This document shows positions 1-64,000 of a stretch of 64,000 nucleotides of DNA, in pieces; positions within the stretch are counted from its first letter, which is position 1; each line of letters starts with the position of its first letter. The notes under the pieces were generated by a model. That model worked only from the letters and a program-made list of their open reading frames with translations, was not told the origin of the DNA and searched no databases. Both the position numbers and the translations under genes were made by a program. The DNA is taken from NCBI RefSeq assembly GCF_022045235.1, contig NW_027266266.1, positions 24,862,001-24,926,000 of the forward strand, in the 5' to 3' direction. Source of the DNA: Haliotis cracherodii. Lineage: Eukaryota.

Positions 1-1542
1 CAAATTCGTGTAAAACGTCACAACATGTCAGTTAGTGTATCAATATTGGATCAGATATGTGTCCTGTGTCAAACGCTGCGTTAAATAGATAATATTGATA
101 ATGTCGCTGATTCATTTCCAGTGTGTTCAGAGAGATCGGATGACCTCGAGTTGATATACAACAGGCGAAACACCGATTACAGATAAAGAATTTCGTCAAA
201 AAATACTGTGTCAAATGTTGTCGGCTCACTATTGTATCACAGTTAACTTTGTTCATATATTTTTGCCGTCTGTTCACAGGAAGATCCGAAGCCAACCCCT
301 CCACTCGCTAGTGGTGTATCACTGAGAAGCCTTCGTCCCCATCTGATGTGTATCGCGCCTGTTATAAACACGTATCAGTGAAACGTTTAATAAAATTCTG
401 CTGTGAATGTTAATCTGTTGTGTGCTTCTTTGTAGCTCTGTTCAAATTCTTATGGTGTTATTATCACTTGAGTGAGTGGGTGAATTGGGTCTTAAGCTGC
501 GTTTGCAAAGTGTGGAATGCAGGTCTTGGGCGCTAACAGTTTAAGTGAAACCCACGGGATTCGAACCCATGGTCATAGGATTCTTACACGCCAAAGGCGA
601 CGAATATTTGGACGTGTTGTATCCTTGTTGAATGTAAGTAAATACCAGTGGAAAGAAGGTACCTAACATTCTTTAACCAGTGATAATATAGGATTATTTT
701 GTCAGAACATCCATCACAGCAAGTGTTCTAAAACCCGAGGACATTATTTGTTTTCAGGACACAGAATGTCAGAAAAATAATAAAAACAGTCCTTTCATAT
801 TGGAATACACTCTTCGATAAGTTAATCAGACTCGTCATTCATATAAGAGACAACTTAAATCGGTGGAAAGTCATGGTGAAACAAACTGGTTAAAGTTGCT
901 GAGGCGTCTGTGTCATGTACCCGTATTAGGACGCTTTTTATCTCTAATATTGCACGAGGAGAATCAAGACAACTACATTGTTCGACACCATCGATTATTC
1001 TCCCCAAGGGAAGTAACTCTCATCGGTACACCATCTTCGGTAAAGGCCAACGGGATTATCTCCCTTAAAAATACAACTATCAAGCTCCTTCCCAGCGCGT
1101 GACACCTTCGTTACACTCTCAGTAACATCGCTGCCACCAGTGTGGGCGCGGCCATTACAGGAATCTTGAAATTTGCCCTCTAACCCCAAATGTACTCAAT
1201 ATATATATATTTGTGGTGTCTTTGTGTCGAGTCAAGTGATTTATTTTGTAAAATTGTTCGTAAGAAATTGCTGTGGTATTGCGCATGAAACATATCGACA
1301 TTTGTCAGATGCAAAATTGGTTCGAGATGTCATATGAAATCAATGTTTGTTAATAGCTATATTGAAAAAAATTAACTATGAAAAATGTTAACAGTGGATA
1401 TCGAGCAAAAAACACAAAACAGAAACCACATTTGTATAAAATTTATACCCCTTGTCATGGACTATTTTGTTTACGTAGATTTTTTCTATTTACCAATGTT
1501 GTGAACAAAATATATTACTACGCTGTCACGAATTCGTCTGCT

Positions 1543-4052
1543 ATGGACGCCTTGAGTATTTTCTATTTTGGCAATAGTCATGACAAATTTAAACCAAAAC
1601 AGCTAGAAGCATTAGAGAAAATTGCCAATTTTTCAAAAGATAAAAGAGACCTTATTGTTAATTTACCTGTTGGCTATGGTAAAAGTATTTTGTACCATTT
1701 AGCACCGTACATACTTGCCGGTATTGTAATCGTTGTCAGTCCTCTGAACATTATCCAAAATGATCAGCTTCTTCATCTGCAGAAACTCAACATACCGGCT
1801 TGCCGAATTGACGTTGAGGGCAAGGTGACTGTCTATTGTGAATGTCTTTTGTGATAGATATTGGCTAAATGAACTAGCGATTGGTGAAGTAATTATTCTA
1901 CGAAGAACCTGCCTCCGCCTCCGGTCCCGCCCACGGTCCCGCCCACGGCCCCGCCCCCAACCTCCTACCAATATCTAATAAAATCAATTTAACAAAAATA
2001 CAACGAAGTAATCATCGGATTTAATTGGTTAAAAAAAGTTCTAATAAGTGATGTTGAGGTTAAAAAACCTGTACATTTCCCATTGTCTGGTTAAAATATA
2101 TTGACAAACTGTAAGTTCACATACTTCTGAAGTCTTCAATATGTTTGATGGAACATGTAAATTATCATTAAAAATATTATGAAGCTAGGCAAGCGGTGTT
2201 GGGACTTTGGAATGTGATAATACAGAAAGTGTAAGGTTGCATGAATTAGTATTTATAATGTTTTATCTGTAGTGGTGATATATATTAAGACAGCAAATTT
2301 TATGTTGGTATATTTAAAAAAATATTTATGTCATAAGTATAATGGGGTGAGTTTTTCCCATTACAGTCATTTATTGTAGAAAACGTCTGTTAAGAGTGTT
2401 TTAGGTTGTGTTTTTTATTACAAGTGGCTTACTGTGTAATTTTGTCTGTTTGAAGTGACATGACAGTATGATATTATGATGTACATGCATAACCTACAAT
2501 ATTTAAATATCCTAACCTTCTTGATTTCCAAACCATAAAAACTCACATGCCCAAAATACATATATTCATTTTACTTCTATTTGTAAATGTTTGTGTCCAT
2601 TTGTCTTCTTATGAATCATATTTTTTTTCTCACTTTTCTGTTTTTGTATTTCTTCCTTTGGATGTTTTTGCAGAAAAACTAGCTTATTACAATGCCTAAC
2701 ATGAGATATTGTAACCGAAAATTATAACAATCTTGCTTAAGTTAATCTATAGAAATATTTCCAGGTGTACACTGTTGATGGAGACAGTTGTATGGCTGAT
2801 GTCTTGACATCAAAGTTTAACATCATCATGTGTCATCCAGAGGGACTGTTAAACGTGATGAATGAGTTGAGAGACACTGAATTCTGTTCCAAAGAAATCA
2901 AGGCAGTCTTCATTGATGAGTGTCATATTGTTGAAGAATGGTAAGAAACAATGATATGTTTGATTAAATATTTATCAACTCTAAGTAATAGCAAGATAAC
3001 CAAACAACATGTTAATGTCAAAATATAATATGCATAATAATGTACTTTAAACACATTTATTCTCATTGTAATGAAGTTACAATTAAAATACTCATAAAGT
3101 AATAAGAGTCTGTCCTAGTACATGAACCCTAATTTTACCTGCTTTATTAATTTGACTTTTGAGTGTGTGTTCTCTGTCTTTTGCCATAAAGGGACAGCAT
3201 AAAAAGTTAACATAATTAATCTTCTAATACAGGGGTAAAGAATTCAGGAAAGGATATCATTCCCTGAAGAATTTGCCAGCCGTATTCACCAATGCCATGT
3301 TCATTGGTTTGAGTGGAACTTTGACTGTTTTACAACTGGCAAGACTTCCTTCAGTTCTTGGAATGGTTGATCCTGCAATAATCCAGGATGTGCCGGATCG
3401 CCCAAACATCTACTTATCCAAAATATGCAAGGATAGTATTTATGAGTGTGGAGATGTTGTTGGAGTATTTGAAAACATTTATGTACCAGAAATTGACAAA
3501 TTGTATGCCAATCCTGATCTGTACCCAGTTACCCTCATGTTTCTGCCTATGAAATACATGAGTGAAGCAGTTCGCTACATAACCAAAATGTTTGGTAAAC
3601 AAACAATTCATGCATCCAGGTATTCATGTTTATATTCTACTCAAGACAAGGAAATTACTGATGTAACATTAGAAGAATTAAAGAAACCAGACCCCAGAAT
3701 TAGACTAATATTAGCAACATCTAGTGCTGGTATGGGTTTTGACCCTGTGAACATAACAAGAGTCATTCACTGTTGCCCACCCAGATGCATTTCCAGATAT
3801 CTTCAGGAAATCGGCAGAGCTGGGCGGAGAAATCAGCAAGCAGAAGCCCTTTTGTATTTTGATAACAATGACATCAAAGCCAATCTGCCAGGCATACAAC
3901 TGGATATCATAGAATACTGCAAAACAACATCATGTATGAGAACCCTTTTGTTGAATGTGTTTGGATTTGAAAAAAATGACAAAAGTCCAAAAGGATGTAT
4001 GTGCTGCGTTAATTGTCGCTTCTGTTGTAAATGTAGCTCATGCTGTAAATAA
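1543..4052 (+). CDS. RecQ-like SF2 helicase, 3 exons (1543-1824, 2765-2940, 3233-4052), ~425 aa, transposon-encoded
   Basis: GT-AG introns with consistent phases 0 and 2. Motifs: LPVGYGKS (Walker A), VVSPL, CHPE, IDECH, WGKEFR, LSGT, ATSSAGMGFD, QEIGRAGR, and a C-terminal Cys cluster (RQC zinc-like). No stops in the joined frame. Confidence 0.92.
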
Positions 4053-4269
4053 TCTGAAGAAAACTGATGTGCTCAACATTTCTGCAACTCTCAAATATAG
4101 TTACACACCATTATTATTGCAATGTGATATATCTTTGACCTCCTAAATAATAATAATATAGCCATGTTAATATATGTATGGCTGAAAAAGAACCAAGCAA
4201 ACACAAAGATATTGGATCAATGTGGGTCCAGTGTTGGAAGATAGCGTTGTACTCGTCCGGACTGATGCC

Positions 4270-4420
4270 GATTTATAGTGATAGCTCACTGAGATACCAT
4301 GCCGCAGTTTAACATGAATACCCCACTCAGACACAGTATACTGACTCCGAGCCGACCAGTCCTTGTTTTAGCCCCTTAATGCCGAGCGCCAGACAGGGTA
4401 ACAACAAGTACCATCTTTTA
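4270..4420 (-). mobile_element. SINE remnant (Meta-domain-like)
   Basis: atactgactccgagccgaccagtcc...ccttaatgccgagcgcc...caacaagtacca resembles the reverse complement of the Meta central domain of molluscan SINEs. Recognised from memory, not aligned. Confidence 0.5.
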
Positions 4421-4899
4421 ACGTTTAACTCATGCTGCTTAACTCATTGTGCTTTAATATTTGCTAACACCAAGTTCGTGTTTTATTTAGTCATTGTAGA
4501 ATGGAGATAAACATACTGTGTTTTCAATGTCGAGATGCGCATTGGGTTCCACTTCAATTTAGCGCCATAATTTACAGGTAACCTAGCTCTACATTGAAAA
4601 CATAGTATGTCTCCTAAATATAGAGTACATTTTAACATTAATAATTCCTCACTACCAAGAGATATGTACAATTTGTACACTGAAATCACAGCTTAAAATT
4701 TTTCCAATTATTTCTGTGAAATATTGACATATTCTTCAAGATGACAACTTTATGATATAAAATGTGATATTGATATTTGCAGTAATCCTCTAGTTCCAAG
4801 AAAGCCTTTCCATTAAGGCTCAGATGAATAAAATAGTATTCACTTCTTCTATTGGTTGTTCACTGCTGTTAGGCCATAGGTTTTGTTACATGTCTTTCA

Positions 4900-5140
4900 T
4901 TGTTACATACAAACATATTTATGACTTATAATTAATTCTTTATACATTTCAAGTGACTTGTCTCGTGCAATTGCATTTTTTACAGGCTAAGTTATACATT
5001 AGATCATTATTTTTAGAAGCCATTAATAGGATAAATTTATGAAGATATTTCCAATGCTTGAAATGGGTGTACTTTTTTTAAATAGAAAACAACCTACTAC
5101 ATACAAGCAAAAAGTGAAATTCATCTTCTGTTTTAGACTG
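4900..5140 (-). mobile_element. 3' fragment of a non-LTR (LINE) retrotransposon
   Basis: Minus-strand peptide EDEFHFLLVC is typical of the C-terminal Cys/His motif of invertebrate LINE ORF2. Degenerate. Confidence 0.5.
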
Positions 5141-5401
5141 ACAACTTTTGACAAGGACTGGTAAGATTTTCAAGTTGTCAGTCCTGTGGTCTGGGGGAAA
5201 TTTAATTGAAGTCTGCAACACTGTTAACACTGTCTTAAATATACCTTTGACACCTAGTTTTGGCAAACGTTTTCAAACTTTTCCTCTATCTACATAGGTG
5301 AAAGTCACACATAACTATCATCAGCCATCAGTATAACATTTTTGTCACACTAAATACACAGGTGAAAGTCACTCATCACTATCATCCAGGATTAGTATAA
5401 C

Positions 5402-5572
5402 CAGCGTTAGAAATTGGCACTAGTCCTGTAGTCCTTGCCAAACTGCCCAATACTTAAGGTATCATCACTGAGGTATCATTAGGACGGTTAGAAAATTTCC
5501 ATTTTTAAGGATTTTGCTATATCCTTATCATTATAAGGACTAGTGGACTAAACATGTTTGTTTCTACCACTG
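5402..5572 (+). mobile_element. MITE family B (CAGCG...CACTG ends, 5-bp TSD ATAAC)
   Basis: Ends CAGCGTTAGAAA / TTTCTACCACTG with ATAAC on both sides. Homologous to copies at 16586-16744, ~17454-17950, ~60578-60710, ~61370-61525 and a partial copy at 13155-13220. Confidence 0.8.
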
Positions 5573-6529
5573 ATAACATTTTTGTCACACTAAATACACA
5601 GTATAATATTTTGAGAATAACTATGTAGTAGCACCTTGTTGTCAGGGTAGTAAACACAACAAACGGCTACAGGGTGTGAGCTGATGGATGTTTATTTTCT
5701 CAGAAGAGAGAGGCGAATAAATATGCTGTGAAACAATGTATAAATAATAAGACATACTGCACAAAAGACATAGAACAATGACATTGTTATAATATACATA
5801 ATGGCCTTAAATCTAATGGACATTCAATGATATAACTTAAAATAGCGAGAAATAGCGAGAAACCTATGTTACTCATGTAGTAAGTAACCTGCAGAAAGAT
5901 ACAGTAATATATACTCAACAACAAAAGTTCCTGTGACACCAATATTTTAGTGTATTTTTCAAACAAGTAAAGTTTGGTTTTCAATATTGTAGTACATATA
6001 TGGAATCAAGTCACAAAACCGCAACTGCTACAGAAAAGCATGCATTTCATGCAAAAGTTGACTTTTATGCAATCCCCATGGACGGATTCGCGTGTACCGA
6101 CGTCGAGGTGAACGTTACGTTAATCATTGTGTCATGGAAGAAGATCGTTTCGAGGGCGGCATGAGGTATGAGAATTACTGCATGAGGTATGAGAATTACT
6201 ATGAGTTTATTTAGGGTTTAGTTTTACTTAGTTAATGTTCAGGTTAAGATGATAATAGCCTAGAAAAAAACAACTATTTATCAATTAAAGAAACTTCTTT
6301 ATAATCATGATAATACTTTATCATATAAAATAATCATAACCAGAATACACTGATTTGTGAATTCAATACACAACCTGACTAGCAATAAACCTAGCACAAC
6401 CTATTTCTAACTGTAAGATTTAGAAATACACAAATACATATAAAGTATCACAGAAGAAATATACTACAACTAACCTTCAAATCCATGAAATTAACACGTC
6501 CATTGGCTCCATGAATTAAATTCTGAATG

Positions 6530-6742
6530 TTTTGTTTGTTTGTTGTTTAACGCCGCACTCAGCAATATTCCAGCTATATGACGATGGTCTGTAAAGTAAT
6601 CGAGTCTGGACCATACAATCCAGTGATTGACATCATGAGCATTGATCCACGCAATTGGGATCGATGACATGGATCAATCAAGTCAGCGAGCCTGACCACC
6701 CGATCCCGTTAGTCGCCTTTTACGACAAGCATAGTCGCCTTT
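6530..6742. mobile_element. Dispersed SINE-like repeat (gtttgttgtttaacgccgcactcagcaatattccagctat...cccgttagtcgcc...acgacaagcat)
   Basis: The same sequence occurs in each array unit (e.g. ~15097-15300, ~32125-32345, ~58400-58610) and as fragments near 8620-8720 and 21000-21090. Confidence 0.7.
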
Positions 6743-6808
6743 AATAAAACTATGGCTAAAATAGAATTATAACATAAGTTGTATATACAAATTATCACTC
6801 TGCCACAA

Positions 6809-9800
6809 CTACACAGGTGGAAGTTCATCATCACTATCGCCATCATCAGCAGCAGCAACCGAATCACTGGTATCATCAGACTGATTACATCTGTCATCCA
6901 TGTCAATATGATCACCTTTCATCAATCTGAACACAATATCTTGGACTCTGATGAAAAGACTAGATTTTGTGAACTTTCTGAAAGGGGATGATACAATGCC
7001 CTTAAACCCATGACACTTTCTTCCTGCACAATGATGAAATGGCCTCAATTCATTAAGTGATTTTTGAATTGACTCTATCTGAGAAATACAAATCCTTTTG
7101 GAATGTCTGGTTGACTGTCGTTTGACTCCAAGAGATATCCTCAGGTTGTCACAAACTTTGAATATTGCACTTGCTGCACCTGTTGCTGTTATCATGGCGT
7201 TTTTGGTCTTGTTGGCACCAAGTTGTTTGATGAGCGCCTTCTGATTCTTTATGCTGTGTTCCTGCACTAGGTCAGCCTCAACACAATTTGAAATTCCTCC
7301 CTTGGTGTTAATGAAAGCTGTGTCAAGGACAAGTTCTTTCATCATTGGAGAGAGCAAGTAGCAGACTTTAATGAGAAAGTCAATATTCTCCACAAAATAT
7401 TTACTCTGTGAAGAATGGGCAAAAAAGAATGGAATGTTCATCTTGGCATTATGGATAAGTCTATCACTGTCTCCCTCTTTGGCTGTGTCATCAAGCTCCA
7501 TTAAATGGAGAGCCCAGTGGGATAGTTGCTGGCAATAACTGTAGACTTCATCAGGTTCAAACTGAGACTTTTCTTCCACCACTGTACCATCAGCATTTAC
7601 ATGAAAAATCAAATACATTCTTTCACAAGAATCCTTGAACGTTAAATCAAGGTATCCATAGTGGACAAGGAAAGCTCTTAAAACTGCCTCTGACGCTGTG
7701 GTTTTCTCTTCCAAAGACAGGTTGAAAACATCAACAGGAATATTCTTCAAAGCTGTCTTGTTGTCATCAGTGATACCAAAGTATTCACGTGCCTGTTCCA
7801 CAATAACAGCTTTTCCAACATGAACAAGTAGGTCATGATGAGACTGAAAATTCCTCTTAACATTTCCATTAACATTTGTCATGTTAAACTTGGCTTTGTA
7901 GAAGTATAGTGTCCCTGGCTGTCTAATTGACCTTGGGCTGAACAAAGCCTTGTATGCCTTCTGTGAAAAAAAATATACAGTGTCAGTGTATTATATACAC
8001 ATAGTGTGATGGCACTGTTACATAACTCACGAGCAGTCAAAAGTTTTAACACTTGACTTTCCGTATTAGAATCCTGACATTGATGTGAAATACAAGTTGT
8101 TACTAGTATATCATAAGGAAATATATTTTTTCTTTGCCCTCATAAAATGTTTCTGTTGGCTATCTAAATATTTTCGTTTTCATAAATATGTTTAAATGAA
8201 ATACAAAGGCACATGACATGAAATTGTGACAATATTGATAATTTGATTGGTATAATGTGAACAAATGATGTTGCAAGGTCGAGTCCAGTCAAGTAAAGAT
8301 GAAATACCTCCAAAAAGTCCTGCTTGTTGTGCCACCATTCAATAACAAATGGTCCAAGATCATCAAATCTTTTGGCAGGTGTAGGAGAAAGTGCTCTGAG
8401 ACTCTTGGCACCCTCAAGCCTTACCCTGGTGAGCTGATCCCCACCGACTGGAACATGAAGTTCCCTTAGCGCTGATTGGTCACCTGTATAACGAGAAAAT
8501 AATTTGAATATAATATTTATTAGTTAGATAATCATTTCAAATTGTTATTGTTTCTAAAAGTAGATTCATCTAATTCCACAATGATAACCTGTTGTGACTA
8601 CTGTTATGATACTACACAAATCCCATGAAGATCCATGGTAGAATAGGTCTTCAGCCACACGATTATTGACAGACCACCATCATATAGCTGAAATATTGCT
8701 GAGTGCGATGTTAAACAAAAAAAAAACAAAAAAAACACATACAAATTTTAACAAACAAATATGTGCAACTTTTACTTAAATAAATCTATTTTTAATATCC
8801 ATTAATTAGTGTCATAACACTCATATCAGATTACATTTACGTTGGGTACTGATGCATTCAATTGAAAACTACTCTAAAGTGCAATAAAGTGTTTCAGGAA
8901 AAGATGATTTTATTTACAATTAAGAGCAATATGAAACATGTAAATGAAGTTGTAATCATCACCATGTGCACTTGTAAAGAGTTCTGTCAACTGATCCTCA
9001 TAGCTATCAAGAATCTTCACACATTCTTCATACTTGGCTTCATTGCTGAATAACAGTGGCATGGGATGTACCTCTGTCTTCATGGATGCTGTTTTACTGT
9101 GGCTGTGTGGAATGTGTGTTGGGATGTTAAGCCATGATAGTGCTGGAATATCCTGAAATAATGGATTGAAACACAATGAATAACAGCTAACAGATGAAAC
9201 AGATAACAGTTACAGCTGGCATGAAATCAATAACAATTTCTCTCACATCAAAGCATTTGAATTCAAACCCTTACAAAATATGTCAAACCTAAACAACTTC
9301 CTAATCCACAGCTAAACAAAAGGATCTATAAAACTTTATGTTTCATTCATTTAGATATTAGTAAATCTGATCTGAGCATGCCAGATATTAATAACATATA
9401 TTATATGATTCTTAACCTTCAGTATTCTGCCAATGAGAACAATATAAGCTGAGGATAACTTGTTCAAAGTGTCTTCATTCGGGAGGACATCAGATGCGTT
9501 GATGCATGTAGATGATGGAGGGGGTGGTGAAGTGCTCAAGTTAATGTCAGCAAACTTGGAGAAAATGATGTTTGATGCAAACATGTGAAGATCCGTGTTG
9601 TCATTTTTAGTTGATCCTACTTTAGATGACCTGATATAGACATCCAAATTGTCTCCAGTGATCTATAAGAAATGAATCATATCACATTCATCATGTTCAA
9701 ATACTGCATTAATTCAGTCATACAACATTAAAATGATAACTAATGGAACACATAGAAGACTTATTTCAATGTAACAGTGCTAAATAATAAATTAACTTGT

Positions 9801-12800
9801 TGTGTTCTTTGCATTGAGTAATTACCTTGATCAATGGATTACATTGTAATGATCGAACAATGTTAAGCTTTGTTTGAGTCACTGCCTGGGCCATCATTCG
9901 GAGTTTGGTAGTTGGGGATTGGCACAATCCGATGTTGCTCAGTAGTACCATACTCTGTAAATAACGTCATAGAATGTGCACCGGAAAGCCTGGATTAGAC
10001 ATACAATGACTGAAAAAGAAGCATAGTCATATTTCAATTTAACACAGAAATTTAATTTATCAACATAATTAAAATGGGACAGTATAAAAATTTATAAAAA
10101 TGGGTGGACATAATTTCTTAATCAATTTTAGCATTAAACATCAGACAAAATACAGGTTCTGATGGGCTAACACATATATTTAAAATGTATATTTTTTTTA
10201 AAAGAATATTGTTTCCAAATAGACATGTGTCCATGACCATTGTAAACTGGTAATGTGTATATGCCATGTACATATATATATATATATATTAATTACAACT
10301 TTCTATCCTCAAAATCATTACTATCAATAACAAATGCTTTATAGTACTGTACCTGATCTTCTAAATGTCCTCTTATGAGAATGCATCCCACCATCTTATG
10401 CCATGCTGTTAGATGGATGTTTCGCATACGCATCAGTATGGAGTATGATGACGTTATTGCAGCCACTTTATTGAGTGGAATTTCACCATCCATACATCCA
10501 GTTACAGTGGACATTACAGCCAACAAGAATGGTGCCCTAGTAAAAGAGTATGAAACTAGCAAATTATGAACTATATTTTGATGCCTTCTATGTTCTCAGA
10601 ATAAGGGCTGTTTCTTCAGTACAATAAAAGCAGGATTACTTAGCAAATGAACAACACAGTGATCTTGCAATATATTTTTGGTAAACATAGTCAAAGGTAC
10701 ATAATTCATTCTAGAGGGATTTTAGTGTAACCAAATAAGCTCCTCTTCACATAACACTGTTATCACCTGACATGCATAAGTATTCAAATAAAATAACCAC
10801 TACATATAAAAGACTACAAGAAAGACATTATAACCCATTAAATAGAGGTCACTTGTTCTTTCACTTTCAGGTAAGCTAAAAAATGATGAAGAAAAGGCAA
10901 ATTAGTGTAGCTGACAAGGTAAAAACATCACACCATAAAAAGAAACATGTCATTTCAGTTTATGTGAGCTAAAAGTTGAGGGATTCAACCAATGTTTTGG
11001 TAACTTTAGTACTCAAGCTTATATTAAAACTAGTATTATATTACTCATATAACAATCATGATAAAAGTTTTATTACAATTAAAACATGACATTTTTCCCC
11101 CAAATATTACCTCATATTGTAAATTCACTCATCAAATTAGATTACCTTTCTTTCATCTCCTGAAATACCTGACCTATAAAGTCATGGCTATCTGTAAGAT
11201 TCTGCAGACTTGACTGCTCCCTGAGAACCGATGGAGATGATAATGATGATAGCTCTTGACAGTCTGACTGTAGCTGCTGTATCACTCTCTCGTTTATTTT
11301 ATTTCTTGAACTGGGGTGGGACAAAAGTAAGGTCACAACTTGCTCCAAGTCCTCAGATGCAACTGCTTCCATTAGTCCATGTAAATATGTCTGCTGTGGC
11401 TGTTTCCCAACTTCAGCAAATGACTCTAAACAGCGAAAAATACTGGTACCATTGTTGTATTTTTCCCATATATCAGAATCCATTACTCATCTGATAGAAA
11501 TACTAAAAATATATATATATATATTTCAGTTTACACTTTTGATAAATGTAGATGGCTTCTGTAGTTATTTAAATGAAAGAAGACATTAACTTTCTCCTAT
11601 CAAATAACATTTTTATCTCTTCAAAACATAAAAGTAGAATTGGTCCTATTAGATACTTAATTTCATGTATGTACCATGAGTTGAAAATGTAGATGGTAGC
11701 TTTTGTTTTGGTGGCAAATCCAAACAATAGTTGTGTTCACCAACTGCAGCCTTTGGTTTTTCATCGGGTTCAGTCCCTAAAACAAAGTAAAATAATGTGA
11801 GCATGTTCAGAAATAGACAACAATATCAGATAAGCAATCATCAGGACAAGCATGAGTACAATAGGTGCAAAGGAAATATTGTATTACGCATAAATCATAT
11901 GTGAAACACATTTTTCCAATAATTTATTATATAGCTTATTTCATTTCAACACATTTACAAACATTATTATTTACTCAAAGTATTCTCTTTTACTCTAATA
12001 GTATTATGTGTAATATACCACAAGCCACTTACCAGTAGAACAGATTTTGGTACACGGTGAGGCTGCATAAATGTGTTCAGCTTCTTTTTGCACAGAAACA
12101 GATGATGCTATATTCAAAAATAAGAAAATACATATTAGGCCAATGAAAATTTATGTATTTTAAAGATATGACAAAGGAAAACTAATTCTTAAATAATCTA
12201 CAGCTAAATCACATTACTTCCTTATACAACCAAAGTTCCTTTCAAATTTCATATTCACAGTAGAATACAGTACAAATGTAGTATCAGTATCTCTAACTCT
12301 GTATGTATCTATCATCTGTGAAAAAAGGGAGAAATAGGCCATACCATCTGATTCTTCATTATGGGAAGCAGGTGAACTTCTCTTGTTTTCTGTGTAACTT
12401 GTGGCATTCTTTTTGCACGTGGAAAGGTCAATGTTTAACTCTGTGAATGTAAATGATACTGCCAATCATTTAAATGTAGGAGCTGACACTGCCTAGTTAC
12501 AAATTGTCTGGTAATACACAATTCTGGTAAACCATCATCAATCACGACACACATATATTTTTTCAATATAAAGGGCCCAATGACCAAAACTACAAATATT
12601 GGTATTACATAACTATTAATCCAGTGTTAGGTCATTTTAACTGCACCAATGTAACATAACTAGTAATTATTTTTTATACAGAGTACAAATATGTACATTA
12701 TGAAAAACAGATGCATCTATGTACCTAGCTTCCTTCAATGTACACTTTGAGAAGAGCTGACATAACTTACTTAAGAAGTTTCTTATATTAAAACATATCA

Positions 12801-14149
12801 ATCATTATTTAAGGAAAGGTGTCCCTTTAACATAAAAATTTAAACACAAAAAATAACATTTTTATTTTGCACTAAAGTAATTTTTGTTGTTGGAAAACAT
12901 ACAACATTAATAATAATAAGGATATTAACACAAGAATATATTATTACATCACAAAGTAAGAATACACGCAGTGAATAAGTATTCTCGATGTGTTTGCCTT
13001 TGACCGGAATCGAACCGAGTCTAAAGATTACTCTTTCAGACTACCATTCAAAAGCTTCATTACATCTAATTTCAATGTTAAAATATGTACACTTTGTTAT
13101 TATGCAAATCAAAGGGTTAACCCATCATCAGCGTCAGAAACTGACACAAATCCTTCAGTCCTTGCCAAACTGCCCAATTGTTAAGGTATCATAACGACTA
13201 GTAGAAATTTGCCATTTATAAATGTTAATAAACTTGCAGAAATAGTATATGTGTGAACATTCCACACTTTCTAAAAACATAAATGTATGAAAATATAAAA
13301 GGGCACTCACTGTAAATGACGATGAAAGCAATACCAGTCGGTCTTGCTTCAGACATCAGAGGATGTTGAGCTCCAGCAATGCAATAATATGTTTTGCAAA
13401 TATTTTAGCTTCTACCTCATGCTTAGTTAAAATTCTTTGCAACAGATGAATCACAATTCCAAATGTGTGCTTGAGGTTTCAAGGTTGATTTATCAAATGT
13501 GACATATGCAATAAAGCAAGAAAATCTATTTAAGGGTCCCAAAAGATCTCGTAACAGCACTTAGTTTAACCATGAATAAAATAAATAAATATTATTATTA
13601 TCATTATTACGTATTATGTCTAATAAACAGACTAGTCTACTCATTTCCGGTTAGAATGATAGTGACAACAAACAGCAGTAAACAACTCAAGATAAGGAAC
13701 ATCGGATGGGCTGTTGAGAAGGAGGTTAGGGGCATGAAAAAAAGTTTCATATTTTCTCATGTACGGGAACGCTCACCTGAAATATCCTCAACCTCGCATG
13801 CAATTGATTGCCGCTTGCTGTCAGGTGTGGAACAATCCGTCAATAGTGAATGCCTTTTGATTTTGTTATCTCTGCAAATATATTTCTTCACGCTGGTTTG
13901 CAATCCATCCTTAAATTTCATAAAGTTATTTATTTTTATGAAACAGTTTCTACACAAACCAGCTTCGTGGTGATGCAGCAAAGAAACTGTCTCGGCATCC
14001 AACAGGACACACAGTTTTGAAAGAATATTATCCTCGACACACTTCCTGCCTGACAATTTAAAAGAAATGGAATTACCTGATGACAAACAAACAAAACAAT
14101 TAATAGGGTATAATTTCGTCTGCTCTATCACGGCCATTCGCGTAAACAT
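6809..14149 (-). CDS. Academ-type (DUF6589-like) putative DDE transposase, ~11 exons, ~1020 aa
   Basis: Exons 14149-13777, 12440-12345, 12107-12033, 11776-11675, ~11485-11146, 10536-10353, 9954-9826, 9662-9417, 9152-8963, 8483-8308, 7960-6809, with GT-AG ends and matching phases. Motifs: ITGDNLD, GGDQLTRVR..WWHNK, DTAKEGD, EADLVQEH, and N-terminal CxxC...CxxC. The junction near 11490 needs a weak GAG acceptor or a 1-bp lesion. The N-terminal exons are less certain. Confidence 0.8.
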
Positions 14150-15382
14150 AAGGTCACCTAACTGTAGTTCGATAGGTCACGATTAGGCCCTAGCTCCATG
14201 CATGGCTGTAGTCGCCTTACACAGTGTGAAGTTTTGACTGGTGGCAGCGATAGTATAGAGAGCTCCGGGAACGGACTATCGCTGTGAGGAGCTTGTACAA
14301 CTATAACCGTCATATACGGAACAAAGTTACAGCAATTGTAACCAAACTACTCGCCACATCAACCTTATCTTTTCAAAGTGAGACCACTCGAACAAAACAC
14401 ATTTTGAAACATTTTTATATGAACGGGACGGACAGCATCTATTCCTATTCGTGGCGGGGAATAAAATCAACTAAACAAATGATCATTTTATTTAAATTTT
14501 ACACTGTAATAATACCGTGTTATAAACACAAAACACTAAAACATTATGGCAATACATTGTGTGGCTCCAGAATATGTAGTGAAATGAAAACTAACAGAAG
14601 CAAGACTGTTTTCTTCAAAATAAATGCTACGAACATTCATCATAAATACCTTGCACACATTTGATGCTAAATAATAACCACCGTAATAAAACAACACCCG
14701 TGGCACATGTGCTTACCTGACGTTAATGTTTTGTTGCTACCAGAGAAATATGATGCATTATCATTAAAGTACAACAAATACATTCCCGTGAATATCCTTA
14801 AAATGGACACACAAGGATGAAGTTCCTCAACAAAATGGAACTGTTACATTTAGAAACAAGTACTAGTACTTATACTGGTAAACCTACAGTCCGTTTCTGA
14901 CATTCATACAATTGTATCAACCTGCAAGTTGAACTTGAAACAAGAGAACTGACACGCGACAACAAAATTGTTACTTAAATCTGAAAATACCATAATACAT
15001 GTAGTAACCATGATAATACAGTCTACAGAACAATTAATAAAATCAGAGTCTTGGATTGAATATGTCCATATCTTTGAGTGAGTGTCTTCACCCATTTGTT
15101 GTTTGTTTATTTGTTGTTTAACACAACACTCTGCAATATTCCAACTATATACGACGGCGGTTTGTAAATAATCGAGTCTGGACCAGACAATCCAGTGATG
15201 GATATCATGAGCATCAACCAAGTCAACGAGCCTGACAACCGACAACAAGCATATTCATCTTACGTCAAGCATAGGTTGCTGAAGACCTATTCTCACCGGG
15301 ATATTTACGAGTTTCAACTAGTGTTTGACACAATTGGGTGAGGAAGAGAATATATGGATTTCAACTACTTTATTATGAGGAT

Positions 15383-15422
15383 CACAACGTTTCGGAGTAT
15401 ATACTTTCTCCTTCATCAGGTG
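15383..15422 (-). ncRNA. Minimal hammerhead ribozyme motif of Penelope-like pLTR type (copies at 32430-32469, 41297-41336, 50773-50812, 58687-58726)
   Basis: Minus strand reads CAC-CTGATGA-A-GGAG(aaagtatata)CTCC-GAAA-CGTT-GTG: conserved core, 4-bp stem II, palindromic stem III, short stem I, followed by AATAAA in units 1-4. Confidence 0.65.
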
Positions 15423-15557
15423 TAGCAGCAGTTGAACCAGTTCACGGTACACCATCATATCATCGGTAATCAAGGTCAACTGGATTATCTCCCCTTAATT
15501 ATTAACATAAATAATGAAATAAGACTATAACCATCAGAACAAAGCATCAATTATGAC

Positions 15558-15959
15558 TAGGGCTGGGGCGAGATCAAATTTACTACCCGGGTACCCACCC
15601 CCCTGTTACCCGGCCCTACCCCGGTATCTGCTGTAGGTCTCAAGAGATTGGTCCAAATGTCCGATTGGGAATAGTTTGACCGTATTTAGATACCCGTATA
15701 AAAGGAACTTGTCATGCACACACTGAAGTTGATGGAAGTTTTATCTTTATTCAAACACATAAAGTCAGAAGGAATGCGTGGCTAGTCAGAAAGAAATGTG
15801 AACATTTGTGACTAGTAGTGTTACCATGGTGTTCTAGATAATTTTGCCATTAAACAATATATCACGTGACTAACCAAGGGTCCGGGTAGTCCTGTGAGTA
15901 CCCGGTTCCTACACAGTACCCACCCGACCCGAGTACCCGAGTTACCCGTCCCAGCCCTA
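15558..15959. mobile_element. hAT-type MITE family A (TAGGGCTGGG...CCCAGCCCTA, ~400 bp, 8-bp TSD)
   Basis: TIR TAGGGCTGGG with near-perfect TSD ATTATGAC/ACTATGAC. Full copy also in unit 3 (~41475-41876). Right end deleted in units 2 and 4; left part deleted in unit 5. Confidence 0.85.
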
Positions 15960-16585
15960 ACTATGACTTAACTTCTCCTCGCCCCGTTACCCAAACAGTA
16001 ACAGGCTCCTTACTTCTTTGGTGTAGACACAAAATGCACTATACCTTCTTCGTGTGCATAATTAATGTCCAGAAAGTTGAATAGTCTTGCAATTTGTGCC
16101 ACCAAAGTAGTAAAACTGAAAAAAAACATACATTACTGAATAGCAAAAGGCACAGGTTCAGTATTTGTCTGGTGAGTATACAAAGTTTTATCTTCATGTC
16201 ACCATTTATCAATGGTTTATGATTAATGTTCTGGAAAAGAACTCTACCATGAACAAAGTCATGAATAGAAAATGGCACTTTCCTGCTCTGTTTGCCGGGG
16301 CTGACTACTGTTGTGCTAACAATTACTTGGGAAGGTGTCCATTGCTGTTATTTAACCAGTTCACTTCTCCTTCACTGTCAAAGCCTATACATGAAGGTCG
16401 AGAGTTATCAGTTCTGAAGAGTGTGTCCAGTCAAGTGCACAACGACCGTTTCAATTATTTATTTTCCTGTATTCCAAAGATTTGTAACATCATATCTTAT
16501 ACAGGAGCCTATTGGCTGCTGGATTTTGATGCTCTGCGTCGTCGCTATTGTCTTGTCTGATATGCATACAATCTATACAACTCAG

Positions 16586-16744
16586 CAGCGAGAGAAAATA
16601 ACAGTTTTAGTCAACTAGTCCTTATAATGGTAACATATAGCAAAGCCCTTTAAAAGTGCAAATTTCTACTTGTAATAATGATACTTTAACAACTGGGTCC
16701 CAGTCTGGCGAGGACTAACCTACTAGATCCAATGTCTAACGCTG
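16586..16744 (-). mobile_element. MITE family B copy upstream of the promoter (5-bp TSD CTCAG)
   Basis: CAGCG...CGCTG ends, CTCAG at 16581-16585 and 16745-16749. Reverse-complement homologue of 5402-5572. Present in all units. Confidence 0.8.
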
Positions 16745-16838
16745 CTCAGTGTGGACTCCCTCGTTTTTAACCACCCAACAACTGAAAACATTACTGGGAT
16801 CCTGACTTGCGTGGAGCATAAAGAAAACCAGTCAAGCT

Positions 16839-16885
16839 GTCACGTGATACTATGACCGTCTCGCGAGATTTATGACGTCGCCATG
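16839..16885 (+). promoter_or_regulatory. Putative core promoter of the arrayed gene
   Basis: E-box GTCACGTGA (16839-16847), palindrome TCTCGCGAGA (16859-16868) and CRE-like TGACGTC (16873-16879), then GCCAT motifs, 115-160 bp upstream of the ATG. A CpG-rich patch in AT-rich DNA, retained with variants in all five units. Confidence 0.65.
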
Positions 16886-16997
16886 ACGACACTTCACTAC
16901 TGATATCGCCATTGCTGTGATCATCATACTGCTATCATCTTGCTACTATTTTGCTGCCATTTGCCTCGTATTTCGCTCATCTTCGTCTGCTTACGAC

Positions 16998-19462
16998 ATG
17001 AGCTCCTACGCCCAAGGTATGTCATTACTTCTACATTAGTAAGTTTGGTTTGTTTGTTTTTCTTTAATGACTTATTGACTTAACTGACTCTGAAGTAGGC
17101 CTAGATCTAGTCGATGGAAAAGAAGAAACTTCCAGAACAAACTGCCATGAAAGATGATCACTTGTCCAGTGTTCAGATCTTTTCCACGTTAATTGAGGCC
17201 AATTTTTCAGCCTTTTCCACAAACACATTCGTGTTTTAGTATATAAGTGAGGTTTCTGTAAATGTTTTCCAGCAGGCATGGTCAAATATTAGTAGCCATA
17301 TATGGATATAGGTTACCTGTCATTAATAGTTGAGGTAGTGTTGGTTGCCAAGGCTGTTTCTGCTAATAGGATGTTGGACTTCTACAATTGTTTATAGAAC
17401 TGTTCAATACGTAAACACAAACCTATTGTAAACTATTTGTAGCCTTGAACTTCAGTCCTCTCCCAACTGCCCAATAGTTAAGGCATCATAAAAGAAAGAA
17501 ATTTGCCATTTTTAAAGTTTTGCTTTTTGTTATCATTATAAGGACTAGGGAATAGGGCTGGGACGATTCCAAATTTACTATCCGGGTACCCATCCCCCTA
17601 TTACTCGATTGTCGGTACAGATTGTCCGATTGGGAATAGTTTGCCCTGCCAAAATGTATTTAGATACACATTTAAAACGATCTGGTCAACTCCGAAGTTG
17701 ACTGACGTTTTATCTTTATTCAAACATATGAAAGTCAGAAGGAATGTGTGCATAGTCCGAAAGAAATGCGAACATTAGTGACTTGTAGTGTAACCATAGA
17801 GTTCTAACCACTGAGCTTTTTATCATTAAACAATATATGACGTGACTAACCACGGGTCTGGTTAGTCCTGTGGGTACCTGGGTCCAACTCAGCACCCACC
17901 CGATCCGAGTTACCGTCCCAGCCCTACTAGTGGACTACAATGTTTCTACCTGCCTTAGATATAGTTTACATGCCATTAATCACTGAGTTGGTGTTTGGTT
18001 TCCAATGATGTTTCCAATCCAGTTTATTGTCGGTCTCTACAATGGTTTATTGAATTGTTCAACAGGTATTCACAACAATCAAATACCAATGATCATACAG
18101 TTCAGTAGTAGCTCCATATCAACATACTGTGTAAAATTGTGACTGAAATGTGTACTCTCCGAAGAATAAGAAATCACTTTTCTAAACTTCTAATGTTCAA
18201 TTACTATTAAATACAAGGACTTTCCACTGGTCTGTATCCTGTAACATTGGGGATAAAGCACATTGTCTTGCAGTTGCAGTGACTGACTGACAATGGTGTA
18301 CAAAAAACAGGACATATACTTATGTTCGTTTGTGCTATTATCTAAAAAAACACTTGACAGTTGAAGAAAGGAAATAAAATCCTGGTCACTGCTTTTTTAA
18401 CACATGCAACTCGTACCTTTTCTCCAGTCTACACCAATACAAATATATTTCTACTTTTAGCCCAACCTGTAGTAAGCAGTTCCTTCATATGTTCATGTTA
18501 TCACATATCGTAAATATTCTCTTACATCTCTTAATGTCCCAAAGCTGTTTACCTAATAATACAATGATTGTGTATTGTGTACCAAAGGTTTGTGTATTTT
18601 TTTGTTAATGGCATCTAATAATTGGCAGTGTAACTTGTATTTACCACAATCTGTATATCCTAGCTGTTTTGCAAAAAAATACTAAGTAATCATCACCTTC
18701 ACATTTTAGTGTGTAATACATTTACCCCAATGACTGTGGATGAACAGAATAACTGTTAACATTTTTTTAAATTTGTTCATATACTGTTCAATTGATTCTG
18801 TCTTGTTTATCCCTATTTAAGACTCTCATACCTTCTTACTTGACAGCTGTTGACCTCGTGATCAGGTTCCCCTTGAACTTTGACATCTGGGCCCCTCTTC
18901 GCCAAGTGGGTGTCTTAGGAATCAGTACTTTGCTAGAGTTGTTGTAAAATTGAAATTGGTTCTTGTATTTCTGACTATTTCATGAGTGTATGGACTATAT
19001 AATCTATATATAAAAATTATCTATATAATCTTCAACTAAGACACATAATATTGACTTGCAAACTAATGTAAATGTGGAGTAATAACCACACATCTTTGTC
19101 ACTAACGTACTCCTGACATTATGCATGAGCATCCCTTAAATTCAATCAATTTCCAGCATCTACCCTCATCTTTCTCTACTTGCTACTTAAATCTTCTGTC
19201 ACTCTCTACATGTCCTTCTCTCCCTCCCTGTCAGCATCGTCCTGGGAGATACATGACCATCCTTGACCCCCTGTCAGAGCTGCCCACCCCTCTCACCTCT
19301 TTCCCTGCCCCTCTCTCTACCCCCGTCCTCAGTGATGCCACTCACTTCGTCGAAATCAACCTCGATGATGACGACACCCCTACCCAGTCCCCAGTTCGAG
19401 TCATCCTGTCACGTGTGTCCGGATTCTTGAGGAGAGTGTTCCGTGTCAAGATGGACGCTTAG
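16998..19462 (+). CDS. Uncharacterised 101-aa protein, copy 1 (exons 16998-17016, 18847-18905, 19235-19462)
   Basis: ATG...CAAG|gtatgt; ttgacag|CTG...CAA|gtgggt; polypyrimidine-tcag|CAT...TAG. Phases 1 and 0 join into MSSYAQAVDLVIRFPLNFDIWAPLRQHRPGRYMTILDPLSELPTPLTSFPAPLSTPVLSDATHFVEINLDDDDTPTQSPVRVILSRVSGFLRRVFRVKMDA. Confidence 0.75.
17553..17926. mobile_element. hAT-type MITE family A nested inside a family-B MITE in intron 1
   Basis: TAGGGCTGGG...CCCAGCCCTA with 8-bp TSD CTAGGGAA/CTAGTGGA (CTAGTGAA/CTAGTGGA in units 2-4). It splits the family-B sequence at ataagga|ctagtggact. Present in units 1-4, absent from unit 5. Confidence 0.8.
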
Positions 19463-19815
19463 AGTGACATCTTGCTACCTCTTGGACGATGTGTCATATA
19501 ATAATTATTTATATTAAAACATAAATACAAGATATTTTGTGCGTTTGGCAGTTTTGGACACTTTGGAACTTTTTTTTAACTTTTTGTACCTTTCGGACAT
19601 TTTGTGCTTTTGGCTTTTTTCAATTACACATTTTGGCCCTTTCGAGTGTTCCGTGTCAAGATGGACGCTTGGAGTGACATCTTACTAATTCTTGGACGCT
19701 GTGTCATATAATAATTAATTACATTCAATCATAAATACAAGATATTTTGTGCTTTTGGCAGTTTTTCTACTTTTCGGACCCTTCGGACACTTTTTATGCT
19801 TTTGGTTGTTTTTTT
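19434..19815 (+). repeat. Tandem duplication (210-bp period) of the stop-codon/3'UTR region
   Basis: gagtgttccgtgtcaagatggacgctt starts at 19434 and again at 19644; the second copy has TGG for TAG. Present in units 1-4, single copy in unit 5. Confidence 0.85.
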
Positions 19816-22800
19816 CCCCAGAAATATACGCTATTTGTATTATACGTTGAAAGACGTATAGTTTGATTTACACATTTAGGCACTTTTGGACAAGGTATTA
19901 ACGTCTATTTTATTTGATTAAATCGATTACCAATCAATATTAACTATTAAAGATTGTCTTTAGTTTTTAGCCCCTTTGCTTTGTCTTTTGTTAAATAACA
20001 CACGATCTTGAAAATCAATCAAGCAACGCGTGGTATGTGCAGAAACTGCATATAACGTTTATAGCATCATATATTGTTCGTGTGGACTCATCACAACAGA
20101 TAGTGACAGATTCTAACTCGATTCTTTGCATCTCTCTCAACATATTTGCTACAGCATATAACATAGACTTACAATACTAAGAGTGCCAGGTGCCCTGTTG
20201 GTACGCGGGATTCGGGTTCTATTTAAAGGGTATTCAGCAGTGTGGTACGCGGGACGCAAATAAAATCGTATTTGATACGCAGATTCAACATCTCTAAAAT
20301 AAAAGGTGTAGGTTACAAAATCCTTTACATATCATATTTTTTTCTGTGATAAGTTCTTTAATTGCACCCTTTTCTCAATGCTTTTGACTGTTGCGGTAAG
20401 TAGTATTCGAGATTCAGGGGTGAGCAATTGCACCCTCAATACTTGTACCACTAAGATCAATTTGTGCATACAGTCCCTGGAGTCTGTACTGAACTCCGCT
20501 AACGAAGTCACATGACTCAAATTAGATCCCAGATTAGTTCTGTCCTACTACTGCTGAACACTGGATTTGATTAAAATGGTACATAAATGACAATCATACT
20601 TTAGAGACCGTAGTGAGTAAGTTTGGTTAAATGCGGCTTTGACGCAGGTTACAGGCGGATACCACTAGCACGGGTAGAGTGCTGACAGAGCAGGGGTCAA
20701 TACTAAGGAGAATCCAAGATTCGAACCCACGATCATTTGGTCCTGGTACAGTGACCGACGCAACTGCACAGATACCAAACATCCCTTGGCCACCCTGCCC
20801 CTTTGCATATTCGAAATAATGCTAGAGTAGCTGGTCCTATGTCCTAGAGTTCCTTGATTTCCTATGTAGCTGTACTAAAGAGGAGGCGCATTCATCGACT
20901 ATTGGTACGAGTTTATAGAAATCTTCCGGCCATATCACGACGATGGACATCAAGTCACTAGCTTATACTGTAGTCTGCCTTTGAATATACGAAAGTGTGT
21001 GAGTGAGTGTATGTTCTTCAGTAATATTTCAGCTATATCAAAGAAGTCTGTAAAGTAATCGAGTCTGGACCAGGGAAACCAGTGGTTGACTGCATTAGCA
21101 ACGACCCACACGGTCGAAGCACGGTCGAGTGGGGGGGATTATTCTACCCAGCAATCTCCAAGTGGGGTTAGTAACTCAGGTTCCCAGTTTTATTTCTACA
21201 CGATTCCATTTGAATCGCCACTGAATTGGCAGCCAAAGTTGAGACCAGTTTTTATGTTACGATATGCAAATTCGTGTAAAACGTCACAACATGTCAGTTA
21301 GTGTATCAATATTGGATCAGATATGTGTCCTGTGTCAAACGCTACGTTAAATAGATAATATTGATAATGTCGCTGATTCATTTCCAGTGTGCTCAGAGAG
21401 ATCGGATGACCTCGAGTTGATATACAACAGGCGAAACACCGATTACAGATAAAGAATTTCGTCAAAAAATACTGTGTCAAATGTTGTTGGCTCATTATTG
21501 TATCACAGTAAACTTTGTTCATATATTTTTGCCGTCTGTTCACAGGAAGATCCGAAGCCAACCCCTCCACTCGCTAGTGGTGTATCACTGAGAAGCCTTC
21601 GTCCCCATCTGATGTGTATCGCGCCTGTTATAAACACGTATCAGTGAAACGTTTAATAAAATTCTGCTGTGAATGTTAATCTGTTGTGTACTTCTTTGTA
21701 GCTCTGTTCAAATTCTTATGGTGTTATTATCACTTGAGTGAGTGGGTGAATTGGGTCTAAAGCTGCGTTTGCAAAGTGTGGAATGCAGGTCTTGAGCGCA
21801 TACAGTTTAAGTGAAACCCACGGGATTCGAACCCATGGTCATAGGATTCTTACACGCCAAAGGCGACGAACATTTGGACGTGTTGTATCCTTGGTGAATG
21901 TAACTAAATACCAGTGGAAAGAAGGTACCTAACATTCTTTAACCAGTGATTATATAGGATTATTTTGTCAGAACATCCAGCACAGCAAGTGTTCTAAAAG
22001 TAAAACCCGAGGACATTATTTGTTTTCAGGACACAGAATGTCAGAAAAATAATAAAAACAGTCCTTTCATTTTGGACTACACTCTTCGGTAAGTTAATCA
22101 GACTCGTCATTCATATAAGAGACCACTTAAATCGGTGGAAAGTCACGGTGAAACAAACTGGTTAAAGTTACTGTGGCGTCTGTGCCATGTACCCGTATAA
22201 GGGCGCTATTTATCATCAATATTGCACGGGGAGAATCAAGAAGAACTACCCTGTTCGACACCATCGTTTATTCTCCCCAAGGGAAGTAACTCTCATCGGT
22301 ACACCATCTTCGGTAAAGGCCAACGGGATTATCTCCCTTAAAAAATACAACTATAACCGTCAGATACGGATCAAAGTTACAGCAATTCTAACCAAACTAC
22401 TCGCCACATCAACCTTATCTTTTTAAAGTGAACAAAACGCACTTTGAAACATTTTTGTATGAACGGGACGGACAGCACCTATTCCTATTCGTGGCGGGGA
22501 ATAAAAACAACTAAGAAAATGGTCTTATTATTGAAATTTTACACTGTAATAATACCGTGTTATAGTATTGTCCACGGCGCCGTCACAAAACACTAAAACA
22601 TTATGGCAATGCATTGTGTGGCTCCAGAATATGTAGTGACATGAAAGCTAACAGATGCAAGACTGTTTTCTTCAAAATAAATGCTACGAACATTCATCAT
22701 AAATACCTTGCACACATTTGATGCTAAATAATAACCACCGTAATAAAACAACACCCGTGGCACATGTGCTTACCTGACGTTAATGTTTTGTTGCTACCAG

Positions 22801-23058
22801 AGAAATATGATGCATTATCATTAAAGTTCAACAAATACATTCCCGTGAATATCCTTAAAATTGGCACACAAGGATGAAGTTCCTCAACAAAATGGAAATG
22901 TTATGTTTAGAAACAAGTACTAGTACTTATACTGGTAAACCTACAGTCCGTTTCTGACATACATACAATTGTATCAACCTGCAAGTTGAACTTGAAACAA
23001 GAGAACTGACATGCGACAACAAAATTGTTACGTAAATCTGAAAATACCATAATACATG

Positions 23059-24531
23059 TGTTACACTTGCCGGGAAGCAAGGTGAGATGCAGCCACGAAC
23101 CTGTGGGGAAGAATAACGCAAAGATAATAGCTGATGTTCACTCGGTGCTTTACTGTCAAAAATGGCGAGTCTCATGAAGGCAAAGCCCATTCAACATATG
23201 TATCACCAAACGGTTACACAAATAATTGGTTACATGTTGATAACATCGTGTAGTGTGTACTACAATCTATATACTTTCATTGCTTGTTGTCTAGGGGTAT
23301 ATTTACTTAATGAAAGTACAAACAACTCTGCACCAAGAGCACATGGCAATTACCGAATGGCACTATAAAGAACTACCAAGTAACTACAATTCAATTGGAA
23401 CAACCACTGTGTATTACAGAACAAGATAATCCAGAAATGCCTGGCATATTAATGATCATCAAGACACTGAATATGCATCTTTGTAATGCTTAACTGCTGT
23501 TGTTACATACAAGGTAACAATACTGATTCAGTCTTATGCAGTTACTTTAATATTCCAATGTCAACTTGATTATTGATTATCTTGTTTGTATAAAAAGTAA
23601 TATTTAAACAACACTTTTGTGCTTAACAATAAATTTCAAAACTAAAACAATTAACAGATTCTGACAGGAGATGACCCATTTCACACAGGCTGTTATTGTT
23701 TATCATGACGATGAGATACCACTTCCAGAAATTCCCTGCAATTATCGCTAGTTGCATGAACATTTAAGCTTATTCCTTGGTATACTACTGTCATTAAATA
23801 TAATTCCAAATACAGAACAACTTCCTTCCTACACATGCCAAAAACAGTTAAAAGAGATGAAAACACTCGGAGCAATTGTTTACACATGGGCACAGCCATC
23901 TTGAAACTCTCAGCGCCCTTAGCGGAAGGAAGATAACTCTTACTGGCATAACATGCCGACTAATATAAACCATTGAATGTGGAACTTAGATGAATTGATT
24001 GACTTATTAACTACTAATCATACTCCTGGGAAACATAAAAAATATCTAACATTCCTATTTAATAATAGTATTTGATGGCTTAGAATATACACAATTTACA
24101 TCAACTTGACTGGTCACGTTACCCGTGAGGCCGGTGCAGTCTGACCCTGAACTTGCCTAGCTAATTCTAGCGCTTTCACAATTTGTACAAACCTATCACC
24201 TACATATATAGAACCTTGGACTTATAATAAATGTTTATGTATGTATATTGATGTGGTAATTACCTGTGGGGAAGAATAACGCAAAGATAATAGCTGATGT
24301 TCACTCGGTGCTTTACTGTCAAAAATGGCGAGTCTCATGAAGGCAAAGATGAGAACCCCTTAGTTGAAATACCATATAAGGACGTGCTTACATAGAGTTG
24401 CTTCCCCTCTGACCACGGTTGACACGATAAAGAATGCCATAGCTGCAGTAACTGAGTGACGAACTATTAGATTTTGTGGGCCCCCCTTTTTAAATGCAAC
24501 ATTAAAATAAAGCAATTTACCACATGTTACA
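23059..24531 (-). repeat. 3' LTR (1473 bp)
   Basis: Matches 30886-32026 and 48920-50392. Contains an 87-bp internal direct repeat at 23099-23185 and 24262-24348. Confidence 0.95.
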
Positions 24532-25161
24532 CTCTCCCCGGGAAAACAAATGTCGACTCGACATTTAACTATCATGAACAACCAGTGACTAAAAGTCAAA
24601 CAAGATGCATTCAATCTAATACAAGATTCTTAAATAACTCCTGAAACCACATGTACAACCTTTCAATGTCTTCTACAAGACACAATATAGCACTTCCTAG
24701 GGAACATTAATAATGTTCTGACGCTATTCGGAAAGTTACTTTGAAGATCAAGTCTTCACTCTATACACACTGTACAGAAAATCAGATAAGTGTAGAAACA
24801 TGGATGGCCAGTCCATATTAATCACAACTCTGCCTGGGCTAAACCCAGAGTGCATTGTAGCTTATTTCAATGCTGTACACACTGCTAGCTAATTATTCTA
24901 GTTGATTCATCCCTCCACATCTCTTCTTCAATCAGTCAGATGAGATACACAACAATACTAGGTACTAATAAATCAATACTTGGAATTGTACTTTTATCTC
25001 AGTCACATCACAAGGCAGTATCAACTAGGTAAAATTCCTTATCACATGAAAATTCCTTTGGCACATGGCACTTCGTAAATACTAGAAACATACAGGAGAT
25101 CGGTGAATAGTTCTTCATCAAATAGTTCTTCATCAAAGAGTTCAATCATACTTCTTTCACA

Positions 25162-28100
25162 CTAGTAGTATGTTACTGGAACGAGGTAACAATACACAGG
25201 AGCCATCATAGTTACCATTTCTGGGAAATAAGACCATGCTTTCACTACATTAGCTGAGTAAGAGGGTTGACCTAACAAGTCATACTGGAATCGTGCTGGT
25301 GGACGACGCTGTCGATGTGAGGAATGATAACTGACTGGTGAGGTCTGCACCTCATTAATTGGAGTTTTGGGTACGCACTCATCAATAGCAGTCTCTGACT
25401 GTGTAATGTCTTCATCTGTCACTAACTGATCTCCATTATCAGAGCCAAAATGCTGGTTGTCGTCAGCCTCTACTGGTTGATTGTCATCTGTGGAGTAACT
25501 GTCCACTCTGTCAAGGGAACCATTATTCTCCATTTCTGGGGGAACTGTTTCATCACCCACTGTGCCGTCATGATCACCCCCAGTGCCGTCATGATCACCC
25601 CCAGTGTTGTTGATCTCGTGCAAAAGATGTGTACTAAATACAGGTTCATATTCGTCGACCGAGTCACTGTCAGATATTTGATCGGTTTCATTTGAAATGT
25701 CAGCTATCCGCTGTCTGTTTGCCCTTGGTTGTTTTCTGTTTCTCAGATTCAAATTTTGGGGCTGTAGAGGAAGACTATTGCAGGGCATCAACATGTTTCG
25801 ATGAAGTGTTCGAAGCTTACCTGGTCCTTGGAGAGGCTTAACCTCATATACTGGGGTGTCGTCACCTACCCTCTTAACAACTTGGTAGATGCGCTCTTCC
25901 CAGTAGGACCGCAGTTTACCTGGACCACCCCTTTCTGCATAATTCCGCACCAAAACTCTGTCACCAGGCTCAAGAACAGCACTCACTCCACGACGGTCAT
26001 GTGCCCTCCTTGCTTTCTCAGACTTCTGTTGTGTTCTCTCTGACGCATTTCTGTAGGCTTCCGCCATGCACTCCCTCCATCTCTTAACGTAATTTTGCTT
26101 GTCAGCCTCAGAAACAGTTTTCACCAGTCTTAAACATCAAGTCGATGGGCAGATGCGGGTGTCTCCCAAAGAGCAAGTAAAAAGGTGAGTAGCCTGTTGA
26201 GTCATGTACTGTGCAATTATAAGAGTGGACAACTTTGTTTAGATGACTTTTCCAGTCAGCCTTATGGTCACTGGACAGTGTCCTCAACATTGAGAGTAGA
26301 GTGCGGTTAAATCTCTCTACTTGTCCGTTTCCCTCTGGGTGATAGGGAGTGGTTCGGAATCTGGCAATGCCTGTACTCTTCTGGAGTTGATGGAAAAGTT
26401 TATTCTCAAACTCCCGCCCTTGATCGTGATGCAAACGGGTAGGAAACCCAAATTTCAGGAAGAAATCATTGAACAGTCTGTCAGCAGCAGTTCTTCCAGA
26501 CTTGTTGGTGGTTGCATATGCTTGCGCATAACGGGTATAATGGTCCATTACAACAAGTATATATTCATAACCGCCATGTGATTTTTCAAGATGAAGGAAG
26601 TCAATGGAAATAAGTTCAAAAGGTGAAGTTGTTATAATAGGCTTCAAGGGAGCCTCTGGTGGCTCTCCTCTCCTCTCAAACCGCATGGGTTTACGGTTTT
26701 TCTTGAGATAGTTTCTTACCCGTTTTATGCCAACATCCTGCTCTTGAGCTTTCTTCAACTCCTCGGGGTCTATTGAACTCACGACTGGAATTACCTTTCC
26801 CAGCTCCTGTTCTACTTCTCTTGCACTAGTTCCAAAGGCTGTAGCCCACTCATGGTCAGCAACAAATGAGGCAAAAGTTGACTTGCACACTGTCTCCAAA
26901 CTGTTAGGGGATATCTCCTCTGTATTACCTTTCACAACTTGATTGATGTCCAGTGGCATGCGCGACAATCCATCAGCATCTTTATTGGCTGGCCCTGGTT
27001 TGTAGTGAATGGTGAAGTTGAATTCCGCCAACTCTGACACCCATCTGTGCCTTGTGCTGTCCAATCTTGCAGATGACAGTTTATAAGTCAAAGGATTGTT
27101 ATCCGTAAAGACCTTGAATGAGGGAGCATAGTAAAGGTAGTCTCTAAACTTATCTGTTATGGCCCATTTTAAGGCGAGAAACTCCAACTTCCCTGAATGA
27201 AGATGGTCATTCTTTTCTGCAGGGCTCAATGTCCTTGATCCATATGCAATGACAGATTTTTGACCCCCATGTTCTTGGTAAAGAATGGCACCAAGACCCT
27301 CTTGAGATGCATCCACATGAAGAATAAATGGCTGATTATAATCTGGATAGGTCATAATATCAGCCACAAGGAAGTCAACCAGTTCATCCACTGTGGTCCG
27401 ATGTATCTCCTCCCACTGAACATGCTGGTTACTTGCAGCCTGACCTTGTAGAACTCCTTTCCTTCTCGATTGTTTTCCCTTTGATCCCTTTGTGTCTGCC
27501 TTTAGGAGATCATACACTGGTTTCGCCCGCCGTGAAAAATCTGGAATGTATTTTCTGTAGAACCCTATGAATCCCAGTAGCTGTCTCACCTCCCCTACTG
27601 TACAGGGTTTCCTATTCTTCAGTTCAAGCACAGCTTGTCTATCAGCTGGATCCATCCTGTACCCAGCAGCAGAAACCAAGTGGCCAAGATATCTGACCTC
27701 CCACTTAAAAAGTTCGCACTTGCGTGGTTTCAACTTTATACCCTTTGACGCCAGTCTATGTAATACTGTTGTATTAGGTGTTCAACATGGTCATTAAAAT
27801 TTTCACTAAACACCAAAACATCGTCTAAATAAGGCAGACATATTTCGTCTCTCAGTCCTTCCAGACAATCCTCCATGAAGCGCTGGAAGCATCCTGGTGC
27901 CTGTGATATACCAAAAGGAATACGATTCCATTGGTACAAACCCCAAGGAGTAATGAATGCTGTCAGATGACGATCCTTTTCTCTTACATAGCCCTGATGA
28001 TAGGCTTTCCCCTGGTCAAGGAGTGTGAACCACTGTTTCCCTTGCAAAGTATTTAGAGAATCTTGGATTCTTGGAATCGGCTGTCGCTCGACAAAACTTT

Positions 28101-29574
28101 GACGATTTAGCTGGCGACAATCCACGCATAGTCTCAGGCTGCCATCCTTTTTTCGTACACACACAACTGGACTAGAGTAAGAGGAAGATGATTTAGATAC
28201 CCATCCCTTTCTAATCAAGTCGGTCACATAATCCTTCACTTCCTTGAGCAGGGGTGGTGGTATTGATATGTAGGTTTTTCTAATGGGTGAGTCATCCTTT
28301 GAGTTGATTTCCAATTCTAGAGAAGGAACATCCCCAACATCATCATCAGACTTAGAAAATACCTGACAGTTTTCACGAAGGACCGATCTTACTTTCTCCT
28401 GTTGCTGCTCATCGAGATGGTCCAGGTCAACAGGTGGATCCCAAGTTTCATCACTTCCTGGTGCTGCAGATTCAGACTGCTGCTGTTTATCTGTGCTGTC
28501 TTCCTTCCGCACAAGTGGTATTACTGACTGAACTGGTTGTACCTCTCCAAGGGAAGTTCTCCTGTGAATGACCATATCACTATTTGTGGGATTATTAACA
28601 ACAATGTTCACATGTCCCCTTGATGTTCTGGGAAGCTTAACTAAGGTCTCACTAAGTTCCAACCCATCTACTATCGGGAACTCAGGGTAGGGTACAAACA
28701 AACCTTCCCCTGTCACCTCACTCACTCTAGCTGTGCACTTCAGAATTACAGTACTTTCCTTTGGCACGTGGATGTTCTTTCTACCTGTCTTGATGGAACA
28801 AAGTGGTTGGGATTCTGTTTTTAGCAAACGCACAACCGTTGATGCCCCTGTGGAACTAACACCTGGGATTGTGGATTTCACAACATTAACAGAGTCAGAG
28901 TCCTTAACACCTGAAACATACACCTTAATTACATTGTAACCCACTAAAGGCTGTGTCACATCATCTGAATCTGTGACGAGAAAAGGTACAGTTAACACAT
29001 GATCATCTGTAGGCTTAACCTTAAGATCTAATTCAACAAACCCAGAGTATGGAATTGTGCTATTGCCCAGACCTGATACCTGCAAATCAGTATTAATTAA
29101 ATCTGAAATTGGTTTAACTGGAACGTTCGGGAAATGGTCCATAAGCCAAGAGTCTCGAGCAAGGCTGACTTGTGCACATGTGTCCCACAACACCTTAGTT
29201 TGAGACCCGTTGAGGTAAACATCCATCTCGCATACTTCCCCTACAAGAGAAACCATGGTCTTCTTCTGCTTGGGCGATAGATAACATCCCTTCCCCTTCA
29301 GCCTTTCCATGTCATTCCTTGATGAGGTTGGCACCTGTGAGTCCTGAGTTGAACAACCCGAAGCAACTTTCCTGATTGCCTGACAAATGCTTCTGTGTTG
29401 CGCCCAATGACTCCTTTGGCAAGCAATGGAACAGTACGTAGCAGTATGACAACCAGAACACATGTTTGACTTTTGTTTCACCTCCTGTGTGCACATCATG
29501 CATCTTGGGATCTCTTCCTCTAATGGCTCGGTCACTCCAGGTCCCTTTGCTGAAGTGACCTCTGTCCGTTTCCC
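25162..29574 (-). pseudogene. pol: Gypsy pol (MYND finger-protease-RT-RNase H-integrase), disrupted
   Basis: MYND-like [26 protein letters not shown]; protease LWDTCAQVS (DTG altered); RT YLDD; RNase H DAS..LEFLAL..TDNNPL; integrase core [17 protein letters not shown]. Frameshifts near 27780 and 26115. The integrase HHCC region is missing at ~26655. Confidence 0.92.
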
Positions 29575-30700
29575 TGCTGCTGGTTCTGCAACCAAAGGCG
29601 ATGTGATTAGCACTTCCACACTTCCAGCAATGTTTGCACATCTCTCCCTCTTTACAGTTTGGACACACTCTGAATCTTGGTTTAGCTGAAGTTGGTGATT
29701 GTACTTGTGATGGTCGTGACTTGAGCTTCTCTCATAGAGTAGCAACTTCTGCTCTCAACTGCTCAACCTCAGGAATTTTCTTGTCTGCTTCACCAATGGA
29801 ACCCTCAACTTTGTTGACCTTGCCACTCTGTCCAGTTTTCTTAGAAGTCGTTTTCTGTTTTCGTTCATTCCCATCAATAATCAACTTCCCTAGTCTCTCG
29901 ATCAGCTCCTCATTGGACACAACACGATTTTCTGTGAAACAGCGCATCTCAGCATGCACAGTCTCATCTGTGAAGCCAGAATTCAGTGACTGTATGAACA
30001 TATTCTGTACAAGAGTCTCATTCGCATTTGTGTTTTCTTCTTTACTACCAAACAGGATCTTCTGTTTAAGGTCCAGGGCCCTAAGTAGATAGATTTGGGA
30101 TTCCTCAGTGGGGCCCTGGGCTAAACGCCCTAATTTGGAGTACAAGTCTGCGACACTACTCTCCTTGAAGTGCGATCTCAGGATTCCCTTCAGTGTATTT
30201 AAAGAGATGTCTGCCCTATCATCTAGATAGTGTCATAGTGAACTGGAAGGCTCAACAACCCGTATAACCCCATCCACCACTTCCCTCTCACTGTACCCCT
30301 TCTCCAACCCAGTGGTAATCTGCCGTGCTAGACTGGCGTAACTGATCCCTGTTCCTTTGTCTGAGATTTGTCCCCCAACTACCTTGAAGTCTCTTTTCCA
30401 AGCTGAGGTTGGTTGTGTTTCATTACTTCCAGATGATGTTACAAAACTTCGGCCAGTAACATCAATAAGTTTCTCAGCTTCCGCTTGAATCCTGTTCCCA
30501 ACAGCCCTACCATAGTCTTCCTCCTTAACAGCATTTGTGATGAACTCCTCAAGTATGTTAAACAGGTCAGGTGAGGTCAGTTTCTCAGGTTTGCTGATTT
30601 GTAGTTGTAGTGTCAGTGCAAGATGACAAAGTTGTTCCTTTGATAGTCGATACAGCAGTCCCTTGGCTCTGTATATGGCCTCATCTGCCATGTTTACCAA
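29530..30700 (-). pseudogene. gag: Gypsy gag, disrupted
   Basis: ORFs 30233-30700, 29732-30145 and 29312-29668 are one frame broken by TGA stops at 30233-30235 and 29732-29734. Zinc knuckle [14 protein letters not shown]. Slippery GGGAAAC at 29568-29574. Confidence 0.88.
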
Positions 30701-30863
30701 TTATTTCATCCTGCATACGAGACTCAGGAACTCTAGACATGGACAACGTCAAACATGGCTTCCATCCCTTTCTCCAAAGTTTATGGATCTCTTGCAGTCC
30801 CGTTTCACCATCAGCGACCTCGGTAACGTTCTACCCTTGAGTGTAGGACATAGTCATCCCTAG

Positions 30864-30881
30864 ATCCCGGACGAGCCCCCA
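30864..30881 (-). promoter_or_regulatory. Primer-binding site complementary to tRNA-Pro
   Basis: TGGGGGCTCGTCCGGGAT lies 4 nt inside the 5' LTR boundary and matches the canonical 18-nt tRNA-Pro PBS. Confidence 0.92.
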
Positions 30882-30885
30882 AAAT

Positions 30886-32026
30886 TGTTACACTTGCCGG
30901 GAAGCAAGGTGAGATGCAGCCACGAACCTGTGGGGAAGAATAACGCAAAGATAATAGCTGATGTTCACTCGGTGCTTTACTGTCAAAAATGGCGAGTCTC
31001 ATGAAGGCAAAGCCCATTCAACATATGTATCACCAAACGGTTACACAAATAATTGGTTACATGTTGATAACATCGTGTAGTGTGTACTACAATCTATATA
31101 CTTTCATTGCTTGTTGTCTAGGGGTATATTTACTTAATGAAAGTACAAACAACTCTGCACCAAGAGCACATGGCAATTACCGAATGGCACTATAAAGAAC
31201 TACCAAGTAACTACAATTCAATTGGAACAACCACTGTGTATTACAGAACAAGATAATCCAGAAATGCCTGGCATATTAATGATCATCAAGACACTGAATA
31301 TGCATCTTTGTAATGCTTAACTGCTGTTGTTACATACAAGGTAACAATACTGATTCAGTCTTATGCAGTTACTTTAATATTCCAATGTCAACTTGATTAT
31401 TGATTATCTTGTTTGTATAAAAAGTAATATTTAAACAACACTTTTGTGCTTAACAATAAATTTCAAAACTAAAACAATTAACAGATTCTGACAGGAGATG
31501 ACCCATTTCACACAGGCTGTTATTGTTTATCATGACGATGAGATACCACTTCCAGAAATTCCCTGCAATTATCGCTAGTTGCATGAACATTTAAGCTTAT
31601 TCCTTGGTATACTACTGTCATTAAATATAATTAGTCTGACCCTGAACTTGCCTAGCTAATTCTAGCGCTTTCACAATTTGTACAAACCTATCACCTACAT
31701 ATATAGAACCTTGGACTTATAATAAATGTTTATGTATGTATATTGATGTGGTAATTACCTGTGGGGAAGAATAACGCAAAGATAATAGCTGATGTTCACT
31801 CGGTGCTTTACTGTCAAAAATGGCGAGTCTCATGAAGGCAAAGATGAGAACCCCTTAGTTGAAATACCATATAAGGACGTGCTTACATAGAGTTGCTTCC
31901 CCTTTGACCACGGTTGACACGATAAAGAATGCCATAGCTGCAGTAACTGAGTGACGAACTATTAGATTTTGTGGGCCCCCCTTTTTAAATGCAACATTAA
32001 AATAAAGCAATTTACCACATGTTACA
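30886..32026 (-). repeat. 5' LTR (1141 bp; 332-bp internal deletion)
   Basis: Lacks the segment equivalent to 23806-24137 (junction ataatt|agtctg at 31632/31633). Otherwise nearly identical to the 3' LTR. Confidence 0.95.
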
Positions 32027-33841
32027 CATGTAGTAACCATGATAATACAATCTACAGAACAATTAATATAATCAGCGTCTTTGACTGAATATGTCCATAT
32101 CTTTGAGTGAGTGTCTTCACCCATTTGTTGTTTGTTTATTTGTTGTTTAACGCAACACTCTGCAATATTCCAACTATTTACGACGGCGGTTTGTAAATAA
32201 TCGAGTCTGGACCAGACAATCCAGTGATGGATATCATGAGCATCAACCAAGTCAACGAGCCTGACAACCGATCCGTTAGTCGCCTCTTACAACAAGCATA
32301 TTCATCTTACGTCAAGCATAGGTTGCTGAAGACCTATTCTCACCGGGATATTTACGAGTTTCAACTAGTTTTTGACACAATTGGGTGAGGAAGAGAATAT
32401 ATGGATTTCAACTACTTTATTATGAGGATCACAACGTTTCGGAGTATATACTTTCTCCTTCATCAGGTGTAGCAGCAGTTGAACCAGTTTACGGTACACC
32501 ATCATATCATCGGTAATCAAGGTCAACTGGATTATCTCCCCTTTATTACTAACACAAATAATGAAATACGACTATAACCATCAGAACAAAGTTGCATCAA
32601 TTATGACTAGGGCTGGGGCGAGTCCAAATTTACTACCCGGGTACCCACCCCACTGTTACCCTGCCCTACCCCGGTATCCGCTGTAGGTCTCAAGAGATTG
32701 GACCAAATGTCCGATTGGGAATAGTTTGACCGTATTTAGATTCTCGTATAAAACGAACTTGTTATGCACACACTGGAGTTGATGGAAGTTTTATCTTTAT
32801 TCAAACACATAAAGTCAGAAGGAATACGTGGCTAGTCAGAAAGAAATGTGAACATTTGTGACTAGTAGTGTAACCATGGTGTTCTAGATAATTTTGACAT
32901 TTAACAATATACCACGTAACTAACCACGGGTCCGGGTAGTCCTGTGAGTACAAACTGAAAAAACCCATACATTACTGAATAGCAAAAGGCACAGGTTAAG
33001 CATTTGTCTGGTGAGAATACAAAGTTTTATCTAAATGTCACCATATATCAATGGTTTATGATTAGTGTTCTGGAAAAGAACTCTACCTTGAACGAAGTCA
33101 TGAATAGAAAATGGCACTTTCCTGCTCTGTTTGCCGGGGCTGACTACTGTTGTGCTAACAATTACTTGGGAAGGTGTCCATTGCTGTTATTTAACCAGTT
33201 CACTTCTCCTTCACTTTCAAAGCCTATATATGAAGGTCGAGAGTTAACAGTTCTGAAGAGTGAGTCCAGTCAAGTCCACAACGACCGTTTCAATTATTTA
33301 TTTTCCTGTATTCCAAAGATTTTTAACATCATATCTTATACAGAAGCCTATTGGCTGCTGGATTTTGAGGCTCTGCGTCGTCGCTATTGTCTTGTCTGAT
33401 ATGCATACAATCTATACAACTCAGCAGCGATAAAAACTAACAGTTTTAGTCAACTAGTCCTTATAATGGTAACATATAGCAAAGCCCTTTAAAAGTGCAA
33501 ATTTCTACTTGTAATAATGATACTTTAACAACTGGGTCCCAGTCTGGCGAGGACTAACCTACTAGAGCCAATGTCTAACGCTGCTCTGTGTGAACTCACT
33601 CGTTTTGAACCACCCAACAACTGAAAACATTACTGGGATCCTGACTTGCGTAGAGCAAAAAGAAAACCAGTCAAGCTGTCACGTCACGTTATACTATGAC
33701 CGTCTCGCGAGATTTATGACGTCGCCATGACGACACTTCACTACTGATATCGCCATTGCTGTGATCATCATACTTCTATCATCTTGCTACTATTTTGCTG
33801 CCATTTGCCTCGTATTTCGCTCATCTTCGTCTGCTTACGAC

Positions 33842-36322
33842 ATGAGCCCCTACGCCCAAGGTATGTCATTACTTCTACATTAGTAAGTTTGGCTTTTTTT
33901 CTTTCTTTAATGACTTATTTACTTAATTGACTCTGAAGTAGGCCTAGATCTAGCCGATGGAAAAGAAGAAACTTCCAAAACAAACTGCCATGAAAGATGA
34001 TCACTTGTCCAGTGTTCAGATCTTTTCCACGTTAATTGAGGCCAATTTTTCTGCCTTTTCAACAATCACATTCGTGTTTTAGTATATAAGTGAGGTTTCT
34101 GTAAATGTTTTCCAGCAGGCATGGTCAAATATTAGTAGCCATATATGGATACAGGTTACCTGTCATTAATAGTTGAGGAAGTGTTGGTTGCCAAGGCTGT
34201 TTCTGCTAATAGGATGTTGGACTTCTACAATTGTTTATAGAACTGTTCAATACGTAAACACAAACGTATTGTAAACTATTTGTAGCCTTGAACTTCAGTC
34301 CTCTCCCAACTGCCCAATAGTTAAGGCATCATAAAAGAAAGAAATTTGCCATTTTTAAAGTTTTGCTATATGTTATCATTATAAGGACTAGTGAATAGGG
34401 CTGGGATGAGTCCAAATTTACTATCCGGGTTTCCATCCCCCTATTACTCGATTGTCGGTACAGATTGTCCGATTGGGAATAGTTTGCCCTGCCAAAATGT
34501 ATTTAGATACACATTTAAAACGATCTGGTCAACTCCGAAGTTGACTGACGTTTTATCTTTATTCAAACATATTAAAGTCAGAAGGAATGCGTGCATAGTC
34601 CGAAAGAAATGCGAACATTAGTGACTTGTAGTGTAACCATAGAGTTCTAACCACTGAGCTTTTTATCATTAAACAATATATGACGTGACTAACCACGGGT
34701 CTGGTTAGTCCTGTGGGTACCCGGGTCCAACTCAGCACCCACCCGACCCGAGTTACCGTCCCAGCCCTACTAGTGGACTAAAATGTTTCTACCTGCCTTA
34801 GATATAGTTTACATGCCATTAATCAGTGAGTTGGTGTATGGTTTCCAATGCTGTTTCCAATCCAGTTTGATGTTGGTCTCTACAATGGTTTATTGAATTG
34901 TTCAATAGGTATTCACAACAATCAAATACCAATGATCATACAGTTCAGTAGTAGCTCATATAAACATACTGTGTAAAATTGTGATTAAAATGTGTACTCT
35001 CCGAAGAATAAGAAATCACTTTTCTAAACTTTAACTCCAACACTGACAACATCATCGGTAATGTTCAATTACTATTAAATACAAGGACTTTCCACTGGTC
35101 TGTATCCTGTAACATTGGGGATAAAGCACATTGTCTTGCAGTTGCAGTGACTGACTGACAATGGTGTACAAAAAACAGGACATGTACTTATGTTCGTTTG
35201 TGCTATTATCTAAAAAAACACTTGACAGTTGAAGAAAGGAAATATAATCCAAGTCACTGCTTTTTTAACACATACCTTTTCTCCAGTCTACACCAATACA
35301 AATATATTTCTACTTTTAGCCCAACCTGTAGTAAGCAGTTCCTTCATATGTTTATGTTATCACATATCGTAAATATTCTCTTACATCTCTAAATGTCCCA
35401 AAGCTGTTTACCTAATAATACAATGATTGTGTATTGTGTACCAAAGGTTTGTGTATTTTTTGGTTATTGGCATCTAATAATTGGCAGTGTAACTTGTATT
35501 TACCACAATCTGTATATCCTAGCTGTTTTGCAAAAAAATACTAAGTAATCATCACCTTCACATTTTAGTGTGTAATACATTTACTCCAATGACTATGGAT
35601 CAACAGAATAACTGTTAACATTTTTTTTAAATTTGTTCATATACTGTTCAATTGATTCTGTCTTGTTTATCCCTATTTAAGACTCTCATTCCTTCTTACT
35701 TGACAGCTGTTGACCTCGTGATCAGGTTCCCCTTGAACTTTGACATCTGGGCCCCTCCTCGCCAAGTGGGTGTCTTAGGAATCAGTACTTTGCTCGAGTT
35801 GTTGTAAAATTGAAATTGGTTCTTGTATTTCTGACTATTTCATGAGTGTATGGACTATATAATCTATATATAAAAATTATCTATATAATCTTCAACTAAG
35901 ACACATAATATTGACTTGCAAACTAATGTAAATGTGGAGTAATAACCACACATCTTTGTCACTAACGTTCTCCTGACATTATGCATGAGCAGCCCTTAAA
36001 TTCAATCAATTTCCAGCATCTACCCTCATCTTTCTCTACTTGCTACTTAAATCTTCTGTCACTCTCTACATGTCCTTCTCTCCCTCCCTGTCAGCATCGT
36101 CCTGGGAGATACATGACCATCCTTGACCCCCTGTCAGAGCTGCCCACCCCTCTCACCTCTTTCCCTGCCCCTCTCTCTACCCCCGTCCTCCGTGATGCTC
36201 CTCACTTCGTCGATATCAACCTCGATGATGACGACACCCCTACCCAGTCCCCAGTTCGAGTCATCCTGTCACGTGTGTCCGGATTCTTGAGGAGAGTGTT
36301 CCGTGTCAAGATGGACGCTTAG
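33842..36322 (+). CDS. Uncharacterised 101-aa protein, copy 2 (exons 33842-33860, 35707-35765, 36095-36322)
   Basis: Same splice sites and exon lengths (19/59/228). Variant MSPYAQ...APPRQ...LRDAPHFVDINL. Confidence 0.75.
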
Positions 36323-39300
36323 AGTGACATCTTGCTACCTCTTGGACGATGTGTCATATAATAATTAATTATATTAAAACATAAATACAAGATATTTTGT
36401 GCGTTTGGCAGTTTTGGACACTTTGGAACTTTTTTTTAACTTTTTGTACCTTTCGGACATTTTGTGCTTTTGGCTTTTTTCAATTACACATTTTGGCCCT
36501 TTCGAGTGTTCCGTGTCAAGATGGACGCTTGGAGTGACATCTTACTAATTCTTGGACGCTGTGTCATATAATAATTAATTACATTCAATCATAAATACAA
36601 GATATTTTGTGCTTTTGGCAGTTTTTCTACTTTTCGGACCCTTCGGACACTTTTTATGCTTTTGGTTGTTTTTTCCCCCAGAAATATACGCTATTTGTAT
36701 TATACGTTGAAAGACGTATAGTTTGATTTAAACATTTAGGCACTTTTGGACAAGGTATTAACGTCTATTTTATTTGATTAAATCGATTACCAATCAATAT
36801 TAACTATTAAAGATTGTCTTTAGTTTTTAGCCCCTTTGCTTTGTCTTTTGTTAAATAACACACGATCTTGAAAATCAATCAAGCAACGCGTGGTATGTGC
36901 AGACACTGCATATAACGTTTATAGCATCATATATTGTTCGTGTGGACTCATCACAACAGATAGTGACAGATTCTGACTCGATTCTTTGCATCTCTCTCAA
37001 CATATTTGCTACAGCATATAACATAGACTTACAATACTAAGAGTGCCAGGTGCCCTGTTGGTACGCGGGATTCGGGTTCTATTTAGAGGGTATTCAGCAG
37101 TGTGGTACGCGGGACGCAAATAAAATCGTATTTGATACGCAGATTCAACATCTCTAAAATAAAAGGTGTAGGTTACAAAATCCTTTACATATCATATTTT
37201 TTTCTGTGATAAGTTCTTTAATTGCACCCTTTTCTCAATGCTTTTGACTGTTGCGGTAAGTAGTATTCGAGATTCAGGGGTGAGCAATTGCACCCTCAAT
37301 ACTTGTACCACTAAGATCAATTTGTGCATACAGTCCTTGGAGTCTGTACTGAACTCCGCTATCGAAGTCACATGACTCAAATTAGATCCCAGATTAGTTC
37401 TGTCCTACTACTGCTGAACACTGGATTTGATTAAAATGGTACATAAATGACAATCATACTTTAGAGACCGTAGTGAGTACGTTTGGTTTAACGCGGCTTT
37501 GACGCAGGTTACAGGCGGATACCACTAGCACGGGTATAGTGCTGACAGAGCAGGGGTCAATACTAAGGAGAATCCAAGATTCGAAACCACGATCATTTGG
37601 TCCTGGTACAGTGACCGACGCAACTGCACAGATACCAAACATCCCTTGGCCACCCTGCCCCTTTGCATATTCGAAATAATGCTAGAGTAGCTGTTTCTAT
37701 GTCTTAGAGTTCCTTGATTTCTTATGTAGCTGTACTAAAGAGGAGGCGCATTCATCGACTATTGGGATGAGTTTATAGAAATATTCCGGCCATATAACGA
37801 CGATGGACATCAAGTCACTAGCTTATACTGTAGTCTGTCTTTGAATATACGTAAGTGTGTGAGTGAGTGAATGTTCTTCAGTAATATTTCAGCTATAACA
37901 AAGAAGTCTGTAAAGTAATCGAGTCTGGACCAGGGAAACCAGTGGTTGACTGCATTAGCAACGACCCACACGGTCGAAGCACGGTCGAGTGGGGGGGATT
38001 ATTCTACCCAGCAATCTCCAAGTGGGGTTAGTAACTCAGGTTCCCAGTTTTATTTCTACACGATTCCATTTCAATCGCCACTGAATTGGCAGCCAAAGTT
38101 GAGACCAGTTGCTACGTTACGATATGCAAATTCGTGTAAAACGTCATAACATGTTAGGTGTATCAATATTGGATCAGACACGTGCCCTGTGTCAAACGCT
38201 GCGTTAAATAGATAATATTGATAATGTCGCTGATTCATTTCCAGTGTGCTCAGAGAGATCGGATGACCTCGAGTTGATATACAACAGGTGAAACACCGAT
38301 TACAGATAAAGAATTTCGTCAAAAAATACTGTGTCAAATGTTGTTGGCTCATTATTGTATCACAGTTAACTTTGTTCATATATTTTTGCCGTCTGTTCAC
38401 AGGAAGATCCGAAGCCAACCCCTCCACTCGCTAGTGGTGTATCACTGAGAAGCCTTCGTCCCCATCTGATGTGTATCGCGCCTGTTATAAACACGTATCA
38501 GTGAAACGTTTAATAAAATTCTGCTGTGAATGTTAATCTGTTGTGTACTTCTTTGTAGCTCTGTTCAAATTCTTATGGTGTTATTTTCACTTGAGTGAGT
38601 GGGTGAATTGGGTCTAAAGCTGCGTTTGCAAAGTGTGGAATGCAGGTCTTGTGCGCTAACAGTTTAAGTGAAACCCACGGGATTCGAACCCATGGTCATA
38701 GGATTCTTACACGCCAAAGGCGACCAACATTTGGACGTGTTGTATCCTTGGTGAATGTAACTAAATACCAGTGGAAAGAAGGTACCTAACATTCTATAAC
38801 TAGTGATAATATAGGATTATTTTGTCAGACCATCCAGCACAGCAAGTGTTCTAAAACCCGAGGACATTATTTGTTTTCAGGACATAAATAATAAATAAAT
38901 AAAAACAGTCCTTTCATATTGGAATACACTCTTCGATAAGTTAATCAGACTCGTCATTCATATAAGAGACCACTTAAATCAGTGGAAAGTCACGATGAAA
39001 CAAACTGGTTAAAGTTGCTGTGGCGTCTGTGTCATGTACCCGTATTAGGGCACTATTTATCTCTAATATTGCACGGGGAGAATCAAGACAACTACATTGT
39101 TCGACACCATCGTTTATTCTCCCCAAGGGAAGCAACTCTCATCGGTACACCATCTTCGGTAAAGGCCAACGGGATTATCTCCCTTAAAAATACAACTATA
39201 ACCGTCAGATACGGAACAAAGTTACAGCAATTGTAACCAAACTACTCGTCACATCAACCTTATCTTTTCAAAGTGAGACCACTCGAACAAAACACATTTT

Positions 39301-39666
39301 GAAACATTTTTATATGAACGGGGCGGACAGCACCTATTCCTATTCGTGGCGGGGAATAAAAACAACGAAACCAATGGTCATATTATTTAAATCTTACGCT
39401 GGAATAATACCGTTTTATAAACACAAAACACTAAAACATTATGGCAATACATTGTGTGGCTCCAGAATATGTAGTGAAATGAAAACTAACAGATGCAAGA
39501 CTGTTTTCTTCAAAATAAATGCTACGAACATTCATCATAAATACCTTGCACACATTTGAAGCTAAATAAAAACCACCGTAATAAAACAACACCCGTGACA
39601 CATGTGCTGACCTGACGTTAATGTTTTGTTGCTACCAGAGAAATATGATGCATTATCTTTAAAGTA

Positions 39667-40683
39667 TACTCGGACCCCATGGTACCGCGGCATTCATCGT
39701 ATCGAGGCATTTGTGATTTCTGATAGTTCACGCGGGACACGCCTCTTAGCGGCTGTCCATTAATGCAAATCGGTAACCAGGAAGTGCTCACTTCGTAAAC
39801 AATTTCAATTTCCTCGGAATGTTCCGTCTGCTATAAGTAAGGAGTTATTAATCCGTCAATATATATTTCTGGCATCTGTTGTAATATTGCCTTACCCCCA
39901 TCTATCAATGGCCAACGATATAACCCGCAGTTCCCCAAGTAAACTTTCTCGATCGACCTGAACTTGATCATCTGCATATTCATGGCGACTAATGAGGTAA
40001 CCGAAATTACGTAGTCCGCACATTTTTTCCCGCTCTGTGCCCAGAATCTATTGGGAGATCATAAGGGCCATAATGCCAAACATAGAAATACGTTCTTCAC
40101 TAGAAGTCAAAAGATAAATACATACTTTGGGCATACTAGGAGTGCTTTTTATATATTTATTGTTGACTTTTAACATTTTTCCATTTTGTGACAAATTATT
40201 GTCATCCAATTTTTTTTAAACAATCTTAAAATATCATTTCTGATATTTTGTTGTTGACTTACAAAAATATTTTTCTCTTACTTTTCGGTAAAAATGCATT
40301 GAATACCTATTGCTGATAACACATTTAGAATTTTACTTGTGCTGTCTTTGCACTTGTCTGGACAAATCACTGATGTCATGCATGATCATACCAAGTGGTT
40401 GGTAGAATTATGTCCTCTTTTTGTCCAATTCGGACCTCCATACACAACTTTTCTCTGTACCGCGATACGATGGAGTTCTCACCCTTGTCAAACAGAGCGC
40501 GAGGCCCGGCTTTTACTCGGAGCTACTAATGTGAATAATGAACTTTTATCAGTAAAATATGCATTGTTTGATAAAATGAATGATATCTGATACAGAGAAC
40601 ACGAATAATCATAAAGGTTAGAGAGAGCATTTTGTTCTGTTTAGCGTACATGACAAGTACCGCGATACCCCGAGGTTACAGGC
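39667..40683. mobile_element. Unclassified ~1.0-kb non-coding insertion flanked by TA
   Basis: Empty site aaagTAcaac in units 1 and 5; here aaagTA[1017 bp]TAcaac. Ends only weakly inverted (GGTACCGCGG vs reverse-complement GGTATCGCGG at the same offset). Confidence 0.75.
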
Positions 40684-42914
40684 TACAACAGATACATTCC
40701 CGTGAATATCCTTAAAATGGACACACAAGGATGAAGTTCCTCAACAAAATGGAACTGTTACATTTAGAAACAAGTACTAGTACTTATACTGGTAAACCTA
40801 CAGTCAGTTTCTGACATTCATACAATTGTATCAACCTGCAAGTTGAACTTGAAACAAGAGAACTGACACGCGACAACAAAATTGTTACTTAAATCTGAAA
40901 ATATCAAAATACAAGTAGTAACCATGATAATACAATCTACAGAACAATTAATAAAATCAGAGTCTTGGATTGAATATGTCCATATCTTTGAGTGAGTGTC
41001 TTCACCCATTTGTTGTTTGTTTATTTGTTGTTTAACGCAACACTCGGCAATATTCCAACTATATACGACGGCGGTTTGTAAATAATCGAGTCTGGACCAG
41101 ACAATCCAGTGATGGATATCATGAGCATCAACCAAGTCAACGAGCCTGACAACCGACAACAAGCATATTCATCTTACGTCAAGCATAGGTTGCTGAAGAC
41201 CTATTCTCACCGGGATATTTACGAGTTTCAACTAGTGTTTGACACAATTGGGTGAGGAAGAGAATATATGGATTTCAACTGCTTTATTATGAGGATCACA
41301 ACGTTTCGGAGTATATACTTTCTCCTTCATCAGGTGTAGCAGCAGTTGAACCAGTTTACGGTACACCATCATATCATCGGTAATCAAGGTCAACTGGATT
41401 ATCTCCCCTTAATTATTAACATAAATAATGAAATACGACTATAACCATCAGAACAAAGTTGCATCAATTATGACTACGGCTGGGGCGAGATCAAATTTAC
41501 TACCCGGGTACCCACCCCCCTGTTACCCGGCCCTACCCCGGTATCTGCTGTAGGTCTCAAGAGATTTGACCAAATGTCCGATTGGGAATAGTTTGACCGT
41601 ATTTAGATACCCGTATAAAAGGAACTTGTCATGCACACACTGAAGTTGACGGAAGTTTTATCTTTATTCAAACACATAAAGTCAGAAGGAATGCGTGGCT
41701 AGTCAGAAAGAAATGTGAACATTTGTGACTAGTAGTGTTACCATGGTGTTCTAGATAATTTTGCCATTAAACAATATATCACGTGACTAACCAAGGGTCC
41801 GGGTAGTCCTGTGAGTACCCGGTTCCTACACAGTACCCACCCGACCCGAGTACCCGAGTTACCCGTCCCAGCCCTAACTATGACTTAACTTCTCCTCGCC
41901 CCGTTACCCAAACAGTAACAGGCTCCTTACTTCTTTGGTGTAGACACAAAATGCACTATACCTTCTTCGTGTGCATAATTAATGTCCAGAAAGTTGAATA
42001 GTCTTGCAATTTGTGCCGCCAAAGTAGTAAAACTGAAAAAAACCATACATTACTGAATAGCAAAAGGCACAGGTTCAGTATTTGTCTGGTGAGTATACAA
42101 AGTTTTATCTTAATGTCACCATTTATCAATGGTTTATGATTAATGTTCTGGAAAAGAACTCTACCATGAACAAAGTCATGAATAGAAAATGGCACTTTCC
42201 TGCTCTGTTTGCCGGGGCTGACTACTGTTGTGCTAACAATTACTTGGGAAGGTGTCCATTGCTGTTATTTAACCAGTTCACTTCTCCTTCACTTTCAAAA
42301 CCTATACATGAAGGTCGAGAGTTATCAGTTCTGAAGAGTGTGTCCAGTCAAGTCCACAACGACCGTTTCAATTATTTATTTTCCTGTATTCCAAAGATTT
42401 TTAACATCATATCTTATACAGGAGCCTATTAACTGCTGGATTTTGATGCTCTGCGTCGTCGCTATTGTCTTGTCTGATATGCATACAATCTATACAACTC
42501 AGCAGCGAGAGAAACTAACAGTTTTAGTCAACTAGTCCTTATAATGGTAACATATAGCAAAGCCCTTTAAAAGTGCAAATTTCTACTTGTAATAATGATA
42601 CTTTAACAACTGGGTCCCAGTCTGGCGAGGACTAACCTACTAGAGCCAATGTCTAACGCTGCTCAGTGTGGACTCACTCGTTTTTAACCACCCAACAACT
42701 GAAAACATTACTGGGATCCTGACTTGCGTAGAGCATAAAGAAAACCAGTCAAGCTGTCACGTGATACTATGACCGTCTCGCGAGATTGATGACGTCGCCA
42801 TGACGACACTTCACTACTGATATCGCCATTGCTGTGATCATCATACTGCTATCATCTTGCTACTATTTTGCTGCCATTTGCCTCGTATTTCGCTCATCTT
42901 CGTCTGCTTACGAC

Positions 42915-45406
42915 ATGAGCTCCTACGCCCAAGGTATGTCATTACTTCTACATTAGTAAGTTTGGCTTTTTTTTCTTTCTTTAATGACTTATTTACTTAC
43001 TTGACTCTGAAGTAGGCCTAGATCTAGCCGATGGAAAAGAAGAAACTTCCAGAACAAACTGCCATGAAAGATGATCACTTGTCCAGTGTTCAGATCTTTT
43101 CCACGTTAATTGAGGCCAATTTTTCTGCCTTTTCCACAAACACATTCGTGTTTTAGTATATAAGTGAGGTTTCTGTAAATGTTTTCCAGCAGGCATGGTC
43201 AAATATTAGTAGTCATGTATGGATATAGGTTACCTGTCATTAATAGTTGAGGTAGTGTTGGTTGCCAGGCTGTTTCTGCTAATAGGATGTTGGACTTCTA
43301 CAATTGTTTATAGAACTGTTCAATACGTAAACACAAACGTATTGTAAACTATTTGTAGCCTTGAACTTCAGTCCTCTCCAAACTGCCCAATAGTTAAGGC
43401 ATCATAAAAGAAGGAAATTTGCCATTTTTAAAGTTTTGCTATATGTTATCATTATAAGGACTAGTGAATAGGGCTGGGACGAGTCCAAATTTACTACCCG
43501 GGTACCCATCCCCCTATTACTCGATTGTCGGTACAGATTGTCCGATTGGGAATAGTTTGCCCTGCCAAAATGTATTTAGATACACATTTAAAACGATCTG
43601 GTCAACACCAAAGTTGACTGACGTTTTATCTTTATTCAAACATATGAAAGTCAGAAGGAATGTGTGCATAGTCCGAAAGAAATGCGAACATTAGTGACTT
43701 GTAGTGTAACCATAGAGTTCTAACCACTGAGTTTTTTATCATTAAACAATATATGACGTGACTAACCACGGGTCTGGGTAGTCCTGTGGGTACCCGGGTC
43801 CAACTCAGCACCCACCCGACCCGAGTTACCGTCCCAGCCCTACTAGTGGACTACAATGTTTCTACCTGCCTTAGATATAGTTTACATGCCATTAATTAGT
43901 GAGTTGGTGTTTGGTTTCCAATGATGTTTCCAATCCAGTTTATTGTCGGTCTCTACAATGGTTTATTGAATTGTTCAACAGGTATCCACAACAATCAAAT
44001 ACCAATGATCATACATTTCAGTAGTAGCTCAATATCAACATACTGTGTAAAATTGTGACTGAAATGTGTACTCTCCGAAGAATAAGAAATCACTTTTCTA
44101 AACTTTAACTCCAACACTGACAACATCATCGGTAATGTTCAATTACTATTAAATACAAGGACTTTCCACTGGTCTGTATCCTGTAACATTGGGGATAAAG
44201 CACATTGTCTTGCAGTTGCAGTGACTGACTGACAATGGTGTACAAAAAACAGGACATATACTTATGTTCGTTTGTGCTATTATCTAAAAAAACACTTGAC
44301 AGTTGAAGAAAGGAAATAAAATCCTGGTCACTGCTTTTTTAACACATCCAACTCGTACCTTTTCTGCAGTCTACACCAATACAAATATATTTCTACTTTT
44401 AGCCCAACCTGTAGTAAGCAGTTCCTTCATATGTTCATGTTATCACATATCGTAAATATTCTCTTACATCTCTTAATGTCCCAAAGCTGTTTACCTAATA
44501 ATACAATGATTGTGTATTGTGTACCAAAGGTTTGTGTATTTTTTTGTTATTGGCATCTAATAATTGGCAGTGTAACTTGTATTTACCACAATCTGTATAT
44601 CCTAGCTGTTTTGCCAAAAAACTACTAAGTAATCATCACCTTCACATTTTAGTGTGTAATACATTTACCCCAATGACTTTGGATCAACAGAATAACTGTT
44701 AACATTTTTTTAAATTTGTTCATATACTGTTCAATTGATTCTGTCTTGTTTATCCCTATTTAAGACTCTCATACCTTCTTACTTGACAGCTGTTGACCTC
44801 GTGATCAGGTTCCCCTTGAACTTTGACATCTGGGCCCCTCCTCGCCAAGTGGGTGTCTTAGGAATCAGTACTTTGCTAGAGTTGTTGTAAAATTTGAAAT
44901 TGGTTCTTGTATTTCTGACTATTTCATGAGTGTATGGACTATATAATCTCTATATAACAATTATCTATATAATCTTCAACTAAGACACATAATATTGACT
45001 TGCAAACTAATGTAAATGTGGAGTAATAACCACACATCTTTGTCACTAACGTTCTCCTGACATTATGCATGAGCAGCCCTTAAATTCAATCAATTTCCAG
45101 CATCTACCCTCATCTTTCTCTACTTGCTACTTAAATCTTCTCTCACTCTCTACATGTCCTTCTCTCCCTCCCTGTCAGCATCGTCCTGGGAGATACATGA
45201 CCATCCTTGACCCCCTGTCAGAGCTGCCCACCCCTCTCACCTCTTTCCCTGCCCCTCTCTCTACCCCCGTCCTCCGTGATGCCCCTCACTTCGTCGATAT
45301 CAACCTCGATGATGACGACACCCCTACCCAGTCCCCAGTTCGAGTCATCCTGTCACGTGTGTCCGGATTCTTGAGGAGAGTGTTCCGTGTCAAGTTGGAC
45401 GCTTAG
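42915..45406 (+). CDS. Uncharacterised 101-aa protein, copy 3 (exons 42915-42933, 44790-44848, 45179-45406)
   Basis: Same structure. MSSYAQ...LRDAPHFVDINL...KLDA. Confidence 0.75.
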
Positions 45407-48400
45407 AGTGACATCTTGCTACCTCTTGGACGATGTGTCATATAATAATTAATTATATTAAAACATAAATACAAGATATTTTGTGCTTTTGGCAGTTTTG
45501 GACACTTTGGAACTTTTTTTTAACTTTTTGTACCTTTCGGACATTTTGTGCTTTTGGCTTTTTTCAATTACACATTTTGGCCCTTTCGAGTGTTCCGTGT
45601 CAAGATGGACGCTTGGAGTGACATCTTACTAATTCTTGGACGCTGTGTCATATAATAATTAATTACATTCAATCATAAATACAAGATATTTTGTGCTTTT
45701 GGCAGTTTTTCTACTTTTCGGACCCTTCGGACACTTTTTATGCTTTTGGTTGTTTTTTTCCCCAGAAATATACGCTATTTGTATTATACGTTTAAAGACG
45801 TATAGTTTGATTTACACATTTAGGCACTTTTGGACAAGGTATTAACGTCTATTTTATTTGATTAAATCGATTACCAATCAATATTAACTATTAAAGATTG
45901 TCTTTAGTTTTTAGCCCCTTTGCTTTGTCTTTTGTTAAATAACACACGATCTTGAAAATCAATCAAGCAACGCGTGGTATGTGCAGACACTGCATATAAC
46001 GTTTATAGCATCATATATTGTTCGTGTGGACTCATCACAACAGATAGTGACAGATTCTGACTCGATTCTTTGCATCTCTCTCAACATATTTGCTACAGCA
46101 TATAACATAGACTTACAATACTAAGAGTGCCAGGTGCCCTGTTGGTACGCGGGATTCGGGGTCTATTTAAAGGGTATTCAGCAGTGTGGTACGCGGGACG
46201 CAAATAAAATCGTATTTGATACGCAGATTCAACATCTCTAAAATAAAAGGTGTAGGTTACAAAATCCTTTACATATCATATTTTTTTCTGTGATTAGTTC
46301 TTTAATTGCACCCTTTTCTCAATGCTTTTGACTGTTGCGGTAAGTAGTATTCGAGATTCGGGGGTGAGCAATTGCACCCTCAATACTTGTACCACTAAGA
46401 TCAATTTGTGCATACAGTCCCTGGAGTCTGTACTGAACTCCGGTAACGAAGTCACATGACTCAAATTAGATCCCAGATTAGTTCTGCCCTACTACTGCTG
46501 AACACTGGATTTGATTAAAATGGTACATAAATGACAATCATAATTTAGAGACCGTAGTGAGTAAGTTTGGTTTAACGCGGCTTTGACGCAGGTTACAGGC
46601 GGATAGCACTAGCACGGGTATAGTGCTGACAGAGCAGGGGTCAATACCAAGGAGAATCCAAGATTCGAACCCACGATCATTTGGTCCTGGTACAGTGACC
46701 GACGCAACTGCACAGATACAAAACATCCCTTGGCCACCCTGCCCCTTTGCATATTCGAAATAATGCTAGAGTAGCTGGTCCTATGTCCTAGAGTTCCTTG
46801 ATTTCCTATGTAGCTGTACTAAAGAGGAGGCGCATTCATCGACTATTGGTACAAGTTTATAGAAATCTTCCGGCCATATCACGACGATGGACATCAAGTC
46901 ACTAGCTTCAAATGTAGTCTGTCTTTGAATATACGAAAGTGTGTGAGTGAGTGAATGTTCTTCAGTAATATTTCAGCTATATCAAAGAAGTCTGTAAAGT
47001 AATCGAGTCTGGACCAGGGAAACCAGTGGTTGACAGCATTAGCAACGACCCACACGGTCGAAGCACGGTCGAGTGGGGGGGGATTATTCTACCCAGCAAT
47101 CTCCAAGTGGGGTTAGTAACTCAGGGTCCCCGTTTTATTTCTACACGATTCCATTTGAATCGCCACTGAATTGGCAGCCAAAGTTGAGACCAGTTTTTAC
47201 GTTACGATATGCAAATTCGTGTAAAACGTCACAACATGTCAGTTAGTGTATCAATATTGGATCAGATATGTGTCCTGTGTCAAACGCTGCGTTAAATAGA
47301 TAATATTGATAATGTCACTGATTCATTTCCAGTGTGCTCAGAGAGATCGGATGACCTCGAGTTGATATACAACAGGCGAAACACCGATTACAGATAAAGA
47401 ATTTCGTCAAAAAATACTGTGTCAAATGTTGTTGGCTCATTATTGTATCACAGTTAACTTTGTTCATATATTTTTGCCGTCTGTTCACAGGAAGATCCGA
47501 AGCCAACCCCTCCACTCGCTAGTGGTGTATCACTGAGAAGCCTTCATCCCCATCTGATGTGTATCGCGCCTGTTATAAACACGTATCAGTGAAACATTTA
47601 ATAAAATTCTGCTGTGAATGTTAATCTGTTGTGTGCTTCTTTGTAGCTCTGTTCAAATTCTTATGGTGTTATTATCACTTGAGTGAGTGAGTGAATTGGG
47701 TCTAAAGCTGCGTTTGCAAAGTGTGGAATGCAGGTCTTAAGCGCATACAGTTTAAGTGAAACCCACGGGATTCGAACCCATGGTCATAGGATTCTTACAC
47801 GCCAAAGGCGACCAACATTTGGACGTGTTGTATCCTTGGTGAATGTAACTAAATACCAGTGGAAAGAAGGTACCTAACATTCTATAACCAGTGATTATAT
47901 AGGATTATTTTGTCAGACCATCCAGCACAGCAAGTGTTCTAAAAGTAAAACCCGAGGACATTATTTGTTTTCAGGACACAGAATGTCAGAAAAATAATAA
48001 AAACAGTCCTTTCATTTTGGACTACACTCTTCGGTAAGTTAATCAGACTCGTCATTCATATAAGAGACCACTTAAATCGGTGGAAAGTCACGGTGAAACA
48101 AACTGGTTAAAGTTACTGTGGCGTCTGTGCCATGTACCCGTATAAGGGCGCTATTTATCATCAATATTGCACGGGGAGAATCAAGAAGAACTACCCTGTT
48201 CGACACCATCGTTTATTCTCCCCAAGGGAAGTAACTCTCATCGGTACACCATCTCCGGTAAAGGCCAACGGGATTATCTCCCTTAAAAAATACAACTATA
48301 ACCGTCAGATACGGATCAAAGTTACAGCAATTGTAACCAAACTACTCGCCACATCAACCTTATCTTTTTAAAGTGAACAAAACGCACTTTGAAACATTTT

Positions 48401-48919
48401 TGTATGAACGGTGTACCGTGTTATAGTATTGTCCACGGCGCCGTCACAAAACACTAAAACATTATGGCAATGCATTGTGTGGCTCCAGAATATGTAGTGA
48501 AATGTAAACTAACAGATGCAAGACTGTTTTCTTCAAAATAAATGCTACGAACATTCATCATAAATACCTTGCACACATTTGATGCTTAATAATAACCACC
48601 GTAATAAAACAACACCCGTGGCACATGTGCTTACCTGACGTTAATGTTTTGTTGCTACCAGAGAAATATGATGCATTCTCAATAAAGTTTAACAAATACA
48701 TTCCCCTGAATATCCTTAAAATTGGCACACAAGGATGAAGTTCCTCAACAAAATGGAAATGTTACATTTAGAAACAAGTACTAGCACTTATACTGGTAAA
48801 CCTACAGTCAGTTTCTGACATACATACAATTGTATCAACCTGCAAGTTGAACTTGAAACAAGAGAACTGACATGTGACAACAAAATTGTTACTTAAATCT
48901 GAAAATACCATAATACATG

Positions 48920-50392
48920 TGTTACACTTGCCGGGAAGCAAGGTGAGATGCAGCCACGAACCTGTGGGGAAGAATAACGCAAAGATAATAGCTGATGTTC
49001 ACTCGGTGCTTTACTGTCAAAAATGGCGAGTCTCATAAAGGCAAAGCCCATTCAACATATGTATCACCAAACGGTTACACAAATAATCGGTTACATGTTG
49101 ATAACATCGTGTAGTGTGTACTACAATCTATATACTTTCATTGCTTGTTGTCTAGGGGTATATTTACTTAATGAAAGTACAAACAACTCTGCACCAAGAG
49201 CACATGGCAATTACCGAATGGCACTATAAAGAACTACCAAGTAACTACAATTCAATTGGAACAACCACTGTGTATTACAGAACAAGATAATCCAGAAATG
49301 CCTGGCATATTAATGATCATCAAGACACTGAATATGCATCTTTGTAATGCTAAACTGCTGTTGTTACATACAAGGTAACAATACTGATTCAGTCTTATGC
49401 AGTTACTTTAATATTCCAATGTCAACTTGATTATTGATTATCTTGTTTATATAAAAAGTAATATTTAAACAACACTTTTGTGCTTAACAATAAATTTCAA
49501 AACTAAAACAATTAACAGATTCTGACAGGAGATGACCCATTTCACACAGGCTGTTATTGTTTATCATGACGATGAGATACTACTTCCAGAAATTCCCTGC
49601 AATTATCGCTAGTTGCATGAACATTTAAGCTTATTCCTTGGTATACTACTGTCATTAAATATAATTCCAAATACAGAACAACTTCCTTCCTACACATGCC
49701 AAAAACAGTTAAAAGAGATGAAAACACTCGGAGCAATTGTTTACACATGGGCGCAGCCATCTTGAAACTCTCAGCGCCCTTAGCGGAAGGAAGATAACTC
49801 TTCCTGGCATAACATGCCGACTAATATAAACCATTGAATGTGGAACTTAGATGAATTGATTGACTTATTAACTACTAATCATACTCCTGGGAAACATCAA
49901 AAATATCTAACATTCCTATATAATAATAGTATTTGATGGCTTAGAATATACACAATTTACATCAACTTGACTGGTCACGTTACCCGTGAGGCCGGTGCAG
50001 TCTGACCCTGAACTTGCCTAGCTAATTCTAGCGCTTTCACAATTTGTACAAACCTATCACCTACATATATAGAACCTTGGACTTATAATAAATGTTTATG
50101 TATGTATATTGATGTGGTAATTACCTGTGGGGAAGAATAACGCAAAGATAATAGCTGATGTTCACTCGGTGCTTTACTGTCAAAAATGGCGAGTCTCATG
50201 AAGGCAAAGATGAGAACCCCTTAGTTGAAATACCATATAAGGACGTGCTTACATAGAGTTGCTTCCCCTTTGACCACGGTTGACACGATAAAGAATGCCA
50301 TAGCTGCAGTAATTGAGTGACGAACTATTAGATTTTGTGGGCCCCCCTTTTTAAATGCAACATTAAAATAAAGCAATTTACCACATGTTACA
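48920..50392 (-). mobile_element. Solo LTR (1473 bp) of the same Gypsy family
   Basis: TGTTACA...TGTTACA flanked by CATG TSD (48916-48919, 50393-50396) at exactly the same unit position as the full element in unit 2. Confidence 0.96.
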
Positions 50393-52145
50393 CATGTAGT
50401 AACCATGATAATACAATCTACAGAACAATTAATATAATCAGCGTCTTTGACTGAATATGTCCATATCTTTGAGTGAGTATCTTCACCCATTTGTTGTTTG
50501 TTTATTTGTTGTTTAACGCAACACTCGGCAATATTCCAACTATTTACAACGGCGGTTTGTAAATAATGGAGTCTGGACCAGACAATCCAGTGATGGATAT
50601 CATGAGCATCAACCAAGTCAACGAGCCTGACAACCGATCCGTTAGTCGCCTCTTACAACAAGCATATTCATCTTACGTCAAGCAGAGGTTGCTGAAGACC
50701 TGAAGAACTAGTTTTTGACACAATTGGGTGAGGAAGAGAATATATGGATTTCAACTACTTTATTATGAGGAACACAACGTTTCGGAGTATATACTTTCTC
50801 CTTCATCAGGTGTAGCAGCAGTTGAACCAGTTTACGGTACACCATCATATCATCGGTAATCAAGGTCAACTGGATTATCTCCCCTTTATTACTAACACAA
50901 ATAATGAAATACGACTATAACCATCAGAACAAAGTTGCATCAATTATGACTAGGGCTGAGGCGAGTCCAAATTTACTACCCGGGTACCCACCCCCCTGTT
51001 ACCCTGCCCTACCCCGGTATCCGCTGTAGGTCTCAAGAGATTTGACCAAATGATTGGGAATAGTTTGACCGTATTTAGATTCTCGTATAAAACGAACTTG
51101 TTATGCACACACTGGAGTTGACGGAAGTTTTATCTTTATTCAAACACATAAAGTCAGAAGGAATACGTGGCTAGTCAGAAAGAAATGTGAACATTTGTGA
51201 CTAGTAGTGTAACCATGGTGTTCTAGATAATTTTGCCATTAAACAATATACCACGTGACTAACCACGGGTCTGGGTAGTCCTGTGAGTACAAACTGAAAA
51301 AACCCATACATTACTGAATAGCAAAAGGCACAGGTTAAGCATTTGTCTGGTGAGAATACAAAGTTTTATCTAAATGTCACCATATATCAACGGTTTATGA
51401 TTAATGTTCTGGAAAAGAACTCTACCTTGAACGAAAATAGAAAATGGCACTTTCCTGCTCTGTTTGCTGGGGCTGACTACTGTTGTGCTAACAATTACTT
51501 AGGAAGGTGTCCATTGCTGTTATTTAACCAGTTCACTTCTCCTTCACTTTCAAAGCCTATATATGAAGGTCGAGAGTTAACAGTTCTGAAGAGTGAGTCC
51601 AGTCAAGTCCACAACGACCGTTTCAATTATTTATTTTCCTGTATTCCAAAGATTTTTAACATCATATCTTATACAGAAGCCTATTGGCTGCTGGATTTTG
51701 ATGCTCTGCGTCGTCGCTATTGTCTTGTCTGATATGCATACTAACAGTTTTAGTCAACTAGTCCTTATAATGGTAACATATAGCAAAGCCCTTTAAAAGT
51801 GCAAATTTCTACTTGTAATAATGATACTTTAACAACTGGGTCCCAGTCTGGCGAGGACTAACCTACTAGAGCCAATGTCTAACGCTGCTCTGTGTGAACT
51901 CACTCGTTTTGAACCACCCAACAACTGAAAACATTACTGGGATCCTGACTTGCGTAGAGCAAAAAGAAAACCAGTCAAGCTGTCACGTCACGTGATACTA
52001 TGACCGTCTCGCGAGATTTATGACGTCGCCATGACGACACTGCACTACTGATATCGCCATTGTTGTGATCATCATACTGCTATCATCTTGCTACTATTTT
52101 GCTGCCATTTGCCTCGTATTTCGCTCATCTTCGTCTGCTTACGAC

Positions 52146-54619
52146 ATGAGCCCCTACGCCCAAGGTATGTCATTACTTCTACATTAGTAAGTTTGGCTTT
52201 TTTTCTTTCTTTAATGACTTATTTACTTAATTGACTCTGAAGTAGGCCTAGATCTAGCCGATGGAAAAGAAGAAACTTCCAAAACAAACATGAAAGATGA
52301 TCACTTGTCCAGTGTTCAGATCTTTTCCACGTTAATTGAGGCCAATTTTTCTGCCTTTTCAACAATCACATTCGTGTTTTAGTATATAAGTGAGGTTTCT
52401 GTAAATGTTTTCCAGCAGGCATGGTCAAATATTAGTAGCCATATATGGATACAGGTTACCTGTCATTAATAGTTGAGGTAGTGTTGGTTGCCAAGGCTGT
52501 TTCTGCTAATAGGATGTTGGACTTCTACAATTGTTTATAGAACTGTTCAATACGTAAACACAAACGTATTGTAAACTATTTGTAGCCTTGAACTTCAGTC
52601 CTCTCCGAACTGCCCAATAGTTAAGGCATCATAAAAGAAAGAAATTTGCCATTTTTAAAGTTTTGCTATATGTTATCATTATAAGGACTAGTGAATAGGG
52701 CTGGGATGAGTCCAAATTTACTACCCGGGTACCCATCCCCCTATTACTCGATTGTCGGTACAGATTGTCCGATTGGGAATAGTTTGCCCTGCCAAAATGT
52801 ATTTAGATACACATTTAAAACGATCTGGTCAACACCGAAGTTGACTGACGTTTTATCTTTATTCAAACATATTAAAGTCAGAAGGAATGCGTGCATAGTC
52901 CGAAAGAAATGCGAACATTAGTGACTTGTAGTGTAACCATAGAGTTCTAACCACTGAGACTTTTATCATTAAACAATATATGACGTGACTAACCACGGGT
53001 CTGGGTAGTCCTGTGGGTACCCGGGTCCAACTCAGCTTCCACCCGACCCGAGTTACCGTCCCAGCCCTACTAGTGGACTAAAATGTTTCTACCTGCCTTA
53101 GATATAGTTTACATGCCATTAATCAGTGAGTTGGTGTTTGGTTCCCAATGCTGTTTCCAATCCAGTTTGATGTTGGTCTCTACAATTGTTTATTGAATTG
53201 TTCAATAGGTATTCACAACAATCAAATACCAATGATCATATAGTTCAGTAGTAGCTCAATATCAACATACTGTGTAAAATTGTGACTGAAATGTGTACTC
53301 TCCGAAGAATAAGAAATCACTTTTCTAAACTTTAACTCCAACACTGACAACATCATCGGTAATGTTCAATTACTATTAAATACAAGGACTTTCCACTGGT
53401 CTGTATCCTGTAACATTGGGGATAAAGCACATTGTCTTGCAGTTGCAGTGACTGACTGACAATGGTGTACAAAAAACAGGACATATACTTATGTTCGTTT
53501 GTGCTATTATCTAAAAAAACACTTGACAGTTGAAGAAAGGAAATAAAATCCTGGTCACTGCTTTTTTAACACATCCAACTCGTACCTTTTCTGCAGTCTA
53601 CACCAATACAAATATATTTCTACTTTTAGCCCAACCTGTAGTAAGCAGTTCCTTCATATGTTCATGTTATCACATATCGTAAATATTCTCTTACATCTCT
53701 TAATGTCCCAAAGCTGTTTACCTAATAATACAATGATTGTGTATTGTGTACCAAAGGTTTGTGTATTTTTTTGTTATTGGCATCTAATAATTGGCAGTGT
53801 AACTTGTATTTACCACAATCTGTATATCCTAGCTGTTTTGCAAAAAAATACTAAGTAATCATCACCTTCACATTTTAGTGTGTAATACATTTACTCCAAT
53901 GACTATGGATCAACAGAATAACTGTAAACATTTTTTTTAATTTGTTCATATACTGTTCAATTGATTCTGTCTTGTTTATCCCTATTTAAGACTCTCATTC
54001 CTTTTCACTTGACAGCTGTTGACCTCGTGATCAGGTTCCCCTTGAACTTTGACATCTGGGCCCCTCCTCGCCAAGTGGGTGTCCTTTAGGAATCTACTTT
54101 GCTAGAGTTGTTGTAAAATTGAAATTGGTTCTTGTATTTCTGACTATTTCATGAGTGTATGGACTATATAATCTCTATATAACAATTATCTATATAATCT
54201 TCAACTAAGACACATAATATTGACTTGCAAACTAATGTAAATGTGGAGTAATAACCACACATCTTTGTCAATAACGTTCTCCTGAGTATCCCTTAAATTC
54301 AATCAATTTCCAGCATCTACCCTCATCTTTCTCTACTTGCTACTTAAATCTTCTCTCACTCTCTACATGTCCTTCTCTCCCTCCCTGTCAGCATCGTCCT
54401 GGGAGATACATGACCATCCTTGACCCCCTGTCAGAGCTGCCCACCCCTCCCACCTCTCTCCCTGCCCCTCTCTCTACCCCCGTCCTCAGTGATGCTTCTC
54501 ACTTCATCGAAATCAACCTCGATGATGACGACACCCCTACCCAGTCCCCAGTTCGAGTCATCCTGTCACGTGTGTCTGGATTCTTGAGGAGAGTGTTCCG
54601 TGTCAAGATGGACGCTTAG
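52146..54619 (+). CDS. Uncharacterised 101-aa protein, copy 4 (exons 52146-52164, 54016-54074, 54392-54619)
   Basis: Same structure. MSPYAQ...PTPPTSLPAP...LSDASHFIEINL. A deletion near 54285 falls in the predicted intron and leaves the CDS intact. Confidence 0.75.
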
Positions 54620-57600
54620 AGTGACATCTTGCTACCTCTTGGACGATGTGTCATATGATAATTAATTATATTAAAACATAAATACAAGATATTTTGTGCG
54701 TTTGGCAGTTTTGGACACTTTGGAACATTTTTTTTACTTTTCGTACCTTTCGGACATTTTGTGCTTTTGGCTTTTTTCAATTACACATTTTGGCCCTTTT
54801 GAGTGTTCCCTGTCAAGATGGACGCTTGGAGTGACATCTAACTAATTCTTGGACGCTGTGTCATATAATAATTAATTACATTCAATCATAAATACAAGAT
54901 ATTTTGTGCTTTTGGCAGTTTTTCTACTTTTCGGACCTTTCGGACACTTTTTACGCTTTCGGTGGTTTTTTTCCCCAGAAATATACGCTATTTGTATTAT
55001 ACGTTTAAAGACGTATAGTTTGATTTACACATTTAGGCACTTTCGGACAAGGTATTAACGCCTATTTTATTTGATTAAATCGATTACCAATCAATATCAA
55101 CTATTAAAGATTGTCTTTAGTTTTTAGCCCCTTTGCTTTGTCTTTTGTTAAATAACACACGATCTTGAAAATCAATCAAGCAACGCGTGGTATGTGCAGA
55201 AACTGCATATAACGTTTATAGCATCATATATTGTTCGTGTGGACTCATCACAACAGATAGTGACAGATTCTGACTCGATTCCTTGCATCTCTCTCAACAT
55301 ATTTGCTACAGCATATAACATAGACTTACAATACTAAGAGAGCCAGGTGCCCTGTTGGTACGCAGATTTGGGTTCTATTTAAAGTGTAATCAGCAGTGTG
55401 GTACGCGGGACGCAAATAAAATCGTTTTTGATACGCAGATTCAACATCTCTAAAATAAAAGGTGTAGGTTACAAAATCCTTTACATATCATATTTTTTTC
55501 TGTGATTGAAGTTTAATTGCACCCTTTTCTCAATGCTTTTGAGTGTTGCAGTAAGTAGTATTCGGGATTCAGGGGTGAGCAATTGCACCCTCAATACTTG
55601 TACCACTAAGATCAATTTGTGCATACAGTCCCTGGAGTCTGTACTGAACTACGCTAACGAAGTCACATGACTCAAATTAGATCCCAGATTAGTTCTGTCC
55701 TACTACTGCTGAACACTGGATTTGATTAAAATGGTACATAAATGACAATCATAATTTAGAGACCGTAGTGAGTAAGTTTGGTTTAACGCGGCTTTGACGC
55801 AGGTTACAGGCGGATAGCACTAGCTCGGGTATAGTGCTGACAGAGCAGGGGTCAATACTAAGGAGAATCCAAGATTCGAATCCACGATCATTTGGTCCTG
55901 GTACAGTGACCGACGCAACTGCACAGATACCAAACATCCCTTGGCCACCCTGCCCCTTTTGCATATTCGAAATAATGCTAGAGTAGCTGGTCCTATGTCC
56001 TAGAATTCCTTGATGTCCTATGTAGCTGTACTAAAGAGGAGGCGCATTCATCGACTATTGGGACGAGTTTATAGAAATCTTCCGGCCATATCACGACGAT
56101 GGACATCAAGTCACTAGCTTATACTGTAGTCTGTCTTTGAATATACGTAAGTGTGTGAGTGAGTGAATGTTCTTCAGTAATATTTCAGCTATATCAAAGC
56201 AGTCTGTAAGTAATCGAGTCTGGACAAGGAAACCAGTGGTTGACTGCATTAGCAACGACCCACATGGTCGAAGCACGGTCGAGTGGGGGGGATTATTCTA
56301 CCCAGCAATCTCCAAGTGGGGTTAGTAACTCAGGTTCCCTGTTTTATTTCTACACTTTTCCATTTCAATCGCCATTTGAATTGGCAGCCACAGTTGAGAC
56401 CAGTTTTTACGTTACGATATGCAAATTCGTGTAAAACGTCACAACATGTCAGTAAGTGTATCAATATTGGATCAGGCATGTGTCCTGTGTCAAACGCTGC
56501 GTTGAATAGATAATATTGATAATACCGCTGATTCATTTCCAGTGTGCTCAGAGAGATCATCCGCACGTTTCAAGTATGTTTCGCAAAGACTGTTTATTTC
56601 TACTGAAGTATAGGACAAATCACGACAGGCAAGGAAATGTCTGACCTCGAGTTATTATACAATAGGTAAAACAAAAGTATTTCATCACAAAATACTGTGT
56701 CACATGCTTTCTTCTCATTATTGTATCATAGTTAACGTTATTCATATATTTGTTCCGTCTGTTCACAGGTAGATGATATGAAGCCCTCCAATCGCTAGTG
56801 ACGCATCACTGAGCAGCCTTCGTCTCCATCTGATGTGTATCGCGCCCGTTATAAACATGTATCAGTGGAATGTTGTAATAAAATCCTATTGTGAATGTTA
56901 AGCTGTTGTGTGCTTCTTTGTAGCTCTGTTAAAATTGTTTTGGTGTAATTATCACTTGAGTGAGTGAGTGAATTGGGTTTAACGCTGCTTTTTACAGTTT
57001 GTCCGTTTGCAAAGTGTGGAATGAAGTTCTTGAGAGCTTATAGTTTTAGTGAAATCCACGTGAACAGGATTCGAACCTGCCAAGGGCCGAACATCTGGAC
57101 GTGTTGTATCCTTGGTGAGTGTTTTGTAATTGGTTACCAGTGGAAAGAAGGTATCCAAGATCCACCTCTACCCCTTCATCATGCTTTATGCATGCTGGAA
57201 CAGTAGTAGTGGTTGTAGGGTAGCATTCTTCAATCGAAGATTGTATTTGAGGATGATTTTATAAAACATCCAACATGTCCTGAGTTATTGTAAAACACGA
57301 GGACATTTTTTGCTTCCATTTTTTTTATTTCAGAAAAATAATAGAAACAGTCCCTTCGGACTACACTCGTCAGTAAGTTAATCAGACTCGTCATTCATAT
57401 AAGTGACTGCCTGAATCGGTGGAAAGTCAGGATGAAATAAACTGGTTAAAGTTACTGTGGCGTCTGTGCCGTGTACCTGTATTAGGGCGCTATTTATCCC
57501 CAATATTGCACGGGGAGAATCAAGACAACTACATTGTTCGACACGATCATTTATTCTCCCCAAGGGAAGTAACTCTCATCGGCACATCATATTCGGTAAA

Positions 57601-60117
57601 GGTCAACGAGATTATCTCCCTTATATCCCTTACTCGCCACATCACCCTTTGCTTTTTAAAATTAAACCACTCGAACAAAACACATTCTGCAACATTTTTG
57701 TATGAACGGGACGGACAGCACCTATTCCTATATCCCCCTTCCACTTTGTGGTGGGGAATAAAAACAACTAAAAAAGTATTCAGGGAGACAAAAATCAGCA
57801 AGATTATAAAATGGTCATATTATGTAAATGTTAATACCGTATTAGAGTATTATCCACGGTGCCGTATCAAAACACTAAAACATAATGGCTATACATAGTG
57901 TGGCTCCATTATATGTAGTGAAATGAAAACTAACAGATGCAAGACTGTTTGTTTTTTCTTCTAAATAAATGCTACGAACTTTCATCATAAATACCTTGCA
58001 CACTTTTGAAGCTTAATAATAACCACCGTTATAAAACAACACCCGTGACACGTGTGCTTACCTGACGTTAATGTTTTGTTGCTACCCGATAAATATGATG
58101 CATTATCAGTAAAGTACAACAAATACATTCCCCTGAATATCCTTAAAATGGACACAAACAAGTACTAGTACTTATACTGGTAAACCTACAGTCAGTTTCT
58201 GACATTCATACAATTGTATCAACCTGCAAGTTGAACTTGAAACAAGAGAACTGACACGCGACAATAAAATTGTTACTTAAATCTGAAATACCATAATACA
58301 TGTAGTAACCATGATAATACAGTCTACAGAACAATTAATAAAATCAGAGTCATTGACTGAATATGTCCGTATCTTTGAGTGAGTGACTTCACCAATTTGT
58401 TGTTTGTTTATTTGTTGTTTAACGTAACACTCTGCAATATTCCAACTATATACGACGGCGGTTTGTAAATAATCGAGTCTGCACCAGACAGTCCAGTGAT
58501 GGATATCATGAGCATCAACCAAGTCAACGAGCCTGACCACCCGATCCGTTAGTCACCTCTTGCGACAAGCATATTCATCTTATGACAAGCATAGGTTGCT
58601 GAAGACATATTCGAGTTTCATCTAGTTTTTGACACAATTGGATGAGGAAGAGACTAAATGGATGTCAACTACTTCATTATGAGGAACACAACGTTTCGGA
58701 GTATATGCTTTCTCCTTCATCAGGTGTAGCAGCAGTGGAACCAGTTTACGGTACATCATCATATCATCGGTAAGGTCAACTGGATTATCTCCCCTATTTA
58801 TATACTCGTATAAAACGAACTTGTCATGCACACACTGAAGTTGACGGAAGTTTTATCTTTATTCAAACACATAAAGTCAGAAGGAATGCGTGGCTAGTCA
58901 GAAAGAAATGTGAACATTTGTAACTAGTAGTGTAACCATGGTGTTCTAGATAATTTTGCCATTAAACAATATATCATGTGAATAACCACGTGTCCGGGTA
59001 GTCCTGTGAGTACCCGGTTCCTACACAGTACCCACCCGACCCGAGTACCCGAATTACCCGTCCCAGCCCTACTTATGTCTAAACTTTTCTTCGCCCCATT
59101 ACCCAAACAGTAACAGGCTCCTTACTTCTTTGGTGTAGACACAAAATGCACTATACCTTCTTCGTGTGCAAATATCCTCTTTAATACAGAAAGTTGAATA
59201 GTCTTGCAATTTGTGACAGCGAAATACTAAAACTGCAAAAAAAACAGACGTTACTAAATAGCAAAAGGCACAGGTTAAGCATTTGTCTGGTGAGTATACA
59301 AAGTTTTACCAAAATGTCACCATTTATCAATGGTTTATGATTAATGTTCTGGAAAAGAGCCCTACCTTGAACGAAGTCATGAATAGAAAATGGCACTTTC
59401 CTGCTCTGTTTGCCGGGACTGACTACTGTTGTGCTAACAATTACTTGGGAAGGTGCCCATTGCTGTTATTTAACCAGTTCACTTTTCCTTCACTTCCAAA
59501 GCCTCTATGTGAAGGTCGATAGTTAACAGTTCTGAAGAGTGTGTCCAGTCAAGTCCACAACGACCGTTTCATTTATTTATTTTTCTGTATTCCAAAGATT
59601 TTTAACATCCTACCTTATACAGAAGCCTATTGGCTGCTAGATTTTGATGCTCTGCGTCGTCGCTATTGTCTTGTCTGATATGCATACAATCTATACAACT
59701 CAGCAGCGATAAAACATGCAGTTTTGCCCACTATAGTCCTTATAAAGGTAACATATAGCAAAGCCCTTTAAAAAGGCACTTTTCTACTTGTAATAATGAT
59801 ACTTTAACAACTGGGTCCCAGTCTGGCGAGGACTAACCTACTAGAGCCAATTTTTAACGCTGCTCTATGTGAACTCACTCGTTTTTAACCACCCAACAAC
59901 TGAAAACATTACTGGGATCCTGACTTGCGTAGAGCAAAAAGAAAACCAGTCAAGCTGTCACGTCACGTGATACTATGACCGTCTCGCAAGATTTATGACG
60001 TCGCCATGACGACACTGCACTACTGATATCGCCATTGTTATCATCAAATTGCTATCATCTTGCTACTGTTTTGCTGCCATTTGCGTCGTATTTCGCTCAT
60101 TTTCGTCTGTGTACACT

Positions 60118-62656
60118 ATGAGCTCCTACGCCCAAGGTATGTCATTACTTCTGAATAAGTTAGTTTGACTTTATTCCTTCTTTTATGACTTATTTACTGA
60201 ATTAAATCTGAAGTAGGCCTACATCTAGCCAATGGAAAAAAGAAGAAACTTCCAGAACATACTGCCATCAAAGATGATCACTTGTCCAGTGTTCAGATCT
60301 TTTCCACGTTTATTGAGGCCGATTTTTCAGCCCTTTGGATCTAAACACATTGGTGTGTTTTTTTATTTAATCTAGCGATATCTACTCGACTTCAGACTGA
60401 TGGAGTGGTTCTCGACCTGGATACCATCGATTTTATGGGGACTGATGAGGGGATACCAAAAGAGATACGCTGGATCCAAAACATTTAACAATACATTCAG
60501 GGTACATTTCGATAGATCTAATTGTACCCCAGGCACATGTCGATGGGACCCAGGTCGAGAACATTCTCATCAGTGTCAGTCCACTAGTCCTTATAATGAT
60601 AACATATAGCAAAACTCCTAAATATGGCAAATTTCTACTAGTCCTTATGATACCTTTACTATTGGGCAGTTTGGCAAGGACAACAGGACTAGTGCCAATT
60701 TCTAACGCTAGAAATCCCACAAGAAGAACTTGTCATTCCTTAAACTCTTAGTGATTCGTTTTCCTGTCCAAAATGTAGGTTATTTGCCTCTTTGTCTTAT
60801 TAACAGTTCCTTTACTAGGCCCTTTTCAGCAGACTACTGTAGTTTACCCTCCATTTGCACAAATGAGGTTTTCTGTAAGTGTGAACTAGCATGCATGGGT
60901 TAGTTTTTCGTAGCCCTACATAGATATAGTTTACACGTCATTAATAAGTGAGGTAGTGTTCGTTTCCAAGGCTGTTTCTACTAAACGGTTATTGGTTTCT
61001 ACTATGGTTTATAGAGCTGTTCAACACATAGACACAACAATCAAATACCAATGAGTATACAATTCATTAATAGCCCAATATCAGCATTCTGAGTTGAATT
61101 GTGATTGAAATAAGAATAAGAAAAAGAGAAATCATTTTTCTACCTTTTAACTCCTAGACTGACTTCACTGTTACCTATACACATACTCTTAAATACAAGA
61201 ACTTTGGTGTACAAAAACACTTCATGTACTTGTGCTCGCTTGTTATATATATACGCAGTCTTAGACAAGTCCTACAGCTCTTGCCACACTGCCCAATAGG
61301 TATCATAAGGAAAGTAGAAATTTGCCCTTTGTAAGGGTTTTACTGTGTGTATCCAGTATAAGGACTATACAGTGTTAGAAATTGGCACTAGTCCCGTAGT
61401 CCTTGCCAAACTGCCTAATAGTTAAGGTATGATAAGGACTAGTAGAAATTTGACCTTTTTAGGCGGTTAGCTATATGTTATCATTATAAGGTCTAGTGGA
61501 CTAAAACTGTTAGTTTCTACCGCTCCTATAGTGGACTAAAACTGTTAGTTTCTATCGCTGACATGGCCAGTACGTTTAGTTCAGTGTACACCAATACACA
61601 TTATATTTCTGATTTTAGCAATACTTGTTGCAAGCAATCACTTCATATACCTATGTATTCACATATATCTTTAACAATGTTTTGCAACTCTACGTGTCGC
61701 ATAGCAGTTTACCTAATAATACAGTGATTGTATATTATCTTCCAGAAATTTGTGTACTTTATGTTGTTCCACTACCTCATCATTGACAGAGTAGCTTATA
61801 TCTTCCACAATCTGTATAGCCCGCTTTTCAAAACATTACTTTAATAGGTAATTTGTATTGATGATAAGAAATTGTTTTTATATGGAGTGTTAAGACTTCA
61901 TCCAGTGATGTGATCATCGCCCTTCACTTTTCAGTGTGTAATATATTTACTCAGATGACAATGGATCAACAAAAGAACTATGAATGTTTTTAAAACTCGT
62001 TTACATACTGTTCAGTTGATTCTTTCTTCTTCATCCTTATTTAAGACTCTCATTCCTTCTTATTCCACAGCTGTTGACCTCGTGATCAGGTTCCCCTTGA
62101 ACTTTGACATCTGGGCCCCTCCTCGCCAAGTGGGTGTCTTAGGAATTATTAATTTACTAGTTGTTCTAAAACTGAAACTATGTCTTGTATTTGATGAGTG
62201 TATGGACTTATGTATATGATCTTTAACTAACACACATACTATTGACTTGCAAACTAATGTACATGTGGAGTAATAAACACACATCTTTATCACTAACGTT
62301 CTCCTGACATTATGCATAATGAGTATCCCGTAAATGCAATCCATTTCCATCATCTACCTTCACCTTTCTCTACTTTCTACTTCCATCTTCTGTCACTCTC
62401 TACATGTCCTTCTCTCCCTCCCTGTCAGCATCGTCCTGGGAGGTACATGACCATCCTTGACCCCCTGTCAGAGCTGCCCACCCCTCCCACCTCTCCCCCT
62501 GCCCCTCTCTCTACCCCTGTCCTCCGTGATGCTCCTCACTTCGTCGAAATCAGTCTCGATGATGACGACACCCCAACCCAGTCCCCAGTTCGAGTCATCC
62601 TGTCACGTGTGTCTGGATTCTTGAGGAGAGTGTTCCGTGTCAAGATGGACGCTTAG
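60118..62656 (+). CDS. Uncharacterised 101-aa protein, copy 5, divergent unit (exons 60118-60136, 62071-62129, 62429-62656)
   Basis: Coding exons 1 and 2 are identical to copy 3 although intron 1 is heavily rearranged. Exon 3 has several synonymous changes and no indels. Confidence 0.78.
60396..60574. mobile_element. ~180-bp MITE with ~35-bp imperfect TIRs, unique to unit 5 intron 1
   Basis: actgatggagtggttctcgacctggataccatcga versus reverse-complement actgatgagaatgttctcgacctgggtcccatcga. Confidence 0.7.
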
Positions 62657-64000
62657 AGTGACATCTTGCTACCTCTTCGACGATGTTTCATATAATAATT
62701 AATTACATTCAATCATAAATACAAGATATTTTTTGCTTTTGGCATTTTTGGACATTTCGGACGTTTTTCTACTTTTCGGACCTTTCGGACACTTTGTGCT
62801 GTTGGTTGTTTTTTTTCCCCCAGAAATAAACGCTATAATACGTTTAAAGACGTATATTTTGATTTCCACATTTAGGCACTTTCGGACAAGGTTTTAACAT
62901 CGAATTAATTTTATTTGATTAATTCGATTACCAATCAATATTAACTATTAAAGATTGTCTTTAGTTTTTAGCTCTTTTGTTTTGTCTTTTGTTAAATAAC
63001 ACAAGATCTTGGTAAGTGCAGAAACTGCACATAACGTTTATAGCATCATCTATTGTTCGTGTAGACTCATCACAACAGATAGATTCTGACTCGATTCTTT
63101 GCATCTCTCTCAACATATTTGCTATGACATACAACATAGACTTACAATACTAAGAGTGCCAGGTTTCCTATCTTGGTATGCGGGATCCGGGGGTCTTTTT
63201 AGAGGGTATTCGGAACTCAGCAGTGTGGTACGCGGAACTCAAATTAAATCGTATTTGATTCGCAGATTCAATATCCATAAAATAAATACTGTTCGTTAAA
63301 AAATAATGTTTATATTTTATATTTTCAGTTAAATAAGTTTAATTGCCCCCTTTCTGGCAATGCTTTTGATTGTTGCGGTAAGTTGTACTCGAGATTCAGG
63401 GGTGAGCAATGGCACCCTCAATACTTGTACCACTAAGATTAATTTGTACATACAGTCCCTGGAGCCTGTACTCACCCCTTGTGAGCCTACGTTTCATAAC
63501 CGAGAGTGAGTGAGTAAGTTTGGTTTAAGCGGCTTTGACGCAGGTTACGGGCGGATACCACTAGCACGGGTCGGGTGCTGACAGAGCAGGGGTCAATACC
63601 AAGGAGAATCCAAGATTCGAACCCACGATCATTGGGTCCTGGTACAGTGACCGACGCAACTGCACAGATACCAAACATCCCTTGGCCACCCTGCCCCTTT
63701 GCATATTCGAAATAATGCTAGAGTAGCTGGTCCTGTGTCCTAGAGTTCCTTTATGTCCTATGTAACTGTACGAAGTAGGAGGCGCTTTCATCGACTCTGG
63801 GTACGAGTTTATAGAAATCTTCCGGCCATATCACGACGATGGATATCAAGTCACTAGCTTATACTGTAGTCTGTCTTTGAATATACGTAAGTGTGTGAGT
63901 GAGTGAATGTTCTTCAGTAATATTTCAGCTATATCAAAGCAGTCTGTATGAAATCGAGTCTGGACCAAGGAAACCAGTGGTTGACTGTATTAGCAACGAC

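What the first reader, a model, noticed from the sequence alone, without database searches (positions are those of the whole stretch)
16998..62656. Hidden tandemly amplified three-exon gene encoding an unrecognised 101-aa protein, intact in all five array units
Seen: three short exons (19/59/228 nt coding) with canonical splice signals join in frame in every unit, with no indel or stop in any copy, while introns and flanks carry many indels and TE insertions. In divergent unit 5 the exons are conserved islands (coding exons 1-2 identical to copy 3; several exon-3 changes are synonymous). The ORF track shows only a 113-aa intron read-through version. Inference: the 8-kb macro-repeat is an amplified array of a lineage-specific small gene. 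I recognise no family.
Basis: partly seen in the sequence, partly recalled or inferred. Interest (0 to 1): 0.85.

Follow-up and report, generated by a model that had tools for sequence, protein, structure and literature searches.

The report
Annotated abalone-only small-protein gene array
The five repeats each carry an intact three-exon gene for a 101-residue, mostly disordered protein found so far only in abalones, but four of the five are already in the public black abalone annotation as "uncharacterized protein", and the function is still unknown.

Summary
Five tandem units each carry exons of 19, 59 and 228 nt with GT-AG introns and an intact 101-aa frame.

The gene is not hidden. The products of units 1, 3, 4 and 5 match RefSeq Haliotis cracherodii proteins XP_071093286-89 letter for letter. 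Only unit 2 has no listed match.

The window shows five of the 11 copies of one array on a 49-Mb chromosome. The genome holds at least 59 exon-3 copies of this subfamily and about 65 more of sister subfamilies. Homologues exist in four Haliotis species. Nothing turned up outside the genus, and there is no Pfam or PDB match.

Within the window, constraint is weak: dN is about equal to dS among units 1-4. Across paralogues it is clear. Exons differ by 5-9%, introns and flanks by 28-40%, and dN/dS is 0.33-0.44 against the distant subfamilies. A 34-nt promoter block (TCTCGCGAGA plus CRE-like sites) is kept upstream of 38 genes.

The protein is predicted to be disordered apart from a basic amphipathic C-terminal helix. 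An invariant F-[VI]-[ED]-[IV] motif with acidic flanks looks like an Atg8/LC3-binding motif. That is an untested lead.

No RNA reads could be examined. This scan has reported the same family before on other DNA (s1-820429, s1-823180).

The parts
16839..16891 (+). Unit 1 conserved promoter block: E-box GTCACGTGAT, TCTCGCGAGA, TGACGTCG, TGACGACA; 107-159 nt upstream of the ATG
16998..17016 (+). Unit 1 exon 1 (coding part, 19 nt, ATG..G|GTATGT)
18847..18905 (+). Unit 1 exon 2 (59 nt)
19235..19462 (+). Unit 1 exon 3 (228 nt with stop); the joined product equals XP_071093286.1
33683..33735 (+). Unit 2 promoter block (E-box changed to CACGTT)
33842..33860 (+). Unit 2 exon 1
35707..35765 (+). Unit 2 exon 2
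36095..36322 (+). Unit 2 exon 3; the product is intact but is the only one with no identical RefSeq protein among those fetched
42756..42808 (+). Unit 3 promoter block
42915..42933 (+). Unit 3 exon 1
44790..44848 (+). Unit 3 exon 2
45179..45406 (+). Unit 3 exon 3; product equals XP_071093287.1
51987..52039 (+). Unit 4 promoter block
52146..52164 (+). Unit 4 exon 1
54016..54074 (+). Unit 4 exon 2
54392..54619 (+). Unit 4 exon 3; product equals XP_071093288.1
59962..60014 (+). Unit 5 promoter block (CGCG element changed to TCTCGCAAGA)
60118..60136 (+). Unit 5 exon 1
62071..62129 (+). Unit 5 exon 2
62429..62656 (+). Unit 5 exon 3; product equals XP_071093289.1

Best explanation
SHOWN. The window covers five of the 11 units of a head-to-tail array on a 49-Mb black abalone (Haliotis cracherodii) chromosome. 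The only conserved content of each 8-9 kb unit is one small protein-coding gene: a roughly 55-nt promoter block, three exons and two GT-AG introns. The gene encodes a 101-aa protein with no signal peptide, no membrane span and no cysteines. The protein belongs to a Haliotis-restricted superfamily of more than 100 genes per genome, arranged in tandem arrays on many chromosomes, and it is under protein-level purifying selection. INFERRED. Similarity between units is mosaic, which fits unequal crossing-over and gene conversion as the way the array grows and is homogenised. Transcription would start downstream of a TATA-less module made of CpG-containing sites: TCTCGCGAGA (the CGCG/BANP-type element), CRE-like TGACGTCG and TGACGACA, and the E-box GTCACGTGAT. 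MECHANISM (my own odds about 0.15-0.2). The protein would be a cytosolic, intrinsically disordered adaptor. Its invariant F-[VI]-[ED]-[IV] motif with acidic flanks would dock by beta-augmentation onto an Atg8/LC3/GABARAP-type partner. Its basic amphipathic C-terminal helix (residues 80-97) would bind a membrane or a second partner. Its Pro/Ser/Thr-rich middle would be a variable linker that can be phosphorylated. The high copy number would serve dosage.
For: The five copies are intact with canonical splice sites. Eleven exon-3 copies lie at C3:24.822-24.933 Mb. There are at least 59 in the genome, 57 with no stop in the match, plus a sister subfamily with at least 41 copies on the same chromosome and more elsewhere, linked by hhalign at 98% probability, E=1.4e-13. 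Homologues occur in H. rufescens, H. rubra and H. asinina. A profile search of 1.84 billion cluster representatives returned only Haliotis proteins. Against other arrays, only the promoter, exon 2, exon 3 and their near flanks align. Mean pairwise mismatch among 13 representatives is 4.6% for exon 2, 8.9% for exon 3, 31.7% for the middle of intron 2 and 35.5% for the 3' flank; codon positions rank 2<1<3. dN/dS is 0.33-0.44 against the distant subfamilies, with bootstrap upper bounds below 1. All indels are in frame and no other frame is open. The 34-nt promoter block occurs 38 times in 1.18 Gb, the reversed control 0 times, and the copies I checked against lie about 2.4-2.9 kb upstream of a family exon 3; it is kept even in the C27 subfamily. 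The TCTCGCGAGA element is described in PMC6192621. AlphaFold2 gives mean pLDDT 57 with a single helix at 79-96. That helix has a hydrophobic moment of 0.60-0.76 and net charge +4/+5 in every subfamily, and no membrane-span-like segment exists. F64, L69 and the PxSxLP and LSR..RVF..K positions are invariant across the superfamily. The LIR and GIM motif definitions and the optineurin 'FVEI' motif are in PMC7615515.
Against: RefSeq models are predictions. Among units 1-4, exon divergence is no lower than intron divergence and dN is about equal to dS, so the youngest copies show no measurable constraint. Unit 5 has a CpG-to-CpA change in the CGCG element and unit 2 a changed E-box, so not every copy need be active. 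The functional reading rests on short-motif resemblance only. The core LIR pattern is common by chance, the residue before the Phe is His in the main subfamily rather than the preferred acidic, Ser or Thr residue, and the E-box is missing in some paralogues and in the C27 subfamily. No structural or sequence relative with a known function exists.
Confidence: 0.85

Rival explanations
1. The frame is open only because the copies are young and are homogenised by gene conversion. On this reading the ORF is not a functional protein gene in this array.
For: Among units 1-4, exon 3 differs by 0.9-3.9% against 0.9-2.8% for the introns, and most changes are nonsynonymous. One array member outside the window has a premature stop in exon 2. 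Similarity between units is mosaic, which suggests conversion or unequal exchange.
Against: Paralogues whose introns differ by about 30% keep the frame, the splice sites and only in-frame indels. dN/dS is 0.33-0.44 in deep comparisons. Of 59 exon-3 matches, 57 have no stop. The family is kept in four species, and the promoter block is conserved.
Confidence: 0.07
2. The constraint acts mainly on the nucleotide or RNA sequence (a regulatory RNA, a small-RNA target, or exon-limited conversion), and the protein is secondary.
For: Fourfold-degenerate sites differ by only 13.9% pairwise, against 31.7-35.5% for introns and flanks. A 35-nt stretch of exon 2 is identical in 29 of 39 copies. dN is about equal to dS among main-subfamily paralogues. 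GC3 is 0.64-0.73 against intron GC of 0.34-0.42.
Against: The codon-position pattern 2<1<3, the in-frame indels and the single open frame point to a protein. In distant subfamilies exon 2 has many synonymous changes with the peptide kept. dN/dS is below 1. There is no Rfam match. The high GC3 fits codon-usage selection or GC-biased conversion acting on top of coding constraint.
Confidence: 0.05
3. The gene is cargo of, or derived from, a mobile element or virus that spread the units around the genome.
For: There are many copies on many chromosomes. The units are littered with transposons: an LTR retrotransposon, a helicase-carrying element and a short dispersed repeat.
Against: Between arrays, only the promoter and the exons are shared, with no terminal repeats or transposase next to the gene. 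The gene has spliceosomal introns and a host-type promoter. No Pfam domain was found. The transposons sit in only some units: the LTR element is in units 1 and 3 only.
Confidence: 0.02
4. The protein is a precursor of a cationic amphipathic (antimicrobial-like) peptide released from the C-terminus.
For: The C-terminal 18-mer has a hydrophobic moment of about 0.7 and net charge +5. Tandem expansion is common for mollusc immune effectors (general knowledge, not tested here).
Against: There is no signal peptide, since the N-terminus carries D9, R13 and D19. There are no cysteines, and no dibasic processing site lies before the helix. The most conserved parts include the N-terminal motif, which a pro-region would not need.
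Confidence: 0.03

Closest known systems
RefSeq 'uncharacterized protein' models of Haliotis cracherodii (XP_071093281-XP_071093290, XP_071093308) and their relatives in H. rufescens (e.g. LOC125380034, LOC124134954), H. rubra and H. asinina
   Same: Four of the five window genes give exactly these proteins. They share the same length, the same three-exon build and the same motifs.
   Different: Nothing differs. This is the same family. Only unit 2's product was not among the listed members.
Sister subfamilies in the same genome (112-aa XP_071083078 type; 111-aa P0048 and P0049 types; the C27 array)
   Same: They share the three-exon build, the PxSxLP motif, the F-[VI]-E-[IV] motif with an acidic run, and the LSR..RVF..K(M)DA helix. 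The C27 subfamily also keeps the CGCG and CRE promoter block.
   Different: The N-terminal DLVIRFPLNFDIWAPP motif is replaced in the 111-aa subfamilies. The middle region is longer and the repeat units are shorter, about 3.6-7 kb.
Small disordered Atg8/LC3-binding proteins and LIR motifs (e.g. the optineurin LIR 'DS-FVEI'; GIM (W/F)-(V/I)-X-V; PMC7615515)
   Same: A core F-V-E-I, F-V-D-I or F-V-E-V motif lies in a disordered stretch with acidic neighbours, and its Phe is invariant.
   Different: There is no sequence homology to any known LIR protein. His rather than Asp, Ser or Thr precedes the Phe in the main subfamily. Binding is untested.
CGCG-element (TCTCGCGAGA) TATA-less promoters of vertebrate housekeeping genes (PMC6192621, PMC2920758)
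   Same: An exact 10-nt palindrome lies about 130 nt upstream of the ATG, next to other CpG-containing factor sites, and is conserved across 38 genes.
   Different: The element was described in vertebrate CpG-island promoters. Here it sits in a mollusc multicopy lineage-specific gene, and the start site and binding factor are unknown.

Membership tests
Haliotis-restricted 101-112-aa 'uncharacterized protein' family (RefSeq models) | Protein sequence identical or nearly identical to the annotated members | tested here: met
   Units 1, 3, 4 and 5 equal P0013, P0010, P0001 and P0012 letter for letter. The exon-3 peptide hits have E values of 1e-38 to 6e-26.
Haliotis-restricted 101-112-aa 'uncharacterized protein' family (RefSeq models) | Three-exon build: a tiny first coding exon, a 59-nt exon 2, and the rest of the protein in exon 3 | tested here: met
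   All five units have it, as do 19 of 20 sampled paralogues and the sister subfamily.
Haliotis-restricted 101-112-aa 'uncharacterized protein' family (RefSeq models) | Transcribed and spliced as modelled | not testable with these tools
Earlier scan note s1-820429 calls a sister array 'spliced', but I did not check that.
Any Pfam, PDB or Atlas-named family | A significant profile or sequence match | tested here: not met
   No Pfam family at E<=10 for eight members. No PDB chain at E<=10. Atlas scores were 0.77 or lower, with no named hit.
LIR/AIM-containing Atg8-family binders | Core [W/F/Y]-x-x-[I/L/V] in a disordered region with acidic or phosphorylatable flanks (PMC7615515) | tested here: met
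   The motif reads HF[VI][ED]I followed by DDDD in the main subfamily, DFVEI and DFIEI in the 111-aa subfamilies, and HFVEV (a full GIM) in P0044. F64 is invariant. The region is predicted to be disordered. The pattern is weakly specific.
LIR/AIM-containing Atg8-family binders | Motif-dependent binding to the LIR docking site of an Atg8 protein | not tested
CGCG-element (BANP-motif) promoters | An exact TCTCGCGAGA close to the transcription start | tested here: inconclusive
   The exact motif lies 130-139 nt upstream of the ATG in units 1-4 and is conserved family-wide. The start site is unknown.
Transposon or virus cargo gene | Gene bounded by element termini or linked to transposition proteins in every copy | tested here: not met
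   Only the promoter and exons are shared between arrays. The transposon proteins lie in insertions that are private to some units.

The most novel reading that the evidence does not exclude
Abalones may have evolved and massively amplified (more than 100 genes) a genus-specific family of mini-adaptors. These would bind Atg8/GABARAP-type proteins through an optineurin-like F-V-E-I motif and bind membranes through a basic amphipathic helix. They would be driven by a methylation-sensitive CGCG/CRE/CLEAR-like promoter, and their exons would be kept nearly uniform across chromosomes by exon-limited, GC-biased gene conversion. That would make this a taxon-restricted layer of autophagy or trafficking control with unusual concerted evolution.
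Probability: 0.1. Interest if true: 0.6.

Novelty: already known. Interest (0 to 1): 0.3.

Why it matters
As a discovery this adds little. The genes are already in public annotation, and this scan has met the family twice before.

What remains open is the biology. More than 100 intact copies of a genus-restricted, disordered protein exist in this genome. They share a nearly invariant promoter module, and their synonymous sites evolve two to three times more slowly than their introns. That combination argues for an important, probably high-dosage role in abalone that nobody has described.

The motif lead (LIR-like F-V-E-I plus an amphipathic helix) and the conserved CGCG/CRE block give concrete experiments for a family that now carries no annotation. 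Abalones are farmed, and the black abalone is endangered, so a large uncharacterised gene family has some applied interest.

Tried and rejected

The joined spliced model was never sent to a search tool. Exon 3 was searched by reference, and the database proteins it returned were used afterwards. For that reason unit 2's joined product was not looked up.

These searches found nothing:
- Pfam.
- PDB sequence profile.
- ESM Atlas, twice.
- Rfam and tRNA scans.
- Literature searches for 12 LOC identifiers and for abalone orphan or tandem families.

The AlphaFold2 model was too poor (pLDDT 57) for a fold search, so none was run.

A homo-oligomer test of residues 55-101 with four copies gave no answer (score 0.02). 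It counts neither for nor against self-association.

I tried intron loss or retrocopies as indirect proof of splicing. The long contiguous matches in the sister subfamily turned out to be in-frame intron read-through, not fused exons.

No overlapping or antisense ORF explains the synonymous constraint.

I considered PP1 RVxF, 14-3-3, export-signal and SUMO-interaction readings of the motifs by eye and dropped them because the patterns do not fit. A calmodulin 1-8-14 pattern (L84, L91, V97) fits the main subfamily only.


Full report
**1. The observation**

A local BLAST of the three proposed exons finds exactly five copies of each in the window.
- Exon 1 starts at 16998, 33842, 42915, 52146 and 60118 (19 nt, followed by GTATGT).
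- Exon 2 starts at 18847, 35707, 44790, 54016 and 62071 (59 nt, AG before, GTGGGT after).
- Exon 3 starts at 19235, 36095, 45179, 54392 and 62429 (228 nt with the stop, preceded by CTCCCTCCCTGTCAG).

All five copies join to a 306-nt frame of 101 aa with no stop or frameshift. Intron lengths vary between 1830 and 1934 nt and between 299 and 330 nt. The ORF list shows only the 113-aa read-through ORF at 19121-19462. The description is therefore accurate.

**2. The array**

A self-comparison shows units of 8-9 kb. Unit 1 is stretched to 16.8 kb by an insertion. Window 1-1080 is the tail of an earlier unit, separated from its continuation at 14296 by a 13.2-kb inserted element.

The window is G000:C3:24862001-24926000. 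Exon-3 matches on C3 between 24.822 and 24.933 Mb number 11, so the window shows five units of an 11-unit array. One of the outside units has TGG->TAG in exon 2.

Similarity between units is mosaic. Upstream of the ATG, units 1 and 3 pair (1.2% different) and units 2 and 4 pair (1.6%). Downstream of the gene, units 1, 2 and 3 group together against unit 4. That pattern fits unequal exchange or conversion better than one simple duplication order.

**3. The gene is already annotated**

The exon-3 peptide, searched by reference, hit 101-104-aa 'uncharacterized protein' entries of Haliotis cracherodii, H. rufescens and H. asinina. Cluster listings add H. rubra and show ten H. cracherodii members with near-consecutive accessions on a contig of 49,011,830 bp. 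That is the length of C3.

I compared the locally joined products with the fetched proteins:
- Unit 1 equals XP_071093286.1.
- Unit 3 equals XP_071093287.1.
- Unit 4 equals XP_071093288.1.
- Unit 5 equals XP_071093289.1.
- Unit 2 has no identical member.

The joined model itself was not sent to any search tool, so unit 2's product was not looked up. This scan has also reported the family before on other contigs (s1-820429 and s1-823180).

**4. Size and range of the family**

The genome has at least 59 exon-3 matches to this subfamily on a dozen contigs, and 57 of them have no stop in the match. A sister subfamily (111 aa, P0049) adds at least 41 copies on C3 between 19.4 and 23.5 Mb, with more on C34, C12, C45, C56 and C80. 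It is linked to this family by hhalign at 98% probability and has the same three-exon build.

A profile search of 1.84 billion cluster representatives returned only two clusters, both from Haliotis. There is no Pfam match, no PDB match and no Atlas lead.

**5. Constraint**

Within the window the signal is weak.
- Among units 1-4 the exons are no more alike than the introns.
- Nonsynonymous changes outnumber synonymous ones.
- Unit 5 versus unit 1 shows 13/306 exon changes against 273/3155 in aligned non-coding DNA (p=0.006). Against the upstream 2 kb alone the difference is not significant (p=0.08).

Across paralogues the signal is strong.
- In 19 of 20 sampled loci, exon 2, both splice sites of intron 2 and exon 3 are kept, and all length changes are in frame.
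- Conservation drops sharply at the borders of exon 2: 98% inside against about 60-67% in the flanking 80 nt.
- Among 13 representatives of separate arrays, the mean pairwise mismatch is 4.6% for exon 2, 8.9% for exon 3, 31.7% for the middle of intron 2 and 35.5% for the 3' flank. Codon positions rank 2<1<3.
- Against the two distant subfamilies, dN/dS is 0.33-0.44, with bootstrap intervals below 1.
- Between arrays, only the promoter, the exons and their near flanks align. The gene is therefore the unit's only conserved content.

**6. An unexplained feature**

Fourfold-degenerate sites differ by 13.9% pairwise. That is two to three times less than the introns and flanks. Among main-subfamily paralogues dN is about equal to dS.

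No other reading frame is open. GC3 is 0.64-0.73, against intron GC of 0.34-0.42. Exon-limited GC-biased conversion, codon-usage selection for high expression, or splicing enhancers in very short exons could each contribute. I could not separate them.

**7. The promoter**

Upstream regions of 14 paralogues were aligned. They share a block about 100-160 nt before the ATG: GTCACGTGAT, then TCTCGCGAGA, TGACGTCG and TGACGACA.
- In the window the composite motif occurs five times, once per unit, against 0 expected by chance.
- Unit 5 has TCTCGCAAGA and unit 2 has CACGTT.
- Genome-wide, the 34-nt block occurs 38 times with up to 3 mismatches. The reversed control occurs 0 times.
- The copies I compared with the exon-3 coordinates lie about 2.4-2.9 kb upstream of a family exon 3.
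- The block is kept in the C27 subfamily, whose exon-3 peptide is only about 60% identical.

TCTCGCGAGA is the 'CGCG element' of vertebrate TATA-less promoters (PMC6192621, PMC2920758). GTCACGTGAT matches nine of the ten bases of the CLEAR consensus GTCACGTGAC (PMC7195473). Which factors bind here is inference.

**8. The protein**

AlphaFold2, run with a 16-sequence alignment, gives mean pLDDT 57 and one helix at residues 79-96. That helix has a hydrophobic moment of 0.60-0.76 and net charge +4 or +5 in every subfamily. No segment is hydrophobic enough for a membrane span. The charged residues D9, R13 and D19 at the N-terminus rule out a signal peptide.

The superfamily-invariant positions are M1, Q6, F14, P38, S40, L42, P43, T47, S54, F64, L69, S78, R81, L84-R86, R93-F95 and K98.

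The stretch around F64 reads HF[VI][ED]I.LDDDD, DFVEI, DFIEI or HFVEV. This fits the core LIR [W/F/Y]-x-x-[I/L/V]. It equals the optineurin 'FVEI' motif in units 1 and 5 and in the P0049 subfamily, and it fits the GABARAP motif (W/F)-(V/I)-X-V in the P0044 subfamily (definitions in PMC7615515).

This is a lead from motif resemblance, not a test. I give the Atg8-adaptor reading about 0.15-0.2.

**9. What could not be done**

No RNA evidence could be examined. The one complex-prediction job, a homo-oligomer of the C-terminal half, gave no answer.

**10. Verdict**

The finding is real and correctly modelled. It is already annotated, and it is one array of a large abalone-only family of unknown function. 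Interest is modest.

Noticed in passing
window 23059-32027 (minus strand); solo copy at 48920-50393: A Ty3/gypsy-type LTR retrotransposon sits in the spacer of unit 1. Its ORFs carry MYND finger, RT, RNase H and integrase domains. Its TG..CA LTRs lie at 23059-24532 and 30886-32027 and are 99.7-100% identical apart from a 332-nt indel. Unit 3 has a solo LTR at the same site with the same flanks, and units 2, 4 and 5 have none. The insertion therefore predates the split of units 1 and 3, and unit 3 later collapsed to a solo LTR.
   Followed up: partly
window 1081-14295: A 13.2-kb insertion splits the spacer of the preceding unit. It carries ORFs with DEAD/Helicase_C and DUF6589 domains.
   Followed up: partly
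window 19435-19852, and the same place in units 2-4: Units 1-4 carry a tandem duplication of about 209 nt covering the last 27 coding nt plus the start of the 3' UTR. In the second copy the stop reads TGG. Unit 5 has a single copy. The protein is not affected.
   Followed up: partly
window 41014-41129, 46962-47053 and 50495-50665, and matching places in other units: A short dispersed repeat of about 100-200 nt occurs several times per unit in both orientations and also in arrays on other chromosomes. It is probably a SINE or MITE.
   Followed up: no
G000:C3:24831933 (outside the window; L030 3389-3466): One member of the same 11-unit array has TGG->TAG at the Trp21 codon in exon 2, while its exon 3 is still open.
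   Followed up: yes
window 33683-36322 (unit 2): Unit 2 is intact, but its product is the only one of the five with no identical RefSeq protein among the cluster members. Its promoter E-box is changed from CACGTG to CACGTT. Whether it is unannotated was not checked, because the joined product was not searched.
   Followed up: partly
G000:C3 19.4-26.3 Mb: This roughly 7-Mb stretch of one chromosome holds at least 60 genes of the superfamily in several arrays of two subfamilies.
   Followed up: no
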